The position numbers were made by a program, and so were the translations under genes. A stretch of 64,000 nucleotides of DNA from Planctomycetota bacterium (lineage in GTDB: Bacteria > Planctomycetota > MHYJ01 > WSZJ01): assembly GCA_038060895.1 (NCBI GenBank), contig JBBTCT010000015.1, positions 121,616 to 185,615 of the forward strand. The letters run 5' to 3'. The notes below the pieces were generated by a model. It was not told where the DNA came from and did not search any database. It was given only the letters and a program-made list of their open reading frames with translations. Of the stretch, positions 1 through 64,000 are shown piece after piece. Every line of letters begins with the position of its first letter. Positions within the stretch are counted from its first letter, which is position 1.

Positions 1-2
1 CC

Positions 3-131
3 CTGCTCCGGCTTCTGCACGAATCTCCGCTGATCGGCGTCCAGGCGATCCGCGAGCTGCACTCGCGGCGGGTGCTGGCGGAGGAGTACTACGTCCGCAG
101 GATCGAGGAGCTCGGGCGCGGAAAAGTCTAG
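3..131 (+). CDS. 3' end of a gene entering from upstream of the window (partial hypothetical protein)
   Basis: Open frame from the window edge (LLRLLHESPLIGVQAIRELHSRRVLAEEYYVRRIEELGRGKV) to TAG at 129-131, GC3-rich codons, convergent with the next gene. Confidence 0.5.
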   Translation: MLRLLHESPLIGVQAIRELHSRRVLAEEYYVRRIEELGRGKV

Positions 132-143
132 GTCTCTCCCCAT

Positions 144-1574
144 TCACTCCGTGGGTTGCGCAACCTCAAAAGGCGGCATGCCGGCCCGGACGCAGGCTTG
201 CTTCATGTCCGCGAGCTTGATTTCGGCCTGCCGCGAGTCGCCGATCTCGAGAACCATCCGAAAGCCCTGAATCCAGCTTTCCCTCGCCGCTTCCACCCGG
301 CCGCGGGTGAGCATGAGGAGCGCGTATTGGCACAGATGAAGGGACTCGAAGCGCCTGCTGCGGACTTCGCGATGAAGGGCCAGCGCGGCCTCGTAGAAAC
401 TCTCCGCTTCATCCAGTCTCCCGGTCTCCGCGTAGAGTGAAGCGAGATTTCCCATCACGATGGCCTCGGAGCGCCGGTTGCCGACTTCCCGGTGAAGCGC
501 CAGCGCGCGCCCGTACGTGCGCTCGGCGTCGGTCGCCCTGCCCGTCGCCTGGTAGAGGCTGGCCAGGTTTCCATACACGATTCCCTCGCCGATCATGTTG
601 CCCACCTCGCGCTTGATTGCGATAGCGGCGTCGTAGGCGCGCTCGGCTTCGTCGAACCGCCCCAACTCCTGGTAGAGCCCGGCCAGGTTGCCCAGCCCGA
701 TGCCCTCGGCGCGCCGGTCGTGGAACTCGCGATTCAGCGCCATGGCCTCCTCGTATCCGCGTTCGGCCTGCTCGACGCGCCCGGTTTCACGGTGCAGTCC
801 CGCCAGGTTTCCGATCTCCAGGCCTTCGGTCCTCCGGTTGCCGCACTGTCGATGAATGGCCAGCGCCTCCTCGTGCGTGCGCTCCGCCAGCTCGACTCTT
901 CCCGTCTGCCGGTAGATGTTGGCCAGGCTCCCCAGCGTCATGCCCACCGCGCCCAGGTCGCCAAGTTTCCGGTGGATGGCGAGCGCCTGCTCGTGGAAGC
1001 GCTGGGCCTGTTCCACCCTTCCCGTTGCGTTGTTCAGGACTCCCAGGTACCCCAGGGCGGCGGCCTCGCCGCCCGGGCTTCCGGCCTCGCGGAAGACGTC
1101 CACCGCTTGCGCCAATAGCGGCTCTGCTCGGCCCATCCCGCCGGCCCGGAAGGCCGCGTGCCCGGCTCGCCGCAGCGACTCGCCCTTCTCCACCCCCGCG
1201 ACAAGTTCTGAATGTTGCTGCCACAGCCGTTCGGAAGACTGATTCTGGAAGTGCCTCGTGGCGTACTCGGCCGCCCTTCCCAGGTAGTGTTTCCTGGCCT
1301 CGAGCATCGCCTTGCCGCGGGCGGCGGCGGCGTGAAGCGCCAGGCCGGCGTGCTCGGCCAATTCCTCCGCGAATGCGTCCACGGGGTGGGGAGGGACATC
1401 CACACTTCGCGAGGATTCCTGCGGAGGGATGTCCGGCCCCGGTCCGCCTGCCAGCTTCTCGATGACCGCAAACGCAATCGCATGCAGTCTCGCGCGGTCG
1501 CCCGGCAGCTGAAGCTGGTAAGCGGCGTCACGCAGCAGTGCGTGGCGGAACAGGTACGCCTTCTCGGCAGTCAC
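144..1574 (-). CDS. TPR protein of the [23 protein letters not shown] family (copy 1)
   Basis: N-terminal [29 protein letters not shown], then 40-aa TPR-like repeats (ALAIHR..GNRR.EG..LGNLA); GATACT 6 nt before the GTG start. Confidence 0.9.
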   Translation of the reverse strand: MTAEKAYLFRHALLRDAAYQLQLPGDRARLHAIAFAVIEKLAGGPGPDIPPQESSRSVDVPPHPVDAFAEELAEHAGLALHAAAARGKAMLEARKHYLGRAAEYATRHFQNQSSERLWQQHSELVAGVEKGESLRRAGHAAFRAGGMGRAEPLLAQAVDVFREAGSPGGEAAALGYLGVLNNATGRVEQAQRFHEQALAIHRKLGDLGAVGMTLGSLANIYRQTGRVELAERTHEEALAIHRQCGNRRTEGLEIGNLAGLHRETGRVEQAERGYEEAMALNREFHDRRAEGIGLGNLAGLYQELGRFDEAERAYDAAIAIKREVGNMIGEGIVYGNLASLYQATGRATDAERTYGRALALHREVGNRRSEAIVMGNLASLYAETGRLDEAESFYEAALALHREVRSRRFESLHLCQYALLMLTRGRVEAARESWIQGFRMVLEIGDSRQAEIKLADMKQACVRAGMPPFEVAQPTE

Positions 1575-1584
1575 GCGGGCAGTA

Positions 1585-2868
1585 TCAGGACGAAAGCAGG
1601 CCGGCGGGCTTGAATTCGTGGTTCGGCAGGACGCCGGCGAGCGCCTCGTTTCCCAGGTGTCCCTTCACGACTTCCGCCATGACATCGCGGAAATCCGTGG
1701 TGTGCATGAGGTCGCGCTTGTCGTGGAGCTGGTCAGGCGCCAGGCCGGGCCAGTTTCCCAGGACGGGCTTGCGTCCCTCGCGCTTGAGCGACGGCCCCAC
1801 CGCGAGCAGCACATTGCCCCATCCGTGGTCCGTGCCGCCGGTGCCGTTTTCTTCCGCGGTGCGGCCGAAGTCGGACATGGTGAGCACGATGACGTCGTCG
1901 GCCTTCTGCCCGAGATCCGTGACGAAGGCCGCGAGCGCTTCCGCCAGTCCCTGCGCGAGATCTCCGTAGGGACCCTGCGCGGCGCCCTGGAACTGGTGCG
2001 TGTCCCATCCGCCGTAATCCACCTCGACGACTTCGAGGCCGACGTCGGCCTTGATCAGGCGCGCGGCCTGCATGAGCTGGCGCGCGATGTCGGTCTGCGG
2101 GTAGGGCATCTTCGGCTCGTATTTCTGCCCGACGATGCCGCGCAGCTTGTCGATTCCTTCGAGCGTCGCCTGGCCGGTGTCCGCGAGCAGGTCGCGCGCG
2201 TCCCCGGTTTTCTTTTTCGCGTCCTTCCGGTACGCGTGCTCGAGCGCCGCGCCGACCGTCGCGCGGTCCGTGCGGCCGTCGGGAAGACTCAGGTCGTCGA
2301 TGCCGCGCACTGCGTAGGCGCAGCACTTGCCGTGCATGATGCGGGGAAGCGCTTCGCCGATCGCGACGGCGCGAATGGGGCCGTGGCCGGTGGAGGTGAG
2401 GAGGTGGCGGTTGACCCATCCGTCGGAGTTGATCGTGTTGCCGGTGACGCCGGTTTCCCAGACGTCCTGTTCCTCGAAGTGGCTCCGGGTGTTGCGGTCG
2501 TGGCCGACGGCGTGGATGGCGGCAGCGGTGCCGTCCTTGAAGAAGGGGAGGAGGGAGGCGAGGCGCGGATTCAGTCCGAAGAATCCGTCGAGATCGATGG
2601 CGCGGCCCTCGGCCTTTTCACGGGAGGGGGAGGGGATCTGGATGGACTTGCGCAGCTTCGCGTAGTTCGGGTCCTTCCACGGGACGACCAGGTTGAGGCC
2701 GTCGACTCCGCCGCGCATGAAGACCAGGACGAGCGTCTTGCCTTTCCTGACGGGCCTTAGCGTGGCCGCGGCGGGTTGATCCTCGGCGAAGAGGTCAAAG
2801 GGAGTGACGCCGAGGTAAGCGCCGATGGCGCCGGAGAGTTTCAGGAAGTAACGGCGGGTTAAGTGCAC
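1585..2868 (-). CDS. DUF1501 domain protein with Tat-like signal
   Basis: TRRYFLK twin-arginine motif; FMRGGVDGLN, GGWDTH, SDFGRT..ENG..GTDHG motifs; AAGGAG RBS before GTG at 2868. Confidence 0.85.
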   Translation of the reverse strand: MHLTRRYFLKLSGAIGAYLGVTPFDLFAEDQPAAATLRPVRKGKTLVLVFMRGGVDGLNLVVPWKDPNYAKLRKSIQIPSPSREKAEGRAIDLDGFFGLNPRLASLLPFFKDGTAAAIHAVGHDRNTRSHFEEQDVWETGVTGNTINSDGWVNRHLLTSTGHGPIRAVAIGEALPRIMHGKCCAYAVRGIDDLSLPDGRTDRATVGAALEHAYRKDAKKKTGDARDLLADTGQATLEGIDKLRGIVGQKYEPKMPYPQTDIARQLMQAARLIKADVGLEVVEVDYGGWDTHQFQGAAQGPYGDLAQGLAEALAAFVTDLGQKADDVIVLTMSDFGRTAEENGTGGTDHGWGNVLLAVGPSLKREGRKPVLGNWPGLAPDQLHDKRDLMHTTDFRDVMAEVVKGHLGNEALAGVLPNHEFKPAGLLSS

Positions 2869-2902
2869 GGTGAGCTCCTTGGGAGGAGAAAAACGGCCAG
2901 GA

Positions 2903-2982
2903 CTAACTCCAAATCCCAACCCCAATACGCTCGATCAGGTGGCCGCTTTTTTGGGGTTGGGGTTGGAGTTGGGATTTAGCCT
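2903..2982. repeat. Intergenic imperfect palindrome built from CCCCAA/TTGGGG hexamers (REP-like family A)
   Basis: ctaactccaaatcccaaccccaa ... ttggggttggggttggagttgggatttag; a related element lies at 34351-34453. Confidence 0.7.
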
Positions 2983-2988
2983 TAACTT

Positions 2989-5900
2989 CTACTTCAACCC
3001 CACTTCAGGCAATTGCCCGACAAAACTCGCCGCTTCTTTCGCAAGCTCGTCGCGGTTTCCCTTGCACGCCTTCATCACGGACATCGCCGCTTCATTTGAT
3101 TCTTCGCTGAGCACTTTCCCGGTCAACTTCACGGCCACCACGTCGATCAGCCACTGCTTCTGCTCTTCCGTCGTTTTTGTCTCCGCGTTCCAACGGAACG
3201 GATTCGGCACCGTCGTGGACAGGATCCACTCGTTTTCCCGTGCGAACTTCCAGCGCTGAAGCGTCGCGTTCGTGCTGGTCCACGCGGTGTCCTCCTCCTG
3301 GAACCCGTCCGGCGTCGGGCGGTCGTAGACGCCGGCGCCGCTCCGGGCGCAGAGGTCGATGACCTGCCAGGGGAGGCGGAAGTTGACGCACCGCGAGAGG
3401 CGCGCGGCGTGGTCGAACGGCGGCGCGATGCGCTCTTTCAGGCCTTCCCTGAAAAAGGCCGGGTGCTTCGCGAGAGCGAGCAGCACTTCCTTCATGTCGC
3501 CGTCCGTCTCGAGGTAGACCTTCGCAAGATCCGCCGTCACTTCTTCCGGAGGCGGCCAGCAGATGTAATGCGCCACGAGTTTCGAGCAGACGAACGTCGC
3601 CGTCGAAGGATGCCCGGCGAGCAGTTCGACGGCCATGCGTGCGCGGTCGAATCTCTCCGCGGGGCTGGCCTTGGGGAAAACCATCCCGATGAAGCGCTGG
3701 GGGCGCGCGTCGCAGAGCGCGGGATCGAACCGCCACTTCCAGTCGTCGGCGTACCCGGCTTTCTTGCCGTCGCCTTCGTTGGAGTACATCCAGCCCGTGA
3801 GGATGTTGGCGAGCGCCGTGACGTCCTTCTGTTCGTATCCGCCATGGACGCCGACGGTGTGGAGCTCGCAGATTTCGCGCGCGTAGTTCTCGTTGAGGTT
3901 GCGCGCGAACGAGAACTGCTGGTCGAGGTACTGCATCATGCACGGGCTCGTCGCCGACGCGAACAGCAGGTCGCGGAACGGCGCGGCCCCGAGGCGCGTG
4001 AAGACGCGGCGTTCCTGCCATTCGGCGCGGCCGCCGGTCTTTCGGATCCAGGTTGAGAAGTGGTTGTCGGTCCAGCGGACGAAGCGGGTGCGGACCGGGT
4101 TGGGGGTGGCGACGGCGTGATAGGCGTCGCGCCCCATGACGTCGTACGCATCGTTGCGGCCGTCGAACACGATGCCCGCGGCGGCCAGGGCGGAAGCGTC
4201 GCCCGGGTCGTCGGGTCCGCGAGAAAGTCGATCGGCGAGGTACGCCTCTTCTCCCATCGTGAGGACGGAAGCCAGCTCTTCCGCATCCGGGCCCCAGGCG
4301 AACCGGTTGAGGAGGTGGACGGCGCGCTCGTAGCGCGTGATCGTTTCCGGCGCCTTTTCAGGCACGACGAACGTGCGTTCCTTCGATCTTCCTTCATGGC
4401 CCGAAGTGTCGTTCGCGATGACGACCAGCTTGTGTTCGCCGGGGGCAAGGCCGCGCGCGAGCAGCGGCATCGTGACGCGTCCGAACTTTCCCAGCATCTC
4501 GCCGCGGATCCCGGTCCGCTTGCCGTCGATTTCGGTGTCCACCCACGCGACCCCGAAGTCGTCCACCGGCATGGCGACCACGGCGTCCTGCATCCAGACT
4601 TCCGCGCCCTCGGGCGGCCAGGCGATCTTCACGCGCGGACCGCGCCCGTCGGCCGCGGGCGGCGCGCCCACGAGAATCAAACCCTGCAGCATGAAGTTGC
4701 GGTCGCCCTTCCCCTCGTCGTACTTGTCGTTGATGAAGGAAATCGAGAGCGTCTTCTTTCCGTCGGGAAGCGCCAGGAGGCCGGTGAGGTGCGGGTTCCA
4801 CCATCCTCCGACGTCGATGGAGTTGACCTTGATGTCCTTGCCCCCGGCGTGCAGCACGACGTCCACTTTCGGCGCGCCGTCATAGTGGTCGCCCTTGGCC
4901 TCGATCCAGAGGAGGAACGGGCCGCTCATTCGCTCGGGAAGCGTGAGCGTTGCCGTGCCGTTGGAGGCGAAGCGCGCGTTGAGTTTTTCTGGGCAATCGC
5001 CCTCGGTCGTCAGCGCCTTTCGCGTCTCGTTGTCCCATGCGCGGTCCCGGACGGGGAACCGCAGGAAGGCCATCGGCTTCCGCGCCGCCGCATCCTTCCA
5101 CGGCGGGCGCCATGTCACGCGCTGGACTGGCGTGCGCACCGTCGTGCCGTCGTCGAGCATCGCCACGATCTGGAGCGTGTTCTCGCCTTCCTTCAAGTGC
5201 GCGGGGTCGAGCCACCACTTCGGCGTCGCAGAATGCTGCGAAGAAACGCCCGCGCCGTTCACCAGCAGCTCCACCTTCGGCCCCGCCGACTTTTCCATCC
5301 GGCGCCACCAAGTCACGCCGTTGATCTCGACCGTGCCGGGGATCTGTTTGCCGTCAATGTTGTCCGCGAACGCGACGCGCAACGAACCCCACGCGTCCCG
5401 CCCCGGCGCCATCCCCGCCGGCTGCACCATCGGTCCGCCCGGGTCGCTTCCTTCGCCCGCGCCGCCCTTCGGCCGATCGACGCGCACGATGTCCAGCCGG
5501 TCCAGGAAGAGGTTCCGGTCGGCCGGGACGCCTGCGGCGAAGAAGTCATTGAGGAAATACGGCGTCAGGACGCGCTCGCCTTTGTCGAGCCGCACCGGCA
5601 CGCCCATCAGCACGCGATGCCAGTTCTCGTCGATCAGCCGCACGTTGGTCGCGGGCGGATCCTTGCCGTCGATGATCAGCCCGACGGTTGGAAACGCGCC
5701 ACCCGCGAATGACCCCTTCGCCAGCAGGGCGATCTGGTACCAGCCCGCCGATTCCACGGTGACGTGGAAACACGGGACTGGCTCCGCACCATACAGGTTC
5801 ACGTACTCCTCACCGCTCGCCGTGGTGTCAGGGGCGATGTACAGCGGGTCCTTGTTGAAGCGGTCCGGGCGCTTCGATTCGCGCTGGTCTTCCGCTTCCA

Positions 5901-6597
5901 TTTCGATCGCCTCTCCGTCCGGCGGCTTGAGGACGGTGACGACGATGGTCTCGCCCTCGGTTTCGGTCCCGTCGGACTGGTGGAGGATCGGTGTGATTTC
6001 GAGCGGGCCGGGGTCGAACCCGGAGACGTCCATGTCGTAGAGAATTCGCAGGGTCGGGCCCCACGCCGTCCCGCTGACGCGCCGGGGGATCCGCTGCCCG
6101 CCGGGATTGAGCCGCAGCGCGTGAGTCGCGCCCGGCCCGCCTGCTTCGGCATCGACTTCAACGCCGACCGCGAGCTTTCCCCACGCGATGGCGCCGTCGG
6201 CAGGGCCGACGACCTCGGGACGGGCGGCGGAAGGGACGCGCGCTTCGACGACCTTGACGGTGATCGAAGCGTCGCCGATGCGAAGAGGCGTTTCGCCGGC
6301 CTTCAGGCCTCGCACACGCAGGTACCCCATCGTGCGGCCCTTCAGCACGGCCGGCGCCGCGACCACTTCGAGCAGGGAAGGGTCGCCGACTTCGACCGGA
6401 GGCGCGGCGTCCTTTTCAGGCGCCGTTTCCACGCCGAACGCGATGATCCGCGTCCTGCCGACCTCGGCCACCGTCCGCGCGCTGAACCATTTCACGGCCG
6501 GGGGCGCCGCCCGTAGCAGAAGGGGCAAGGCGGCCAGCGCTGCGACCAGTGTCCCGGCGGCGAACAGGATCGGGGCGCGGAATCGGGCGATGGGCAT
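2989..6597 (-). CDS. DUF1800 domain protein with a large exported N-terminal extension (Ig-like and carbohydrate-binding-like modules)
   Basis: C-terminal HLLNRFAWGP, NHFST, M..YLD, NENYARE..ELHT.G motifs of DUF1800; signal peptide; two ND.....DRN[LF] motifs; upstream of DUF1501 as is usual. Confidence 0.8.
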   Translation of the reverse strand: MPIARFRAPILFAAGTLVAALAALPLLLRAAPPAVKWFSARTVAEVGRTRIIAFGVETAPEKDAAPPVEVGDPSLLEVVAAPAVLKGRTMGYLRVRGLKAGETPLRIGDASITVKVVEARVPSAARPEVVGPADGAIAWGKLAVGVEVDAEAGGPGATHALRLNPGGQRIPRRVSGTAWGPTLRILYDMDVSGFDPGPLEITPILHQSDGTETEGETIVVTVLKPPDGEAIEMEAEDQRESKRPDRFNKDPLYIAPDTTASGEEYVNLYGAEPVPCFHVTVESAGWYQIALLAKGSFAGGAFPTVGLIIDGKDPPATNVRLIDENWHRVLMGVPVRLDKGERVLTPYFLNDFFAAGVPADRNLFLDRLDIVRVDRPKGGAGEGSDPGGPMVQPAGMAPGRDAWGSLRVAFADNIDGKQIPGTVEINGVTWWRRMEKSAGPKVELLVNGAGVSSQHSATPKWWLDPAHLKEGENTLQIVAMLDDGTTVRTPVQRVTWRPPWKDAAARKPMAFLRFPVRDRAWDNETRKALTTEGDCPEKLNARFASNGTATLTLPERMSGPFLLWIEAKGDHYDGAPKVDVVLHAGGKDIKVNSIDVGGWWNPHLTGLLALPDGKKTLSISFINDKYDEGKGDRNFMLQGLILVGAPPAADGRGPRVKIAWPPEGAEVWMQDAVVAMPVDDFGVAWVDTEIDGKRTGIRGEMLGKFGRVTMPLLARGLAPGEHKLVVIANDTSGHEGRSKERTFVVPEKAPETITRYERAVHLLNRFAWGPDAEELASVLTMGEEAYLADRLSRGPDDPGDASALAAAGIVFDGRNDAYDVMGRDAYHAVATPNPVRTRFVRWTDNHFSTWIRKTGGRAEWQERRVFTRLGAAPFRDLLFASATSPCMMQYLDQQFSFARNLNENYAREICELHTVGVHGGYEQKDVTALANILTGWMYSNEGDGKKAGYADDWKWRFDPALCDARPQRFIGMVFPKASPAERFDRARMAVELLAGHPSTATFVCSKLVAHYICWPPPEEVTADLAKVYLETDGDMKEVLLALAKHPAFFREGLKERIAPPFDHAARLSRCVNFRLPWQVIDLCARSGAGVYDRPTPDGFQEEDTAWTSTNATLQRWKFARENEWILSTTVPNPFRWNAETKTTEEQKQWLIDVVAVKLTGKVLSEESNEAAMSVMKACKGNRDELAKEAASFVGQLPEVGLK

Positions 6598-6630
6598 GGA
6601 TCCCCCCTGTTTCTCAATGCATTGAATTCG

Positions 6631-6665
6631 AGGGCCTGAGCGAGCGAAGCGAGTCGAACGGCCTT
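6631..6665. repeat. Short REP-like element (cctgagcgagcgaagcgagtcgaa, family B)
   Basis: Similar to the element inserted at 32760-32828. Confidence 0.5.
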
Positions 6666-6722
6666 GTCGCCGGGCGGCCCCCTACTATACAGCGGTCGAC
6701 GAAGGGAGGTTTCGGTTCATTC

Positions 6723-7745
6723 TCAGGCCGGGAAGAGCGCGCCCTGGGCAGAGGGCTGCCGGAAGGTCGTCGGTCCTCCGGTCAACCCGGACGGGTCCAT
6801 CCCGAGTTTTGCGCGCCAGATTTCGAAGAGCCGCGCGATCGAGTCCCAGCGGGGCCCGCTGCCGCGCATCCGCGTGCCGAAGCGCGGATCGTTGAGTTTC
6901 CCGCCGCGGACGTCCTCGACGGCGTGGCGCACGCGATTGACGCGATGCGGCAATTCCGAAGCAAGTCGCTCGAAGAAGATTTCCTTCACTTCGGACGGCA
7001 GCCGAAGGAGGACGTAAAACGCCGAGGTCGCGCCGGCTTCGCGCGAACGCTTGAGGATCTCCGGGATCTGGCTCTCGTTCAGCCCCGGAATGATGGGGGA
7101 GACCGAGACGCCGACCGGAATTCCGGCAGCGGCCAGCGCGCGCATCGCGTCCCACCGCGCCTGCGGCGCCGGGGCCCACGGTTCGATCTTCCGCGCCATC
7201 GCAGCGTCAGCGAACGGGATGCTGAAGTAGACGGCGGCCCTGGCTTCGCGCGCAAGGGCCGTGAGGACATCGGAATCGCGGCGGATCAACGCGGCCTTCG
7301 TGATGATGCCGACGGGATTCCGGAATTCGAGGCACACCTCGAGGCACCGCCGCGTCACCCGGTATTCCGCTTCAAGGGGCTGATAACAGTCCGTGTTCCC
7401 GCTGAACGTGACGTTTTCCCCGGCCCAGGATCTCTTCCGGAATCCCTCCCTCAACTTCTCGGGCGCGTTCACCTTCACGACGATCTTCCGCTCGAAGTCG
7501 GTCCCCGCGCCGAAGTCCCAGTACTGGTGCGACGGCCTGGCGTAGCAGTAGGCGCATCCGTGAATGCAGCCGCGGTAGGGGTTGACGGACCAGCGGAAGC
7601 CGACGTCGGGGGAGTCGTTCTCGACGAGAACGGACTTCGCGAGCTCTTCGAAGACTTCGAGCTTCGCCGGGGGAGGCGCATCGACGAACTCGTGCTGAAG
7701 TAAATTCCAGCGGCGAGGGGGGTTGACAACCGGGCGCAAAGGCAT
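6723..7745 (-). CDS. Radical SAM protein, PA0069/Rv2578c-like (spore photoproduct lyase-related) family
   Basis: NPYRGCIHGCAYCYAR (CxxxCxxC), DFERKI.VK.N, TDCYQP.E motifs; start placed at MPLRPV. Confidence 0.85.
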   Translation of the reverse strand: MPLRPVVNPPRRWNLLQHEFVDAPPPAKLEVFEELAKSVLVENDSPDVGFRWSVNPYRGCIHGCAYCYARPSHQYWDFGAGTDFERKIVVKVNAPEKLREGFRKRSWAGENVTFSGNTDCYQPLEAEYRVTRRCLEVCLEFRNPVGIITKAALIRRDSDVLTALAREARAAVYFSIPFADAAMARKIEPWAPAPQARWDAMRALAAAGIPVGVSVSPIIPGLNESQIPEILKRSREAGATSAFYVLLRLPSEVKEIFFERLASELPHRVNRVRHAVEDVRGGKLNDPRFGTRMRGSGPRWDSIARLFEIWRAKLGMDPSGLTGGPTTFRQPSAQGALFPA

Positions 7746-7797
7746 ACCTAACATCAGACGAACATATTGATTCCCGATCAAGGAGAATTGGTCAAAG

Positions 7798-9120
7798 TCA
7801 AGCCGCCTGCCCGTCCACGGACGCGGAATCGCTTCGCCGTTTAATCCACTCAACGGCGGCTCCGACGCCGCCGGCGAGCCAGAGGAACGCGAAAGGGAGC
7901 GTGGTGAGGGCAAACCGCGGCTCGACGCCGGTCGGCCCGATGGGCTGGGCGGTGAGGACGGTGTCGAGCGTCAGGATGAAAGCAAACGGCAGCAACGCGA
8001 CAAGCCCGGCGCCGATGACGAAGGCCGCTTCCCATCGACGCATCCACGCGAGTCCCGCGGCAGCGAGCGGGACGAGCCAGGCGAGCCACGCGCGGTCGGC
8101 GAGGAGGCGCGTGAGGTAGCGCGTGTAGCCGGCCCACAGGCCGGAGACGTAGCGCACGGCGACTTCCGGAAGCGAGTGCAGGCCGAAGACGTAGTGGAAC
8201 GGAGTTTCGGGCGCACCGCAGTATGAGTTCGCGACAACATCGGCGCGCGTCGGGAATCCCGGCTGCCCGGCGAATTCGTGATTGCGCCAGAATTGCGCGT
8301 GGTTCTGCATCGGGTGAAGGGGGCTTCCGGTTTTTGCGGTGTTGTAGATGAGGTACGGCGACGCGAGAAGCCAGACGCCCGCGACGATCCCGGGCGCAAG
8401 CCAGGCGTCCGCGCGAACGAATCGCTTCGAAGCGGCGCGCGCCGCGGCCCAGAGGCCGACGAGAAGCGTGGCGGTCCCGAGTCCTTCGAGGCGGGTGAGG
8501 GCGAGAAGCGCTCCCGCGGCGGCCGCGGCCGCGGCAAGGACGAGGCGGGCTCGGCGCCTCTCAGGAGGCACCCGAAAGAGCATGACCAGCGCCGAGACCA
8601 GCCCGAGCGTGCACGCCGCCGCGATGTCTTCGCGCAGGAATCCGACGCCGTAGAGCGACAGCCAGAGATTGTCGGCCCAGAGGAGGGAAGCGACGAGGGC
8701 GCCGCAGCGTCCCGCGACGAGCAGTGCGCACCCGAAGAGGGCGCCCATTGCCATCAGGCCGTGGACGATCGACCAGCGGCGCAGCATGGCGTGGTTCTCA
8801 AGGACGCGCTGGCGCGCCGCGTCGTCGCGCGCTTCTTCCATCAGCCCGGCGTCCAGATCTCCGCCAACGGCCAGCGCGATGCGCCCGTCGGCGACGATCA
8901 CCGGCTCCCGCTCGGTCGAGAACCCGGGAAGCGGCGTGCGCATCGCCAGCCGGTAGTAGGACGACGCGTCCCCCGACAGGTGCGGCGTCGCACCCTCGAT
9001 TTCTCCCGCAAGAACCGCTTCCGCAATTTCGAGCCGGCGGATCGTCGCAAGGACCAGCAGCAGCACAAACGCCGCGAGCGTCGCTATCCATCGGGCTTTT
9101 TCGCTCGGCGGCCACTTCAT
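7798..9120 (-). CDS. Polytopic membrane protein, possibly a GT-C fold glycosyltransferase
   Basis: Many hydrophobic segments, GD..SY loop after the first TM segment, C-terminal EPRF; function uncertain. Confidence 0.6.
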   Translation of the reverse strand: MKWPPSEKARWIATLAAFVLLLVLATIRRLEIAEAVLAGEIEGATPHLSGDASSYYRLAMRTPLPGFSTEREPVIVADGRIALAVGGDLDAGLMEEARDDAARQRVLENHAMLRRWSIVHGLMAMGALFGCALLVAGRCGALVASLLWADNLWLSLYGVGFLREDIAAACTLGLVSALVMLFRVPPERRRARLVLAAAAAAAGALLALTRLEGLGTATLLVGLWAAARAASKRFVRADAWLAPGIVAGVWLLASPYLIYNTAKTGSPLHPMQNHAQFWRNHEFAGQPGFPTRADVVANSYCGAPETPFHYVFGLHSLPEVAVRYVSGLWAGYTRYLTRLLADRAWLAWLVPLAAAGLAWMRRWEAAFVIGAGLVALLPFAFILTLDTVLTAQPIGPTGVEPRFALTTLPFAFLWLAGGVGAAVEWIKRRSDSASVDGQAA

Positions 9121-9193
9121 GAAGCGGGATTGTCGCGGCGGCGCGGTTGCAGCGCGACTGGAATCAAAGGGAAGTGGGGCGCATAATCCGGCG

Positions 9194-9979
9194 ATGCGGA
9201 TCTTCCTCACGACGATGTTCCTGTGGCCGGCCTGCCTGGCACTCGCCGAGGAACCCGTGACCCTCGCGTGGAACGTCGCCGAGGGCGACAGTTTCCTTCT
9301 TCAGATCGTTTCGGACCGCCGCGCGGAAATGCAGAGCGGGAAGCAGCCCTTGCCTCTCGCGACCAGGTTCCAGATCACGATCACGGGGGCGCTGACGGTC
9401 GGAGCCGCCGCGGAAGACGGAGCCCGCAAGTTCGAATTCAGCTTCGCATCCCTCGAGGGGACGGTTGAAGCTCTCGGCGTGAAGTTGTCGATTTCCGAAA
9501 AGCCCGAGGATATTTCCGGCAAAAAGATCTCCGCGACTCTCAGCGCTGCCGGGCAACTGACCTGGGACGAAGAGGCGCTGAAGAAAGTGGCCGAGGGCAT
9601 CGACCTCAACGAGGATTTCGCCCACCTCCTGCCGGCGCTTCCCAAAGCACCTGTCCGTCCCAACGAATCCTGGGAAGCGGAAGTCGACCGGCACACGAAC
9701 ACGTGCGAGCTGGTTCGGCGCGAGGTCACGGAGAAGGGTCCCACGGCCGTGCTGAAGGGAAAGTCGAAGGCCGACGAGACCAGCGGGGAGGGCGACCTGA
9801 AATCCTCGCTTCGAGTCGATGGGACATTCTCGGGTGAATGGGACCTGGACCGCGGGTACCTGAGAGTTTTCGACGAGACGAGAACGGAAGAAGCGAAAAT
9901 CGTGACGAAGGACTCGGTGCTCATCACGAAGTCCGAGGTGAAGCGGCGGGTCGTGCTGGGGAAAGTGAAACGCGACTGA
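9194..9979 (+). CDS. Exported hypothetical protein
   Basis: Signal peptide MRIFLTTMFLWPACLALA; CATAAT 6 nt before ATG; LPKAPV.P.ESW motif. Confidence 0.75.
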   Translation: MRIFLTTMFLWPACLALAEEPVTLAWNVAEGDSFLLQIVSDRRAEMQSGKQPLPLATRFQITITGALTVGAAAEDGARKFEFSFASLEGTVEALGVKLSISEKPEDISGKKISATLSAAGQLTWDEEALKKVAEGIDLNEDFAHLLPALPKAPVRPNESWEAEVDRHTNTCELVRREVTEKGPTAVLKGKSKADETSGEGDLKSSLRVDGTFSGEWDLDRGYLRVFDETRTEEAKIVTKDSVLITKSEVKRRVVLGKVKRD

Positions 9980-9982
9980 GGT

Positions 9983-11059
9983 TCAGCCGCGCCGCCGCAG
10001 CTGCCCGCACGCGGCATCCTCTTCGGCTCCCCGCTGTTTCCGGATGTGCACGGTGACGCCGCGCTCGCGCAGGATCTCCCAGAACCGGACGGCTTTTTCC
10101 TTCGTCGCAGCCCGGAACGGCAGGCCTTCCACCGTGTTGTGCGGGATCAGGTTGACGTGGAACGTGCGCCCTCGCAGGACTTCCGCGAGCTGCTCCGCGT
10201 GTCCGGGCGCGTCGTTGACGCCGTCGAGCAGGACGTAGCTGATCGTGACGTGGCGGCCCGTCCGCGCGCGGTAGTCCGCGGCCGCGTCGAGCGTCTCCTG
10301 CACGCTCCAGAGTCGCGGCGCCGTGCGGACGATCGCCGCGCGCGTGGCGTCGTCCGGCGCGTGCAGCGACACGGCGAGGTGCGGCGGTTCATCCGACGCG
10401 GCCAGCGCTTCCATGCCGGAGACAATCCCGACCGTGGAAACCGTGACGCCGGAGGGAGGGAGCGCCCCGGCGTGGCGGTGTGTGAGGTTGCGGATGGCGA
10501 CGATGACGTTGTCCACATTGTGGAGCGGCTCGCCCATGCCCATGAACACGACCGTGGCAAGCCGCTGACCGCGCGCTGCGGCCTCGCGACGAAGGAGCAG
10601 CGCCTGCGCGACGATTTCGCCCGCCGTCAGGTTTCGCGTCAGGCCGCCTAGCCCGCTTGCGCAGAACGAGCATCCCGCGGCGCACCCGACCTGGCTGGAA
10701 ACGCACGCCGCCGCGGTGGGCCGCCGAATCCGCGGCGTCCTGTCGTTGCGATTGCGTGCGCTCATGCGCTTCCGCGAATGGTCCCCCCGCACTCCCGGGA
10801 TCAGCACGCACTCGACCGCCCGGCCGTCGGACAGCGCGAGCAGCAGCTTGGAGGTCCCGTCCGCCGCGTCCACGCGTTTCGAAATCACGGGCAATTCCGC
10901 GTCAAATTCAGCCGCCGTTTCGCGCAACTTCCGCCCGATCCATGGCGCTTCTTCCAGCCCATACGCCGCGCGGAGCGATCTCTGGACGTTCTGGGCCGAA
11001 CTCGCGCCGGCGAGGCGCGAGAGGAGACTGTCGGCAGGCTGGTCGAAGAGTGAGTTCAT
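9983..11059 (-). CDS. rlmN: RlmN/Cfr-family radical SAM RNA methyltransferase
   Basis: CVSSQVGCAAGCSFCASG, VFMGMGEPL, SLHAP, VNLIP and DAACGQL motifs; N-terminus divergent, may be a paralog. Confidence 0.75.
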   Translation of the reverse strand: MNSLFDQPADSLLSRLAGASSAQNVQRSLRAAYGLEEAPWIGRKLRETAAEFDAELPVISKRVDAADGTSKLLLALSDGRAVECVLIPGVRGDHSRKRMSARNRNDRTPRIRRPTAAACVSSQVGCAAGCSFCASGLGGLTRNLTAGEIVAQALLLRREAAARGQRLATVVFMGMGEPLHNVDNVIVAIRNLTHRHAGALPPSGVTVSTVGIVSGMEALAASDEPPHLAVSLHAPDDATRAAIVRTAPRLWSVQETLDAAADYRARTGRHVTISYVLLDGVNDAPGHAEQLAEVLRGRTFHVNLIPHNTVEGLPFRAATKEKAVRFWEILRERGVTVHIRKQRGAEEDAACGQLRRRG

Positions 11060-11357
11060 GGGCTGGCGCGGGATGAGTTTGTCACACGCGTGGCGATCCT
11101 GGGAAATGGGTTCTTTGGGAGACAGGATGCAGATCCGCGGCCTCCTCATCCGGAATGGCGGCACCGAACTCAACCGTGTGGCCTGATATGCAAGGCACCG
11201 GGGCGGGCGAAAATCCCGTGGGGGCGGGCGGAGTCGGCCCGCACAAGGAAAACCGCTCAATGACCGTCCCTGGGCCGACGCAGCCTGAACCCACGGGATT
11301 TTCGACCGACCTCTCCATTCTTTTGCCCTGACAACGCTTCAACCTACAATCCGCCCC

Positions 11358-12959
11358 ATGGCGCGACTCCTGCTGGTCAACGCACGCATCCGGACTTTCG
11401 ACGCGAATGTCCCGGAACAGACGGCCCTGATCGCGGAAAACGGCCGGATCTCGTTCGTCGGCGATGACTTCACGGTGCGCTCGTCTTACCGGGACGGCGA
11501 CGAGGTGCATGACCTCGAAGGGCGCTCGGTTTTTCCCGCGTTCCACGACGCGCACACGCATTTCTATCATTACGCGCTGACGCTTCGGAGGCTGCGCCTC
11601 GACGATTCGCACAGCGAGCACTCCGCATGCCAGGGCGTCAAAGGGACGGCCGACCGCGCTCCTGCAGGCGACTGGATCGTCGGGCGCGGATGGGCTCTGT
11701 CGCGGTGGGGCGTGGACGAATGGCCGACAAAGGCCTCGCTCGACGAGGCGGCGCCGAACAATCCGGTGGCGCTCGCCTCCAAAGACGGGCACGCGTGGTG
11801 GGTGAACTCGAAGGCGCTGGCGGCCGCAGGCATCACGAAGGCGACGCCGAATCCCGTCGGCGGCCTCATCGAGCGCGACGCGGCCGGCGAGCCGACGGGA
11901 ATCCTCCGCGAGAAAGCGCTCGAACTCGTCAAGCCGTTCATCGCCTCGCCACCCGTGCAGGCCGTCCGCGGAGGACTGCGCGACGCCGTCGTCCAGTTTC
12001 ACTCACTCGGCGTCGCCAGCGCCGACATCGTCGCCGGCGCCATGGGACGCGACATCGAGCTCGAAGAAGGATTCCGGCTCTTCCAGAATATGGAGCACGC
12101 CGGCGAACTCGGCATCCGTCTCACGGTTTATTTCCCGGCGCACGACCTCGACCGCCTGATCGCCTGCGGATTCCGCAGCGGATTCGGAAGCGACTGGCTG
12201 CGTTTCGGCGGCATCAAGCTCTACGCCGACGGGTCGCTCGGTTCACGCACGGCGGCGATGCTGCAGCCGTACGAAGGGACGAAAGATTGCGGCGTCGAAG
12301 TCATGCCGCCTGCGGAGATGGCGGCGATCGTGAAGAAGGCCGCGGAGAACGGAATCGCCTGCGCGATTCACGCGATCGGCGACAAGGCCGTCCGCAACAC
12401 GCTCGACGCGTTCCAGGCGGCGAAGCCTGCAGCAGACGCATTCGGCCTCCGCCAGCGCCTCGAGCACGCACAGATCGTCGATGCGGCCGACATCCCGCGC
12501 TTCAAGCAGCTCGGCGTCGTCGCTTCAATGCAACCCTGCCAGCTCATGAGCGACATCGACAGCGCGGAGAAGTTGTGGGGAGTCGAGAGGTCGAAGCGGG
12601 CCTACCCGGTGCGGTCGCTGCTGGCGGCGGGCGCGGTGGTGGCGTTCGGGACGGACGTGCCCGTGGAGCCGCCGGATCCGAGGCGCGTGCTGAAGGGCGC
12701 CGTGCTGCGGCCGAAGGAGGACTGGACGCCCTGGAACGAGGCCGAGTGCATTTCGCCGTGGGATGCGTTCCTGGCGTACACGCGCGGCTCGGCGTGGGCG
12801 TCGGGGATCGAGGACAGGGCGGGGCGGCTGGTGCCGGGGTGTCTCGCGGATATGATGGTCTTCAACGAGGACCCGATTGAGATTCCCACGCGGCGGATGG
12901 CGGATGCGACCGTGGTGATGACGGTGATCGACGGGAAAGTGGTCTATCGGAAGAAGTAG
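11358..12959 (+). CDS. Amidohydrolase family 3 (YtcJ-like)
   Basis: P.FHDAH.H, GH..W.NS.AL, K.YADGSLGSRTA, HAIGD.A, EHAQ, GTD.PV motifs; TACAAT 7 nt before ATG. Confidence 0.9.
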   Translation: MARLLLVNARIRTFDANVPEQTALIAENGRISFVGDDFTVRSSYRDGDEVHDLEGRSVFPAFHDAHTHFYHYALTLRRLRLDDSHSEHSACQGVKGTADRAPAGDWIVGRGWALSRWGVDEWPTKASLDEAAPNNPVALASKDGHAWWVNSKALAAAGITKATPNPVGGLIERDAAGEPTGILREKALELVKPFIASPPVQAVRGGLRDAVVQFHSLGVASADIVAGAMGRDIELEEGFRLFQNMEHAGELGIRLTVYFPAHDLDRLIACGFRSGFGSDWLRFGGIKLYADGSLGSRTAAMLQPYEGTKDCGVEVMPPAEMAAIVKKAAENGIACAIHAIGDKAVRNTLDAFQAAKPAADAFGLRQRLEHAQIVDAADIPRFKQLGVVASMQPCQLMSDIDSAEKLWGVERSKRAYPVRSLLAAGAVVAFGTDVPVEPPDPRRVLKGAVLRPKEDWTPWNEAECISPWDAFLAYTRGSAWASGIEDRAGRLVPGCLADMMVFNEDPIEIPTRRMADATVVMTVIDGKVVYRKK

Positions 12960-13001
12960 GGAGTGATGAGTCGGGAGTAGGGGGTAGTTGGTAGTGGGTA
13001 G
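12956..13001. repeat. G-rich intergenic repeat (GTAGGGAGT.ATGAG...GTAGTGGGTA, family C)
   Basis: A second copy lies at 28542-28579; both follow the + strand stop codon between convergent genes. Confidence 0.55.
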
Positions 13002-13018
13002 GAACAGCCAGAGCCCCG

Positions 13019-15154
13019 CTACCTTAGCTCCACCTTGATCGAGTCTCCGTACAGCGCCTCGCGCTCGCCTGATTCTCTTGCGCGCTCAAGAAGCTTCTTC
13101 AAGTCCGGCTTCGGCTTCCATTTCAGGGGCTTTGTTGCTCCTTCAATGCGGATTTCTTCGGCGGTCATGACTCGATCGTCGTGGAAGAGCTCGACCTCGG
13201 CAGGCTTGCCGCCCAGGACCCTCAGCGTCATGACTCCGTCGGCATAGTGCGCTTCCACGCCGCAGAGATCGACTGGGTTGAAGGCGCCGTCCTTCATGCC
13301 GAAGGCGTTGGCTTTCGTGGCGCGGCGGATCGCCAGCCAGTGGCTTTCGCCTTCCCACGCGTTGAGGCACCAGTGCTCAACCTTTGACGGGTGGGCTTCG
13401 CGGGTCCGTAGAGACGACCACTCGAGGAAGCGCGGGTAGAGCCACGCCATGCGGTCGTGGCCGTAATTGCGCGCCTCGTGGTAGACGAACGGCGCCTCCC
13501 AGCTTTTCAGAAGCGCGGCTGCCTGTCGCGAGTAGATTGTGTTCAGCCCGTCGAACTCGCCCTCCATCTGGAAGATCGGAACGCGCGCGACGTTACGCAG
13601 TTGCGGAAACTTGTCGTCGTACGGCTTCGGCCCGTGAATCTCGGGCCCGCACGCGGCCCATCGCGACGGGTACGACTGCGCGAGCCGCCACGTCATCGCG
13701 CCGCCCATCGACACACCGGTGATCACGACGCGGTCCGGATCGACGTTGCGTTCCAGGCAGAGCTTCCGCACGACTCGCAACACCTCGTCATCCGACTTCG
13801 GCGACCGCGTCGTCCCCGCCGTGGAGCCGTACTTCGGCGCCGCGAGAATCATCCCCGCGGTTTCCGGAAGCGACGTCCAGCACTGGTAGTCCCACTCGGG
13901 TTGCTGGTACTGGCCGTGCAGCACAAGCAGCAGCGGGAAGCGCTTCCAGGGGGAGTAGTCCTTCGGGAAGCGCAGCCATACGTTGTCGTCCGTGACGCCG
14001 TCTTCCGGCGCGGGGTCGAGATCCGGCATGTGGCACAGGACGGCCGCGACGGTCTTCACGTCGGGCCTGAGCTTCAGGACCGGCTCGATGGACTTGCCGC
14101 GCAGGAAGTCGCGGACGGCGTCCTCGAGTTTCTTCATCGCCCGCGGGTCGCCGATCGCGAGGCCCGGCAGGTCGTCGCCGTAGGTCAGGAAAAAGCGCAG
14201 CCGGAGCAGGCTGGCCTCCGCGTCGGCATCTACGAGGTCCACGCGGCTTGCGGCCTTGTCGAGCAGCCGGCGCGGGCCGTCGTACGGCGCCGGCCACGCG
14301 TCCGGCGCTTTCTCGACCAGCTCGGTGATCCACTTCGGCTCCTCGAATGTCTCCTCCGCCGGCAACGGTGGCCGCGCGTCCCAGCCGAATGCCTCGCGCC
14401 ACTTCTCCGGGATCTTGTTCGCCTTCGCGAGGTCCGGAAATGACGCCGTCACCCGCGCGGTGCGCAGCCCCTCCGTCTCGTTCGCGAAGAGCGTCCCGCC
14501 GTCGCCGACATCGACGACATCCAGCGCGATGGCCTCCTTCACGCGCCCCTTTCCAATCCGGATCCACTCGCCATCGAGAACAAGCCGGCCCTTCTCGTCA
14601 ATCCTCTCCGAGCGAATTCCCACCGGAATCGCCCGGGGCATCTTGACTTTGGCGCGCGTGGCGTTCTTGAACTGTTCCTTCGCGATCCAGAACTTGCCGA
14701 GTCCCTGGACGCCCACCCATGCGAAAAGGAGGCGCTGACCCGCGAGCGCCCTGGGTTCGAGCTCCGGGTGGCGAGTGGCAAGGAGGCCGCCCGTTCCGAA
14801 CAGGACGCGTCCGTCGGGGAGCGCCAGCTTCTCGACCTCGATCTCGTCGGGGACCGCCGCCCAGCCGACGGCCTTCATGTCCTCGCGCTCGAGATCCCGG
14901 CACAGCATCCGCACGTAGTCTTCGCCGTTTTCGTGGTCGTACGCGAGCTGCACCATGTCGCGGAAGAGCGCCTGCGCCCCCTCCGGATCGAGCGGCCCGT
15001 CGAACCGCGCGATCAGCGCGTCGTATCGCTTCGCCGAAAAAAACTTCGACTCCTTCGCCGCGACCACGACGGTGCGATGAGGTTCGCGGACCGTGTCGGG
15101 AAGCTGGGCGAGAGCGGGGAGAGCGAGCAGGGCCAGCGCGGCGGCGCGGAGCAT
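13019..15154 (-). CDS. Exported alpha/beta-hydrolase (esterase/peptidase-like)
   Basis: Signal peptide; PLLLVLHG, VDPDRV.ITGVSMGG nucleophile elbow, GE.D and GH motifs. Confidence 0.8.
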   Translation of the reverse strand: MLRAAALALLALPALAQLPDTVREPHRTVVVAAKESKFFSAKRYDALIARFDGPLDPEGAQALFRDMVQLAYDHENGEDYVRMLCRDLEREDMKAVGWAAVPDEIEVEKLALPDGRVLFGTGGLLATRHPELEPRALAGQRLLFAWVGVQGLGKFWIAKEQFKNATRAKVKMPRAIPVGIRSERIDEKGRLVLDGEWIRIGKGRVKEAIALDVVDVGDGGTLFANETEGLRTARVTASFPDLAKANKIPEKWREAFGWDARPPLPAEETFEEPKWITELVEKAPDAWPAPYDGPRRLLDKAASRVDLVDADAEASLLRLRFFLTYGDDLPGLAIGDPRAMKKLEDAVRDFLRGKSIEPVLKLRPDVKTVAAVLCHMPDLDPAPEDGVTDDNVWLRFPKDYSPWKRFPLLLVLHGQYQQPEWDYQCWTSLPETAGMILAAPKYGSTAGTTRSPKSDDEVLRVVRKLCLERNVDPDRVVITGVSMGGAMTWRLAQSYPSRWAACGPEIHGPKPYDDKFPQLRNVARVPIFQMEGEFDGLNTIYSRQAAALLKSWEAPFVYHEARNYGHDRMAWLYPRFLEWSSLRTREAHPSKVEHWCLNAWEGESHWLAIRRATKANAFGMKDGAFNPVDLCGVEAHYADGVMTLRVLGGKPAEVELFHDDRVMTAEEIRIEGATKPLKWKPKPDLKKLLERARESGEREALYGDSIKVELR

Positions 15155-15163
15155 CTCACGATC

Positions 15164-15658
15164 TTATCCGGTCGAGGACCCTGATTGTTCGGCGCGCCGT
15201 ACTCGCGCTTCCCAGAGCCAGAGCGCGGCAGCGAGCGTGACAAACGCAGCGAACCAGACCGCGAATCCAGATCGAAGACCCGAGGGCCGGTCGAATCCCA
15301 CGAGCAGCCGCCAATAAAGAATCTGCCCGACGCACACTGTCGCGACGATCGCCGGCCAGTAACGGCGCCCCCGGAAAGGCAGCATCGGCAGACCGGGGAC
15401 GAAGAGCATGACGATGTTGGGAATCGTGAGTGCGGCCGTCAGGGGGTCGATCCAACCGGGGTCCCGTTGGCTGAGGATCTTGAAGAAGGCCTCCGCGATG
15501 TATCGGGCGCAACGGTACCCGGACCAGGCGTCGCCAAAGACGTCGTTGGCTGGCAAGGCGAGGGCGACGAGAAAAATCACGAACGCAAACCATACGCCCC
15601 ACGGCAGCGGGGGGCTGGGTGCGAGTTCCCCGGACGCTGCGTTTGGCGACTGATTCAT
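15164..15658 (-). CDS. Small membrane protein (tandem paralog B)
   Basis: LPWGV..AFV.FL..LA.PA, LTIPN..ML.VPGLP, RR.WPAI.ATV, W.A.FVTLA.ALWLWE.RVRRA shared with the upstream gene. Confidence 0.75.
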   Translation of the reverse strand: MNQSPNAASGELAPSPPLPWGVWFAFVIFLVALALPANDVFGDAWSGYRCARYIAEAFFKILSQRDPGWIDPLTAALTIPNIVMLFVPGLPMLPFRGRRYWPAIVATVCVGQILYWRLLVGFDRPSGLRSGFAVWFAAFVTLAAALWLWEARVRRAEQSGSSTG

Positions 15659-16167
15659 GCCGGAGCCTGTAGGGTGGCAGCTCGTCGAACGCGGAGTTCC
15701 CACAGCCAGAGGGCACTCGCCAGGGTCACAAAGGAGGCAAGCCAGAACCAATACCCGAAAAGAATGCGCTCGGATGGGCCGTGCTTTGCGATGGCCCAGG
15801 ACAGCACGTGAAGCGAGGCGACAGTAGCGGCTATGGCCGGCCAGAGCCGGCGCCGCGAGGGGCGAATCAACGGAAGTCCCGGAACGCAGAGCATAAGGGC
15901 GTTGGGAATCGTGAACGAGGACTCCAGGAGGTCTTCGCCTTCCCCTTGGAGAACCCACCAGAAAAATGTCGCGGACCACTGGCCACATTCCCAGCCCACG
16001 AACCGTTCTGCTCCCGAAGGCGCGCTGGCTGGCGGCGCGGTGAAGGTGCCCACTTCCCACGCCGGCATTGCAAGGGAGGCCAGGAAGACCACGAAGGCCG
16101 CCGCGACTCCCCAGGGCAGTCGCGGAAAGGGAGGTGGCACCAGCGTCTCTGCGGATTCCTCGCTCAC
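15655..16167 (-). CDS. Small membrane protein (tandem paralog A)
   Basis: GTG start overlaps the AAA ATPase stop (GTGA); its stop overlaps the paralog B ATG; clear similarity to paralog B. Confidence 0.75.
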   Translation of the reverse strand: MSEESAETLVPPPFPRLPWGVAAAFVVFLASLAMPAWEVGTFTAPPASAPSGAERFVGWECGQWSATFFWWVLQGEGEDLLESSFTIPNALMLCVPGLPLIRPSRRRLWPAIAATVASLHVLSWAIAKHGPSERILFGYWFWLASFVTLASALWLWELRVRRAATLQAPA

Positions 16168-17324
16168 GCCTTCTTCCTGAACTCCTCGAACCGCTTCAAG
16201 TCGTCCTTCCCGACGCTCGGCTTCAGGGTCGCGAGCGCCTGCTGAAAAGCGGCGAGGCCCATCTCGCGGTCCGCGCCTTCTTCGACAGAATCCTCGAACA
16301 GCTCCTCCTTCACCTTGCGCACGAGGTACGCGATGTCGGCGCCGCTGTACCCGTCGAGCCACTTGGCGAGCTCTCCGAGGTCGAGTCCGCCGGCGAGGGG
16401 GGCATCCTTGAGGTTCAGCTGGAGGATCTGGTGCCGCGCGGCGACGTCGGGGAGGTCGATGAAGATCTTTTCGTCGAAGCGGCCGGGACGCATGGCGGCG
16501 TAGTCGAGCGCCCACGGCTCGTTGGTGGCGCCCATGAACAGGATCGAGCGGTCATCCGATTTCCCGGCGAAGCCGTCCATTTCGCCGAGGATCGAAGGGA
16601 CGAGGCGCTGCATGACGTTGGATTCCTGGTCGCGGCGCGACGGGAGAAGGGACTCGATTTCGTCGATGAAGACGATGGAGCGGCCCAGTTCGCGGGCCTC
16701 GGCGAAGAGGTTGGAGATGTTCTTCTCGGCCTCGCCGACCCATTTCGAAAGGATGCGCGACGGGGTGACGACGAAGAACGTCGCGTCGAGCTCGGCGGCG
16801 ACGGCGCGGGCCATCATCGTCTTGCCGGTGCCGGGCGGGCCGTAGAGCAGGATGCCGCCGCCCTTCTGGACGCCGTACTTCTTCGCCTTCTCGGCATGCG
16901 TGAAGGGGTAGATCATTTTGATGCGGATCTGCTTCTTGGCTTCCTGCAGTCCGGCGATGTCGTCGAATTTCACCTTGGGTTTTTCGCGGACGATCCAGTC
17001 GCCGGCCTTGCCGGTCTTCTTCTTCGCGCCCTCGGCGGGCGCCGCTTCACGCCGCGGTCCGCCCTCGTCGTCGCCGCCGCCCTGGGTCTCGCCCTCGGCG
17101 TCGGCCGAGGGGGGCATGCTGCGGGCCACGTCAACGAGGTCGCGCGCGTTCTTGAGCCGCGTCTCCTTCAGCTTCCCGTCGGACATGGTCGCGAGCCGCA
17201 TGAGGTATTCGGCGGCGCGCAGCAGCTGGTACCGCGCCTCCTTCGAATTCCCGGCGCGGCGGGCGGTGAGGCCGATCGCCTTGTGGTGCTGGAAGCGATC
17301 GAGGTAGAACTCTGCGGAGGGCAT
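16164..17324 (-). CDS. Single-module classic-clade AAA+ ATPase, Vps4/CdvC-like, with helical (MIT-like) N-terminus
   Basis: KP.VKFDDIAGL..AK, GILLYGPPGTGKT, SKWVGEAEK, FIDEIESL, ATNEPW.LD.A..RPGRFD, YSGADI, KPSV...DL..FEEF; TACAAT 6 nt before ATG. Confidence 0.85.
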   Translation of the reverse strand: MPSAEFYLDRFQHHKAIGLTARRAGNSKEARYQLLRAAEYLMRLATMSDGKLKETRLKNARDLVDVARSMPPSADAEGETQGGGDDEGGPRREAAPAEGAKKKTGKAGDWIVREKPKVKFDDIAGLQEAKKQIRIKMIYPFTHAEKAKKYGVQKGGGILLYGPPGTGKTMMARAVAAELDATFFVVTPSRILSKWVGEAEKNISNLFAEARELGRSIVFIDEIESLLPSRRDQESNVMQRLVPSILGEMDGFAGKSDDRSILFMGATNEPWALDYAAMRPGRFDEKIFIDLPDVAARHQILQLNLKDAPLAGGLDLGELAKWLDGYSGADIAYLVRKVKEELFEDSVEEGADREMGLAAFQQALATLKPSVGKDDLKRFEEFRKKA

Positions 17325-17363
17325 GCGGTGATTGTACACGCGACGGTCCGGCCCGCGGGCGCC

Positions 17364-20300
17364 TCAGGGAGCGGCGCGAAGTCGGCGAAGAGGCTCTACG
17401 ACTTCCGCGGGCGGATTCTCAAGCCAGCCCAGCGACGCCGCGCGATCCAGCGCTTCCCGCGCCAGTTCCGCGCCCCCGATCGCCGCCGCGGTCGCGACGA
17501 GGATCTCCGCCGCCTTTGTGAGCACGTCCGGGCGGTCTCTTCCCGTCGCGTCGCAGTCGCGGAGGCAGTCTCTCGCCGCGGCCAGGGCTTCGTCATCACG
17601 GCCGAGTGCCTGCTGGCTCCGCGCGCAGGTGAGCAGCGAGGAAGCTCTCCCCGCGGTGTTCGAGGCCCTGGCGTAGCCTTCGGCCGCCGCACGCGCCACG
17701 GACAGCGCTTCCTCCGGCCTCCCGAGCTCCAGCAGCATCATGGCGGCGTTGCTGCGGAAGGTCGCTTCGCCGTCCAGGTCGCCCGCCCGCCGGGCTCGCT
17801 CCGTGGCCTCGCGATAGGACGCGAGAGCGCCGGCGTGATCGCCCTGGTTGTGGGCGAGGTGCGCCCGCGCGTTCAGGACGCTGAGCAGGCCGCGTTCGTC
17901 TTCCTGCGCTTCGAGAATCACGGTCGCTGCGTCGAGGCAGGCCTCTGCGGCCGGCGCGTCGTTGCGACGCACGTGGACCGAGCCCTTCTCGTAAAGCGCC
18001 ATTCCCAGCGTTCGCGATACCCCCGCCGAACGGGCGAGCGCTTCGCACTGGGTGAACAGGTCGAGAGCGCCGTCGAGGTCGCCGAGGTGCTTGCGGATGA
18101 CGCCCCGGTCCAGCAGGGTCATGACGACTCCTTCACGGTTTCCCGACCGACGGAACTCAATCTCGGCGCGCGCCAGCTGCGCTTCCCCCTCCGCGCGGCT
18201 TCCGGCGAACGCGCGACGCTGGCCGGCGGAAGCGGCCATTCGGGCGGCGCCGACGGCGTCGCCGAGGGAGCGGAAGATGCGCTCGGCCTCGTCGAGGGCG
18301 CCGGAGGCGGATTCGAATTCGCCGAACATGGAGTAGATGTTGGCGCACGTGCCGAGGACGCGGGCGATGACCCACGGGTCGCCGGACGCCCGTGCGCCGC
18401 GGAGCGCCTCGTCGGAGGCGGCGACGGTGGCGGCGCGGTTCCCTTTGCGCAGGTACTGCATCGCGGCGGACGCCTGCGCCATCGCGGCCGTCCGGACGTC
18501 GCCCTCGGCCCGCGCCAACGCGAGAGATTCCTCCCGCAGAGCCAGCGAACCCCGCACGTCGCCCCTTCCGGCGAGCACGTTCGCGGCGATGGTGAGGGCG
18601 ACGAGAAGGGTGGCCGGATGCGCGAGATCCCGGGCTTTTTCGAGCGCCGCTTCCGACTCCCGCGTCGCGCGCGCGCCTTCGCCGGTGTCCCAGAGCGCTT
18701 CGGCAAGGCGGGCCTGGAGGAGGACGGATTCCGGGGGAGAGGCGTGGGCGAGTGCGGCCTCGAGGCGAGGGACGCGCTGGTCCCACGGGCCGCGGAGCAT
18801 GAGAAGTGCTGCGCAGGCGAGGGTCAGCCGCGAGGACGCGACCGAGTTGCCTGCCGACCGGGCGCGGCCGGAGGCGGCGAAGAGATTGTCGCGCTCGAGG
18901 TCGAGGGCGTCGAAAGCCTCAAGCGCGCGCGCGGTGGGGATGCAGGCGGCCCAGCGTTCCGCCCAGGAGAGGAAGTGCGAGGTGAAGCGGCGGTCGAGCG
19001 CGCGTTTCTCGGGCTCCGCCGCGTGGTCCTGCCACCAGGCTTCGCCGAATTCGCGGAGGGCCACGTAGACATTGAAGCGCAGCCCGGACTTCGATTCGGA
19101 TCCGCGCAGGAAGCTGCGTTCGCGAAGGCGCTGGACCACGTCCATCGCGGCGGGGGCAGCGGGGAAGGACGCGAGGTCGAGCACCGCCTCGGCCGCCTCG
19201 AGATCGAATCCGCCGCGGAAGACGCAGATCTGCGCGAAAGCGCTTCGCTCCCAATCCTCCAGCAGGCCCCAGCTCCATTCGATGGCGCCGGCGAGCGAGC
19301 GCTGGCGGGAGGGGAGGTCGCGGCGCGTGGAGACGAGAAGCCGGAACTTGTCGGCGAGGCGGGCGACGATCTGAGCGGGCGAGAGGACGCGGACGCGGGC
19401 GGCGGCGAGCTCGAGGGCGAGCGGCATGCCGTCGAGCTCGGCGCAGAGCGCGGCGACGTCGGAGGCGTTCGCGGGCGTCAGGGCAAACTTCGGGTCGGCT
19501 TCCAGCGCGCGCTCGAGGAAGAGCCGAACGGCGTCGTGCGCGGCGACGTCCGCGACGGTCGGCGGAGTGCCGGGGCGGGCGGGCGATGAAAGCGGCTCGA
19601 GGGCGATCTCGCGTTCGCCGGCGACGCCAAGGAGGAATCGCGACGTCGCGAGGACGCGCAGCTTCGGCGCGCGGCGCAGCCACGCCCCGACGGTCGCGGG
19701 CGCCGCATCGACGACCTGTTCGAAATTGTCGAGGATGAGGAGCAAGGGCTTGCGCAGTTCGAGGACGTCGCCCATCGCTTCCTCGGGCGGGCAGCAGCCG
19801 GTGAGCGGGACGTGCAGGGCCGCCGCGACCGCCTGGGCGACGCCGGCGGCGTCGCGCGCCTCCGTGAGGTCCGCGAACCAGACACCGTCGGGGAAGCGAT
19901 CGAGCAGGTCGGCGCCGAGGCGGAGGGAGAGGCGGGTCTTACCCGTGCCTCCGGGGCCGGTGAGCGTGACGAGCCGGACGCCGTCGGTGGCAAGCAGAAC
20001 GGCGACCTCTTCGAGTTCGCGCTCCCGGCCGACAAAGGAATTCGCCGGGAATGGAAGATTCGTGGCGGCGACGGAGAGGGTGTTCGGCGGCGGGAAGCGG
20101 CGCGTGGCGAGGGAGGCGGGAAGGATGGACCAGAGGCGCTCGGGGCGCTCGATCCCGCGGAGGCGATGGTCGCCGATGTCCGCGAGGACTGCCCCGCTCA
20201 GCGCCTCGCCCGCGGCTCGCAGCAGTGCTTCCGACACGAGCACCTGCCCGCCGTGCGCGGCCTGGGCGATCCGCGCCGCCCGGTTGACGACCGGCCCCAG

Positions 20301-20645
20301 GTAGTCGATGCGGCCGGAGGCCTCTTCGACGACGAGCGGTTCCCCGAGGTGAATGCCGATCCGCACGCGGACTTCGCCGACGTCCGCGGGCCACTTTTCG
20401 CGGGACAACGCTTCCTGCGCGGCCAGGGCGAAACGCGCCGCCTGGGAGGCGGAAGCGAACGCGACCATGAAGGAGTCGCCCTCGGTCTTGACCTCGAATC
20501 CGTCGCAGTCGGCAAGGGCGGCGCGCATGATGGCGTTGTGGCGGGCGAGGGCGCCGGAGAACTTCTCGCCATGCCGCTCCCAGTGGGTGGTCGAGCCTTC
20601 GATGTCTGAGAAGGCGAGCGCGACGGTGCCACGGGGGGCGGGCAT
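17364..20645 (-). CDS. Class III adenylate/guanylate cyclase - STAND-type ATPase - TPR protein
   Basis: FSDIEGST, KTEGDSF, RIGIHLGE, DYLGPVVNRAAR (cyclase); FVGRE.EL, LTGPGGTGKTRL, LDNFEQ, LDGMPLALELAAAR (ATPase); C-terminal TPRs. Confidence 0.9.
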   Translation of the reverse strand: MPAPRGTVALAFSDIEGSTTHWERHGEKFSGALARHNAIMRAALADCDGFEVKTEGDSFMVAFASASQAARFALAAQEALSREKWPADVGEVRVRIGIHLGEPLVVEEASGRIDYLGPVVNRAARIAQAAHGGQVLVSEALLRAAGEALSGAVLADIGDHRLRGIERPERLWSILPASLATRRFPPPNTLSVAATNLPFPANSFVGRERELEEVAVLLATDGVRLVTLTGPGGTGKTRLSLRLGADLLDRFPDGVWFADLTEARDAAGVAQAVAAALHVPLTGCCPPEEAMGDVLELRKPLLLILDNFEQVVDAAPATVGAWLRRAPKLRVLATSRFLLGVAGEREIALEPLSSPARPGTPPTVADVAAHDAVRLFLERALEADPKFALTPANASDVAALCAELDGMPLALELAAARVRVLSPAQIVARLADKFRLLVSTRRDLPSRQRSLAGAIEWSWGLLEDWERSAFAQICVFRGGFDLEAAEAVLDLASFPAAPAAMDVVQRLRERSFLRGSESKSGLRFNVYVALREFGEAWWQDHAAEPEKRALDRRFTSHFLSWAERWAACIPTARALEAFDALDLERDNLFAASGRARSAGNSVASSRLTLACAALLMLRGPWDQRVPRLEAALAHASPPESVLLQARLAEALWDTGEGARATRESEAALEKARDLAHPATLLVALTIAANVLAGRGDVRGSLALREESLALARAEGDVRTAAMAQASAAMQYLRKGNRAATVAASDEALRGARASGDPWVIARVLGTCANIYSMFGEFESASGALDEAERIFRSLGDAVGAARMAASAGQRRAFAGSRAEGEAQLARAEIEFRRSGNREGVVMTLLDRGVIRKHLGDLDGALDLFTQCEALARSAGVSRTLGMALYEKGSVHVRRNDAPAAEACLDAATVILEAQEDERGLLSVLNARAHLAHNQGDHAGALASYREATERARRAGDLDGEATFRSNAAMMLLELGRPEEALSVARAAAEGYARASNTAGRASSLLTCARSQQALGRDDEALAAARDCLRDCDATGRDRPDVLTKAAEILVATAAAIGGAELAREALDRAASLGWLENPPAEVVEPLRRLRAAP

Positions 20646-20701
20646 GGGCCGATTATGACATGGCTCCCGGAAGCAGGCGGGAAACAGCGGTGCGGCGCCT
20701 G

Positions 20702-21547
20702 CTATTCCAGGTCGACATCCAGCGCGTAGGTATCGTCTTCGTCGTGGTCGGACCCGGACCCCCGGATGCGGATGTAATAGAAGCCGGTGTAGGGCGCGTC
20801 GAAATTCACGTGGTCGACCGCCGTGCCGCTGTTGGAGGACATGTCGATCAGGCCGCCGCCGTCGTCGTACACCTCGACGTCGTAATCGTCGGGGAGGCCG
20901 GAGAGGAGAACGTCCACGTTGAAGCCGTTGTCCTGCCAGAACGAAAACCAGTCCTCGTCGCCGTCCTCGTGAATGGTCGCGTTGAGCGCGTAGAAAGCGT
21001 CCGGGCCGCCGAGGTAGTGGGACTGCCAGTCGTCGTCGTTCGGCTCGAACTCGTCGAGCACGAGGAGCGACGGGCCTGAGAACACGACAATGTTGTCCGA
21101 CTCGTTCGACTCCGAAACCACGTGGGTCGCGTCGATGATCGCGCCGACGTAGTAGCGCCCGGGAGGAATGTCGGGGAAGGAGACCAGCAGATCGGCGTTG
21201 GCCCATTCGCCGGCCCACAGCGAGCCCACGTAGACCGAGCCGATCTTCCAGTCCGAGGTTGTTATGGAGGAATTTTCGGAAGCGTAGAAGTCCACCCAGA
21301 ATCCGCCGGACCAGTCGTCACCGTCGTTCTCGACGTCGGTTCCGATGCTGTAGAGGTACCCGGGGACCGCCGTGTCGTCGTCGTGGTGCCCGCCGTCGTC
21401 GTGCAGGTTCGGGTCGTCGTGAGAGTCGTGATGGTCGCCGCCGTCATAGTCGTCGTGGTCCCGATGCGGCCGGCAGCCGGAGAGCGCCAACCCGGCAAAC
21501 AGCCCCGCGACCAGGATGGCCAGAACACGCGTCTTAAAGGAGTTCAT
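20702..21547 (-). CDS. Lipoprotein with His/Asp-rich N-terminus, CARDB-like and PPC-like domains
   Basis: Lipobox LSGC; HRDHDDYDGGDHHDSHDD; V.ESNE.DN; DEFEPND; DEDWF, DYD.EVY, GFYYIRI motifs. Confidence 0.75.
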   Translation of the reverse strand: MNSFKTRVLAILVAGLFAGLALSGCRPHRDHDDYDGGDHHDSHDDPNLHDDGGHHDDDTAVPGYLYSIGTDVENDGDDWSGGFWVDFYASENSSITTSDWKIGSVYVGSLWAGEWANADLLVSFPDIPPGRYYVGAIIDATHVVSESNESDNIVVFSGPSLLVLDEFEPNDDDWQSHYLGGPDAFYALNATIHEDGDEDWFSFWQDNGFNVDVLLSGLPDDYDVEVYDDGGGLIDMSSNSGTAVDHVNFDAPYTGFYYIRIRGSGSDHDEDDTYALDVDLE

Positions 21548-21753
21548 GCTCCCCTCCGAAGAAGTGACCCATTCCCCGTGGACAGTTGTCCACTTTCGCG
21601 GACGGCATGGGCCGTCCGCGCGGGGTAACGGGCAAGACCCGCAAAGATCGCGCCAATTCCTGCGTCGCTGATCGCACTCAGGCCGGGCCTCCTTGCGCGG
21701 GGGAGCGTCGTTTCCCACTGCCCTCAGCCCGCCTTCGCGCTAAGATCCCACCC

Positions 21754-22410
21754 ATGCGAAGCCTTGAAAACCTTCTCCGCAAGAACCGCGAATGGGCCGC
21801 GCAGAAGAAAAAGGACGACCCCGAGTTCTTCGCGAAGCTCCAGTACACGCAGAACCCGGAATACCTCTGGATCGGCTGCTCCGATTCGCGCGTGCCTTCC
21901 AACGAGATCGTGGGCCTCCAGCCCGGCGAACTCTTCGTCCACCGCAACATCGCCAACGTCGTCGTCCCCAGCGACCTCAACTGCGCTTCCGCAATTCATT
22001 ACGCGGTCGAAGAGCTGAAAGTGAGGCACATCATCGTCTGCGGCCACTACGGCTGCGGCGGCGTCAAGGCGGCGCTGGACAACGTCGAAGCGGGCCTCGC
22101 GGAAAACTGGCTCATGCATATCCGCGAAGCGCACGAGGCGCACTTTGAAGAGCTGGAAGTCATCGCCTCGTACGCGGACAAGTTCCGCCGGCTCTGCGAG
22201 ATCAACGTCCTCGAGCAGGTCCGAAACGTCGGCCGGATGCCGGTCGTCCGCAAGGCGTGGAAAGGAAAGCGCGACCTGACCGTGCACGGCTGGATCTATG
22301 GCATCGAGGACGGCCTGATCCACGACCTGCATCTGAAGGCGAGCGGGGAAGCGGAAGCCGCGGCGATGAAAAAGCTCGAGAAGGGGCGGTTCAGGTCGCG
22401 AAGGGACTGA
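21754..22410 (+). CDS. can: Beta-class carbonic anhydrase
   Basis: LWIGCSDSRVP, GELFVHRNIAN, CGHYGCGG, HGWIYGIEDG. Confidence 0.93.
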   Translation: MRSLENLLRKNREWAAQKKKDDPEFFAKLQYTQNPEYLWIGCSDSRVPSNEIVGLQPGELFVHRNIANVVVPSDLNCASAIHYAVEELKVRHIIVCGHYGCGGVKAALDNVEAGLAENWLMHIREAHEAHFEELEVIASYADKFRRLCEINVLEQVRNVGRMPVVRKAWKGKRDLTVHGWIYGIEDGLIHDLHLKASGEAEAAAMKKLEKGRFRSRRD

Positions 22411-22455
22411 GTCTGACTTGCACCGCTGACAAGTCGGTCTTACAAGCCTGCCGAT

Positions 22456-25400
22456 TCAGGCCCACCGCTTGTTTCGCAGCATCCAATCGGTCAGGGACTT
22501 TCCAATTTTGTCCGCGGCTGCGCAGGCGCGCATCGCTTCAGCCCCCGGCTTGTCGCCGCGCGCCGAGAGAATCATCGCCGAAGCCACCGCGAGGGGAGCG
22601 TGCAGTTCCCCGGGTTGCCGGTCCAGCCAACGCACAAACCCGGCGCCGGGCGCCTTTCCGGCGAGCGCTTCGGACGGCGCTTTCCAGTCCGCAACTTTCT
22701 CGCTTCGCTCGTGGAGGATCCCGAGGGCCTTCGCCGTCGAGAGCATCGAGTTTGCCGTGAGCGTGGCCAGGAGCAGGCCCAGGTAGTGATGCGGAGTCGT
22801 GCCGGGCGACAGATCCGCGCCCAGGAGTTTCTGCGCACCCGACCAATTTCCCTGCGCGCAGGACAAAAGCGTGCGCCAGTGGCGGATTCGGAAGGCCGCC
22901 AGGCTCTTCGGCTCCATGGACGCTGCCACCGAGGCGAGCAGCGCTTCCGCTTCGCCGATGTTGCCGCCGCCGAGCAGGGATTCCGTGAGCCAGAGGACGA
23001 GGCGCACGCGGTCGTCGTCGTTGAGCCCCTCGGTGAGCCCGAGCGTTTTTTCCAGGTGGCCGCGCACCGCCGGGGCGTTTTCCTTCGGCAGGTCGAGACG
23101 CGCGAGCGCGGCGTGGCATTCCATGCGCAGTTCGATGCGCTGCTTGTGGGCGTCGAGGAGCGCCATCGCTTCCTGGCGAACCTTGTCGGGTCCGGCCACG
23201 GCGGACATGCGCAGGAAGTCGGCGCAAACCTGGGCGGTTTCGTGCGGCATCAGTCCGGGGACGGTCAGCATCTGCATGTACAGGTCGCGTGCGGCCGCGG
23301 GAGACTCTCGCTCCGCCTGCTCCAGGACCCCGTTCGCCATCGCCCGCAGCTCGAGCCGCGCCGGGTCGCCGCGGTGCTTTTCCATCCCCTGCAGCAGCAC
23401 CGCCCACATCTCCTTCCCCTTGCCTTCCTTCTGGCGGATCTTCGCCTGGCCCAGCACTCCCAGCGCCTCGTAGCCCGTCCCCTCGAGAAGTTTCAGGTCC
23501 GCCTGCGCTTCGGGAAGCTCTCCCATCTCGATCGAGCACTGCGCCGCCTTGAAGCGCGCGATCACGCCCTCGCTCCGGTCGGCGTGCGCTTCCGCCATGT
23601 CGCGGTAGAGCATCCGCGCTTCCTTCATCTGCCCCATGGAGAGGACTTTGTCGGGGAGGGCGAGGAAGTCGAGCTGAAGCGGCGGGCCATGGGATTCGAC
23701 CGTGACGGAGGCGAGGGAGACGCCGGAGGACTCGGTGGAGACGGCGAGGCGGTCGCCGCGCATGGGGAAGACTTCGCGGTGGTCGATGGCGAGCTGGTCG
23801 TCGATGAAGAGCCGGAGACGCGGGCCTTCGCGGACGATTTCGGCGCGGTGTTCGAGGCCGGCGTCGAGCGGGATGTCGAGCCGCCGCGCGACGATGGCGC
23901 CGTTACGGAGGAACTCGACGCGGCCGCGTTCGCCGGTGAGGAGGCGGAAGAGGTAGCCCTCGGGAGACGAGAGCGACGGAACGGCGAGCCAGACGCCGGT
24001 GTCGAGGGACGTGCGGTCCTTCGACGGGACGATCGTGGCCTTGAACCTGACGTCGCCGCCGAGCCGCCCGCGATGGAACGCTTTCGATTTCACGCCCGGG
24101 CCGCTTCGCAGCCGGCCCTCCTGCGTGTCCCATGCGCCGCCCGTGGACTGCCAGCCGTCCTCGCGAGGCTGCCACGGAACGCGCCCGTCGAGATACGCCT
24201 CGACTTCGTGGGCGAGTTCGCGGGCCGTAGGGAAGCGCGCTTCGGGTTTGAGGCTGAGGGCTTTCATGGCCATCTGGCAAAGCGCCTTGGGGAGCCCGCG
24301 GACGCCGGCGCGTTTTTCCGGCGGGATGATCTGTCCCGCGACGGTCTTGGCGAGGATTTCCTGGACGCCCCGGCCGTCCACCGGGAGGCGCTTCGTCAGC
24401 ATCTGGTAGAGGATGGAGCCGAGGGCGTAGACGTCGCTCGCGGGGCCCGCCGGATCGGCGTTGGCCTGCTCGGGGGACATGTAGCCCGGGGTTCCCTTGA
24501 TGGTGCGCACGGCGGTGCGCTTCTGCGATTCGCCACCGGGCTCGCGAGCGAGAAGAGCGGCGCTTGCGGGGGCGAGCATCTCGTGCTCGGCCCGCTCGTC
24601 GGGCATGCGCGCGAGGCCCCAGTCCATCACGACGACTTCGCCGAACTCGCCGATCATGATGTTGGCGGGCTTGACGTCGCGGTGCACGACGCCGTGGTGG
24701 TGCGAGAAGCCGATGGCCTCGCAGGTGCGCTTGAAGATGTCGAGAAGAGCCGGAAGCGTGTAGCGCTCGACGGCGGCTGGAATTTCCTCGCGGAGGTCGT
24801 TGAGGATGTCCTCGAGCGATTTCCCCTCGACGACTTTCATCGTGTACCAGAGGCCGAAGTCGGGGTCCTTGCCGACCTGGTAGATGGGGACGATGCCCGG
24901 GTGGCCCAGGCGGCCGGTGACGACGGCTTCGTCGAGCAGCCGGTGCATGAGCAGCAGTTCGTGAACGTCCTTCGGCTTGAGGACTTTCAGGGCGACTTCG
25001 CGGCCGAGGACCGGCTCCTTCGCGAGGAACACTTTCCCCATGCCGCCGCTTCCGAGAATCCCGGTAATCTCATGCCCGGCGATCTTGCCCGGCAGGAGGT
25101 CGCGCATGGCGGCTGGAAGGACGGAGGCAGGGCGCAGCGCTGCGACGGAGGGAGGAGTGGACTTGTTGGTGGCGGGGTGCGGAGCGGCCGGGCGCGGACG
25201 CGGCACCTCGGAGATGGCGGCGAGTTCGGGATATTCGGGAATCGGCGCCGCGGCCGCCTGTTCCGCGACCTCCCCGGCGGCCGGCGGGGCGGGAGGCGCC
25301 TCCGGCGCGGGAACCGGCGCCGCTTCCGTCTGCATCTCCGAGCGCTTCAGCGTCTCCGTCGGCGCGGCGATCTTGGACTCGACCGCGCCGGACCCGGGCG

Positions 25401-25611
25401 CGGGCGCCGGCGCGCGGACGGACGGGACCAGGGACGGAAGGGCCACGGCGGAGACGAAGGGCGCGGAGGCGGCGACGTCAGGAGGCCCCTCGGCTCGCGC
25501 GGGAGCCTTGATGGACGAAGCGCCTGCGCGGCACTCGGCACAGAAGAGCCCCGTGGTCGGCGGCTCGACCGGCTTCCCACAGCGCTTGCAGGATCGTCCC
25601 CCCGTGGTCAT
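22456..25611 (-). CDS. Ser/Thr protein kinase with N-terminal zinc ribbon and chlamydial PknD-like C-terminal region
   Basis: CKRC...CAEC; GSGGMGKV, VALK, HRDVKPANI, DWGLA, GTPGYMSPEQ; LALPD......ARMLYR.MAE.H.DR.EG..A.F motif recalled from PknD. Confidence 0.85.
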   Translation of the reverse strand: MTTGGRSCKRCGKPVEPPTTGLFCAECRAGASSIKAPARAEGPPDVAASAPFVSAVALPSLVPSVRAPAPAPGSGAVESKIAAPTETLKRSEMQTEAAPVPAPEAPPAPPAAGEVAEQAAAAPIPEYPELAAISEVPRPRPAAPHPATNKSTPPSVAALRPASVLPAAMRDLLPGKIAGHEITGILGSGGMGKVFLAKEPVLGREVALKVLKPKDVHELLLMHRLLDEAVVTGRLGHPGIVPIYQVGKDPDFGLWYTMKVVEGKSLEDILNDLREEIPAAVERYTLPALLDIFKRTCEAIGFSHHHGVVHRDVKPANIMIGEFGEVVVMDWGLARMPDERAEHEMLAPASAALLAREPGGESQKRTAVRTIKGTPGYMSPEQANADPAGPASDVYALGSILYQMLTKRLPVDGRGVQEILAKTVAGQIIPPEKRAGVRGLPKALCQMAMKALSLKPEARFPTARELAHEVEAYLDGRVPWQPREDGWQSTGGAWDTQEGRLRSGPGVKSKAFHRGRLGGDVRFKATIVPSKDRTSLDTGVWLAVPSLSSPEGYLFRLLTGERGRVEFLRNGAIVARRLDIPLDAGLEHRAEIVREGPRLRLFIDDQLAIDHREVFPMRGDRLAVSTESSGVSLASVTVESHGPPLQLDFLALPDKVLSMGQMKEARMLYRDMAEAHADRSEGVIARFKAAQCSIEMGELPEAQADLKLLEGTGYEALGVLGQAKIRQKEGKGKEMWAVLLQGMEKHRGDPARLELRAMANGVLEQAERESPAAARDLYMQMLTVPGLMPHETAQVCADFLRMSAVAGPDKVRQEAMALLDAHKQRIELRMECHAALARLDLPKENAPAVRGHLEKTLGLTEGLNDDDRVRLVLWLTESLLGGGNIGEAEALLASVAASMEPKSLAAFRIRHWRTLLSCAQGNWSGAQKLLGADLSPGTTPHHYLGLLLATLTANSMLSTAKALGILHERSEKVADWKAPSEALAGKAPGAGFVRWLDRQPGELHAPLAVASAMILSARGDKPGAEAMRACAAADKIGKSLTDWMLRNKRWA

Positions 25612-25840
25612 CGCGGGTATCCTAGTCGCTTCGTTGCCGGAAGCAATCCGGGAAAAATCGGGCGGTTTGCGGTTCCCCGGACCCTGAAAACAAAACATCT
25701 GCCTGCGCGGGATTTTTTCTGCGTTCGCCTTTGATTTTCCGGATCCCACTGCTTCATGCGCTGGAAAATCAAAGACGGGTCGCGAATGAAAGAGAATCGA
25801 AGAGAATACGACCTGGCATGAAGGAAAGGGCCGCAGCCGC

Positions 25841-28552
25841 TTGAACCCGCACGACGCCGGCGAACGCTTCACCCTCGGCCGCGAACTCGGCCGCGGCGGG
25901 CTCGGGCGCATCATGGAAGCGCAGGAGAAGGACCTCAACCGGACGGTCGCCCTCAAACTCCTTCGCGACGACCTGCCGAGGGATCTTGCGGATCGCTTCA
26001 TGAGGGAAGCGCAGCTGACCGCGCGGCTCGAGCATCCGAACATCGTGCCGGTGCACGAATTCGCGGCGGTCGAGAATCAGCTGGTGCTCTCGATGAAGCG
26101 GATCCAGGGGAGCGACCTGGGGCAGCTCCTGCGCGCGATCGTGGAAGAACGGGCGCCGGGGTGGACGAGGCACAGGCTGCTGGGCGTGTTCCAGGACATC
26201 TGCCAGGGGGTGGCGTTCGCGCACGCGCAGGGAGTGATCCACCGCGATCTGAAGCCGGCGAACGTGATGATCGGCGATTTCGGCGAAGTGCTGATCGTGG
26301 ACTGGGGTCTCGCGAAGGACACGAAGGTCGCGGAGTCCCGGCCGCCGACCGCGCAACCGGTGCCGGGATGGACGGGCGGCGATTCCGCCGAGACGGTTGT
26401 GCTCCCGCTCGACGGCTCGACCTGCATCACGGTGGACGGCGCGCTCGTCGGGACGCCGGCGTACATGGCGCCCGAGCAGGCCGAGGGGCGGACGGCGGAC
26501 CTTGACGAAAAGAGCGACCTGTATTCGCTCGGCGCGATCCTCTACGAGATCCTGACGTTTGTGCCGCCGGTCGAAGGGCTCAGCCTGTTCGAAGTGCTGA
26601 AGAAGGTGGCGACCGGCGAACGCGTGCCGCCCTCCGAGCGCCTGCGCACCAGCCGCCCCGGGGATCCGCCCCTTCCGCCCGAACTCGACGCGATCTGCCT
26701 CAAGGCGCTCTCGCTGAAAAAAGAAGACCGCTACGAAAACGCGACCGCGCTTCACGACGACATCCAGCTCTACCTCGAGGGCGTCAAGGAACGCGAGCGG
26801 AACCGGCGGCTGGCCGAGGAAGCGGTCTCGCGCGCGCGCCGGCACATGGACGACCAGGAGCGCCTGCAGCGCAAGGCGGGGGCGGCGCTTCGTACGCTGA
26901 AACTCGACGAACAGCGTGTCGAGCCGCGCGGGGACAAGTCGGCGCTGTACCGCGCGCAGGACCGGCTCGAGGAGCTGTACCGGCAGGAAGCGCGGGCGTT
27001 TGCGGATGCGGTAGGGGAGCTGATCGGCGCGCTGAACCACGAGCGGACGCACGCCGGGGCGCGCCGGCTGATGGCGGAGATTCACTGGCGCAAGTTCCTG
27101 GAAGCGGAAGAGGCGGAGGACCGGCGCGCGATCGAGGTGCACCGGCGCGCGGTGGAGCAGTTCAACGACGGCGAGTTTGGGCGGCTCCTGAAGGGCGACG
27201 GATTCCTGCATGTGCGGGCGGCGGCCTACGAGTGTCCCTGCCTTCGCGAGGGCCGCCCGGTGACGGCCGGGGAGTTCCGGCGCCTCGGATACAACGTCGC
27301 GACGGGCCGCGCGCTGGACGGCCGTGCGCAGGCCGAGGGTGTGCCTTCGATCGAGCCCGCGACGGGGATCTTCCTTCGATGGCACTCGGCGGCATGCCGC
27401 CCGGCGCCGGTTGCGGGCGCGCGCGTCTGGGCGTGGAGAGTCGAGGAGCAGAATCGCCGGCTGATCCCGGTGACGCCGTCGCGAAACGAGGTCGAGCCCG
27501 CGGCGCGGCCGAAGAAAATGAAGGGCGCGCCGGTGCACGAACTCTACGCGCTCGACTCCGCAAGCCGTCCGGATGGCGCCGGCGTCTTTCTGGGTGTGAC
27601 GCCGCTCGAGCACGTCGCGCTTCCGATGGGCTCGTGGCTCCTCATCGTCGAGGCGGACGGCTTCGAGCCGATCCGCTGCCCGGTCACGGTCCCGCGATGC
27701 GGGACGTGGATCCAGGACCTCACGCTCTTCAGAACGGGCGAAGTCCCGGACGGTTTCCTCCCGGTCTCCGGAGGCTCATTCGTGTACCAGGGCGACACGA
27801 AGAACCCGTTTTCGATTCCTTCCGAGACGCGCGTCGTGCCGGACTTCCTGATCCAGCGCCATCCGGTGACGTGCCGCGAGTACGCGGAGTTCCTGAACGA
27901 CATCGACCCGCGTGAGGCGGCGCGGCGTGTGCCGCGGCTGGCGCCGTCCGGGGCGGCGTGCTGGGCGGGGCCGCCGTATGCGGTTCCGACGGCGGAGTGG
28001 CTGCGCCATGCGTCGCGCGAAACGCGGGCGCACGCGCGGCGGCCGCAGAACGCGGCGGCGGACTGGCATGCGGACTGGCCGGTGGTGGGGATCGCGTGGG
28101 ACGACGCGATGGCGTATGCGGCGTGGCGGCGCAAGGTCGAGCACCTCGCCTGTTTCCTTCCGCACGAGCTCGAATGGGAGAAAGCGGCGCGCGGCCCGGA
28201 CCGGCGTCACTTTCCGTGGGGCCCGCAGTTCGACGAGCGCTGGTGCAACGCTTCGAGGTCACTGCCCGAAGCGGCGCACCTCGTTCCGGTGAAAGAATTT
28301 GCCGGCGACGAATCGCCCTACGGCGTGCGCGGCCTCGCCGGCAACGCGGGGGACCACTGTCTCAACGACCCGGGGCGCGACCATCCCGGCGAGCGCGCGA
28401 TTCGCGGCGGTGATTTCACGGACACCGGCGTCTACGCGCGAGCGTGCTCGAGGGCGGGAATGAGCGTGCGAAACGTCGCAGACCACGTCGGTTTCCGGCT
28501 CGTCATTCCGGTGAGATCCGAGACGCGTGGGAGAAGCCGGGGTAGGGAGTAA
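25841..28552 (+). CDS. Ser/Thr protein kinase fused to an FGE/SUMF1 (C-type lectin fold) domain
   Basis: GRGGLG, HRDLKPANV, DWGLAK, GTPAYMAPEQ; PVT..EY.EFL, PVVGI.W.DA.AY, E.EWEKAARG.D.R.FPWG, SPYGV..LAGN, RGG.F, GFRL. Confidence 0.9.
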   Translation: MNPHDAGERFTLGRELGRGGLGRIMEAQEKDLNRTVALKLLRDDLPRDLADRFMREAQLTARLEHPNIVPVHEFAAVENQLVLSMKRIQGSDLGQLLRAIVEERAPGWTRHRLLGVFQDICQGVAFAHAQGVIHRDLKPANVMIGDFGEVLIVDWGLAKDTKVAESRPPTAQPVPGWTGGDSAETVVLPLDGSTCITVDGALVGTPAYMAPEQAEGRTADLDEKSDLYSLGAILYEILTFVPPVEGLSLFEVLKKVATGERVPPSERLRTSRPGDPPLPPELDAICLKALSLKKEDRYENATALHDDIQLYLEGVKERERNRRLAEEAVSRARRHMDDQERLQRKAGAALRTLKLDEQRVEPRGDKSALYRAQDRLEELYRQEARAFADAVGELIGALNHERTHAGARRLMAEIHWRKFLEAEEAEDRRAIEVHRRAVEQFNDGEFGRLLKGDGFLHVRAAAYECPCLREGRPVTAGEFRRLGYNVATGRALDGRAQAEGVPSIEPATGIFLRWHSAACRPAPVAGARVWAWRVEEQNRRLIPVTPSRNEVEPAARPKKMKGAPVHELYALDSASRPDGAGVFLGVTPLEHVALPMGSWLLIVEADGFEPIRCPVTVPRCGTWIQDLTLFRTGEVPDGFLPVSGGSFVYQGDTKNPFSIPSETRVVPDFLIQRHPVTCREYAEFLNDIDPREAARRVPRLAPSGAACWAGPPYAVPTAEWLRHASRETRAHARRPQNAAADWHADWPVVGIAWDDAMAYAAWRRKVEHLACFLPHELEWEKAARGPDRRHFPWGPQFDERWCNASRSLPEAAHLVPVKEFAGDESPYGVRGLAGNAGDHCLNDPGRDHPGERAIRGGDFTDTGVYARACSRAGMSVRNVADHVGFRLVIPVRSETRGRSRGRE

Positions 28553-28579
28553 TGAGCTGTGAGTGGTGCGTAGTGGGTA
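28542..28579. repeat. G-rich intergenic repeat (family C, second copy)
   Basis: gtagggagtaatgag...gtagtgggta matches 12956-13001. Confidence 0.5.
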
Positions 28580-28606
28580 CGCTCAACCCACAGCGCCTCG
28601 CGGCCC

Positions 28607-29647
28607 CTACTTCACTTCCACCTGCACCGAATTCGTGAACAGCTCCCCGCGCCAGTCCTGACGTCCTCCGCCTTCCACGTGATCCGAAGAAGCCTGAGTC
28701 TCCGTGTACACCCCCGTGATCCGGTAAATCCCCGGCGCCGTCGTGTCGAGCCCGTACTTCTTCAGCGACTTCGCGGTCTCGCCCTCACGCCATTCCGGAA
28801 GCGTGTACGGCTTGCCCACGGAGATCTCGACGAGGTGCGGCGCGTTTTTGTCCCAATCGGGGATCTCCGCCGGCTGCAGGAAGTGGCGCTTCCCGTCCGG
28901 AGTCGTGACGAGGAAGCCGTGGTTGCGATAGCCGTTGGAGTACTTGCCGTCCCAGACGAGGGCGGAAGAAGCGGGGAAGGCGAAGCGGGCGTCCTTGCCG
29001 ACGCACGCGATTTCGTAGCGGAGCGTGAAGTCCAGGAGGATGTCGTCGCCGGGCTTGACGGTCGCGGCGGCCGGCCTGATTTCGCCGCGCAGGCCCTTGA
29101 TCACGTCGCCCGTGGATTCGTCGAGGTTTGCGGTCCACTCGAGGTTCGCGGTTTCAAGCGTGTTGAACGCGCCGCCGTTGCCCGGGTGGTACACGAGGAC
29201 GGAGACCTTGAGGCGCGGCGCCTGGGGAAGCGGCACGCAGACGAAGTGCCACTCCTGGTCGTGTTCCAGCCCGGATTTCTGGATGGGGAAAGACAGCCCG
29301 ATCTCGAGTTCTCCCTGTTTGCCGTCGCTCACGGCCTTGCGCACGACGAACTTGTTCCAGTCGTCGCCGTACTGGAAGACGCTGGCGACCATGTTCTTCG
29401 AGAAGTCGGTCATGACGAGCGGGTCATCCGCCGGTTTCTTCCAGCCGAGCGCCGCGAGCCGGTCCAGGAACGCGTTCCACTCCGTCGTGTTGCGGAACAC
29501 CCGCGAGCCATTCGCGCCGAGCACGTCCGCCGCTTCGTCCTTGATCGTGCCGCGAAGCGCTCTTGCATCGGCGGGATCAGCGGCGGGAAGGGGAAGCGTC
29601 GAGACGGCGAGGAAGAGAAGGGCGGCGGGCAGGATGGCAGGGCGCAT
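28607..29647 (-). CDS. Exported hypothetical protein
   Basis: Signal peptide MRPAILPAALLFLAVSTLPLPAA; GGAG RBS; GC3-biased ORF. Confidence 0.75.
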   Translation of the reverse strand: MRPAILPAALLFLAVSTLPLPAADPADARALRGTIKDEAADVLGANGSRVFRNTTEWNAFLDRLAALGWKKPADDPLVMTDFSKNMVASVFQYGDDWNKFVVRKAVSDGKQGELEIGLSFPIQKSGLEHDQEWHFVCVPLPQAPRLKVSVLVYHPGNGGAFNTLETANLEWTANLDESTGDVIKGLRGEIRPAAATVKPGDDILLDFTLRYEIACVGKDARFAFPASSALVWDGKYSNGYRNHGFLVTTPDGKRHFLQPAEIPDWDKNAPHLVEISVGKPYTLPEWREGETAKSLKKYGLDTTAPGIYRITGVYTETQASSDHVEGGGRQDWRGELFTNSVQVEVK

Positions 29648-29802
29648 GGGGAACTCCGGTGCTGGGGTTCGGGGATTGGACGGCTCCGAATTCAGGAAGT
29701 TCCCGGTATTAGATGGAAGGCTTGTCCTCAGTAGAGTGCAGCCCCCGAATCGGGGGGGCCCGTGTGCATCGAGAATCGTCTTCCTCCGCTACCATCCCAC
29801 AC

Positions 29803-29988
29803 ATGAGAACCCCGACGATCCGCCTGCGCCCTCTGGTGCCCCTCGCAGCCCTCATCACCCTGGCGCTCACGCTCGAGAACGACTGGCGCAAGGCAACCGT
29901 GCTGAAGCGCAGAGTCCCCGGGATCAAGGAAGAGGACCTGGATCGCTTCCGGACGTGGCCCGTCGAGGGCGACGAGATCCTTGAGTGA
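29803..29988 (+). CDS. Small hypothetical protein or deletion remnant
   Basis: TACCAT 7 nt before ATG; hydrophobic N-terminus; only about 61 aa. Confidence 0.35.
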   Translation: MRTPTIRLRPLVPLAALITLALTLENDWRKATVLKRRVPGIKEEDLDRFRTWPVEGDEILE

Positions 29989-30035
29989 CCAGGGAGCGCC
30001 GGCGATCGAATGAGACAACGCGCGGGGTTTGCGGA

Positions 30036-31451
30036 TTGAATGCCGAGTCCGCTTACCTCTTCAGGCACGTCCTGCTCCGCGATGCCGCCTACCAGTTGCA
30101 GCTCCCCGGCGACCGGGCGCGGCTGCACGGGATTGCGCTCGCTCTGATCGAGGACTTCTGCGGCGGCAGGCCGCCGGAGCAGGCGCCCCTCGGATCACCG
30201 TCGGCCGCAGCCTTCGAGGGACACCCTGCCGACGCGTTCGCCGGAGAACTCGCGGGGCACGCGAGGGCCGCGGAAACCGCGCTGGCCGCGGGTGCGTTCA
30301 GCCGCATCCGCCGGCTGTATCTGCGTCGCGCTGCAGAATACGCGGAGCGGGCCTTTCGCCTCGAGGCCGCTTCTGCCGCCTGGCAGGAACTGGCGGCGCT
30401 TCTCGACCCGCCTGCCGAGGCCCTGGCGCTGGGGAAAGCGGGAGAACTGGCACGCCACGCCGGGCGTGCGGTCGAAGGCGCCCAGATGTGGCAACGGGCC
30501 CTCGAGATTCACCGTCGCCTCGGGAATCGGGCCGGGGAAGGGATCGCGCTGGCCCACCTGGCCAATCTGAGCGTCGACCTTGGACGGATCGAAGAGGCCG
30601 AAGGGCGCTACACGGAAGCGCTGGCACTTCATCGAGAGACGGGCGAGGTCCGCTATGAACATGTCACGATGGGAAACCTCGCGATTCTCTATCACGACTC
30701 CGGCCGGCTCGAAAGCGCCGAACGGACGCTGGAAGAGGCGCTGGCCCGCTGCCGCGCTGCCGGCCATCGCGATCTCGAGGCCGTGACGCTCGGCAACCTC
30801 GGCAACCTCTACAAGGAGACCGGACGCACCGGGGAGGCGGAAACCGCTCTTCTCCAGGCCCTCGCGCTTCATCGCGAAGCCGGCAACGAGCGCTATGTCG
30901 GAATCCTCCTTGGGAATCTCGCCAACTTGCGCAAAGACACGGGCAGGACGGCTGAAGCGGAGCGAGGTTACGCGGAGGCGCTTGCGGTCCACCGGCGGAC
31001 GGGAAACCGGCGGTCCGAGGGAATCGTCCTGGGGAACCTCGCCGGCCTTTTCCCCACGGACGCTCGCCCCGCGGAAGCGGAGCGCGGGTACGAGCGCGCG
31101 TTGGCCATCCATCGCGAAGTCGGCAACCGGCGGGCGGAGGGCGTCGAGCTTGGGGGGCTCGCCGCGGTCTTTCAGGCCACGGGCCGGCTCTCACCGGCGA
31201 TCCGCGCGTTCGACGAGGCCCTTGCCATCCACCGCGAAGTCGGCAATCGGCGCTTTGAGGCCGCGCACTCCTGCGACCGCGCCCTCGCGCTTCTCGATGC
31301 CGGCGATCCCGCGGCCGCCGGCGCCTGGCGGTCGGGGGCGGCGCTTCTGCGCGACCTCGGAGATTCGAACGAAGCGGATCAGAAATCCGCCGAAATGCGC
31401 GCGGCGTGCAACCGTCGGGGCGTGCAGGCGTTCGAAGGGACGTGGGCGTGA
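30036..31451 (+). CDS. TPR protein of the FRHALLRDAAY family (copy 2)
   Basis: [33 protein letters not shown] plus 40-aa repeats; start placed by alignment with paralogs. Confidence 0.88.
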   Translation: MNAESAYLFRHVLLRDAAYQLQLPGDRARLHGIALALIEDFCGGRPPEQAPLGSPSAAAFEGHPADAFAGELAGHARAAETALAAGAFSRIRRLYLRRAAEYAERAFRLEAASAAWQELAALLDPPAEALALGKAGELARHAGRAVEGAQMWQRALEIHRRLGNRAGEGIALAHLANLSVDLGRIEEAEGRYTEALALHRETGEVRYEHVTMGNLAILYHDSGRLESAERTLEEALARCRAAGHRDLEAVTLGNLGNLYKETGRTGEAETALLQALALHREAGNERYVGILLGNLANLRKDTGRTAEAERGYAEALAVHRRTGNRRSEGIVLGNLAGLFPTDARPAEAERGYERALAIHREVGNRRAEGVELGGLAAVFQATGRLSPAIRAFDEALAIHREVGNRRFEAAHSCDRALALLDAGDPAAAGAWRSGAALLRDLGDSNEADQKSAEMRAACNRRGVQAFEGTWA

Positions 31452-31543
31452 ACGCGGAGAACGCTTACCTCTTTCGTCATGCGCTGCTGCGGGATGCGGC
31501 TTACCAGCTGCATCTCCCTGGTCGAGACGACCCGAGGTTTTGA
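31448..31543 (+). pseudogene. 5'-only remnant of the FRHALLRDAAY TPR family (31 codons)
   Basis: GTG-NAENAYLFRHALLRDAAYQLHLPG then RDDPRF-stop; GTG overlaps the copy 2 stop (GTGA); not in the ORF track. Confidence 0.8.
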
Positions 31544-31646
31544 GGCGTTCGAGCGAACGAAGAAAGGCAAGTTCGCGACGCGCTTCTGCGCGACGCGGCG
31601 CGATTTTGTGGTTCAGCCGAGCTCCGGGATTTCGCAGAATACCCGC

Positions 31647-32741
31647 ATGCCAGGCGCGATTCCGCTGAACGAGGAGAACCTGGACCTGGGGTTCGAGCCG
31701 CCCTTCTGTCTCGTCTGCGGAGAACCCGCACCCCTTGTCAAACGTGAACACGTCAATATCCGGGATTGCGCGGAGCCGCCTCCTTCCCCCGCCGAGGCGC
31801 GCTCCCGGCTGTTTCGGCGCACGATTCGCATCCAGGCCCCGCTCTGCCGGCGTCATCGGAGAAACGCGATTCTTCGAAGGGCAGTCTACGGCGTCGGCAT
31901 CGGTCTTTTCACCCTGATCCTGGCTTCATATTTGTTCGTGACGATCAAACCGCGACTCCCGTTCCTGATCGTCCCCGTCTGCGTCGCCGCATGGATGGGC
32001 GTCGCCGCCGGGCGATCCAGGTCCGGAGGCGTCGAACCCGATCTGCTCGTCGAGCGGAAAGATGGCGGTCGCGATCTCGTCTGGCTGAATCCGCCGCCGG
32101 GGCTGGGCGCCCGCCTCCGGCCCCTGGATTATCCGGTTCCGCCGCAGCGGACATTCGATGAGATCGGGACCCCGGCTACCCCCTGGCTGCTCACGATCCC
32201 TCTCAGAGGCGAACAACCGTACTTCGGCAACGACCCGCCTCTCTGCCTGATCTGCGGCGCGCCGGCGACAGGCTTCCGAAAGGTCGAAGTGGCCCTCGCC
32301 GATGGACCGCCGGACGAGGACGGCCAGCGCATCCACCACACCCCAGGTCCCCGGTCGCTTCAGCCCCGGACGACTCCTCCGGTACTCGTGACGGTGCAGG
32401 CGCCCCTCTGCGCCGAGGAACTGAAGAAGGAGAGGCGGTTTTCCCTCAGCGGAGGCTTCGGCTGCCTGATGATCCTGCTCCTCATCGTCTCGTTTTCCGC
32501 CATATCCGTTGTCTGGCCGGAGACGATGTTCGCCAACGCCGTGGATAAGGGGTACGTCACGTGGCTTTTCCTCGGGCTTGTGCTCGTCTGGATCGCCAAC
32601 GCCAGGCATCCCAGGGACCTCACCGCCAGGGTCCTCGATGAAGGAAGCGAGCGCTGTCTCGCCTGGAGAAACCCACCCCGCGAATTGGACCGCGAGATCC
32701 ACCGCCGCCGTTGCCGCCGCGCTGCGACGGCCCGGGACTGA
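31647..32741 (+). CDS. Membrane protein with two internal repeats, each a CxxC...C zinc-like motif plus two TM helices
   Basis: PPFCLVCGEPA...QAPLC...TM-TM...LVWLNPP and PPLCLICGAPA...QAPLC...TM-TM...LAWRNPP. Confidence 0.7.
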   Translation: MPGAIPLNEENLDLGFEPPFCLVCGEPAPLVKREHVNIRDCAEPPPSPAEARSRLFRRTIRIQAPLCRRHRRNAILRRAVYGVGIGLFTLILASYLFVTIKPRLPFLIVPVCVAAWMGVAAGRSRSGGVEPDLLVERKDGGRDLVWLNPPPGLGARLRPLDYPVPPQRTFDEIGTPATPWLLTIPLRGEQPYFGNDPPLCLICGAPATGFRKVEVALADGPPDEDGQRIHHTPGPRSLQPRTTPPVLVTVQAPLCAEELKKERRFSLSGGFGCLMILLLIVSFSAISVVWPETMFANAVDKGYVTWLFLGLVLVWIANARHPRDLTARVLDEGSERCLAWRNPPRELDREIHRRRCRRAATARD

Positions 32742-32750
32742 CCTCCGCGA

Positions 32751-34352
32751 GTGAACGCAGCCTTCGACTCGCCGGACCTGAGGGAGCGTCAGCGAGCCGA
32801 AGGGCGTCGCTCGCCCGGGCCGGATTCGGCGGAAGCCGCCTACGTCTTTCGACACGCGCTCCTCCGCGACGCCGCGTATCAACTGCAGCTTCCCGGCGAC
32901 CGCGCGCGGCTGCACGCGCTGGCGTTTGCGCTGATCGAGGATCTCTGCGGCGGCCGTCCGCCGGAGCCGCCGCCGCTGGACGCGCCCGACCCGCCGCCGT
33001 TCGCGCCGCACGCAACCGATCCGTTCGCGCGGGAGCTGGCGCAGCACGCGCGGGAAGCGATCCGGTCGCCGGCGGTCCCCGCGTCGGCGCTTCACCTCTA
33101 CCTCCAGCGCGCCGCGGTGGTCGCCGAACGCACGATTCAGCCGGGAGCAGAGGAGTGCTGGCTGGAACTGGCGGACATCCTCGAGGGGACGCTTCAAGGC
33201 GCGGCGTTCCTGCACGCGGGCCAGGTCGCCCGCGCGAGAGGCCGCCCCGGCTCCGCCGAGATTCATTTTTCGAAGGGGCTCGCGGTGAGCCGCGCGGTGG
33301 GCGACCGCCGCCAGGAGGCGCTGGTCCTGGGGAGCCTGGGGATCGTGCACCAGGATACGGGGCGCATCGAGGAGGCCGAACGGACGTACGGGGAAGCGCT
33401 CTCGATCCATCGTGAGCTCGACGACCGCCGCGCGCAGGGCCTCCCGTTGGCAAACCTGGGGAACCTCTACGGGGAGACCGGCCGGCTCGAGCAGGCCGAG
33501 CGGACGCACGAGCAGGCACTGGCGATCCATCGGGAATTCGGCAACCGCCGGCTGGCGGGCATTTCGCTCGGGAACCTGGCGAACTGTTGCCTCGCGACCG
33601 GACGCCTCGAGCAGGCCGAGCGGTTGTACGAGCAGGCGCTGGAGATCGATCGCGCCGTCGGCAATCGCAGCTACGAAGGCCTGGAGCTGGGAAACCTCGC
33701 GCTTCTCTTCAACATGACCGGGCGCGTCGAGCAGGCCGAGCGGACGTACGAAGAGGCGCTCGCGATCCATCGCGAAGTCGGCAACCGCCGCTGGGAAGGC
33801 ACCGCGCTCGGGAGCCTGGCCGTCGTTTTCAAGGAGACCGGGCGAGTCGAAGCGGCCGAGCGGACCTACGAGCGGGCGCTCGCGATCCATCGCGAAGTGG
33901 GCAATCGCCGCGGCGAGGGGGTCGCGCTGGGACAGCTGGCCAACATCTACCAGGAGTCCGGGCGCGTCGAGGAGGCCGAGACGGCCTACGAACGCGCGCT
34001 GGCGATCCATCGCGAAGTCGGCAACCCGCGCTTCGAGGGCATCGAGCTGGCCAACCTCGCGAGTCTCTATTACGAGAGCGGGCGCATCGAGCAGGCCGGG
34101 AGCTTCTTCCTGCGCGCTCTCGAGATCATGCGCGCCACCGGGGACCTGCGGTCGGAAGGACTCACCCAGGGTTCCTTCGCCGTGTTCCTCGCGAGAACGG
34201 GCCGCGCCGCCGAAGCGAGGGCGCGCTGGGCCGAGGGCGTGGAGACGCTGAATCGAAGGGGGAACGCGAAGGACCTGCGCCGCATGACCGAGGACATGCG
34301 CGCCGCGTGCGCGAAGGCGGGGACGGCGCCATTAGATGAGGGAGGGGGATAA
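32751..34352 (+). CDS. TPR protein of the FRHALLRDAAY family (copy 3), with an in-frame palindromic insertion near the start
   Basis: MNA-[23 extra aa][29 protein letters not shown]; 120-nt periodic repeats. Confidence 0.88.
   Translation: MNAAFDSPDLRERQRAEGRRSPGPDSAEAAYVFRHALLRDAAYQLQLPGDRARLHALAFALIEDLCGGRPPEPPPLDAPDPPPFAPHATDPFARELAQHAREAIRSPAVPASALHLYLQRAAVVAERTIQPGAEECWLELADILEGTLQGAAFLHAGQVARARGRPGSAEIHFSKGLAVSRAVGDRRQEALVLGSLGIVHQDTGRIEEAERTYGEALSIHRELDDRRAQGLPLANLGNLYGETGRLEQAERTHEQALAIHREFGNRRLAGISLGNLANCCLATGRLEQAERLYEQALEIDRAVGNRSYEGLELGNLALLFNMTGRVEQAERTYEEALAIHREVGNRRWEGTALGSLAVVFKETGRVEAAERTYERALAIHREVGNRRGEGVALGQLANIYQESGRVEEAETAYERALAIHREVGNPRFEGIELANLASLYYESGRIEQAGSFFLRALEIMRATGDLRSEGLTQGSFAVFLARTGRAAEARARWAEGVETLNRRGNAKDLRRMTEDMRAACAKAGTAPLDEGGG
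32760..32828. repeat. 69-nt palindromic insertion (REP-like family B) inside the coding sequence
   Basis: CCTTCGACTCGC (32761-32772) pairs with GCGAGCCGAAGG (32792-32803); absent from all paralogs. Confidence 0.65.
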
Positions 34353-34453
34353 GACAAAGGCAAAGACAAAGGCAAAACCCAACCCCAACGCCAAATCCCA
34401 AAACATCCCCCTCGTGAGAGAGGCTCTATTGGGATTTGGGGTTGGGGTTGGGA
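34351..34453. repeat. Intergenic hexamer-based palindrome (family A)
   Basis: (aagacaaaggca)x2, cccaaccccaacgccaaatcccaa ... ttgggatttggggttggggttggg. Confidence 0.7.
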
Positions 34454-34487
34454 CTTGCCTTCCCCCGCTTCGTACCATGCACCGGCC

Positions 34488-35900
34488 TTGCACGCCGAAA
34501 TCGTTTACCTCTTCCGCCACGTCCTCCTCCGCGACGCCGCCTACCAGCTTCAGCTCCCCGGCGACCGCGCGCGGCTGCATGCGCTCGCGTTGGCGCTGAT
34601 CGAAGACCTGTACGGCGGCAGGCCGCCTGTGCCGCCTCCGCAGGACCCCGGGGAACCCCTGGGATTCCAGGAGCACCGGACCGATCCGTTTGCCGAAGAG
34701 CTGGCGGGTCATGCCGCCCACGCGGGGATCGAAGCGGCGCCCGCCGTCGCGAATCTGTACCTGCGCCGGGCCGCGCAGGACGCCGGTCGAAGGTGGCGGC
34801 TTGAGACGTCGGGCAAGTTGTGGCGGCAACTCGCGGAACGATCGACGGGGGTCGAACGCGGCGCCGCCCTCCTCCATGCCGCAAACATGGCGCTCGACGC
34901 GGGGCGGTCGCTGGAAGCCCTGCCGCTGGTCGAGCAGGCGCTGGCGCTTTTCCGCAGCGAAGGCCACCGCCATTTCGAAGGCGTCGCGTGGGGAACGCTG
35001 GCGAGCCTTAACCGGGAACTGGGCCGGATCCAGCAGGCGGAAGCGGCCGATGAAGCGGCGATGTCGATTTTTCGCGAGACGGGGGACCGCCGTGGCGAGG
35101 GCACGGCCCTGGGAAACATGGCGAACCTGCTTCGGCAGTCCGGACGCGTTCCGCAGGCCGAGGGCGCCTACAGGCGGGCGCTGGCGCTTCATCGCGCCGT
35201 TCGCAACCGGCGATCGGAGTCGATCGTGCTGGGAAGCCTCGGGAATCTCCTGAAAGCGACCGGCCGGCCCCGCGAGGCCCGGCGCCTCTTCAGGCAGGCG
35301 CTCGCGATCCAGCGCGCCCTCGGCGACCGCCTGCTGGAAGGCACCGGCGTGGCCAATCTGGCCCGAATGGACCAGGCCTCCGGACAGCTTCGCCGCGCCG
35401 AGCGCGGCTACGCGCAGGCCTTGGCGATCCACAGGGAAGTCGGCGACCGGCGCTTCGAGGGTGTCGCCGTGGGCAACCTCGCCACGCTTCACGCGCAGAC
35501 CGGACGGCCCGGGCTGGCAGAGAAGGGGTTCGAGCAGGCGCTGGCGATCCACCGGGAAGTCGGCAACCGGCGGTCCGAGGGCATCGCGCTCATGAACCTG
35601 TCCCGCCTGCAGGGCGAAACCGGGCGGGCCGCCTCCGCCGAAGCCGGATTTGCGCAGGCCCTGACCCTCTTTCGCGATTCGGGCTCACGGACCGCGGAAG
35701 CCGTGTGCTTTTGCGACTTCGGCGTATTCCTGCTCGACAGGGGCCGCGTCGAAGAGGCGCGCGCGAAGTGGCGCCAGGGGGCTGGAATCCTGCGCGACCT
35801 CGGGGACACGGCGGAGCTCCAGCAGAAAACCGTGGCGATGACGGCCGCGTGCTCCAGGGCGGGAATCCCGCCGCTCGCCGAGGCGTTGGACGAACATTGA
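34488..35900 (+). CDS. TPR protein of the FRHALLRDAAY family (copy 4)
   Basis: [33 protein letters not shown] plus repeats; TACCAT shortly upstream. Confidence 0.88.
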   Translation: MHAEIVYLFRHVLLRDAAYQLQLPGDRARLHALALALIEDLYGGRPPVPPPQDPGEPLGFQEHRTDPFAEELAGHAAHAGIEAAPAVANLYLRRAAQDAGRRWRLETSGKLWRQLAERSTGVERGAALLHAANMALDAGRSLEALPLVEQALALFRSEGHRHFEGVAWGTLASLNRELGRIQQAEAADEAAMSIFRETGDRRGEGTALGNMANLLRQSGRVPQAEGAYRRALALHRAVRNRRSESIVLGSLGNLLKATGRPREARRLFRQALAIQRALGDRLLEGTGVANLARMDQASGQLRRAERGYAQALAIHREVGDRRFEGVAVGNLATLHAQTGRPGLAEKGFEQALAIHREVGNRRSEGIALMNLSRLQGETGRAASAEAGFAQALTLFRDSGSRTAEAVCFCDFGVFLLDRGRVEEARAKWRQGAGILRDLGDTAELQQKTVAMTAACSRAGIPPLAEALDEH

Positions 35901-35957
35901 GAGTCTGGCATCCTGGCCGAAGTTCGGGTAAATAGAGCGCTTCCCGGAGGAAAACCG

Positions 35958-36824
35958 ATGAGAAACCTGGCCTTGTCGCTCCTGCTCTTCGCCGTCGCCG
36001 GCTGCTCTTCCGAACCCGAGCGGGCCGCTTCGAAACCGGACGTCGACGCGCTCGCGGGCAAGCGCGCGGCGATGGACCAGCCGGTCCCCGATTTCACGCT
36101 GCGGGACCTGACCCGCGACGGCGCCTTCGTGTCGCTCGCGGAGCTTCGCGGCCGCGCGGTCGTGCTTTTCTTCTTGAGCCCCAACTGACAGGCCGCAAAG
36201 GGCTACGAAGCCCGCGTCGGCCAGGTCCTGGCCGACTACAAGGGCAAGAACGTGACGATCCTCGGCGTCCGGAGCAGCTCCACCGACACCGACGAGGAAG
36301 TCCGGAAGTACGCGACGGAGAAGAGCCTCTCGATCCCCGTTCTCGCCGACGACGGCAACGTCCTCGCCGATTTCTTCAACGTGCCGAACTTCATGGTCTT
36401 CGTCGTCATCGACGCCGAGGGCCGCATGCGGTCGTGGGGCGGCATCGACGATCATCACGACGAGAAGCGCGCGAAGCGCCCGCACCTCCGCAACGCGCTC
36501 GACGCGGTCCTGGCCGGGAAGGACGTCGCGGCGAAGCGGACCTTCGCCTTCGGGTGACCCATCCCCCGCTCGGTTCGTCGAACCGAGGCCGAGGCGACCC
36601 GCGATTTCGAGGCGTTCGTGGGGAGTCTCTCGGACGAAGGGGTGACGGGGCGGTTCAAGAAGTTCCTTCAGACGGACGAGATGCGGCCGGCCATGGTCCA
36701 GGCCCTCCAGAAGGGCGTCCGCATGGACCTCGCGGTCGAGAACTACTACGAGCGCACGAAGGACGGCAAGTTCGTGATGAAGGCGGAGATGGCGGAGGTG
36801 ATGGGGGAGATGTTCCCGGAGTAA
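35958..36824 (+). CDS. Redoxin (AhpC/TSA, peroxiredoxin-like) lipoprotein with two predicted selenocysteines (UGA at 36186 and 36555)
   Basis: ORFs 35958-36188, 36252-36557 and 36618-36824 share one frame, broken only by TGA; PDFTL.DL...VSL.ELRG.AVVLFFLSPN-U and T.AFG-U-PI match the two conserved Cys sites; hairpin after each UGA; GGAGG RBS; lipobox VAGC. Confidence 0.82.
36216..36236 (+). promoter_or_regulatory. Putative bacterial SECIS element 1
   Basis: GTCGGCCAG-GTC-CTGGCCGAC, perfect 9-bp stem; GUC loop 36 nt after the UGA at 36186-36188; CAGGTC core resembles the E. coli fdhF SECIS apex. Confidence 0.75.
36569..36587 (+). promoter_or_regulatory. Putative bacterial SECIS element 2
   Basis: CTCGGTTC-GTC-GAACCGAG, perfect 8-bp stem; same GUC loop, 19 nt after the UGA at 36555-36557. 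Confidence 0.72.
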
Positions 36825-36840
36825 CGCTTAGAATCCGCCG

Positions 36841-38340
36841 GTGCGCTCCGCCGAAGCTGCTTATGTGTTCCGCCACGCGCTCATGCGTGACGCGGCGTAC
36901 CAGCTCCAGCTCCCCGGCGACCGCGCGCGACTGCACGGACTGGCGTTCGCGCTCATCGAAGACCTGTGCGGCGGCCGCGCCCCAGATCCCGCGCCGTTCG
37001 AAGAGTCCGGCGGGGCGCCGGATGCTCTCCACGCGTCCGACGCGCTGGCCGAGGACCTGGCGGCCCACGCGCGGCATTCGGGAGCGCCGGCGTCCCTCGA
37101 GCTGCTGTACCTCCGCCGCGCCGCGGGCCGCGCCGAACGGCAGTACGATTTGGACGCGGCCGAATCCCTCTGGAGCCGCGTCGCCGCGCTGCTTCCGGAA
37201 GATCAGGCCGCGGCGGCCCTCCAGTACGCCGGGCGCTGCGCGGTCTTTCGCTCCCACTACGGCGCCGCGGAGGAGATCTTCCAGCGGCTGGTCGAGCTCG
37301 GGAAGAGTGCCGGGAATCCCCGCGCCGTCGCCGCCGCGCGGAACAACCTGTCCATCGTGTTCCGGGAGACCGGGCGGCGGGCGGAAGCGATCGAGGCATC
37401 GCGCGATGCGATCGCGAAGTTCCGCGAAGGCGGCTTCCCCGCCGAGGAGGCCCGCACGCTGTCCTCCCTCTCCCACCTCGAGCTGGAAGCGGGTCGGCCT
37501 CTGGAGGCGGAGGCGCTTCTCCGCCGGGCGCTCGAGCTGATCGCGGCTCACGGGAAGCCCCTCGACGAGGGGCTGGCGTGCATCAGCCTCGGCAGCGCCC
37601 TCAACGCCCTGGCGCGCTTCCCCGAAGCCGAGGCGTCGATGAGGCGCGCCGTCGACATCCTGCGCGCCGCCGGCGCGCGTCGCTACCTCGCCATCGCCCT
37701 GAGCAACCTCGGCCAGCTCCTGCAGGACTCCGAGCGCATCGAGGAGGCGCTGGCGCTGCTCGAAGAGGCGCTGGCGATCCACCGTGAAGTAGGCAACAAG
37801 CGGTCCGAAGGCATCACGCTGGGGACCCTCGCCCTCGTCCACCAGAATGCCGGACGACATGACCGCGCCGAGGCGATCTACCGCGACGCGCTCTCCGTCA
37901 ACGAGGAGACCGGCAACCGCCGCCAGTTCGCCGTCGTCCTCGGCAACATCGGGTCCCTCTGGCAGGAGCGCGGCAAGTTCGCGGAAGCCGAGGCCCTCTA
38001 CCGCCGCGCCCTCGCCCTCCACCGGGAGGTCGGATACCGCCGCTTCGAAGGCATCATCCTCGGCTCGCTCGCCATCGTGTCCCTGGTCACCGGCCGCCTC
38101 GACGACGCCCTGCGCCTCTTCCGCGACGCCGTCGCCGTCCATCGCGCCGTCCGCAATCGCATGCACGAGGGCGTCCACCTCTGCGGCCTCGCCGCGGCGC
38201 TTCGGTGTCAGGGCGATGCGGCGGAAGCGCGGGCCGCGTGGGATGAGGGGGCGGCGATCCTGGCCGAAGTCGATCTCCGGAGGCTGGAGCACGCGCGGGC
38301 CCTGGCCCGGCAGGTGTGCGGCGACGCATTCGAGTCCTGA
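36841..38340 (+). CDS. TPR protein of the FRHALLRDAAY family (copy 5)
   Basis: [32 protein letters not shown]; TAGAAT 6 nt before GTG. Confidence 0.9.
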
Positions 38341-38419
38341 GTTTCTTTTGTCTGGCCCCGGGGAAATGAAGAGAATCGGAGCCTTCCAGCCAACCCCCCC
38401 GCGGAGACACGTCCTCACC

Positions 38420-39745
38420 ATGGCCAAGATCACGATTTCGAAGGGCAAGCTCAACGTTCCCGACAACCCCACCCTCCCATTCGTCCGCGGCGACGGCACC
38501 GGCCCGGACATCTGGGCGGCGGCCGTGCGCGTCTTCGACGCGGCGGTCGAGAAGGCCTACGGCGGCAAGAAGAAGGTCGACTGGCTCGAGGTCTACGCGG
38601 GCGAGACCGCGATGGCGAAGTTCAATAACCCGCTTCCCGACGAAACCGTCGCCGCCTTCCGCGAGTACCTCGTCGGCATCAAGGGCCCCCTCGGCACGCC
38701 GGTGGGGAAGGGCCTGCGCTCGCTCAACGTCGCGCTGAGGCAGATGCTGGACCTGTACGTCTGCCTGCGGCCGGTGCGCTGGTTCACGGGCGTGCCGAGC
38801 CCCGTCAAGCACCCCGAGAAGGTCAATATGGTGATCTTCCGCGAGAACACCGAGGACATCTACGCCGGCATCGAGTACGAGGGCGGCTCCCCGATGGCCC
38901 AGAAGATCCTCGACTTCCTCGCCAAGGAAGCCCCCAAGGACTTCGAAAAGATCCGCTTCGGCACCCAGGAAAAGAACGAGCAGTTCTGGAAGCAGGTCGG
39001 CGCCCCGCACTACAAGAAGGAAGTCTGCGTCGGCATCGGCATCAAGCCGGTCTCCTGGTCGGGAAGCGTCCGCCTGATCCACACCGCGATCTCCTACGCC
39101 CTCCAGAACAAGCGCAAGTCCGTGAACCTCGTCCACAAGGGCAACATCATGAAGTTCACCGAGGGCGCCTTCCGCGACTGGGGCTACCAGATCGCCGACC
39201 AGTACTTCGGCGACAAGGTCTACACCTGGGCCCGCTGGGAAAAAACCAAGGCCGAGGCCGGCGAAGCCTCCGCCAACGAGGAGCAGAAACAGGCCGTCGC
39301 CCGCGGCGCCGTCGTCATCAAGGACTCCATCGCCGACATCACCCTCCAGCAGGTCCTGACCCGCCCCGAGGAGTTCGACGTCATCGCCACCCTCAACCTC
39401 AACGGCGACTACCTCAGCGACGCCCTCGCCGCCCAGGTCGGCGGCATCGGCATCGCCCCCGGCGGCAACATCAACTACATCTCCGGCCACGCGATCTTCG
39501 AAGCGACGCACGGCACCGCCCCGAAGTACGCCAACCAGGACAAGGTCAACCCGGGAAGCGTGATCCTGAGCGGCGAGATGATGTTCCGGTACATGGGGTG
39601 GACGGAGGTTGCGGACCTGATCATCAAAGGGCTGGAAGGGGCGATCGCGGCGAAGACGGTGACTTATGATTTTGCGAGGTTGATGGAGGGGGCGAAGGAG
39701 ATGAAGTGCTCGCAATTTGGGGATGCAGTAGTCTCCAAAATGTGA
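38420..39745 (+). CDS. icd: Isocitrate dehydrogenase (prokaryotic NADP-type)
   Basis: [101 protein letters not shown]. Confidence 0.97.
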
Positions 39746-39816
39746 AGTTGCGTCACGTGGCGTTTGTTGATAATGTGAACGGTCCCGAAGTTGAGCAGAA
39801 AGGGCCTGTTGCGCAA

Positions 39817-40458
39817 ATGACCGCACCTACCTGCGAGCTGCAGAGCGCATCCATCGTCCTCGTCGGCCAGTTTCATGCTCCGCCTCGTTTTCATCCCGCG
39901 GAGCTGGCGCTTCGCGGTGTGCTGAGCAAGGAAGACGCGTCAAGTGCAACCATAAACATTGTTGCATCTGATATTTGTGATTGGTCCAATGATTGGCTTG
40001 GGATTGTCGTGAACAAGGAGCGACTTGAGGCCACGAGCCTGAAGCCTGATTCATATCCCCTCCTGAAGGACTTGGTGCTCGGGTGCTTTTCAAGCGACGA
40101 TTCGGATATGTTTCATCAAATCGGGTTCAATCGACAGATGCACTTTGCGTCAACACCCGAGATTCTAGGAAACGTCTTTGGGACAATACCTGTGCCCGAA
40201 CAAATGAAGGCACACGGTATTGGCGCCAAAGCATTCGGTGCTTCAATTCAGATCCCAATCACCTCTCGGCCAGGTAGCATCTTGCGAATAAAGTACGAAC
40301 CCAGCATTCGCGTGAAGGTGGGGCTCTTTGTGGATACGAATGAACATGCTCAGGTGGCGCCGGGTAGTCCGCGAGAGCCAATTCTCGCTCTGATTCGGGA
40401 TCGATGGATGAGCGCACTGAACGAAGCATCGGAGATTGCTGGGAAGCTAGCAACCTAG
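39817..40458 (+). CDS. Hypothetical protein of the islet (possibly TIGR04255-like)
   Basis: SIVLVGQF.....HP start, IGFN..HF and .EPS......FVD.N.H motifs; family guess is from recall only. Confidence 0.6.
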   Translation: MTAPTCELQSASIVLVGQFHAPPRFHPAELALRGVLSKEDASSATINIVASDICDWSNDWLGIVVNKERLEATSLKPDSYPLLKDLVLGCFSSDDSDMFHQIGFNRQMHFASTPEILGNVFGTIPVPEQMKAHGIGAKAFGASIQIPITSRPGSILRIKYEPSIRVKVGLFVDTNEHAQVAPGSPREPILALIRDRWMSALNEASEIAGKLAT

Positions 40459-40472
40459 GAGTACAGCGAGTA

Positions 40473-40979
40473 ATGAATACCAATCAAACCGTGGAGACCC
40501 GCTCCAAAAATGCCGGCTCACGGGGCAACTTAGAACGACAAGTCTTCGACGCGGAATACGAAGCGACCAAGGTCATCGCTGAGAAGGAGGCTCCGCGATC
40601 GCGCGCGGCGCTTGCAGTGAGTCCGACCATCGCCGTAATGGGTGCAAGCAAGGATGTCGGCTCCGTATCTTCTACGGCGCAAGGCCAAGTAAAGCCCAGC
40701 GACATCATTCGTGAGACTGTTCTCGGGCAGTGGGAGGGTACGGTGCAGGAAGTGCGTGAAGGCGAAATCTCAGCAGAGCTGGTTGACCTATTGGAGCCGC
40801 GTGTTCCAGAACGGGCTGAAATTAGCACCGACGAAATCACGCCCATTGAAGGACAGCCGATAGTGGCAGGATCTCAGTTCTACATGACCATTGTGCGACA
40901 GGTGCTGAAGACCAAGGAGATCCGTCGAGCCACCACAATCAGAATGCGAAGATTGCCGATCTATGTGCCAGAGCACTAG
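40473..40979 (+). CDS. Hypothetical protein of the islet
   Basis: C-terminal QWEG.V.EV....I.A.L.D...E.AE motif; closely spaced between its neighbours. Confidence 0.6.
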   Translation: MNTNQTVETRSKNAGSRGNLERQVFDAEYEATKVIAEKEAPRSRAALAVSPTIAVMGASKDVGSVSSTAQGQVKPSDIIRETVLGQWEGTVQEVREGEISAELVDLLEPRVPERAEISTDEITPIEGQPIVAGSQFYMTIVRQVLKTKEIRRATTIRMRRLPIYVPEH

Positions 40980-40980
40980 G

Positions 40981-42057
40981 ATGTATGGTGTGGACGACTG
41001 TTACAAAATACCGCCGAAACCAAATGAATTCGAACTTAGCCTGTTCGGTCCAGGAAAGGGAGAGTGCGTCGTATTGCATTTGGGAACTGGGACCTGGTTC
41101 GTAATCGATTCCTACGTGGATCGCAACTCCGGCCGTCCTATCGCGGAGAAATATCTCAATGATATCGGCGTCGACCCGAATCAGATTTCAGGTCTGCTTG
41201 TGTCTCACTGGCACGACGACCATGTTGGTGGTGCTAGCATGCTCGCTCGTCGCGCAGCCAAGGCTAGCGTGTTTGTACCAGTGTCGCTGAATGACGCGGA
41301 AACACTGCGGATGCTGGCCGCGGACAAGAAATACGAGTTTCGAGCCACGTCCAGAATTGGCGAGTTTAGGCAACTTTGTGAGTGTGCCAAAGATCGGCTG
41401 AGGCATGTGGTCGTCGACAGGACTGTGTGTGAGACCGAAATGTGCACCATGCGTGCGTTGAGTCCCAGTGACGAAGAGGTGACCAAGAGTTTGGAAAGAC
41501 TGGCGAAACAGCTGCCACCACCTGGCTCTCCGCTTCTTCCTTTTCGGGGAGGAAATCCAAACGATGCCTCGATTGTGCTTCTTGTCAACGCAGGACTGCT
41601 GCATCTGGTTCTTGGTTCCGACCTCCTTCAAGTCAATTCGGCCGCTGCCGGTTGGAATGCAGTCGTTTCCAATCCCGCAATGAAGGACGTCATGGCCGCA
41701 ATTACGAAAGTGCCACATCACGGTTCGAAGTCGAGCTATTCGCAAGTCTATTGGTCGAAACACTCGACCCCCGACGGGTTTGCCGCGATTGCGCCTTATC
41801 GTGGAGGCAATGTTGTGCTGCCGAGAAAGGCTGACACGAAGCGTTTGGCTAGTCTTGGAAAGAGAGTGTTGGTGACGCAGATTCCGGACGGAAAGGTTCC
41901 GCGCAGGCGCAATGCAGGGGCAGAAAAGGAGCTTGAAGCGATCTGTCGGAATCGGAGAGTTCTGATTGGCGAGAATGGACAAATCAGATTTAGGTGGACG
42001 CGCAACGCGAGGAGCGTTGCAGTAGAATTGTTTGCGGGCGCTTATGAAGCAACCTAG
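40981..42057 (+). CDS. Metallo-beta-lactamase-fold hydrolase, ComEC/Rec2-like (candidate nuclease)
   Basis: G.GEC.V, IDS, SHWHDDHVGG (HxHxDH), N..SIV, GSD, KVPHHGS; start could be 40963. Confidence 0.85.
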   Translation: MYGVDDCYKIPPKPNEFELSLFGPGKGECVVLHLGTGTWFVIDSYVDRNSGRPIAEKYLNDIGVDPNQISGLLVSHWHDDHVGGASMLARRAAKASVFVPVSLNDAETLRMLAADKKYEFRATSRIGEFRQLCECAKDRLRHVVVDRTVCETEMCTMRALSPSDEEVTKSLERLAKQLPPPGSPLLPFRGGNPNDASIVLLVNAGLLHLVLGSDLLQVNSAAAGWNAVVSNPAMKDVMAAITKVPHHGSKSSYSQVYWSKHSTPDGFAAIAPYRGGNVVLPRKADTKRLASLGKRVLVTQIPDGKVPRRRNAGAEKELEAICRNRRVLIGENGQIRFRWTRNARSVAVELFAGAYEAT

Positions 42058-42195
42058 ATGGCTTTGAGTTGAGCTGGATGTCAACGGGGAATAGGGTGAG
42101 AGTTGCTGCCCCTGGGCCCTTGAATTGCTCGCTTCAATCCGACGATCTGAAATCAAAGTTCACTCGCCCCTTGCCCGCGCCTAACCAACCTCCTC

Positions 42196-42297
42196 CTATT
42201 TCGAAGCGACCGCCGCCGAGGACGGCCCCGCGAGGGGGATGACCTCGAACTTCACGAAACCTGCTTTGGCGCACCACCCGCGGAAGTCAGCGCGTCC
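42196..42297 (-). pseudogene. 3' remnant of a SAM-dependent O-methyltransferase-like gene
   Basis: Translates to ADFRGWCAKAGFVKFEVIPLAGPSSAAVASK-TAG, resembling the C-terminus of methyltransferase_2 family proteins; no 5' part. Confidence 0.5.
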
Positions 42298-42324
42298 CGT
42301 CCTGCGCTTGGCTTTCGCGAACTC

Positions 42325-42560
42325 AGGCCGGTCCATCTCCGTAGGGTACCACCTTCCCCTCCGCGAGGGCCTCGCGGATGGTCTCGACCTAGTGTCGAAG
42401 TTCCTCCACTTCGCCGGAGTTATTCACGTGGGCCGCCCCCGTGGCCCAGCTCTTCCTGGCCTCCGCGACCCTGCCCGTCTGCAGGAGCCGTCCCGCGTGG
42501 GCGCAGAGCATCGTCCTTTTCATGCGCGCGTCCCCGGCAGTCTGGATGAACGCCAGGCCG
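42325..42560 (-). pseudogene. Degenerate 3' fragment of a TPR family gene
   Basis: GDARMKRTMLCAHA..LLQTGRVAEARKSWATG matches the family's last repeat; in-frame stop at 42389. Confidence 0.6.
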
Positions 42561-42590
42561 CACCGGCCCACCTTTGCGCTTCCGCCTACA

Positions 42591-43300
42591 TCATGCCTTG
42601 TCCTCATCAAACGCCGCCACCCCCGCTTCCTCGCACGCCCGGCGCATTTCGGCGCGAACCTGGTCCAGCTCGCGGACGTCGCCGATGGACCGGAGGATGT
42701 CCGCCCCCTCGTTCCGGCGCTCGCGGGCGGTGGCGGCGTCGCCGAGGGCGAGAAGCGTCAGCCCGAGTCCGCAGGCGTGGGCTCCCTCGAAGGCGCGGTT
42801 GCGCACGCGGCGGTGGAGGGCGAGTGCTTCCTCGAAGAGCGGTCTCGCCGCGTCCGGGTGGCCCGTGCTCAGTTCCAAGCTCGCGAGGTTGCCGAGCACG
42901 CAGCCCTCGGAGCGGGGGGCGCCGACCCGCCTACGCGCTTCGCGCTTCGGCGGGCGGGCCCTCGCGGGCGAGCGCGAGCGCCTGGCCGGAGCGGGCGAGA
43001 GAATCGAGCACCGTCGGCGATCGGACCTCGCTCCGCGGCGCCGCCGAAGGGCTGGCGGCGCCGCTTCGCTCGCCCCGATCGCGCGCCGTCGCTCGATTCT
43101 CTCGCCCGCTCCCGGAAAACGGCGAAAGGCCTCAGCGTGAGGATGCGCCGGCCCGAGGCGGCCCTTCCCGTGAAGTCCGCTCCGCTTCCTCCGCGCGGCC
43201 GAGGAGGTGCAGAAGGTCGGCGAGGCTGCCGACTGTGATGCCCTCGAAGCGCGTGTCGCCGAGCTCGCGAGAGCCGGCGAGGGCCGGAGGGCGCCCGGTG
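42591..43300 (-). pseudogene. Rearranged 3' fragment of a TPR family gene (direct-repeat copy I)
   Basis: About 42606-42990 is nearly identical to 46345-46700 and 49560-49915; interrupted by a 34-nt palindrome; a further TPR piece lies at about 43180-43290. Confidence 0.8.
42927..42960. repeat. 34-nt hairpin insertion (ccgcctacgcgcttcgcgcttcggcggg)
   Basis: Present between GAC and CTCGCGGG here, absent from the otherwise matching copies at about 46665 and 49878. Confidence 0.7.
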
Positions 43301-43365
43301 TCCTGAGAATCGAAGTCTGCCACCTGCTAAAATCGAGATTCGGTGACGGAAGGAGTCGCGGTCGC

Positions 43366-44280
43366 ATGGGACGATTGCTGGACATGTTGTTCGACCGGGA
43401 AACCACGCGGCTGCTGCCGGGTGAGCGCGCTGTCCTGCTGACGATGCTGGCGGGGGACGAGACTCTTCTCAGGGCGGTCCGCGACGAGACCTCGATGTCC
43501 GTTCACTTTCGGCATCGCGAGGGACGAAGCGCGTACGAGGCGCCCCTGTTCGATCACTCCGATCTGGTGTCGTCCCTGGAACCCTTCATTCGCTCGCTGC
43601 GCCGCCCGATGGAATCGGAGCCGCTGATCGCCAGGGACCGGCGGACGGGGCGACTGCTGGAATTCCGCCTTTCATTCGAGCCGCGGATCCTGCACGTGGC
43701 TCCGAGTTGTTTGAAGGGCAGAACCCTGGACGGGTCGCGGTGGCCGTGGGACTTCGAGCCCGAGCTTCCGCCGGCGGCGCCCGGAAAGTACGTGAAGCTG
43801 GTTGGTCCGGACATCGCAAGGAACCCAGGGCCGGACGATATTGCGCGGTTGGCCGCCTGGCTCGAGCTCCAAACTGTTGATTTCGAGGGGGTGCGACAGG
43901 GGATGACGCAGTACGACCCGGCGGAGCCATCGCGGCTGCGCGCCTGCGAAGCCCGCATCGGCGCGCCAGCGTTCGGCCTGCTAAGGCGCTTCCTTGAAGT
44001 GTGCGACGGGCTTGGCTGGCTGGACGTCGAGAGCTTCGGCGCCGAAGACATCTGCAAGGGGGACGGAGAGGACGTCGTGATCGGCAGCTACGACAGGGAC
44101 TTCCAGGAAAAGTCGCGAGTCGTGCTGAGAGCGGGACCCGGAGGAGGCGTCTTCGGTTCGTGCGGACGGGAGTGGGTCCGCATCGGCGAATCTGTCGAGG
44201 ATCTCTGGCGCACCGTCGTCCTCGCGAAGCACCAGGCGACCGGCGCGCCGGTCGCGCTGAGGGCTTTCCTCCCATGCTGA
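43366..44280 (+). CDS. Hypothetical protein with C-terminal SMI1/KNR4 (SUKH)-like domain
   Basis: GAAGGAG RBS; LRACEARIG.....LRRFL..CDG......FGAEDI pattern; paralogous to the next gene. Confidence 0.55.
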   Translation: MGRLLDMLFDRETTRLLPGERAVLLTMLAGDETLLRAVRDETSMSVHFRHREGRSAYEAPLFDHSDLVSSLEPFIRSLRRPMESEPLIARDRRTGRLLEFRLSFEPRILHVAPSCLKGRTLDGSRWPWDFEPELPPAAPGKYVKLVGPDIARNPGPDDIARLAAWLELQTVDFEGVRQGMTQYDPAEPSRLRACEARIGAPAFGLLRRFLEVCDGLGWLDVESFGAEDICKGDGEDVVIGSYDRDFQEKSRVVLRAGPGGGVFGSCGREWVRIGESVEDLWRTVVLAKHQATGAPVALRAFLPC

Positions 44281-45131
44281 GCCTGCTGAAGTTCCTCCTG
44301 AGGAAGCCGCGACCGGCCGCCACCAGCGTCGAGAATGAGATTCTGCGGAGATTGTCCGCGAAGGACGAAGTCCTGAAGGAGGCGCTGTTCGCGTATCGCC
44401 GCGTCCTTGTGAAGACCCGCACGCGGCCCACCCCATCCGTCGAATCGACGGAGTTGATACACGGCGGTCTCTCCGTGAGCGTCACCCGTCCCCTCGCGTC
44501 GCCGTGCCAGATGACACGGGATCGCAGGAGCCGGCGCGTCATCGAGTACCAGCTTCACCTCGATCCCGGCCCCGAATTCGTCGATGCCGTCCTGCGCCTC
44601 GTCGCTCGTGCCCAGGACGGCCTGCCGCTCCCGCGGCGCTGGGACCCTGAGGTTCTGACGGCGGAGGAGGATTCCGTCCGATCGTTTCTCCGTCGCGACG
44701 AGCCCGGCGTCGGCCACCGGCCGGATGCCGCGGGCGTCGAGCGCATCGCGGCGTGGCTCGGCGTCCCCGCGGCGCTCGTGTTGTTCCGGACCAGTGGCCT
44801 CACCGTGTTTCCGCCGGACCCGGTCGAGGAAATCCGGGACTGCGCGATACGGATCGAGGCAGCCCGGTTTGAATTCTTGAAAGACTACCTGGAACACGTG
44901 GGCGGGTTCTGGTTCACCGGATACCGGCTCTTCGGCGCGCGCGAGATCCGGACGCTTCCCTCAGGCGCAACGTTTCTCGGGCACGGGTCCTTCGGCCACC
45001 CGCTGGTCGTTCTCGAGGACGACGGGGGCCGGCCGGCGCTTTTCATCCTGGATGAAGCCGGCGCAGGGAAAACGCGCGCCGCCGATTCCATTCGCGACCT
45101 GCTCCGCCGAGCATTCGAACTCCGATCCTGA
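44274..45131 (+). CDS. Hypothetical protein with C-terminal SMI1/KNR4 (SUKH)-like domain (paralog)
   Basis: Overlaps the previous stop; RDRR..R..E..L, I.AWL and IRDC..RI......KDYL..VGG....Y.LFGAREI shared with the previous gene. Confidence 0.55.
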   Translation: MLSLLKFLLRKPRPAATSVENEILRRLSAKDEVLKEALFAYRRVLVKTRTRPTPSVESTELIHGGLSVSVTRPLASPCQMTRDRRSRRVIEYQLHLDPGPEFVDAVLRLVARAQDGLPLPRRWDPEVLTAEEDSVRSFLRRDEPGVGHRPDAAGVERIAAWLGVPAALVLFRTSGLTVFPPDPVEEIRDCAIRIEAARFEFLKDYLEHVGGFWFTGYRLFGAREIRTLPSGATFLGHGSFGHPLVVLEDDGGRPALFILDEAGAGKTRAADSIRDLLRRAFELRS

Positions 45132-45199
45132 CCTCCTTCTCCGTGCCGGGATTCCCCGTGAACGACTCCGCCGCAGGTGACGATTTACACGCACCGCGC

Positions 45200-46198
45200 C
45201 TACTTCGCTTCTTCGCATTCCTTGAGCATTGCCTGCAGCACCTTCAGCCTTCTTTCCCTCGGCGGGTCCTTCACGTCCACCCCGAAAGGCCAGTCTCCGT
45301 TCGACTGGATGCGCCACTTCAGCTGATTGACCGAGGCCTTTCGCTGCGCGGCAAGGCTGGACTGGAAGTCCGCTTCCTTGAGCGGCTCGGCGCGGCCGCA
45401 GAAGCGCAGCACCATGCGGGTGCCGTTTTCGTGCGGTGCGGATTCCCAGGCGGTCATGTAGTCGGGGTTGGTGACGTCTGCGTCGAAGGGGTAGCAGTAC
45501 GAATACTCGGGAGTGCCCTTGGCGGCCGTGGGACAGGTGAACAGGTCGTCGTCCTGCGCCAGGTCGGGCGCCTTGAGGTCGGCGAACTCGAGCGGGTAGA
45601 ACTTGTGCTTCAGTTCGTAGAGGAGCATGTAGATCCCGAGCTGCGTGAGGTTGACCTTGCAGAGCGTCGCGGTGTCGGCCGCGCGTTCGAGATCGGGGAT
45701 CCAGCGGAAGGCGCCGTCGGCGAACACAAGGTCGAGCGCGAAGTGTGTGTCATCGGTCCGGAGGAAGACCTCATAAATAGACTCCTTCGACTTCATGGAC
45801 CGGATCAGGCCCCGATGCACGAAAGACTCATCGTCGCCCGCCGAGTCGATTCGCTTCACCTTGAGGGTCACCGCCTGCCTGGCCGGAAAACTGAGGAGAT
45901 GGCCGACGAAGGTCTCGTCGATCGGCTTCTGGCGTGTGGCGATGCGCGCCGCGACGCGCACTGCCGCGTCGTCCCCGAACACTTTCTTGATCCAGCCGTC
46001 GGTGTCGGCAAGAACGAGTTCTTTCGCGTACGCCCTGAGCTCGGCGCTGTCGCCGCCTTTCGCAAGATCCAATCCACGGCGAACAAAGGTGCGCGCTTCC
46101 TCAGTGCGGTCCTTCCCGCCGTCGAGTGGCTCTGGATCCGCGGTAGCGGTAAGGGCGAGCAGGGCGAGCAGCAGGGGACTGAGGCGGCAGAAAGGCAT
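45200..46198 (-). CDS. Exported hypothetical protein with DUF1559/pseudopilin-like segment
   Basis: Signal peptide; C..NL.QLG....LY......YP...L...FTCP motif; AGGAG RBS. Confidence 0.6.
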   Translation of the reverse strand: MPFCRLSPLLLALLALTATADPEPLDGGKDRTEEARTFVRRGLDLAKGGDSAELRAYAKELVLADTDGWIKKVFGDDAAVRVAARIATRQKPIDETFVGHLLSFPARQAVTLKVKRIDSAGDDESFVHRGLIRSMKSKESIYEVFLRTDDTHFALDLVFADGAFRWIPDLERAADTATLCKVNLTQLGIYMLLYELKHKFYPLEFADLKAPDLAQDDDLFTCPTAAKGTPEYSYCYPFDADVTNPDYMTAWESAPHENGTRMVLRFCGRAEPLKEADFQSSLAAQRKASVNQLKWRIQSNGDWPFGVDVKDPPRERRLKVLQAMLKECEEAK

Positions 46199-46338
46199 GT
46201 GGGGCTCCTGTCGGGTGCCCGGGTTGGAGGTTGAATGAGGGGAGCATATCTCCGAATGCACTCAGCTTGCCTTCTCATGCGCATCCGGTGCCGCGGGTGT
46301 TGGGGATTTCGTTCAGGAAGAGGAGGACGGTCGCTCTG

Positions 46339-47135
46339 CTACCCATCGAACGCCGCCACCCCCGCTTCCCCGCACGCCCGGCGCATCTCGGCGCGAACCT
46401 GGTCCAGCTCGCGGACGTCGCCGATGGACCGGAGGATGTCCGCCCCCTCGTTCCGGCGCTCGCGGGCGGTGGCGGCGTCGCCGAGGGCGAGAAGCGTCAG
46501 CCCGAGTCCGCAGGCGTGGGCTCCCTCGAAGGCGCGGTTGCGCACGCGGCGGTGGATGGCGAGCGCTTCCTCGAAGAGCGGTCTCGCCGCGTCCGGGTGG
46601 CCCGTGCTCAGGTCCAGGCTCGCGAGGTTGCCGAGCACGCTGCCCTCGGAGCGGGCGTCGCCGACCTCGCGCGCGAGCGCGAGCGCCTGGCCGTAGCGGG
46701 CGCGCGCCTCGGCGGCGCGGCCCGTGTCCGCGAGGAGCATGGCGAGGTTCGTCAGCGAGAAGACCTCCTGGTACCGATCCCCGACTTCGCGCTGGAGCCG
46801 GATGGCCTCTTCCAGCTTCCGTTCCGCCGGCCCGAGGCGGCCGGACTGCATGAAGAGCGTCCCCTGGCAGCAGGTCACGCCCGCTTCGCAGCGGCGATCG
46901 GCGATGTCGCGAAAGGCGCGGAGCGCGCTCTCGTAGAGCGGTTCCGCTTCCGCGATCCGGCCGAGGTCGACGAGGAGATTTCCCAGGTTGGACTCCGCCA
47001 CGGCAGTGGTGCGCGGGTCGCCGGCCCCGATGTCGCGCGACTGCCGGAGGAGGACCTCCGCTTCCTTCAGGCGCCCGGTCTCATAGTAGAGGAGTCCCAG
47101 GTCGCCGATCGCCTTGCCCTCGAGGTTTCGCAGCC
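46339..47135 (-). pseudogene. 5'-truncated TPR family gene (direct-repeat copy II)
   Basis: About 5 repeats plus the C-terminal EMRRACGEAGVAAFDG; lacks the conserved N-terminal motif. Confidence 0.8.
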
Positions 47136-47208
47136 CGCCCTCGCCCGCTCCTGGAAAACGGCGAACGGCGTCAGGGAAGGGTGAGAATGCGCCGGCCGGG
47201 CGGCCTGG

Positions 47209-47571
47209 CTACGGAATCTTCAGTCCGGTCACTTTCGACACGATTTCGCTCACGCGCTTCGCCAGTGTTTCCGGGACCGCGCCGTAGCGGCGCAGAAGCG
47301 AGTCCGCGGGGATGACCTGGATGCGCTCCACGTAGAGGAAACACGGCTTCTTCAGTCCCAGCTCTGGCCACTCGGCGAGCGAGGCGGAAAGCGGCAGGAT
47401 GGAAGGGTCGTCTCCCGGCCGCCCGGTGATCTTCATGGCCCAGACAAGGCCCTGGGCTGAGGCGTAGGCGGGCGTCGAAGCGATGAGGGCCGGACGCGGC
47501 TTCGAGGTTCCGTCCTCGTGCTTCCACTCGACGAGCCAGACGTCCCATTGGCTGAAGGCCGGAGGCGGCAT
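47209..47571 (-). CDS. PemK/MazF-family toxin
   Basis: WDVWLV......GTSKPRPALI.S, IT, GLKKP......I..I motifs; downstream of DUF433. Confidence 0.8.
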   Translation of the reverse strand: MPPPAFSQWDVWLVEWKHEDGTSKPRPALIASTPAYASAQGLVWAMKITGRPGDDPSILPLSASLAEWPELGLKKPCFLYVERIQVIPADSLLRRYGAVPETLAKRVSEIVSKVTGLKIP

Positions 47572-47577
47572 TCCTGG

Positions 47578-47931
47578 CTAGAGCTCGTCGTCGCCGGGTT
47601 CGTCCGTGTTTGGAAAGCGGCGGCCGAGCTCCTGGAGCTTGAGGAACACAGCCTCGGGGATTTCGACTTCGCGCGCCTTCTCGAAAGCCGGGGAGGGAAC
47701 GATTTTGGAGACGACTTCGCGGGCGAACGAGAGGCAGGCTCGCACGTCCTCCGGCTTGAGGCGAGGATCCTGCTTCAAGACGTCCTCGACGGCCCATCCG
47801 CGCGAGAGGAGATCGACGACCGCCTCGACCGAAATGCGAGTTCCGCGCACCACAGGCTTGCCGACGAGAATCTGCGGGTCGCTGGTAATGCGGTCACGCC
47901 AGTCGGGTGCTTCGGGGAGAGTCGGGCTCAT
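47578..47931 (-). CDS. DUF433 domain protein (putative antitoxin)
   Basis: RITSDPQILVGKPVVRGTRISV...L..G....DVL...P.L..EDV.ACL; TAGAAT 6 nt before ATG. Confidence 0.85.
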   Translation of the reverse strand: MSPTLPEAPDWRDRITSDPQILVGKPVVRGTRISVEAVVDLLSRGWAVEDVLKQDPRLKPEDVRACLSFAREVVSKIVPSPAFEKAREVEIPEAVFLKLQELGRRFPNTDEPGDDEL

Positions 47932-48000
47932 GACGGAATTCTAGCAGAACCGCGGGCATCAGCCTCGTGGTGAAAGACGACGGCGGCGAGAGGCGCACCG

Positions 48001-48079
48001 CTACTCCTCGAACGCCGCCACCCCCGCTTCCCCGCACGCCCGGCGCATCTCGGCGAGAACCTGGTCCAGCTCGCGGACG
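48001..48079 (-). pseudogene. Minimal 3' remnant of a TPR family gene (direct-repeat copy III)
   Basis: VRELDQVLAEMRRACGEAGVAAFEE-TAG; nucleotide match to copies I, II and IV. Confidence 0.8.
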
Positions 48080-48124
48080 GGCGGAGACGAAGCGTCCAGC
48101 GCCGGATCCGAGTAGGATGCCCCC

Positions 48125-49513
48125 GTGTCAAAGCGCGTGCCACGCCCTACGTATTCCCCGGAGCCCTCCGCGGCGGAGTCTGTGGAAGGCGTCGAGCCGT
48201 ACGTCATCAGACTGTTCTACGACACGATGCTCCCGGCCGTGATCGACGAGGGCTGCAACTGGAGCTGGTCGCGCAAGCGGATCCGCCGATGGAATGCGGT
48301 GCCGAGGGAAAAGTGGCGCGAACAGATCCCGTTGACCCGCCCCGGAGAGGAAGTGCTGAAGGTCCGCTTCCCGGGCGGGCTGACCCTCTGGAAGGGCGAT
48401 ACCCTCGAAGTGTGGAAGATCGACGCGCGAGAAGGAACTGCGGCGCTTGAAGCCACGCGCGAGGTGAGGCAGATCCGCTCGGACGAGGATGGGTCCTGGA
48501 CCATCTACGCTGCCGACCGGAACGTCTTCGATGAAATCCGCCAGATCGCGCGCGCCCCGAGCGGCCGGCTTGCCATCGCGCACGACGCGTGGGGACAGTG
48601 GGACGCCGCCACGCGCATTCTGGGCGACCGGAAGGCACTGGCTGCCGTTCAGCCGCCCCGCACGCCTTCGCCCGGGGACTGGAAACGACTGGAGGAGAAA
48701 CTCGGGTGGTCGTTTCCAAAGGACCTCCGCCCGTTCTTCGACCGCTCGCGCCGTCACGAGTTCTGGGAAACGCCGATCTTCCGCGAGTTCGAGACGCTTC
48801 GACACACCTATGCCGGTTGTCCGCTTCGCCTCCTGCATCTGGCAGACGAGGGTGGAAAGTGCGGCGATTCGCTCGGGCTGTACGTGCCTCGGGATGGCGC
48901 CCGCCCGTTCCTGGCTGCTCACGGCCACGAGGAGACGCTGACGTGGCCGGTCACGGCCAATCTCAAGGGCTTCGCGCAGGATCCGGACGCCTTCCGTGGC
49001 TGGCCAGACCAGCGAATGAAGGAGTCGAAGTCGTTGAAGGCGCGCCGAGCCCGGCTTCGTGCGGAGGGCGGTAAGCCATGGCAGGGCCTGTTCGCGAATC
49101 CGAAGGGCGCCTGCCCTGAGCGAGAACTCCTCAAGGATCTCGTCTTCCAGAGGCCGCTCTACGAAGAAGACCCCGATCGGTTCTTCCCTCCTTTCCTGCG
49201 CCGATTCGGCGCGGCGGACGCGGTCGCGGTCTGCGTCAGTCAGCATTTGACGAACTCAAGGAACTGCATCCGTGTCGCGACCTGGACCAACCTGGGAAAG
49301 GCCCTGGACCTCCAGTCCGAGCCTCGACTCGCGCTTCAGGCCTACCAGAACGCGATCACAATGCACTTCGCGTCTGCCTGGGACGATCGCGGTCCGGCCA
49401 TGTGGAAATCGATCGGCCGGATTCTCGATCGGATGGAGCCGTTGGCGAAGAGCGGCGGCGACGCGCTCGACCGGGCCATGATCTCGATTCATCGCGCATT
49501 CACGCGGCGCTGA
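48125..49513 (+). CDS. Hypothetical protein with central SMI1/KNR4 (SUKH)-like motif
   Basis: PSPGDWKRLEEKLGWSFPKDLRPFF and GD.LGLY motifs; TAGGAT 6 nt before GTG. Confidence 0.6.
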   Translation: MSKRVPRPTYSPEPSAAESVEGVEPYVIRLFYDTMLPAVIDEGCNWSWSRKRIRRWNAVPREKWREQIPLTRPGEEVLKVRFPGGLTLWKGDTLEVWKIDAREGTAALEATREVRQIRSDEDGSWTIYAADRNVFDEIRQIARAPSGRLAIAHDAWGQWDAATRILGDRKALAAVQPPRTPSPGDWKRLEEKLGWSFPKDLRPFFDRSRRHEFWETPIFREFETLRHTYAGCPLRLLHLADEGGKCGDSLGLYVPRDGARPFLAAHGHEETLTWPVTANLKGFAQDPDAFRGWPDQRMKESKSLKARRARLRAEGGKPWQGLFANPKGACPERELLKDLVFQRPLYEEDPDRFFPPFLRRFGAADAVAVCVSQHLTNSRNCIRVATWTNLGKALDLQSEPRLALQAYQNAITMHFASAWDDRGPAMWKSIGRILDRMEPLAKSGGDALDRAMISIHRAFTRR

Positions 49514-49551
49514 ACCTTTTTTCGCCAGCCGATGCCTCCGGGCCGCTTCCG

Positions 49552-50150
49552 CTAATCCTCAAACGCCGCCACCCCCGCCTCCCCGCACGCCCGGCGCATC
49601 TCGGCGCGAACCTGGTTCAGCTCGCGGACGTCGCCGATGGACCGGAGGATGTCCGCCCCCTCCTTCCAGCGCTCGCGGGCGGCGGCGGCGTCGCCGAGGG
49701 CGAGAAGCGTCAGCCCGAGTCCGCAGGCGTGCGCTCCCTCGAAGGCGCGGTTGCGCACGCGGCGGTGGATGGCAAGCGCTTCCTCGAAGAGCCGTCTCGC
49801 CGCGTCCGGGTGGCCCGTGCTCAGTTCCAGGCTCGCGAGGTTGCCGAGGACGCAGACCTCGGAGCGGGCGTCGTCGACCTCGCGGGCGAGCGCGAGCGCC
49901 TGGCCGTAGCGGGCGCGCGCTTCGGCGGCGCGGCCCGTGTCCGCGAGGAGCATGGCGAGGTTCGTCAGCGAGAAGACCTCCTGGTACCGATCCCCGACTT
50001 CGCGCTGGAGCCGGATGGCCTCTTCCAGCTTCCGTTCTGCCGGCCCGTGGCGGCCGGCGCGCTCCTGCGCCGCGGCCCGTTCTTCCCCGGAAGCAAGCTC
50101 CGCGTACTTCTCCCAGGCGGCGCAGGCCGCATCGAAGCCGAAGCAGCAGA
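49552..50150 (-). pseudogene. Internally deleted, 5'-truncated TPR family gene (direct-repeat copy IV)
   Basis: FDAACAAWEKYAELASGEERAAAQERAG (early region) fused in frame to GPAERKLEEAIRLQREVGD...AGVAAFED; 49560-50045 nearly identical to 46345-46835. Confidence 0.8.
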
Positions 50151-50185
50151 AACCGGCCGCAGCACCGGGATTCCCCTTGTAAAGG

Positions 50186-51964
50186 CTACTTCTTGTCCAG
50201 GGCCTTCAACTCGGCTTGCGCCGCGTCAAATTCCACCAGATCTGTCCGGCCCGTCTCGACGCACTTCTGGAAGAGCTGTTTCGCCTCGTCCTTCATGCCC
50301 TCGATGAGTTTCAGGGTGCCAACATAAAAGAAGGCCTCACATTTCTGGTTCTGGATCTCGCCTTCATCGCCGGACTCGGCCGCTTTCAGAAACTCGGCTT
50401 CCGGCAGTTTTCCCAGGAGGTATGAGGAGACCTTGAGATACCAGTCGTCGGACTCACCGGCCGTGCGCCCATCGAGGTAACCGGACAGTTCCTTGCCGGC
50501 ACGCTCGCGGTCTCCGAGACGGACGCAGATCAGGAACAGGAGAGTTCGGACGTAGTCCTGATCTTTTGCGTCGACTTCGCAGGCGCGGCGCAATGAGGTT
50601 TGCGCTTCGGCAAATTTGCCGAGCCTGTATTGATACCACCCGACCTCGCGGTAACGCCAACCCTGGGGATCGAGCTCGATGGTCCTGGCGAAGTCCGCGA
50701 GAGCGCCGTCGGCGTTGCCGCTCATGGCATGCGCCTTCGCGCGAAACATCCGGGAATTGACATCTCCAGGTGCGATTTCGATCGCCCTGGTGAAGTCGGC
50801 GTTGGCGCCGGGGAAGTCGAGGAGCAGGCACTTCGCCCGGCCGCGGTTTTGCCAGAGATTCGCCACCAGGGGCTGCAACTCGAGGGCCTTGGAGTAGGCT
50901 TCGACGGCCTTCTGGTAGGCTCGTGCACCGAAGCCGGCATTTCCGATGTAACACCAGGCGTTGTAGGAACCGGGGTCGAGTTGGGTCGCTTTGCCGCAGT
51001 CCTCCATGGTTCCTTCGTAGTCCCCCTTCTGAAACTTCGTGACGCCGCGCCCGAGCCAATGCTCCGCGTCCTTCGGATTCAGGTCGATGGCCTGGGTGAA
51101 GTCGGCGATTGCGCCGTCCAGGTCCTTTGCGCCGCGTCTCGCCACGCCCCGGTTGTGCCACGTGTAGGCGTGCCTGGAATTGACCTTGATGACCTCTGTG
51201 TAGTCGGCGATTGCCCCTTCGTAATCTCGCTTGTCGAGGTGGACAGCGGCGCGTTGATAGTACAGGTCGATGTCCTCCTTTTCCTTCCAGTCCCCATCCT
51301 TCTTCCCCTCGTTCGACTTCTTCACCGCCGCCCGATTGCACTCGATCGCCCGTGTGAAATCCGCGATCGCCCCGTCGTAATCCCGGAGCCCGTATCTGGC
51401 CTTCCCTCGCGCCTTCCAGCACCCGGCCCCTTCGGGCTTGGCGGCGACGGCCTTGTTGAAGTCGGCCATGGCGCCGTCGTTGTCGTTGAGCCTGAGTTTG
51501 AACTCGGCCCGCTGGATCAGGGGGACGACATTGCTTGGGTCCAATTCGACCGCCTGCGTGTGATCCGACAAGGCGCCGTCCAGATCCCCCTTGGCGACCT
51601 TGCACTCCGCGCGGCGCGCGAGGTAGGCCATTGCCAGGAAGGTCCCGGTTGTTGCTTTCCGGCCCCCGGCGTCCACGAGGTACCTCTCGATCGAGCGGGT
51701 GTAGTCGGCAATGGCCTTGTCGTGGTCCTTCTTCGCGAACCAGACCTCTCCGCGCCCTGCCCAGTGGCTTGCCGAATCCGGATCGAGCTTGATGCACTCT
51801 TCATATTCGGCCAGGGCACCGTCCAGGTCGCCATCCTTCAGCTTCTTCTCAGCGGACCAGCCCAATTTGGTGGCCTTGTCACGCTTGCTTTCTTCCGCAC
51901 GACTCTCCCGGGGAAGAAGCAGAAGACCGGCCGTCAGTGCTGCAAGACACAAGATGGAGCGCAT
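50186..51964 (-). CDS. Exported canonical 34-aa TPR protein with NlpI-like C-terminus
   Basis: AGGAG RBS then MRSILCLAALTAG signal peptide; A.ADFT.AIEL.P repeats; C-terminal CEAFFYVG...A..LF..CV; unrelated to the FRHALL family. Confidence 0.85.
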   Translation of the reverse strand: MRSILCLAALTAGLLLLPRESRAEESKRDKATKLGWSAEKKLKDGDLDGALAEYEECIKLDPDSASHWAGRGEVWFAKKDHDKAIADYTRSIERYLVDAGGRKATTGTFLAMAYLARRAECKVAKGDLDGALSDHTQAVELDPSNVVPLIQRAEFKLRLNDNDGAMADFNKAVAAKPEGAGCWKARGKARYGLRDYDGAIADFTRAIECNRAAVKKSNEGKKDGDWKEKEDIDLYYQRAAVHLDKRDYEGAIADYTEVIKVNSRHAYTWHNRGVARRGAKDLDGAIADFTQAIDLNPKDAEHWLGRGVTKFQKGDYEGTMEDCGKATQLDPGSYNAWCYIGNAGFGARAYQKAVEAYSKALELQPLVANLWQNRGRAKCLLLDFPGANADFTRAIEIAPGDVNSRMFRAKAHAMSGNADGALADFARTIELDPQGWRYREVGWYQYRLGKFAEAQTSLRRACEVDAKDQDYVRTLLFLICVRLGDRERAGKELSGYLDGRTAGESDDWYLKVSSYLLGKLPEAEFLKAAESGDEGEIQNQKCEAFFYVGTLKLIEGMKDEAKQLFQKCVETGRTDLVEFDAAQAELKALDKK

Positions 51965-51999
51965 CGGATCTCCTGGTGAAGAATTGGGGTGCAGGTTCA

Positions 52000-52165
52000 A
52001 GCGTGCGACGTTTTCGCGACCCATGGCGTCCGTCGCCGCGATCTCAAGCCCGACATGAATGCCGAAACCGGAGTGGTGCCAGGAGAGAAGGCTTTCGATA
52101 ACCGCGTCGTCGATCGCCCCCTCTTCCTGCAGCTTCGCGAGCACCTTGTGGCGGATCAACAAGGC
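52000..52165 (-). mobile_element. Internal fragment of an IS91-like (Y2/HUH rolling-circle) transposase
   Basis: VL..L..EG.IDDAVIESLLSWHHSGFGIHVG..I...D..GRENVAR matches the W.HSGF...D...E..ARY region of Y2 transposases; merged with the TPR ORF in the track. Confidence 0.6.
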
Positions 52166-52190
52166 GGCAGCGCTTTAAGCGACGACCGCA

Positions 52191-52967
52191 TTACTTCTTC
52201 AAGCTCATCTTCGCGTCGTTGCCGCTGCGCTTGAGAACTGTCGTCGATGTGAGGACCCATTCCGAGTCGGATTCCTCAAAGGTGGACTTCACCTCGCCGC
52301 CCTTACCTTCGGCTTTCCCCTCGGTCTTCACTTTGCCATCGTAAGGATCCGGAGCGCCTGCGGCCGGGCGTTTCAAAGGAAACGGGACTTTCTCGCTGGT
52401 CCAGGTCGCGGTCTTCTGTCGGTATTCCCGCTGCGGCAGTTTGGTTGTGATGTCCGACTCGGATTTCTCGCATTCAAAGTCCCCGGCTGGAACCGAAAGC
52501 TTTTCTTTCGAGATCTTGATCGTGCCCGAGCCTTCGAAACCAGTCTTCTTGACCGGATTGGCCGGCTTCTTGTCGTCAGACTTTGGGACCTCCACTTCCT
52601 TGCCCGGCTCGCCTGGTTTACCCCACCACGCCTTCGTTACCAACCCGGACTTCCGGTCGACTGAGTAAACGATGACCGTTCCAGGCCACCAATGCTCCGT
52701 TTCCCTGTTGGTTTCCAGGAGGATCGCGTCGGGTTCAACGCCGACACAAGCGAGCCGCCAGGCTGCCTTGTCGGGAGTCCCCGGACTGCCTCTCTCCACC
52801 GTTTCGCCCGTCGTCTCATACTCGACCCATTCGCCGCCCTTCAGCCCTGACAGCTCGTACTCCGCGAACATCTTTTCGTACACGACCGGGTCGGCCAGCT
52901 GTGCCTGCGCCTTCGCAGCGCAAAGCGCCAGCAGCAACGCGCTGGAGCGGGCTTTCAGTTTGCGCAT
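52191..52967 (-). CDS. Exported hypothetical protein
   Basis: AAGGAG RBS; signal peptide; G.WVEY, E.LSVPAG.F.C and W.SEKVP motifs. Confidence 0.75.
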   Translation of the reverse strand: MRKLKARSSALLLALCAAKAQAQLADPVVYEKMFAEYELSGLKGGEWVEYETTGETVERGSPGTPDKAAWRLACVGVEPDAILLETNRETEHWWPGTVIVYSVDRKSGLVTKAWWGKPGEPGKEVEVPKSDDKKPANPVKKTGFEGSGTIKISKEKLSVPAGDFECEKSESDITTKLPQREYRQKTATWTSEKVPFPLKRPAAGAPDPYDGKVKTEGKAEGKGGEVKSTFEESDSEWVLTSTTVLKRSGNDAKMSLKK

Positions 52968-53096
52968 GAATGTGACTCCTTGAGATGTTCGTCTCGGAAT
53001 TGGAGTTAAGCCTACTAACACAACCAACCCCGCGACACGAATAACAGGCGCGCGCGGGGCAACCTTCTGTTTTTCCCGTTAACCTCGGGGTGGATC

Positions 53097-53328
53097 TCAG
53101 CCGCCGGGCTGCGTCACCTCCGCCTTCGCACACGTTTCCCGCCACGCCCGGCGAATGAGGTCGAACTTGTGCGAGTCGCGGACTCCTTCGAGGCGCTCGA
53201 CCGCTTCCTGCCAGGCGGCGCGGGAGGGCGGCCTCGTGGAGGCGCGCGCGGACGCCGGGGAGCTGGAGGTGGTAGGCGGCATCGCGGAGGACGGCGTGGC
53301 GGAAGAGATAAGCGGACTCGGCGTTCAC
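53097..53328 (-). pseudogene. TPR family gene with all repeats deleted (5' motif joined to 3' tail)
   Basis: MNAESAYLFRHAVLRDAAYHLQLPGVRARLHEAA then, frameshifted, RAAWQEAVERL...WRETCAKAEV; TACGAT 6 nt before GTG retained. Confidence 0.8.
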
Positions 53329-53358
53329 TCGAACATCGTACGAGTGGTTCCTGAGATT

Positions 53359-53470
53359 ACACAGAGGACACGGAGATTACGGAGGGCCACAGAGGAACGG
53401 CAAAAAAATCTTTTTGTCCTTCCTCCGTGGCTCTGATACCACCCCCAAGTTCTCCGTGACCTCCGTGTCA
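53359..53470. repeat. CACAGAG/CACGGAG-based palindrome (REP-like family D)
   Basis: acacagaggacacggagattacggagggccacagagg ... cctccgtggctctg ... ctccgtgacctccgtgt. Confidence 0.7.
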
Positions 53471-53575
53471 AAACAGAGACCTGCACCGCCCAATCCAGGA
53501 CCACTCTCACGTCCTCTCTCGACGACTTCCCGTCGTTCCGTCTCGCGCCGCGGTGGCGAGTGGTAGAATTAGTGC

Positions 53576-53827
53576 ATGGTTCGCGTAACCCTCGATTTCG
53601 ATGAACGCGTCCTGGCCTCCGTGAGGCAGGATCCGAGCGGATTTGGACGCGAGTTGCGCCTGGTGGCCGCGGTCAAGTGGTACGAAATGCGCCAGCTTTC
53701 GCAGGAACGGGCCGCGGAAGTCGCAGGGTTGAGCCGTGCCGAGTTCATGAAGGCGCTGGGGCGGTTCGGTGTGTCGCCCTTCCAGACGGATCCCGAGGAA
53801 CTGAGGCAAGAAGTGCTGCGCCACTGA
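53576..53827 (+). CDS. UPF0175-family protein (putative antitoxin, partner absent)
   Basis: ELRL.AAVKWYE...LSQERAAE.AGLSR.EF..AL.RFGVSPFQ....EL..E; TAGAAT 6 nt before ATG. Confidence 0.85.
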   Translation: MVRVTLDFDERVLASVRQDPSGFGRELRLVAAVKWYEMRQLSQERAAEVAGLSRAEFMKALGRFGVSPFQTDPEELRQEVLRH

Positions 53828-53937
53828 TCAACGGATTGGGGATTCCCGGTCGGCCCTCGGCCTCTGCGGATTCGCGGAGGCCGATGGCGTTTTCTGACGA
53901 AACGTCCGTTCCCATGCCGATGCCTGGTACGAAGAAT

Positions 53938-53973
53938 TGCTGCGAATACTGCGATTGTTGCGTTTGCTGCGAT
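53938..53973 (+). promoter_or_regulatory. Four tandem 9-bp direct repeats, putative operator of the Xis/BldC-like HTH
   Basis: TGCTGCGAA TACTGCGAT TGTTGCGTT TGCTGCGAT, ending 19 nt before the HTH start. Confidence 0.6.
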
Positions 53974-53992
53974 CATGTGGTAGCCTGCGCTC

Positions 53993-54442
53993 ATGAACAT
54001 GACATCCCTCACGCACGATCCCGTCGCCCCGACGCCGGACGAGTCCGCCCTCGCCAAGGATTCGAGCCGCCGTCTCGCGCCGTTTTTGGCCAAGGAATTG
54101 AAGATCCGGATTCCGGATTCCAAAGAGGCCATCGTATTGCCAGCGGCCGCGGTCCGGCTGCTGGTCGAACTGCTTTCTGAAATGGCCGAGGGGAACGCCG
54201 TCACGCTCATCCCGATCCATGCCGAACTGACCACGCAGCAGGCGGCGGACCTGCTCGGCGTGTCTCGCCCCTTCCTCATTGAGCAGTTGGAGTCCGGCAA
54301 GCTCCCTTATCGCAAGGTGGGGACGCACAGGCGCGTGCTCTTCCAGGACCTCATGAAATTCAAGTCCGACATCGACGCCCGCCGCCGCGCGACGCTCGAT
54401 AAACTGGCCGAGGATGCGCAAAAGCAGGGCATGGGGTACTGA
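53993..54442 (+). CDS. Excisionase/MerR-like HTH DNA-binding protein (antitoxin)
   Basis: ELTTQQAADLLGVSRPFL...LE.G.LP..KVGTHRRV. Confidence 0.88.
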   Translation: MNMTSLTHDPVAPTPDESALAKDSSRRLAPFLAKELKIRIPDSKEAIVLPAAAVRLLVELLSEMAEGNAVTLIPIHAELTTQQAADLLGVSRPFLIEQLESGKLPYRKVGTHRRVLFQDLMKFKSDIDARRRATLDKLAEDAQKQGMGY

Positions 54443-55014
54443 TGTTCGCGACGTTCACGGCGGTCTACGACGCCTGCGTCCTGTACCCCGCGCCGCTTCG
54501 CGACCTGCTCATGCGGCTTGCGCTTACCGACATGTTTCGGGCGCGGTGGTCGAGCGACATTCACGAAGAATGGATGCGGAGCGTTCTCCGCGACCGGCCG
54601 GACTTGAAGCGTGCGCAACTTGAGCGGACGCGCGACCTCATGAACGAAAACGTGCGGGACTGCGTTGTCACTGGATACGAGTCCCTCATCCCCGGACTTA
54701 CGCTTCCCGATCCGGATGACCGCCACGTGCTGGCCGCAGCAATCCGCGCAGGCGCTTCCGTCATCGTCACGTACAACACCGCGGATTTTCCCGAGGGCAC
54801 GCTGAAGTCGTTCGGCGTGGAGGCGCAGCACCCGGACGTCTTCATCACTCATCTGTTCGACCTTTCGCCTGCCGCGGTTGTTTCTGCAGCGCGTGAGCAG
54901 CGGGCGGCGTTACGGAATCCTCCAGTCTCCGTCGACAAATTTCTCGAAGCGCTCGCGAAACAGCAGCTTCCCGAAACGGTCAATCGGCTTCGTCAGTTCG
55001 CGGCATTGATCTGA
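54442..55014 (+). CDS. PIN domain protein (toxin)
   Basis: VYDACVLYP..LRD.L, WS..I.EEW, LPDPDDRHVLAAAI, IVT.N..DFP; TGATG coupling to the HTH gene. Confidence 0.88.
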   Translation: MFATFTAVYDACVLYPAPLRDLLMRLALTDMFRARWSSDIHEEWMRSVLRDRPDLKRAQLERTRDLMNENVRDCVVTGYESLIPGLTLPDPDDRHVLAAAIRAGASVIVTYNTADFPEGTLKSFGVEAQHPDVFITHLFDLSPAAVVSAAREQRAALRNPPVSVDKFLEALAKQQLPETVNRLRQFAALI

Positions 55015-55085
55015 AGCGAGGACCCAGCGTGGGTGGCGTCACTCCCGATCCCCTCACCTCTCTTGCACCGACGACCTCTCGACTT

Positions 55086-56606
55086 TCAATCAATCGCCTC
55101 CACTCCCGCCCTCGCGCACTCGGCCTCCATCAGCGCGAGCGAGTCGTTCAGCACGTCCTTCTCATCGAGCTTGCGGAGAACCGCGGCTCCCTTCGTCCAT
55201 GAAGCGCGAGCCTCCTCGATCCGCCCCTCGAACACCAGGAGGGCGGCCGCATAGCAGCGGCAGGAGGCTTCGCCGGAAGGATTCGAGGACTGCGTGCACG
55301 CCTGCAGCGCTTCATCGAGGTGCGTCCGCGCCTCGCGGTGACGGTCCAGCTTGTGGCTGAGGACGGCGAGGTTGAGAAGCGAGACGCCTTCGGACCGCCG
55401 GTCGCGGCCCGAGCGGTGAAGGTCCAGCGAACGCTGGTACGTCCCGAGCGCCTCCTCCAGCCGGCCCTGGTCCGCGAGGACACCGGCCAGGCTGCCCAGC
55501 GCAAACGCCTCCCCCCGCACGTCGCCCATGGTCCTCAGGATTTCCAGCGCGGTCTCGATGGCGTTCACCGCCTCGGGAAATCGCCCTCGTGCTCCCAGGA
55601 TCGAGCCCATGTTGGCGAGGACGTTGGCTTCGCTGAAGCGGTCCCCGCATTCGCGGGCGATGGGAAGCGCCTGGACTGCGAAAGTCTCGGCCTCGTCGGG
55701 CCGGCCTCGGTAGATGTGGTAGTTCAGGAGCCCCGCCAGGGCCCGGCCCTCTCCCGCCCGGTCGCCCGCGGCCCGGAAGACTGCCAGGGCGCGGCGCTTC
55801 ACGCGTTCCGCTTCGTCGTACCGGGCCGTGGTCAGGTACAGCGTGCCCAGTGCGCCGAGCACGACTCCCTCCAGCCGGCGATTCTTCGTCTTCCGGTGAA
55901 ACGCCAGCGCTTTCAGGAAGGCCGCCTCGGCCTTCTCGATCCGCCCGGTCTCGGAGTACAGCGCCGCGAGATTGCCGAGGTCGTGGCCCTCCATCGCGGA
56001 GTTTCCCGTCTCCCTGTGGATCTTCATCGCGCGCCGGTACCCCCGCTCGGCCTGGTCGAGCCTCCCGGTTCTCTTCCAGATCAGCGCCTGGCAGGCCAGC
56101 ACAAATCCCCGGAGGCGCGCGTTTCCCCGCGAATGGGAAAACGCTTCCTCGAGCAATCGCTCCGCTTCCGCGCGATTCCCGCCGAGCTCCAGCAGGCGCG
56201 CCGCGCGCGTCAGCAGCCCTGCTCGACCGGGACCGGACATCTGGCCGGCCAGCGCCCGCCAGTGCTCCGTCGCTTCCGCGTGGCGAAACCCGCGCTCCGC
56301 CGCGGCGGCGGCCCGGAAGAGGTACAGGCGATGCGCGGCGGTCCACTCCGATTGACGTGCTCCGCGGGGCTCTCCGGCGCGAAGCGCGTGCTGCGCGAGT
56401 TCCCCGGCGAAGACATCGGACGGATGGGAAAGGGTGGGAACACCGTTGGATGAGAAATCTACGTCCGGAGGCCGCCCGCCGGCTTGCGTTTCGATCGCCT
56501 CGAACGCCATTCCATGCAGCCGCGCGCGGTCTCCGGGGAGCTGGAGTTGATAAGCCGCGTCGCGCAGCAGGGCGTGGCGGAAGAGGTAAGCCGTCTCGGC
56601 GTTCAC
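55086..56606 (-). CDS. TPR protein of the FRHALLRDAAY family (copy 6)
   Basis: [31 protein letters not shown]; TAGGAT 6 nt before GTG. Confidence 0.9.
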   Translation of the reverse strand: MNAETAYLFRHALLRDAAYQLQLPGDRARLHGMAFEAIETQAGGRPPDVDFSSNGVPTLSHPSDVFAGELAQHALRAGEPRGARQSEWTAAHRLYLFRAAAAAERGFRHAEATEHWRALAGQMSGPGRAGLLTRAARLLELGGNRAEAERLLEEAFSHSRGNARLRGFVLACQALIWKRTGRLDQAERGYRRAMKIHRETGNSAMEGHDLGNLAALYSETGRIEKAEAAFLKALAFHRKTKNRRLEGVVLGALGTLYLTTARYDEAERVKRRALAVFRAAGDRAGEGRALAGLLNYHIYRGRPDEAETFAVQALPIARECGDRFSEANVLANMGSILGARGRFPEAVNAIETALEILRTMGDVRGEAFALGSLAGVLADQGRLEEALGTYQRSLDLHRSGRDRRSEGVSLLNLAVLSHKLDRHREARTHLDEALQACTQSSNPSGEASCRCYAAALLVFEGRIEEARASWTKGAAVLRKLDEKDVLNDSLALMEAECARAGVEAID

Positions 56607-56716
56607 GTGGCCATCCTAAGGAACCGATGTCGCGGGCGCCAACCGGCACGCGTGGAGCTGAGGATCCCTTCAATGACGGAACAGCGGAAAGCGCGCAGCG
56701 AAGGGGTTCCACCTCC

Positions 56717-58237
56717 TCAGACTTGACCTTCGAACGGCGCCACCCCCGCCTTCGCGCAGGCATCCTTCATCGAGGCGGTCTTCCGGGACAGTTCGCCGGC
56801 GTCTTCGACCTGGCTAAGGAGGTCCGCGCCCCGGCGCCACAGACCGGAGGCGGCGCCGGGATGGCCGAGGGCGAGTTCGAGAAGCGCGACGTCGCAGAGG
56901 GCGGCGCCTTCGAGGCGGACGGCGCGCAGGTCGCGAAGGATACGGAGGGCCTGGTCGAATTGTCGGCGGGCTTCCTCCAGGCGGCCCTCCCGCGTGAGGA
57001 CGGCGGCGAGATTGGCGATTGCCAGCGCTTCGGAGCCCCGGTCGCGCACCTCGCGATGGATTTCAAGTGCCGCCTCGAAGAGCGGCCGCGCTTCCGCGTC
57101 GCGCCCCTGGTCGCTTCGGAGGAGTGCGAGATTCGCCAGGGCGATGCCCTCGAATCTCCGCTGGCCGAATTCGCGGTGAAGGACGAGCGCTTCCTCGAAC
57201 AGGCGATCCGCCTGCTCGAACCGAAGGGTCTGCTGCATGAGGATCGCGAAATGCCCGAGGGCGGGTCCGGCCGCGCGGCGATTGCCGGTTTCGCGGTGGA
57301 GGGCGAGGGTTTCGGCGAACAGCCGCTCGGCGAGATCCGTTTCGCCGGCGTCGCGCAGGAGTCCGGCGAGGTAGCCCATGACGGTTCCTTCGAGGCGGCG
57401 GTCGCCCGCGGACCGGAAGACGGCGAGGGCACGTTCGAAGCACGCGCGGGCTTCGGCGATGCGACCCGTTTCCTTGAGCAGGGTCCCGAAGTTCCCCGTT
57501 ACCTGCGCTTCCAGGTGCGACTCGCCGGTCGAGCGATGCAGATCCAGGGCCTGGGAGTAGGCCTGGTGCGCGAGGTCGGGGCGTCCCGTGCCCTTGTAGA
57601 GGTTGGCGAGGTTTCCGAGCGCGGTCGCCTCCGAGACCGGGTCGCGAGCTTCGCGGAACGTGTCCAGCGCCCTCAAGTACGTCCGCTCCGCGGTCGCGAC
57701 GTCGCCTTCCTGCATTTCCAGGTTCGCGAGGTTGACGAGCACCATGCCGTGCGTCCGCGCCGCCTCGGGGGCCTCCGCTGCCCGAAGGGCCTCGGTCAAC
57801 AATTTCCGCGACTCCGCGCCCTTTCCGGCGTCTCCCGCCGCGACGGCGGCGCGCCGGAGGGCGTCCGCCCGCTCTGCGCCGGAGCTCAGTTCGGCCTGCC
57901 GGCGCCACCACCGCTCCGCGTCCGCGCTTCGATTCTGGCGCGTCGCGATCCATCCCGCGCGACGGACATACCGCGCTTCCGTCGCCTCCGGCGCGGCCGC
58001 GAGCCGCGCGTGCGCCGCGAGCTCTTCCGCGAACGCATCCGTCGGATGCGGCTTAAGGACAAGGCGCCCGGGTTTCTCGACGGAAGCGTCGTCGGCCGGG
58101 GCGCCGCCGCAGAGATCCTCGATCGACGCCATTGCGAGGCCGTGCAGCCGCGCGCGGTCGCCGGGGAGCTGGAGCTGGTAGGCGGCGTCGCGGAGGAGGG
58201 CGTGGCGGAAGAGATACGCGGTCTGGGCGGAAGGCAC
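56717..58237 (-). CDS. TPR protein of the FRHALLRDAAY family (copy 7)
   Basis: [30 protein letters not shown]; TAGAAT 6 nt before GTG. Confidence 0.9.
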   Translation of the reverse strand: MPSAQTAYLFRHALLRDAAYQLQLPGDRARLHGLAMASIEDLCGGAPADDASVEKPGRLVLKPHPTDAFAEELAAHARLAAAPEATEARYVRRAGWIATRQNRSADAERWWRRQAELSSGAERADALRRAAVAAGDAGKGAESRKLLTEALRAAEAPEAARTHGMVLVNLANLEMQEGDVATAERTYLRALDTFREARDPVSEATALGNLANLYKGTGRPDLAHQAYSQALDLHRSTGESHLEAQVTGNFGTLLKETGRIAEARACFERALAVFRSAGDRRLEGTVMGYLAGLLRDAGETDLAERLFAETLALHRETGNRRAAGPALGHFAILMQQTLRFEQADRLFEEALVLHREFGQRRFEGIALANLALLRSDQGRDAEARPLFEAALEIHREVRDRGSEALAIANLAAVLTREGRLEEARRQFDQALRILRDLRAVRLEGAALCDVALLELALGHPGAASGLWRRGADLLSQVEDAGELSRKTASMKDACAKAGVAPFEGQV

Positions 58238-58325
58238 TCACCAATTCTATGCGCAGATCCCTCGTGCCGCCGGTCTCAGGGCTGTCGCCTTGTTTGCAAC
58301 TCCCGGTCTTCCTATCATCATCGCA

Positions 58326-58798
58326 ATGAGCCTGAATCGTGCCTCAGCGCTCCTTGTTCTCCTCGGCTTCGCCTTGGTGGACTTGTCATGCTCTGAACCC
58401 TCCGGGCCGGTGTTTCTACCAGAGCCCGAGCCGGCGCCCTTTCACGACTCTCCGCGCGACGACTTCGCCCGGGCCATGGGGCGGATCAAGGAGGGAATGC
58501 CGGCGGCGCCAATCTCGAAGTCATCTTCGAGCGCCAGAGTGAGAGCGAGGTCCGGCTGACGGCCTCGCGAAGCCAGGATGGAACCGAGGCTCTGCCGGTG
58601 ATGACGTTTGAGATTCTTGAGGGCGATGGCGTCTCTTCACCTCTCCTGTCATGGGATTTCAAGTCTTCCCCGATGGTCCGTGCCCGGACAATGACGTCCT
58701 CCAAAGGTGCATTGCTTCCGTTGCGAGAGGGCTCGCCAATCCGGATCAGGGTCAAGATCGGGGACCAGTCGACGACCAGCCTTCCGCTCAGGCCTTAG
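58326..58798 (+). pseudogene. Probable frameshifted or internally deleted lipoprotein gene
   Basis: TATCAT then ATG, lipoprotein-like signal (LVDLSC); reading frame appears to change near 58510 into the frame ending at 58798. Confidence 0.35.
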
Positions 58799-58879
58799 TC
58801 TTCGCGATGGCAGACATCCTGCGCGGAACCCCCGCGATGCCGGAGGGGCGAGTTGAGAGTCGGGTGGAGGGGGCCGACT

Positions 58880-60562
58880 TCATGGGGGCGATTCTGCGGG
58901 GGGGAACGGGCCTGGGTGCTCGGGCAGCGGCGCGACTCCAGCCTTGGCGCACGCTTCGCGCATCAAGACCCGCCTGACCTCCAGGTCGCCCGCGGCGGAG
59001 AGGCGCTTCAGGAGCGCCGTTCCCTGCCGCCAGAGCGCCTCGGCTTCGGGGTGTCGCGAGAGGCGGAGGAGGCACAGGGCGAGGTCGCACGAGCAGATGC
59101 CCTCGAACCGCCGATCGCCGACTTCCCGGAGGATGGCCATCGCCTGCTGGTACACGGGCTCGGCCTGTTCGGCGCGGCGGGTGTCCACGTAGATGCCGGC
59201 CAGGTTCGCGAGGACGATGCCCTCGAATCTCCGGTTGCCGGCTTCCCGGTGGATGGCCAGCGCCTGCTCCCAGGTGCGTTCGGCCTGTTCGACGCGACCC
59301 GTCTCCCGGTAGACGAGACCCAGGTTGCCCAGCGCGATGCCCTCGCTTCGGCGATTGCGGACTTCCCGGTGGATGGCCAGCGCCTGCCCGTACGTCCGCT
59401 CGGCCCGTTCGGAGCGGCCGGTCGCGTGGTAGATGAGGGCCAGGTTCTCCAGGGCGATGCCTTCGCTCCGGCAGTCGCCGACCTCCCGGTGGATGGCCAG
59501 CGCCTGCTCGCAGATGCGTTCGGCCTGTTCGAGTCGGCCGGTCTCCTGGCAGAGGAGGGCCAGGTTGGCGAGAGTGACCCCTTCGAACCTGCGGTTGCAG
59601 ACCTCCCGGTGTATGGCCAGCGCCTTTTCGAATGCGGTCTCGGCGAGTTCTGCGCGGCCGGTCTCCCTGTAGAGGAGAGCGAGGTTCCCCAGAGCCCCGC
59701 CTTCGAGACGGCGGTTGCCGACTTCCCGGTGAATGGCCAGGGCCTGCCGGTACATTCGCTCGGCCTGCCCGGTGCGGCCGGTCTCCCGGTAGACGTTTGC
59801 CAGATTTCCCAGAGTGGTGCCTTCGAGCCTGCGGTTGCCGGCCTTCCGGTGGATGGCCAGCGCCTCCTTGTACGCGCGCTCGGCCTGTTCGGCGCGGCCG
59901 GACTCATGGAAGACGATGGCCAGGTTCCCCAGGGCGGCGCCCTCGCCCCGGAGGTTGCCGCCCTCACGGTGGATGGCCAGCGCCCGCGCGTACGCGCGCT
60001 CGGCCCGTTCGTCGCGGCCGGTCTCGTGGTAGACGATCGCCAGGTTCCCCAGCGTGGCGCCCATATTTCGGAGGTCGGCGACTTCCGAGAACAAGTCGAG
60101 CGCTCTCTCATAGTGCGCCTCAGCTTCCTGCGGCCGACCTCCTTTCCACGCCGCGACGCCGGCGCTGCGCAGCGCCGCCGCGCGGAGGGCTCCCTGGGAC
60201 AGACCGGCCAGTTCGAGCCAGCAACCCTTGGCTTCCGGCCGGAACTGGCGATCCGCGAGTTCGGCGGCGCGACGGAGATAGTGGGGAAGTGCATCCGTCG
60301 GGACTCCCGACCCCTCCGCGCCGGACGCCTGGCGGGCATGTCCGGCGAGCTCGAGCGCGAAGGCGTCCGTCGGGTGGGGCGCGAAGGCGGGGGGCTCGGC
60401 AGCGTCCGACGGCGGCGGCTCCGGCGGCCGGCCGCCGCAGTGCTCCTCGATCAGCGCGAACGCCAGCCCGTGCAGCCGAGCGCGGTCGCCGGGGAGCTGG
60501 AGCTGATAGGCCGCATCGCGCAGCAGGGCGTGTCGAAACAGGTAAACCGATTCGGCATTCAC
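58880..60562 (-). CDS. TPR protein of the FRHALLRDAAY family (copy 8), with highly homogeneous 120-nt repeats
   Basis: GTG-NAESVYLFRHALLRDAAY overlapping the upstream stop (GTGA); ATGGCCAG recurs every 120 nt from about 59253 to 59973. Confidence 0.9.
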   Translation of the reverse strand: MNAESVYLFRHALLRDAAYQLQLPGDRARLHGLAFALIEEHCGGRPPEPPPSDAAEPPAFAPHPTDAFALELAGHARQASGAEGSGVPTDALPHYLRRAAELADRQFRPEAKGCWLELAGLSQGALRAAALRSAGVAAWKGGRPQEAEAHYERALDLFSEVADLRNMGATLGNLAIVYHETGRDERAERAYARALAIHREGGNLRGEGAALGNLAIVFHESGRAEQAERAYKEALAIHRKAGNRRLEGTTLGNLANVYRETGRTGQAERMYRQALAIHREVGNRRLEGGALGNLALLYRETGRAELAETAFEKALAIHREVCNRRFEGVTLANLALLCQETGRLEQAERICEQALAIHREVGDCRSEGIALENLALIYHATGRSERAERTYGQALAIHREVRNRRSEGIALGNLGLVYRETGRVEQAERTWEQALAIHREAGNRRFEGIVLANLAGIYVDTRRAEQAEPVYQQAMAILREVGDRRFEGICSCDLALCLLRLSRHPEAEALWRQGTALLKRLSAAGDLEVRRVLMREACAKAGVAPLPEHPGPFPPAESPP

Positions 60563-61707
60563 TTCAGCCCTCTCAACGTCGCCGGCAGATCCAGGATCGA
60601 CACCGCCTCGGTTTTCTTTCCCATCGGCCACGACTTCGGGCCCGGGTAGACGACGAAGAGCCGTTCGAGCTTCAGGTCTTGGTGCGCGACGTGCATGGAC
60701 TTCGTCATCGAAGGCCCGTCGGTGAGTTTAATCTCGAATCCGAACCGCTTCCCGCCGCGAACGATCAGCAGGTCGAGCTCGGCGCCGGCGTGCGTGCGAT
60801 AGAACCAGCCTTCGCGCTCGCCGAGGAGGGAGAGGACCTGTTCGACGACGAAACCTTCCCATGAGGCGCCGTGGCGCGGGTGTGAAGCGACTTCCGTGGC
60901 GGTCCGGAGGAGAAGAAGCGCGTGGAGGAGGCCGGAATCGCGCACATAGATCTTTGGTGATTTCACGAGGCGCTTGCCGACGTTCTCGAACCAGGGTTGC
61001 AGCTGGCGGACGACGTAGGCGCCGGTAAGGAGGTCGAGGTAGCGCCGGGCGGAGCTTTCACTGGCGCCCAGCGAGCGGGCGAACTCGGCGGCGTTCCAGA
61101 CCTGGCCGTGGAAGTGGGCGATCATGGTCCAGAAGCGGCGGAGGGTGGCCGCGGGGATGGAAAACCCGAGCTGGGGGATGTCGCGCTCGAGAAAGGACCG
61201 GACGAAGTCCTCGCGCCACTCGAAACTGGCGGACTCCGACCGGGCAAGGAACGAGCGCGGAAAGCCGCCGCGGGTCCAGAGCGTGCGGAAGGCGGCGGGT
61301 CGCGTCTCCACGATGTCGAAGCCGGACATGTCCACGTAGGCGACGCGGCCTGCCAGCGTTTCGGACACTCCGCGCACCAGGTCGGGGGAAGCGCTTCCGA
61401 GAATGAGGAATCGTGCCGGCGTTCCCCTGCGGTCCGCGAGGACGCGGAGGTGCTGGAACAGGTCGGGGCGGCGCTGGATTTCGTCGATCACGACGAGGCC
61501 GCGGAGGGGTTCGAGGGCCAGGTCGGGAGGATCGAGGCGGCGGAGGTCGCGCTCGGACTCGAGGTCGAGGTACTGGCCGGCGGAGACTCCGGCCAACTCA
61601 TGGGCAAGGGTGGTTTTCCCGCACTGCCGGGGGCCGAGAAGAGCGACGACGGGGGAGCGGGCCAGCGCGGCGCGAACGGCGTTCCTGAGTCGGGGGCGTC
61701 GGATCAC
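60559..61707 (-). CDS. AAA_14 plus DUF4143 ATP-binding protein
   Basis: GPRQCGKTTL, IDEIQR.P.LF, LGSAS, ETLAGR, RGGFP, KRLVKSPKIY.RDSGL, E.DL...FEIK. Confidence 0.9.
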   Translation of the reverse strand: MIRRPRLRNAVRAALARSPVVALLGPRQCGKTTLAHELAGVSAGQYLDLESERDLRRLDPPDLALEPLRGLVVIDEIQRRPDLFQHLRVLADRRGTPARFLILGSASPDLVRGVSETLAGRVAYVDMSGFDIVETRPAAFRTLWTRGGFPRSFLARSESASFEWREDFVRSFLERDIPQLGFSIPAATLRRFWTMIAHFHGQVWNAAEFARSLGASESSARRYLDLLTGAYVVRQLQPWFENVGKRLVKSPKIYVRDSGLLHALLLLRTATEVASHPRHGASWEGFVVEQVLSLLGEREGWFYRTHAGAELDLLIVRGGKRFGFEIKLTDGPSMTKSMHVAHQDLKLERLFVVYPGPKSWPMGKKTEAVSILDLPATLRGLK

Positions 61708-61761
61708 GGGAGAAAAGTGTACATTGAAAATCAGCTATAAGGTAGAGGAATTTCAAGGATA

Positions 61762-61820
61762 AGCGGCGTCGAGCTGGAGCTCGTACTCGGCGTCGCGGAG
61801 GACGGCGTGGCGGAAGGGAA
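61762..61820 (-). pseudogene. Tiny 5'-motif remnant of the TPR family
   Basis: Reverse strand reads FPFRHAVLRDAEYELQLDA; abuts the direct repeat at 61822. Confidence 0.65.
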
Positions 61821-61821
61821 A

Positions 61822-61856
61822 TGGAACAGCGGTTACGGCAAAGGCTCACCACGGAG
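61822..61856 (+). repeat. 35-nt direct repeat, left copy (continues into caccacggaggcacagaggcacggag, family D)
   Basis: TGGAACAGCGGTTACGGCAAAGGCTCACCACGGAG; 34/35 identical to 63914-63948. Confidence 0.85.
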
Positions 61857-61932
61857 GCACAGAGGCACGGAGGCGCAGTCGATTCCGCCGTCTCTTGAAC
61901 CCGCGTCCGACGCTGCTCTACACTCGCCGTGC

Positions 61933-63903
61933 ATGCGACTCCCGCTTCGATCCGCCGCAAGAGTCCTCCTCCTGGCATTCCTCCTGGGCGCACCCCTTGC
62001 CCGGGCCGAGGAGCACCCCGCGACACTGGAAGAAGCGCGCGCGTTCGTGCCGCAGGTGGAGAAGGGGCACTGGTGGATCGTCGCGGAGCGCCGCGGCGGG
62101 GAAGAGTCCGCGGAGGCATTTCTTTTCTTCATGGTCGCCGACGTCACCCCCGCGCAGGCCTCGATTCTCGTCACCGCGACGTCCGGGTGGTCGCTGGTCC
62201 TGGTCGTCGAGCGCGAGTCGTGGAATGTGATGCAGGTCACCCCGGCGTGGACCACGTGGGACGCGGACGCAGGGAGCTTCAAGGTCTCCGCGGACAAGCT
62301 CTTCGCCGCCGCCGTCAAAAGGCCAGGGCTCGTCGAGTTCCGGGGATACCCGGCGCTCGACCTGCTCTGGCACGCATCGCCCCTTCCCGGGGCGGACACG
62401 CTCCTGAGCCTGTCGGAGTCCGCCGTGAAGGGGACGGAGACCGCGACGCGGCCGCTCACGGGGGAACTGAAAGTGGACGGGAGCGGACGGCTGCTCGTCG
62501 CCCGTCGGACGGAGGACGGGGCGGAGCTGCGACAGACGTGGGAAAAGGGCCTGCCCTTCCCCCGGACCGCGACGTGGACTCCCGCGGAGCGCGCCCCGGT
62601 CACGGCCTCCCTCGTCCGCTGCGGGCGCACCGCCTCACAGCTCTTCTCCTCGGGCGAAGGGAAATTCGGCCTCCACCTCATGAGCTGGCAGTCGCCCAAC
62701 CTTCCGTGCTATCGCATCGAGAACCGGCTCCTGCCGGCCGAGGACGGGATCCGCCGGGCCGCCGACGTCCTCGCCCCAGGATCGCGGCCGGAGGAGGTGA
62801 CGGTCGAAGCGGAGTCCTGGTGGCGGGCCGGCGACGTGGTGCACGTCCAGTGGGACCTGCACGCTCTGCCGGCGGCGCGCGACGTGCCGACGGCGCCGAA
62901 ACCCCAGGAGAAAATCCCGCGGGATGGCGAGTTCTACATGGAATGCGCCGGCACGTGGAGGGTCGGCAAGGAGGAGTACGTCTTCCTGTTCGGGTGGGGA
63001 AGGGACGCGGCCGAAAACGCGTGGGAGATTCCGCAGGCGTACCAGGCCGTCGACGCCGACGAGGCCCTGCTCCGGAAGATGACGCGCTCGGACCTGGGCG
63101 ATTTCTCGAACCCCGACTACTGGAACGGCGAGACGGGTCGATGGGATCGCCCCGCCATCCTGTCCGGGCTTCCCCCCCGCGCCTCGAAGCCGCCCGCTCG
63201 CCGGCCGACGCGCTGGCTCCTCGCACTGCGCCGGCACGACCTCACCGCCGCCGCGCTCTTCCGCTTCCGCCTCGGCCCGCAGAAGCAGCTCGAGGATTTC
63301 GCCGGGCTCGAAGCGCCTCTCCCCGCGGACCCCGTCGGGCTCCGGCGGCCGGAACCGCTTCTCCGTTCCCAGGACTGGCTGCTCACGCGCGCGGTGACGG
63401 GCGTGCGGACCGCGGCGTCGGGGAACGTGCTTTCGCTTCCCCAGGACGAGAAGGGCGTCCGGATCGAGCTGACGAAGGACGAGGCCTGCGTCTCGAAGCG
63501 GGTCAAGAACGAGCAGTTCTTCAAGGCGCTCTCCACGCTCATCGAGCAGCGCCGCGGCAAGAACGATGCGACGCTGGCGCTCACGCGCGAGGACGTGATC
63601 AAGCTGGAGAACGGCGAGGAGGAAGCGGACCTGACGGAGGAGCTGCGCCGCCTGGAGAAGAAGGTCCCGCGCCGCTCGCTTCACGTCTTCCGCGTCACGG
63701 AGGGGCCGGGCCGGCGGGTGTACCAGGGGTACGACTTCACCTTTCCGTGGTGGAGAGAGACGTTCGTGTTCGACGACACCGAGGGGTACGTCGCCCACCT
63801 GCGCATGGTCGGCCCGACGGACCGGAAGCCCGACCCGGGCCGTCCGGAGCGCGAGCGGCCGCTGTGGGTCGACCGGCCGACGCCAAAGACGAAGACACGG
63901 TGA
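61933..63903 (+). CDS. Exported hypothetical protein
   Basis: TACACT 8 nt before ATG; signal peptide ending ARA-EE; long GC3-biased ORF. Confidence 0.75.
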   Translation: MRLPLRSAARVLLLAFLLGAPLARAEEHPATLEEARAFVPQVEKGHWWIVAERRGGEESAEAFLFFMVADVTPAQASILVTATSGWSLVLVVERESWNVMQVTPAWTTWDADAGSFKVSADKLFAAAVKRPGLVEFRGYPALDLLWHASPLPGADTLLSLSESAVKGTETATRPLTGELKVDGSGRLLVARRTEDGAELRQTWEKGLPFPRTATWTPAERAPVTASLVRCGRTASQLFSSGEGKFGLHLMSWQSPNLPCYRIENRLLPAEDGIRRAADVLAPGSRPEEVTVEAESWWRAGDVVHVQWDLHALPAARDVPTAPKPQEKIPRDGEFYMECAGTWRVGKEEYVFLFGWGRDAAENAWEIPQAYQAVDADEALLRKMTRSDLGDFSNPDYWNGETGRWDRPAILSGLPPRASKPPARRPTRWLLALRRHDLTAAALFRFRLGPQKQLEDFAGLEAPLPADPVGLRRPEPLLRSQDWLLTRAVTGVRTAASGNVLSLPQDEKGVRIELTKDEACVSKRVKNEQFFKALSTLIEQRRGKNDATLALTREDVIKLENGEEEADLTEELRRLEKKVPRRSLHVFRVTEGPGRRVYQGYDFTFPWWRETFVFDDTEGYVAHLRMVGPTDRKPDPGRPERERPLWVDRPTPKTKTR

Positions 63904-63913
63904 GCGGGGGAAC

Positions 63914-63948
63914 TGGAACCGCGGTTACGGCAAAGGCTCACCACGGAG
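63914..63948 (+). repeat. 35-nt direct repeat, right copy
   Basis: TGGAACCGCGGTTACGGCAAAGGCTCACCACGGAG, starting 11 nt after the stop codon. Confidence 0.85.
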
Positions 63949-64000
63949 AGCGCGCGAAGAAATCGATCGCCAACGCGCAATCGGGCCTCGCAACCCGCCG

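What the first reader, a model, noticed from the sequence alone, without database searches (positions are those of the whole stretch)
144..61820. Expanded family of stand-alone NLR-sensor-like TPR genes sharing an invariant 30-aa start
Seen: 8 intact genes (144, 30036, 32751, 34488, 36841, 55086, 56717, 58880) open with [26 protein letters not shown], conserved even at nucleotide level. What follows (linker and 40-aa TPR repeats) is diverged and varies in length. Known: a Y.F.H.L.RDAAY motif normally sits inside large STAND-type ATPase-TPR proteins (cyclase- or kinase-AAA_16 type), just before the TPR sensor; it is not normally a protein start. Inference: these are detached sensor halves forming a diversified receptor repertoire. 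The invariant N-terminus could dock in trans onto a shared ATPase/effector (split NLR), or the first ~90 nt could be a homology arm for swapping sensors onto a full-length STAND gene. This is the best candidate for an undescribed system here.
Basis: partly seen in the sequence, partly recalled or inferred. Interest (0 to 1): 0.88.

Follow-up and report, generated by a model that had tools for sequence, protein, structure and literature searches.

The report
Split cyclase receptor with many sensors
This bacterium appears to have cut a signalling ATPase-cyclase in two, keeping one copy of the enzyme half and about fifty fast-evolving copies of the sensor half, each starting with the same short peptide that is predicted to plug back into the enzyme half.

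Summary
The window has 8 intact genes and 2 broken copies. The genome has 52 intact genes and 9 fragments, 1.75% of the assembly. Each is a 430-590 aa TPR protein starting with M[30 protein letters not shown].

This start corresponds to the last strand and helix of the winged-helix domain of STAND NTPases.

The missing partner lies 1.4 kb left of the window. It is a single-copy 802-aa protein with two cyclase domains and an AAA_16 NTPase but no sensor. It ends in the wing loop, exactly where the sensors begin. Its nearest long relatives (35-41% identity) are 1100-1450 aa unsplit proteins that resemble soluble adenylyl cyclase and carry a similar motif internally.

In a 301-genome phylum sample, the short enzyme half occurs in 14 of 15 genomes with the expansion and 0 of 286 without. 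The two predicted contact surfaces are the best-conserved part of each protein. A co-fold scored 0.65, against 0.00 for the best control.

The homology-arm idea is not supported. No unsplit gene in this genome carries the family's form of the motif, and 25 of 60 copies have a promoter box placed for leaderless transcripts. Binding and function remain untested.

The parts
1..131 (+). 3' end of a 460-aa Ser/Thr protein kinase with a C-terminal cyclic-nucleotide-binding domain. The gene is G000:C15:120364-121746, transcribed divergently from the enzyme half. It is a candidate reader of the cyclase product.
   Evidence: Pfam Pkinase 7.7e-41 and cNMP_binding 1.3e-10. It lies next to the enzyme half in 4 of 7 genus loci. 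No full-length ortholog was found in G005 or in 3 genomes of family f66.
144..1574 (-). Sensor gene, intact, 476 aa, GTG start. It is the copy nearest the enzyme half, which lies outside the window at G000:C15:117791-120196(-), about 1.4-3.8 kb left of window base 1.
   Evidence: Used as the partner in the co-fold and in the single-chain model.
30036..31451 (+). Sensor gene, intact, TTG start 6 codons before the conserved Tyr.
31448..31543 (+). Broken sensor copy. It has the start codon and the first 25 motif residues, then leaves the family sequence and stops.
   Evidence: motif at 31466. (fragment, 49.5 bits).
32751..34352 (+). Sensor gene, intact. No ATG/GTG/TTG lies 3-12 codons before the motif, so the frame's first start (GTG at 32751) adds about 30 aa in front.
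34488..35900 (+). Sensor gene, intact, TTG start. A TACCAT box lies 9 nt upstream.
36841..38340 (+). Sensor gene, intact, GTG start. A TAGAAT box lies 6 nt upstream, the layout expected for a leaderless transcript.
52816..53328 (-). Truncated sensor copy, 170 aa. The N-terminal module matches only to profile position 56. A TACGAT box lies 6 nt before the GTG start.
   Evidence: No Pfam hit.
55086..56606 (-). Sensor gene, intact, 506 aa, GTG start. A TAGGAT box lies 6 nt upstream.
   Evidence: Residues 4-42 match positions 828-866 of NCBIfam TIGR03903, below its cut-off.
56717..58237 (-). Sensor gene, intact, 506 aa, GTG start. A TAGAAT box lies 6 nt upstream.
58880..60562 (-). Sensor gene, intact. 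Its conserved GTG start at 60562 overlaps the stop of the upstream AAA_14/DUF4143 gene (GTGA). The open frame itself runs back to 60631.

Best explanation
This is a STAND signalling NTPase split into two genes inside its winged-helix domain (WHD). The enzyme half is a single-copy 802-aa protein just left of the window. It has two class III cyclase domains, an AAA_16 P-loop NTPase, a helical domain and the first three-quarters of the WHD. It ends in the wing loop. The sensor halves (52 intact here, 14 to 89 N-terminal matches in related genomes) start with the missing last strand and helix of the WHD, which include the conserved FRH histidine. A helical linker and 6-10 variable TPR repeats follow. 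Proposed mechanism: each sensor docks on the enzyme half by completing its WHD, with strand-to-strand pairing and two helices packing on the WHD helices. From recalled knowledge of STAND proteins, the sensor would thereby supply in trans the histidine equivalent to the 'MHD' latch that holds these proteins in the ADP-bound off state. Ligand binding to the TPR surface would release the latch and switch on cyclic-nucleotide synthesis. In this genus, the adjacent cNMP-binding Ser/Thr kinase could read the product. Shown by computation: complementary ends, homology to unsplit proteins, co-occurrence, conservation pattern and a co-fold that passes its controls.
For: 1. Complementary ends. The enzyme half has Guanylate_cyc and AAA_16 but no TPR. 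Aligned to five fused relatives, it stops at '...EGVLIPAD' plus 9 residues, exactly where they continue with the Y-x-F-R-H motif and where the sensors start.
2. Stable truncation. Orthologs in 6 of 7 congeners (72-87% identity) and 11 of 11 sampled genomes of family f66 (55-67%) are single-copy. In the 6 genus and 5 f66 ends I read, they stop 8-17 residues after the same 'EGV(L/I)' point. In the protein database, 44 clusters at 60-100% identity carry only PF00211 and PF13191. Of these, 42 are 773-808 aa and 2 are marked partial.
3. Fission. Of the 150 best homologs of the enzyme half, 138 are 1000 aa or longer. The 11 closest (35-41% identity) carry a family-like motif right after the wing loop and score a median of 45 bits with the family N-terminal profile. 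The other 127 long homologs score a median of 28, and this genome's own one-cyclase STANDs score 22-38. In G059 the only motif match lies 16 nt downstream of the enzyme-half homology, in one 1110-aa frame. In one curated profile (TIGR03903, below its cut-off) the enzyme half covers positions 382-814 and a sensor covers 828-866.
4. Co-occurrence in one 301-genome phylum sample. 15 genomes have 14 or more N-terminal matches. 14 of them have the short enzyme half; the exception, G006, is 85% complete. None of the other 286 has it.
5. Frozen interface. All 8 invariant sensor columns lie in residues 7-31. The enzyme half's WHD part is 85% identical between the two bacterial families, against 61% overall, and its tail past the wing is 11%.
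6. Co-fold of enzyme half 395-802 with sensor 1-130. ipSAE was 0.65, 0.65 and 0.66, with the best of 3 controls at 0.00. Partner pLDDT was at least 76 and the runs agreed on at least 88% of contacts. In calibration this mark was reached by 58 of 80 solved complexes and 2 of 110 mismatched pairs. Contacts join sensor residues 4-22 and 27-41 to enzyme-half residues 728-769, 787-793 and F674 of the conserved GNPF motif.
7. The sensors are real, separately expressed genes. 25 of 60 have TAnnnT 4-9 nt before the start (18 at exactly 6 nt), against 0.6% of 20,000 random positions. 108 of 120 database homologs have the motif within their first 60 residues.
8. Faster sensor evolution. The likely orthologs of sensor 144-1574 are 65-67% identical in genomes where the enzyme half is 83-87% identical. 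No hit above 52% was found in 4 other congeners.
Against: No experiment exists. The co-fold is a model's own confidence. Halves of a split domain tend to pass because intact homologs exist, and my alignment for the enzyme half included unsplit relatives. The tree of the 126-column N-terminal module is unresolved: the sensors form a comb lying between the one-cyclase clade (99) and the unsplit clade that resembles soluble adenylyl cyclase (98), not nested in the latter. Descent from that clade therefore rests on profile scores and on the enzyme-half tree. A word-based search for longer proteins with the family-type N-module found none (weak evidence). The two lineages with the system are kin groups, so the co-occurrence amounts to about two independent observations, or one if the system was transferred. 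Sensors are scattered over 32 loci, and only one lies near the enzyme half. One enzyme half serving about 50 sensors raises an unanswered stoichiometry problem. The kinase reader is adjacent in only 4 of 7 genus loci and no full-length ortholog was found in the three f66 genomes searched. RNA-library contigs cover the sensors but also their neighbours at equal low depth, and one contig crosses a proposed leaderless start. The sensor alone folds confidently (pLDDT 95), so it need not depend on a partner.
Confidence: 0.62

Rival explanations
1. The TPR proteins are free-standing scaffolds or adaptors. They descend from a truncated STAND gene but no longer work with any NTPase. The invariant N-terminus is kept for their own folding or for some other shared partner.
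For: The sensor alone is predicted as a confident all-helical solenoid, with residues 1-21 modelled as a helix at pLDDT 81-82. Its best structural matches are peptide-binding TPR adaptors such as LGN/Pins and kinesin light chain. Most copies lie far from the enzyme half. Public annotation calls them plain TPR proteins.
Against: It does not explain why a sensorless enzyme half ending at the exact complementary residue is conserved and single-copy in 14 of the 15 genomes with the expansion and 0 of the 286 others. It does not explain why that protein's partial WHD is its most conserved region. It does not explain why the co-fold passes its controls.
Confidence: 0.2
2. The sensors act on the genome's roughly 16 fused one-cyclase STAND proteins, as competitors or modulators that displace the built-in wing strand, and not on the truncated enzyme half.
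For: The fused STANDs carry a related internal motif. One of them lies in the window at 17364-21218(-).
Against: Their own WHD is complete. The family module matches them only weakly, at 22-38 bits. One search found no expansion of the sensor peptide outside the genus: 0-4 matches per genome in the 23 other relatives searched.
Confidence: 0.06
3. The copies are DNA cassettes. The conserved 5' stretch is a homology arm for recombining alternative sensor regions into an expressed gene, or for unequal crossing-over that drives copy-number change.
For: Excess synonymous identity at codons 16-25, 0.55-0.80 against 0.35-0.44 expected. 97 of 1431 copy pairs share an exact run of 25 nt or more, mostly ending there. 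The same codons recur in 5 copies from 3 other species of the genus. Many copies are in tandem arrays, with clusters of up to 8.
Against: No full-length gene in this genome has the family-type module. Copies are intact open frames with conserved start codons, and 25 of 60 have a -10 box placed for a leaderless start. Codons 0-14 are at codon-usage expectation, apart from one Arg codon. Two copies from the second bacterial family use other codons there. The median longest exact run between copies is 14 nt.
Confidence: 0.04

Closest known systems
Unsplit bacterial STAND proteins with two cyclase domains, AAA_16 and TPR, related to soluble adenylyl cyclase (ADCY10)
   Same: Same domain order and collinear sequence. 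The best solved-structure match of the unsplit relative P0124 is ADCY10's two-cyclase catalytic core (4oya/4clf, E 4e-16). 138 of the 150 best homologs of the enzyme half are 1000 aa or longer and carry the motif internally. In passages of PMC3475452, the authors report a P-loop motif and possible TPR motifs in the C-terminal region of human sAC, and call them degenerate and speculative.
   Different: Here the protein is cut in the WHD wing loop. The sensor part is a separate gene amplified to tens of diverged copies, while the enzyme part stays single-copy.
Fused STAND/NLR-type receptors: the MalT/AfsR-type AAA_16-TPR proteins and the bacterial antiviral Avs and NACHT proteins
   Same: P-loop NTPase, helical domain, WHD and repeat sensor, with variable repeats as the likely recognition surface. 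NCBIfam AfsR and MalT models give partial TPR matches below their cut-offs.
   Different: In those proteins the sensor and NTPase are one polypeptide, and diversity comes from whole-gene paralogs. PADLOC gives only generic cyclase and TPR hits and no Avs or NACHT model. A find-search of the 2026 Nature survey of bacterial STAND receptors (PMC13581612) returned 0 passages for 'cyclase', 'in trans', 'separate gene', 'standalone' or 'Planctomycet'. The single 'split' passage concerns how split proteins were handled in domain prediction.
Plant sensor/helper NLR networks (NRC) and animal NAIP/NLRC4
   Same: The same logic of many diversified sensors feeding a few conserved executors, with sensors evolving faster than the shared component. 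For the plant case I saw titles and abstracts only. NAIP/NLRC4 is named in one of those abstracts; the rest of that comparison is recalled.
   Different: There, both partners are complete NLRs with their own NTPase. Here the sensors have no NTPase and are predicted to complete the partner's own domain.
Pycsar and other cyclase-based defence systems
   Same: A class III cyclase domain (PADLOC PycC, 2.3e-17). A cNMP-binding protein is encoded next door in this genus.
   Different: No Pycsar effector architecture is present. The cyclase is tied to a STAND NTPase, and the neighbour is a kinase rather than a membrane or TIR effector.

Membership tests
STAND NTPase (AAA_16 / MalT-type) | P-loop NTPase with Walker A and B | tested here: met
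   The enzyme half matches AAA_16 at 5.4e-11. G441, G443 and K444 are invariant and D580 nearly so across 70 aligned homologs. The sensors have none.
STAND NTPase (AAA_16 / MalT-type) | Complete winged-helix domain carrying the conserved histidine, in the same chain as the NTPase | tested here: not met
   The enzyme half ends in the wing loop. The last strand, the FRH histidine and the following helix are encoded at the start of the sensor genes.
STAND NTPase (AAA_16 / MalT-type) | Repeat sensor fused C-terminally | tested here: not met
   No TPR in the enzyme half or in any of the 44 database clusters of it. The TPRs are on separate genes.
sAC-like class III cyclase with two catalytic domains | Two cyclase homology domains in one chain with conserved catalytic-type residues | tested here: inconclusive
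   Pfam Guanylate_cyc matches in 2 stretches. D30 and D80 are invariant, and N340 and R344 nearly invariant. Assigning these as the metal-binding and transition-state residues is recalled, and activity is untested.
TPR repeat proteins (Pfam TPR_12, TPR_10, TPR_7) | Scores above the Pfam gathering cut-offs | tested here: met
   TPR_12 scores 115-228 bits against a cut-off of 30.1 in the 4 sensors scanned. 397 repeat units were found in the 52 intact genome copies, mostly 6-10 per protein.
NCBIfam TIGR03903 (TOMM system kinase/cyclase fusion protein) | Score above the curated cut-off of 705.75 bits | tested here: not met
   The enzyme half scores 66.5 bits and the sensor 20.5 bits. The profile was used only as an independent ruler of collinearity.
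Known anti-phage defence systems (PADLOC-DB 2.0) | A specific system model is hit | tested here: not met
   Only generic PycC cyclase, TPR and kinase models are hit.
Silent-cassette / gene-conversion variation systems | An expressed full-length locus shares the conserved arm | tested here: not met
   No frame of 1000 aa or more scores above 38 bits with the family module. Caveat: the genome is 86.5% complete.
Silent-cassette / gene-conversion variation systems | Cassettes lack their own starts and promoters | tested here: not met
   A start codon lies 3-12 codons before the motif Tyr in 54 of 60 copies (50 of them at 6-7 codons). A -10 box lies 4-9 nt upstream of the start in 25 of 60.

The most novel reading that the evidence does not exclude
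This is a modular bacterial receptor repertoire. One conserved NTPase-cyclase engine has given up its own autoinhibitory winged-helix latch. Tens of rapidly diversifying, separately expressed TPR sensors each supply that latch in trans. The cell can then couple many different ligands, whether invader-derived or environmental, to a single cyclic-nucleotide output, and can gain or lose specificities by duplicating a 1.5-kb gene without touching the engine.
Probability: 0.35. Interest if true: 0.9.

Novelty: new variant of a known kind. Interest (0 to 1): 0.82.

Why it matters
STAND/NLR receptors are normally single chains in which the sensor, the nucleotide switch and the effector co-evolve. A natural system with one switch-effector and tens of exchangeable sensors that complete the switch domain would be a new way to build a receptor repertoire. 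It would give a simple test bed for how the winged-helix histidine latch controls STAND activation, because the latch sits on a separate, swappable protein. It would also account for 1.75% of this genome, which is now annotated only as 'tetratricopeptide repeat protein'. In addition, it ties a bacterial relative of soluble adenylyl cyclase to a defined regulatory partner.

Tried and rejected
- Homology arm or cassette swapping: rejected as the main reading. The residual synonymous conservation at codons 16-25 remains unexplained.
- Conserved mRNA structure in the first 120 nt of the 8 window copies: 20 predicted pairs, 0 with compensatory change, covariation term +0.7. No support.
- Longer proteins with the family-type N-module: 2608 candidates, none at E <= 0.001. 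This is weak evidence by the tool's own note.
- Phylogeny of the N-module: unresolved, 57 of 96 inner branches open. I do not use it as support.
- Other AAA_16 hits as alternative partners: L007 and L008 are ClpB-like, L009 is a KAP NTPase and L010 is AAA_16-GAF-HTH. C20:50409-51965 is a 519-aa frame with the WHD and motif but only 59 aa after it; I did not follow it up.
- C24:138530 looked like a full-length gene because 553 aa lie open upstream. It is a tandem copy with a TTG start, read through in another frame.
- RNA evidence: 3 metatranscriptome runs from one sample and one study hold contig pieces with no differing letters over sensors and neighbours alike, at depth 2-5. One piece (57748-58440) crosses the proposed start at 58237. 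This can show neither transcription nor transcript starts.
- The kinase as a universal reader: no full-length ortholog in G005 or in the three f66 genomes searched.
- Structure search of the whole sensor model returned only generic TPR proteins. The first 110 aa could not be searched alone.
- Literature: the motif strings appear in 0 papers. Searches and find-passages in PMC7159879, PMC13581612 and PMC3475452 turned up no description of a one-to-many split STAND. For the other listed papers I saw only titles and abstracts. Subscription journals and supplementary files were not searchable.
- The search of earlier findings gave no earlier notes. The look-up of encoding contigs is marked closed and I did not call it, so I could not tell whether P0152 and P0252 are complete proteins.

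Full report
**What is in the window.**
The window is 64 kb at about 67% GC and corresponds to G000:C15:121616-185615 in a 5.4-Mb, 47-contig, 86.5%-complete assembly. Each opens with a start codon followed by [30 protein letters not shown]. The four I scanned carry TPR_12, TPR_10 and TPR_7 repeats well above Pfam cut-offs.

**Genome-wide census.**
- A profile of the first 125 residues hits 78 of 36,011 open frames.
- 52 are intact members, always with the module at the N-terminus. 9 are fragments.
- 17 are weak hits at 22-38 bits. 13 of these are internal sites at residues 515-850 of 1031-1438 aa AAA_16 proteins.
- The family occupies 32 loci and 94.6 kb, which is 1.75% of the assembly.

**The starts are real.**
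Homology among the copies begins about 20 nt before the conserved Tyr codon, at an in-frame ATG, GTG or TTG. In 25 of 60 copies a TAnnnT box lies 4-9 nt upstream of that codon, 18 at exactly 6 nt. The same layout occurs at 0.6% of 20,000 random positions. This is the spacing expected for leaderless transcripts, although I have not shown it by RNA. In public data, 108 of 120 best homologs have the motif within their first 60 residues. Of the 12 others, 7 show a variant of the motif at the N-terminus, 3 have it at residues 65-77 and 2 lack it. Where a source names them, they are called 'tetratricopeptide repeat protein' or 'hypothetical protein', from Planctomycetota-type metagenome bins.

**What the N-terminus is.**
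Aligned with the genome's fused cyclase-AAA_16-TPR proteins, the sensor start falls on the last strand and helix of the winged-helix domain (WHD), just after its wing loop. From recalled knowledge of NLRs, this segment corresponds to the 'MHD' region, whose histidine contacts ADP in the off state. I did not test that assignment.

**The partner.**
Among AAA_16 hits, one frame stands out: G000:C15:117791-120280(-), 1.4 kb left of the window.
- It has Guanylate_cyc in two stretches plus AAA_16, and no TPR.
- It ends '...EGVLIPAD' plus 9 residues. Five fused relatives continue at that point with the Y-x-F-R-H motif, and the sensors begin there.
- It is the only such frame in the genome. 17 other WHD-bearing frames continue for 500-850 residues, and one 519-aa frame has the motif but only 59 residues after it.
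- From its Met the protein is 802 aa.

**The truncation is conserved, so this is not decay.**
- Orthologs at 72-87% identity occur in 6 of 7 congeners. None was found in G006, which is 85% complete. The six ends I read stop 8-10 residues after the 'EGV(L/I)' point.
- In a second, distantly related family of the phylum (f66), 11 of 11 sampled genomes have one ortholog at 55-67% identity in frames of 791-913 aa; in G089 it is split over two contig ends. The five ends I read stop at the same point.
- The protein database holds 44 clusters at 60-100% identity in the NTPase-WHD part. 42 are 773-808 aa, 2 are marked partial, and all have only PF00211 and PF13191. The next hit is 29% identical, 1304 aa long and has TPRs.

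**Evidence for a fission.**
- An exhaustive HMMER search with the enzyme half returned 150 best homologs. 138 are 1000 aa or longer and align to the whole enzyme half at their N-terminal 750-800 residues.
- The 11 closest (35-41% identity) carry family-like sequence right after the wing loop. They score a median of 45 bits with the family profile, against a median of 28 for the other 127 long ones.
- In G059 the single motif match (68% identity) lies 16 nt downstream of the enzyme-half homology, in the same 1110-aa frame.
- A curated outside profile, TIGR03903, places the enzyme half at positions 382-814 and a sensor's residues 4-42 at positions 828-866. Both scores are far below its cut-off.
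- The best solved-structure match of the unsplit relative is the two-cyclase core of soluble adenylyl cyclase ADCY10. One paper reports degenerate P-loop and possible TPR motifs in the long C-terminal region of ADCY10 (PMC3475452, passages).
- On a 378-column tree, all short enzyme halves from both families form one clade (SH-aLRT 100). That clade sits inside the two-cyclase group (100), sister to P0128 (94). P0128 also has the highest family-profile score among the close relatives, 53.5 bits.
- The matching tree of the short sensor module is unresolved and does not place the sensors inside that group. I count this as neutral to mildly negative.

**Co-occurrence.**
In one evenly drawn sample of 301 genomes of the phylum, 17 have a match to the 41-aa sensor start at E <= 1e-6. 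Fifteen of them have 14 or more matches: 4 in the window's genus and 11 in family f66. The other two have one match each, and one of these is the unsplit G059 gene. The short enzyme half is found in 14 of those 15 and in none of the other 286. These are kin groups, so this amounts to about two independent observations.

**Conservation pattern.**
In 79 aligned sensors, all 8 invariant columns are Y7, F9, R10, H11, R15, A18, Y19 and H31, while overall identity to the first sequence is 30-51%. In the enzyme half, the partial WHD (residues 721-793) is 85% identical between the two families, against 61% overall. The cyclase domains are at 55% and the NTPase at 69%. The tail after the wing is at 11%. 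A shared interface that must fit tens of partners would be expected to freeze in this way.

**Co-fold.**
- Inputs: enzyme half 395-802 (70-row alignment) with sensor 1-130 (79-row alignment).
- ipSAE was 0.65, 0.65 and 0.66. The best of 3 controls was 0.00.
- Partner pLDDT was at least 76, and the runs agreed on at least 88% of contacts.
- In the tool's calibration, 58 of 80 solved complexes and 2 of 110 mismatched pairs reached this mark. The tool notes these counts hold only roughly with my own alignments.
- The confident contacts are the predicted ones. Sensor residues 7 and 9 pair with enzyme-half residues 787-790, strand on strand. Sensor residues 15-19 and 30-34 pack against 747-759. There is also a contact to F674 in the conserved GNPF motif of the helical domain.
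- Halves of a split domain tend to pass by likeness to intact proteins. The result shows that the two ends are structurally complementary. It does not show that they bind in the cell.

**Sensor diversity.**
The 52 intact copies hold 397 repeat units, mostly 6-10 each. Framework positions are conserved (G1, L4, N6, L7, A8, G15, R16, A20, A27, R32, G35, R37, R38). Positions 9, 11-13, 17 and 22-25 vary at 2.8-3.7 bits. The likely orthologs of sensor 144-1574 are 65-67% identical in three congeners whose enzyme half is 83-87% identical. Four other congeners have no hit above 52%. Alone, the sensor models as a confident solenoid (pLDDT 95), with its first 20 residues at pLDDT 81-82.

**A possible output.**
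Between the enzyme half and the window's first sensor lies a 460-aa Ser/Thr kinase with a cNMP-binding domain, transcribed divergently from the enzyme half. Its last 131 nt fall inside the window. It is adjacent in 4 of the 7 genus loci, sits elsewhere in G001, and no full-length ortholog was found in G005 or in three f66 genomes. It is a lead for this genus only.

**The homology-arm alternative.**
No full-length gene here has the family-type module. The copies have their own starts, and many have promoters. The ten codons for [10 protein letters not shown] show third-position identity of 0.55-0.80 against 0.35-0.44 expected. 97 of 1431 copy pairs share an exact run of 25 nt or more. The same codons are used in three other species of the genus, but not in two copies from family f66. 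I found no covarying RNA structure. This remains unexplained.

**Comparison with what is known.**
PADLOC and NCBIfam give only generic domain hits, with no system or family model passed. My literature searches found no description of a STAND split in its WHD with a one-to-many sensor family. These covered open-access text only. The nearest concept is the plant sensor/helper NLR network (abstracts only), in which both partners are whole NLRs.

**Verdict.**
The physical docking and the signalling chain are still inference.

Noticed in passing
window 48-78 nt after the conserved Tyr codon of each sensor, e.g. 56511-56540(-): The ten codons for [10 protein letters not shown] keep the same synonymous codons across paralogs: third-position identity 0.55-0.80 against 0.35-0.44 expected. 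The same codons are used in three other species of the genus, but not in two copies from the second bacterial family. No covarying RNA fold was found.
   Followed up: partly
window 60559-61707 (-): An AAA_14 + DUF4143 ATPase gene whose TGA stop overlaps the GTG start of sensor 58880-60562 (GTGA). This suggests translational coupling for this one copy.
   Followed up: no
window 17364-21218 (-) and 16164-17339 (-): A complete fused one-cyclase STAND of 1284 aa (Guanylate_cyc, AAA_22, TPR_12), followed by a classic AAA ATPase gene. The genome has about 16 such fused STANDs beside the split one.
   Followed up: partly
window 22456-26043 (-) and 25841-28552 (+): Two large Ser/Thr kinases. One has a weak TPR_19 match and one has a C-terminal FGE-sulfatase domain. 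As open frames they overlap head to head.
   Followed up: no
G000 contigs C5:111859, C5:117387, C24:139954, C35:63216 (outside the window): Four sensor copies have no -10 box. They share a different upstream sequence rich in CTCAA/ACTCC repeats that ends at CCGATG, so a second type of 5' region may exist.
   Followed up: no
P0033 (database homolog, 798 aa): A sensor with the standard N-terminal peptide also carries an APH-type kinase domain (PF01636) beside its TPRs. It is the only fused variant among the 120 best hits.
   Followed up: no
P0152 (794 aa) and P0252 (803 aa), distant homologs of the enzyme half: Two proteins from other lineages (35% identity) also end at the wing loop, just before the position of the Y-x-F-x-H motif. 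They could be independent splits or gene fragments at contig ends. No genomic context was available.
   Followed up: partly
L011 = G000:C5:122357-123802 (+): A 482-aa frame with TPRs in which only profile positions 26-90 of the sensor module match, at residues 258-322. It may be a rearranged or fused family member.
   Followed up: partly
window 40001-42000: GC falls to 0.54 against 0.64-0.73 elsewhere in the window.
   Followed up: no
window 6723-7913 (-), 7798-9210 (-), 9983-11260 (-): Two radical SAM genes flank a 470-aa frame with no Pfam match.
   Followed up: no

Follow-up and report, generated by a model that had tools for sequence, protein, structure and literature searches.

A TPR gene family and its remnants in the window

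We analysed a 64,000-nucleotide stretch (hereafter the window) of the 5.4-Mb genome of an uncultured planctomycete (Planctomycetota), which is a metagenome-assembled genome of 47 contigs. The window holds intact copies of a family of TPR proteins defined by a shared N-terminal motif, each encoded by a gene of roughly 1,400–1,750 nt. On the reverse strand, one copy (144..1574), consisting of the motif (the plug, below), an N-terminal domain, a TPR_12/TPR_10 array and a tail, adjoins a single-copy gene just outside the window, and further intact copies lie at 55086..56606, 56717..58237 and 58880..60631. On the forward strand are the copies at 29985..31451 (motif start at 30042), 32751..34352, 34455..35900 (the copy used for folding, as 34488–35897) and 36841..38340. 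The second of these carries a GC-rich repeat-like insert (32757–32835) that is read in frame after GTG AAC GCA, after which the full motif restarts. All eight copies in the window contain TPR_12/TPR_10 (Pfam; TPR_12 E values of 1e-33 to 1e-69), and the model of a sensor, as we call these short proteins, is an all-helical solenoid with a mean pLDDT of 94, as befits a TPR array of 34–42-residue helical hairpins. The reverse strand also carries motif-less 3' fragments: one TPR with the tail (42591..43502), several TPRs with the tail (46339..47208), the last ~24 tail residues only (48001..48216) and TPRs with the tail (49552..50205). Genome-wide, a motif HMM found 83 matches, comprising 53 intact short copies, 14 stubs (two of which are weak) and 16 long STAND proteins. 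The motif family was matched in 7/7 congeners and in 0/4 genomes of other families of the same order, with 16–87 sensor-type matches per genome, and the public-collection records that match the family carry Planctomycetota MAG titles.

The first-pass annotation had reported three remnants that keep mainly the motif. We found all three, which we term stubs A, B and C, with scores far above chance when the motif HMM was run on a six-frame translation of the whole genome (54, 64 and 25 bits; E = 6e-14, 4e-17 and 6e-5, respectively). None has a match to the N-terminal domain HMM or any repeats, so that, like pseudogene fragments, they are shorter than their intact paralogs. Stub A (31448..31543, forward) is a mini-ORF of GTG plus 31 codons that covers motif columns 0–22 and encodes VNAENAYLFRHALLRDAAYQLHLPG followed by RDDPRF and a stop. 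Its GTG overlaps the TGA stop (31449–31451) of the intact gene 29985–31451, and the mini-ORF is thus coupled to that upstream gene. A count of such stop–start overlaps across the copies was uninformative, because every GTGAAC start contains a TGA. Family similarity in stub A stops after GGT, at motif nt 68/69, between LPG and DRARLH. Thirty nt past stub A lies a second, small piece of the motif, ALLRDAA (columns ~9–15; 31574..31600, forward), of which 26 nt are 96% identical to the motif of a copy at C24:138496-138521. The unique ORF beside stub A (31544–32750) had no locus-level match in the seven congeners searched; it gave three short matches only (28–40 nt, E ~9e-4), two of which fall in the stretch that holds the second motif fragment.

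Stub B (53097..53328, reverse) starts with a GTG, 6 nt downstream of a TACGAT hexamer, and its motif extends to RARLH (~nt 88). The family C-terminal tail (AAWQEAVERLEGVRD...CAKAEV...stop) then follows in the +1 frame, making an out-of-frame fusion, with the N-terminal domain and every TPR deleted. The hexamer, previously read as a -10 box, is a mere TANNNT with no -35 partner, and a promoter and terminator scan of 53000–53500 found nothing. Stub C (61762..61820, reverse) is cut at both ends, retains motif columns 6–20 only (FRHAVLRDAEYELQL), lacks the start and the first six codons and has two changes at strictly conserved residues. Past CAGCTC, GACGCCGC is repeated in stub C, which corresponds to the direct repeat that had been noticed at its end. 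CCTCYGTG-type repeats adjoin stubs B and C; two or more of them within 200 nt upstream were found in 0/51 copies, and they are not a family-wide upstream feature.

A STAND NTPase split inside its winged-helix wing

In this genus, a STAND NTPase is split inside the wing of its winged-helix domain. The single-copy gene just outside the window (the N-half; C15:117791-120265) encodes 825 aa with two cyclase domains and an NTPase, and its C terminus (...REGVLIPADGPQTAAAKS, stop) aligns with the residues immediately before the motif in the long, unsplit paralogs. Six of the seven congeners have one N-half ortholog each, with the same end point in all. The five long paralogs tested all contain Guanylate_cyc, AAA_16 and TPR domains, and the AAA_16 matches (E = 1e-16 to 1e-22 in these five, 5e-11 in the N-half) mark both types of protein as P-loop NTPases. 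When the region from the NTPase to the motif of an unsplit paralog was modelled (pLDDT 92), the motif was predicted to form the second wing strand and the next helix of the winged-helix domain, with YLFR in strand 351–354, paired with strand 338–341, and ALLRDAAYS in helix 357–365. Foldseek returned 199 matches to this model at E <= 0.001, the best being the STAND-TPR protein 6mfv (E = 1e-10), Apaf-1 (3sfz, 1z6t), CED-4, Avs3 and MalT (8bob), all in keeping with an NTPase–helical–winged-helix fold. Pfam gave no family above noise for the N-half tail or for the winged-helix region in an unsplit paralog, and the matches from a PDB sequence search covered just the cyclase and TPR parts. In STAND NTPases, a conserved histidine of the winged helix (MHD/LHD-type) contacts the bound nucleotide. 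The histidine of FRH, directly after the second wing strand, is invariant in 152/152 short copies and may be the equivalent of the MHD histidine.

Given that unsplit paralogs are modelled with the motif as wing strand and helix, and that the N-half stops immediately short of it, a docking 'plug' for the N-half is the probable role of the motif. The predicted complex of N-half and sensor scored 0.73, against 0.00 for the best control; that mark is attained by 116/157 solved complexes and 2/215 mismatched pairs, although split-gene halves tend to pass such a test through their likeness to single-chain structures. The prediction used small alignments of our own, of seven and eight rows, and three runs shared at least 89% of contacts, with a partner pLDDT of 82. 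The predicted interface comprises sensor residues 2–21 and 26–40 and N-half residues 336–345, 355–377 and 395–402. In the model of the sensor alone, pLDDT is just 59–67 over the motif helix, compared with the mean of 94. We infer from these models that sensor and N-half may bind in trans. Of the docking decoys proposed in the first-pass annotation, docking suits the motif, but stubs kept as decoys are disfavoured, because they accumulate changes at invariant residues.

In this arrangement, the N-half, with its cyclase domains and NTPase, stops after the first wing strand, and the ~50 sensor genes, encoding plug, N-terminal helical domain, TPR array and tail, begin with the second. The need to fit one common partner would then hold ~28 residues near-invariant while the rest of the protein diverges. 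Bacterial cyclase-AAA_16(STAND)-TPR proteins and STAND-TPR proteins (6mfv, MalT 8bob) share their architecture with the 16 long paralogs, in which the motif is a predicted wing strand plus helix, and their TPR_12/TPR_10 sensor type with the short family. Unlike them, the short family has neither NTPase nor cyclase, the chain is cut inside the wing and one N-half stands against ~50 C-halves. The literature available to us, in part, yielded nothing on this family or on a STAND protein split inside the wing.

Conservation of the motif and positions of the breaks

The first-pass annotation had raised the possibility that the motif is a DNA module rather than only a protein motif. For two thirds of the motif this does not hold. 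In columns 0–18, synonymous heterozygosity was 0.50, compared with 0.49 expected, and the arginine at column 7 uses all six codons. These codons are free at synonymous sites, and selection there therefore acts on the peptide. By contrast, DNA-level conservation stood for an island at columns 19–27 (nt 57–86; CAG CTC CCC GGC GAC CGC GCG CGG CTG; 30099–30128 in the copy at 29985..31451), in which synonymous heterozygosity was 0.30, compared with 0.54–0.55 expected. This value was the lowest among 124 runs of nine conserved columns, and 0/100,000 random column sets were as low. Across 101 copies of other genomes these codons are again the prevailing ones, which is not the case in 11 unsplit paralogs. 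We rejected the island as a dispersed DNA element, since its 21-mers are essentially confined to the family (0 and 1 occurrences outside it); looser 18-mer matches outside the family (21 at <=2 mismatches) look like GC-rich chance matches. RNAalifold, run on 152 ungapped sequences in four motif windows, found no consensus structure. A TANNNT hexamer ends 4–9 nt upstream of the start codon in 22/51 copies, compared with ~3% by chance.

The break points of the stubs are not randomly distributed and fall within the short stretch that encodes the shared docking piece. In this genome, 9/12 analysed stubs end within nt 27–90, and 20/26 do so when other genomes are added, where independent events number fewer than 26, since some stubs of other genomes are probably the same event (L040/L057, L029/L049, L027/L068) and L026 duplicates L027. 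The ends map to nt 27, 43, ~50–52, 55, 58, 63–69, 75, 76, 82, 86 and 88. The reciprocal case is seen at C5:123158, a 3' fragment that begins precisely with DRARLH (nt 69); there are also motif-less 3' fragments that are broken elsewhere. The random spread that would have spoken for neutral decay along the gene was thus not found. The recombination hotspot that had been proposed survives as a clustering of breaks, in other genomes too, but the breaks spread over nt 27–90 instead of falling at one site in the 10-residue stretch.

We infer that local sequence favours illegitimate joining at nt 27–90. Candidate features are the CCC GGC GAC CGC (PGDR) codons, which recur in frame as GDR(R) in TPR units, a (CG)4 palindrome in the same stretch and, in other genomes, a dispersed GC-rich repeat next to which the junctions lie. 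The 51 gene bodies examined contain 58 occurrences of GGCGACCG; of the 23 copies of GGCGACCGC, 22 are read in frame as GDR, and in stub G QLPGDR is fused in frame to QSEG. GDR microhomology is directly visible at one junction only (stub G); stubs A and E are joined to unrelated DNA with no evident homology. Palindromic spacers between stub and gene are true of some cases only and were set aside as a general feature: hairpin Z-scores of the inter-stub spacers were -4.0, -3.4 and -2.6 in three and -1.7, -0.3 and +0.8 in three others, and -1.0 for the DNA after stub A.

Origin and meaning of the stubs

With moderate confidence, we read the remnants as decaying, non-functional 5' stubs of deleted sensor genes, carrying the plug of a split STAND NTPase, with the left ends of the deletions clustered at nt 27–90. 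Sensor genes arranged in tandem would have lost their bodies to deletions and left the 5' stubs behind, with deletions reaching into unrelated DNA (A, C) or into the gene's own tail (B) and with left ends inside or just past the plug-coding stretch. Strictly conserved positions were changed at 19/287 sites in 24 stubs, compared with 32/2584 in 152 intact copies (Fisher p = 1.4e-7), that is, at a rate of 6.6% versus 1.2%, or about five times as high. Ten of the 24 stubs are damaged at such residues and 14 are unchanged, stub A among them (0/13). Decay with the relaxed constraint of pseudogenes is therefore evident for the stubs as a class, not for each stub. The nucleotide conservation of nt 57–86 is left over by this account.

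The excess of changes also weighs against the earlier suggestion of dominant-negative decoys, here in the form of plug-only mini-ORFs that are translated and occupy the N-half socket, which we consider very unlikely. Stub A might seem suited to that role: its start overlaps the stop of the upstream gene, none of the 13 strictly conserved residues in its span is changed and the predicted interface residues 2–21 are retained. An RNA-library contig also covers stub C, though DNA carry-over or read-through may explain it. However, stub C has no start, stub B is fused out of frame and the ORF beside stub A lacks a locus-level match in congeners, so that no conserved mini-gene is demonstrated; the purifying selection and conservation in relatives expected of a regulatory micropeptide were not seen. 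It would be still more surprising, and we judge it extremely unlikely, if the stubs were chimeric assembler joins at the repeated motif. A 47-contig assembly with more than 50 paralogs invites such errors, but the stubs are joined to non-family DNA instead of another copy's motif, the mean pairwise nucleotide identity of the motif is only 0.75–0.85 and like stubs occur in several other assemblies. Moreover, contigs from two independent DNA runs and from one RNA-library run show an identical junction around stub C; none of the contigs listed was shown to bridge the stub B junction. Three 'skips' between paralogs in reads had only 20–21 letters on the shorter side and were set aside as repeat cross-matches.

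Two further explanations address the breaks themselves. It is possible, albeit rather unlikely, that the motif DNA is itself functional, as a promoter-proximal or recombination site common to all copies that the breaks mark. The low synonymous heterozygosity of the island, its shared codons in other genomes and the TANNNT hexamers speak for this, whereas the saturated first 57 nt, the family-confined 21-mers and the lack of RNAalifold structure speak against it. The breaks, too, are scattered and not at one defined position as at a site-specific recombination site, no recombinase is linked to the island and a Pfam scan of 35 window ORFs found no integrase or recombinase. A related reading, which we regard as distinctly doubtful, makes the 30-nt island (CAGCTCCCCGGCGACCGCGCGCGGCTGCAC) a cis-acting site common to all sensor genes, serving either the turnover or exchange of sensor cassettes by recombination or the co-regulation of the whole family, with the stubs as scars of the process; the nucleotides of the island are conserved in ~150 copies from several genomes and not in unsplit paralogs. 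Alternatively, deletions could begin anywhere, and fragments with plug and N-terminal domain but no sensor array could poison the N-half and be purged, so that very short stubs survive. Such a filter, unlikely in our judgement, would suit one N-half facing 16–87 sensor-type matches per genome and a plug that is the predicted interface. In this genome, no 5' stub exceeds ~360 nt, and wherever a motif-bearing copy has its N-terminal domain complete, the tail is in frame as well. However, five stubs (D, I, K, L029:3604 and L051) retain all 32 residues of the motif along with part of the domain that follows, 23-residue stubs still hold interface residues 2–21, and a copy of ~230 aa in another genome is truncated or frameshifted (L021:721; L053:1221 is apparently the same locus).

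Read as decaying 5' ends, the stubs resemble the gene remnants and repeat-mediated deletions of expanded, fast-turnover bacterial multigene families: truncated copies under relaxed constraint lie beside intact paralogs, and internal deletions collapse the repeat array (stubs B, D, G and K). Unlike the remnants of such families, their left ends are concentrated in a ~60-nt 5' stretch with a nucleotide-conserved island. As such, the stubs are no more than the usual debris of genes, but they are useful as markers of turnover in a sensor family that is genus-specific and very large. Sensor bodies are lost in their entirety again and again and the plug-coding start stays, the plug being the sole protein part held constant. 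Two testable puzzles remain, namely why deletion ends fall in ~60 nt and why 30 nt of every sensor gene are conserved at synonymous sites.

In plant sensor–helper NLR networks, of which the NRC network is an example, each of the two partners is a complete NLR. By analogy, one signalling core, or a few, would here be the common target of many fast-diverging sensors, but, unlike in NRC-type networks, the sensor would contribute a part that the core's own domain lacks. The pattern agrees with, and refines, the idea of a single cyclase–NTPase core that dozens of exchangeable TPR sensors serve. Such a layout would resemble sensor–helper immune receptor networks, yet be built by splitting a single domain.

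A sensor family carrying part of a split domain

The assembly holding the window comprises 5.4 Mb in 47 contigs. Searching a six-frame translation of the whole genome with an HMM of the motif, we found 83 matches: 53 in intact genes of the short family (hereafter sensors), in which motif, N-terminal domain and C-terminal tail lie in a single frame; 16 in long proteins, where a variant motif (FRHALLRDAAYSLL..R.RARLH) sits at residue ~460–1010, mostly ~515–585; and 14 in stubs, of which J and M scored only 14–16 bits. In the window (C15:121616–185615; G+C ~67%), a six-frame search with a pattern of 30 protein letters gave ten matches, eight at the N terminus of 476–583-aa ORFs and the other two in stubs A and B. 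The HMM detected stub C, whose length falls short of this pattern. All eight long ORFs encode TPR_12/TPR_10 repeat proteins, and no Pfam family matched their first ~130 residues. The short family was matched in all seven congeners searched (16–87 matches per genome), in none of four genomes that belong to the same order but to other families and, weakly, in 2 of another 19 genomes from the class; records retrieved from a public genome collection carry titles of uncultured Planctomycetota or Planctomycetia MAGs. The stretch just before the sensor array encodes one further cyclase-AAA-TPR protein together with two Ser/Thr kinases, of which one has a fused FGE-sulfatase domain (17364–21218 and 22456–26043, minus strand; 25841–28552, plus strand).

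Guanylate_cyc, AAA_16 and TPR domains were present in each of the five long paralogs scanned. We aligned the 16 long paralogs and folded the region from NTPase to motif (pLDDT 92). In this model, YLFR of the motif forms a strand (residues 351–354) paired with a strand at 338–341, ALLRDAAYS forms the next helix and DRARLH starts the helix thereafter; the best PDB fold matches were the STAND-TPR protein 6mfv, Apaf-1, CED-4, Avs3 and MalT. On these predicted assignments and fold matches, the motif is the second wing strand and following helix of a STAND winged-helix domain; following the general architecture of STAND proteins, we take the element that holds it to be the winged helix.

Consistent placement of the split was seen in a gene just outside the window (C15:117791–120265), which encodes 825 aa with two cyclase stretches and AAA_16. 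The C terminus of this N-half, ...REGVLIPADGPQTAAAKS*, falls exactly where the unsplit paralogs run on into the motif, and six of seven congeners have one ortholog each, with 72–86% identity and the same end point in all. A sensor model from an 80-sequence alignment had a mean pLDDT of 94, with only 59–67 at residues 1–20, the most conserved part, suggesting that this plug is not packed into the sensor's own fold. A predicted complex of the last 410 residues of the N-half with the first 135 of the sensor scored 0.73 (best control, 0.00), a mark that 116 of 157 solved complexes attained, as did 2 of 215 mismatched pairs, with the caveats that split-gene halves can pass through likeness to single-chain structures and that the alignments, made here, were small. 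Contact agreement between runs was at least 89%, partner pLDDT was 82, and the predicted interface sets sensor residues 2–21 and 26–40 against N-half residues 336–345, 355–377 and 395–402. The prediction supports binding between N-half and sensor, and 'docking', a role that the first-pass annotation had offered for the stub peptides, would suit the motif itself. Elsewhere in the genome, a 519-aa open frame (C20:50409–51965, locus L106) resembles the long paralogs in their NTPase part alone, ends ~58 residues past that part and contains a weak match to the motif; this frame may represent a second core that has been truncated.

Conservation of the motif as peptide and as DNA

The 5' motif had been proposed to be a DNA module. 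We counted motif columns as codons, with nucleotides numbered from the motif start, in 51 intact copies. Synonymous sites in columns 0–18 (AE..AYLFRHALLRDAAYQL) vary freely, with an observed heterozygosity of 0.50 where codon usage within the family predicts 0.49, and all six Arg codons are in use at column 7; this part is therefore conserved as peptide. In columns 19–27 (QLPGDRARL), heterozygosity was 0.30 against an expected 0.55, and the expectation was still 0.54 when codon usage was conditioned on the next two bases (1,578 other ORFs). This was the lowest value among 124 nine-column conserved runs of the gene, and none of 100,000 random column sets was as low. The codons of this 30-nt island (nt 57–86) are also dominant among 101 other-genome copies, a preference that 11 unsplit paralogs do not share, and mean pairwise nucleotide identity was 0.75 at nt 0–56, 0.85 at nt 57–86 and 0.64 at nt 87–125. 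Thus, the idea of a DNA module fails for columns 0–18 and may hold only for the island. No RNA structure was found in the motif, and no copies of the island were found outside the family.

Upstream of the motif, a TANNNT hexamer ends 4–9 nt before the start codon in 22 of 51 intact copies (chance ~3%), and examples in the window lie at 53329–53345 and 34470–34490; at stub B, it has no −35 partner. This arrangement suggests leaderless transcripts, many with a GTG start.

The stubs and where they break

All three remnants in the window were present as first described, with small corrections only. Stub A (31448–31543, plus strand) starts at a GTG that shares bases with the TGA stop of the intact gene before it (29985–31451), and its similarity to the family stops at nt 68/69, directly behind LPG; another ALLRDAA fragment lies downstream (31574–31600). 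Stub B (53097–53328, minus strand) has a TACGAT hexamer 6 nt before its GTG, and its motif continues to RARLH, after which the family's own C-terminal tail follows in the +1 frame. Stub C (61762–61820, minus strand) retains motif columns 6–20 only, followed by repeated GACGCCGC; contigs of two other DNA runs (61640–62000 and 61703–62000) and of one RNA-library run (61666–61858) showed no differences in the surrounding DNA.

Several other features lie near stubs. The ORF after stub A (31650–32741) has two internal repeats, each an FEPPFCLVCG-like sequence plus a hydrophobic stretch, and matched no Pfam family; a paralog fragment of it (C2:188163–188229) directly precedes an orphan piece of sensor N-terminal domain (C2:187995–188093). 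Runs of a CACRGAGG/CCTCYGTG octamer occur on the upstream side of stubs B (53340–53420, four copies) and C (61850–61890, three copies); no intact copy among 51 carries more than one of these octamers in the 200 nt upstream. An HTH_17 and PIN_3 gene pair (53993–55014) lies ~0.7 kb from stub B, and an AAA_14 and DUF4143 ATPase gene (60559–61707) ends 55 nt from stub C; these small genes of accessory type lie within the sensor array and may have come in with the disruptions. On another contig (C2:15267–15505, locus L006), stubs D (minus strand) and E (plus strand) point apart with 57 bp between them, an arrangement suggestive of a past inversion or inverted duplication.

We mapped break points as the end of similarity on alignment to the family consensus, using 12 stubs of this genome (all except J and M). 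Stubs H and L end at ~47 and ~55 nt, C at 63–69 nt, A and E at 69 nt, G at 75 nt, N at ~76 nt, F at ~86 nt and B at ~88 nt, followed by I at ~135–163 nt, D at 157 nt and K at ~360 nt; nine of the 12 end within nt 27–90, in genes of ~1,280–1,760 nt. In B, D, G and K the 5' end is joined to the tail or the final repeat of the gene itself, and H and I may be built likewise. Among 148 motif matches at 82 loci from other genomes, 117 have a complete N-terminal domain; the 31 without one include unsplit proteins as well as copies truncated where a locus ends, and 14 of the 31 were examined. Eleven of the 14 end at nt 27–82 (L040 and L057 at nt 27; L094 at nt 43, with a second L094 stub at nt 82; L027, L029, L049, L068 and L097 at ~50–52 nt; L037 at nt 58; L047 at nt 69) and two at ~125–135; L046 is a 1-nt frameshift rather than a break. 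Across all genomes, 20 of 26 stubs end by nt 90, with an L021 copy (~230 aa, truncated or frameshifted, apparently the same locus as L053) tallied as ending later; the uniform-model p values (~4 × 10^-22, or 2 × 10^-10 for this genome alone) exaggerate the significance because several stubs probably share an origin.

Motif-less 3' fragments, eight in this genome including four in the window, break elsewhere in the gene, except for C5:123158, which starts exactly at DRARLH, nt 69. Three of the four in the window share a 300-nt direct repeat of the near-identical 3' end of a sensor gene (42596–42895, 46335–46634 and 49548–49847; 95–96% identical, spacing 3739 and 3213 nt), a segmental duplication of a copy that was already truncated.

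Candidate causes of the clustering and the fate of the stubs

The proposal of a recombination hotspot is upheld as a pattern by the clustering of stub ends, with its cause unproven. Detection bias was rejected as the source, as any motif-containing 5' stub is detectable at whatever length. One candidate is slippage on microhomology: the PGDR codons of the island recur within genes. Across the 51 gene bodies examined, GGCGACCG has 58 occurrences and 22 of 23 copies of GGCGACCGC lie in frame as GDR of TPR units; 8-mers drawn from the first 57 nt occur at most 27 times. Stub G, fused in frame as QLPGDR/QSEG, is what slippage on GDR microhomology would be expected to give. Another candidate is a GC-rich element (CCTTCGACTCGC...CTCAGGGC or CCCGCCTTCG...GGCGGG), which, judged by eye, abuts nine of ten other-genome stubs viewed in detail; an intact family gene starts ~35–110 nt after eight of the ten. 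Its core, CCTTCGACTCGCTTCGCTCGCTCAGG, recurs as a dispersed repeat, numbering 44 copies in this genome when up to four mismatches are allowed, and some variants of the element are strong hairpins and others are not. In the window copy at 32751–34352, a related GC-rich insert (32757–32835) is read in frame directly after GTG AAC GCA. Neither slippage nor the repeats are proven as the mechanism, and a selection filter against longer plug-bearing fragments, instead of a hotspot, is a serious rival. The dispersed repeat often lies directly after stop codons, and at L027, L037, L049, L068 and L097 in other genomes it separates the 5' motif stub from the start of the intact sensor gene that follows.

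Strictly conserved positions were changed at 19 of 287 sites in 24 stubs versus 32 of 2,584 in 152 intact copies (odds ratio 5.7, p = 1.4 × 10^-7), and 10 of the 24 stubs have at least one such change, including C (two changes) and B (one). As a class, the stubs are decaying, which makes it unlikely that their peptides act as decoys. Stub A, with none of 13 conserved positions changed and its predicted-interface residues kept, could by itself conceivably be a young or even active peptide. For this family, the analysis newly provides a count of stubs, a map of their break points, a test at the level of codons and a connection to GC-rich repeats.
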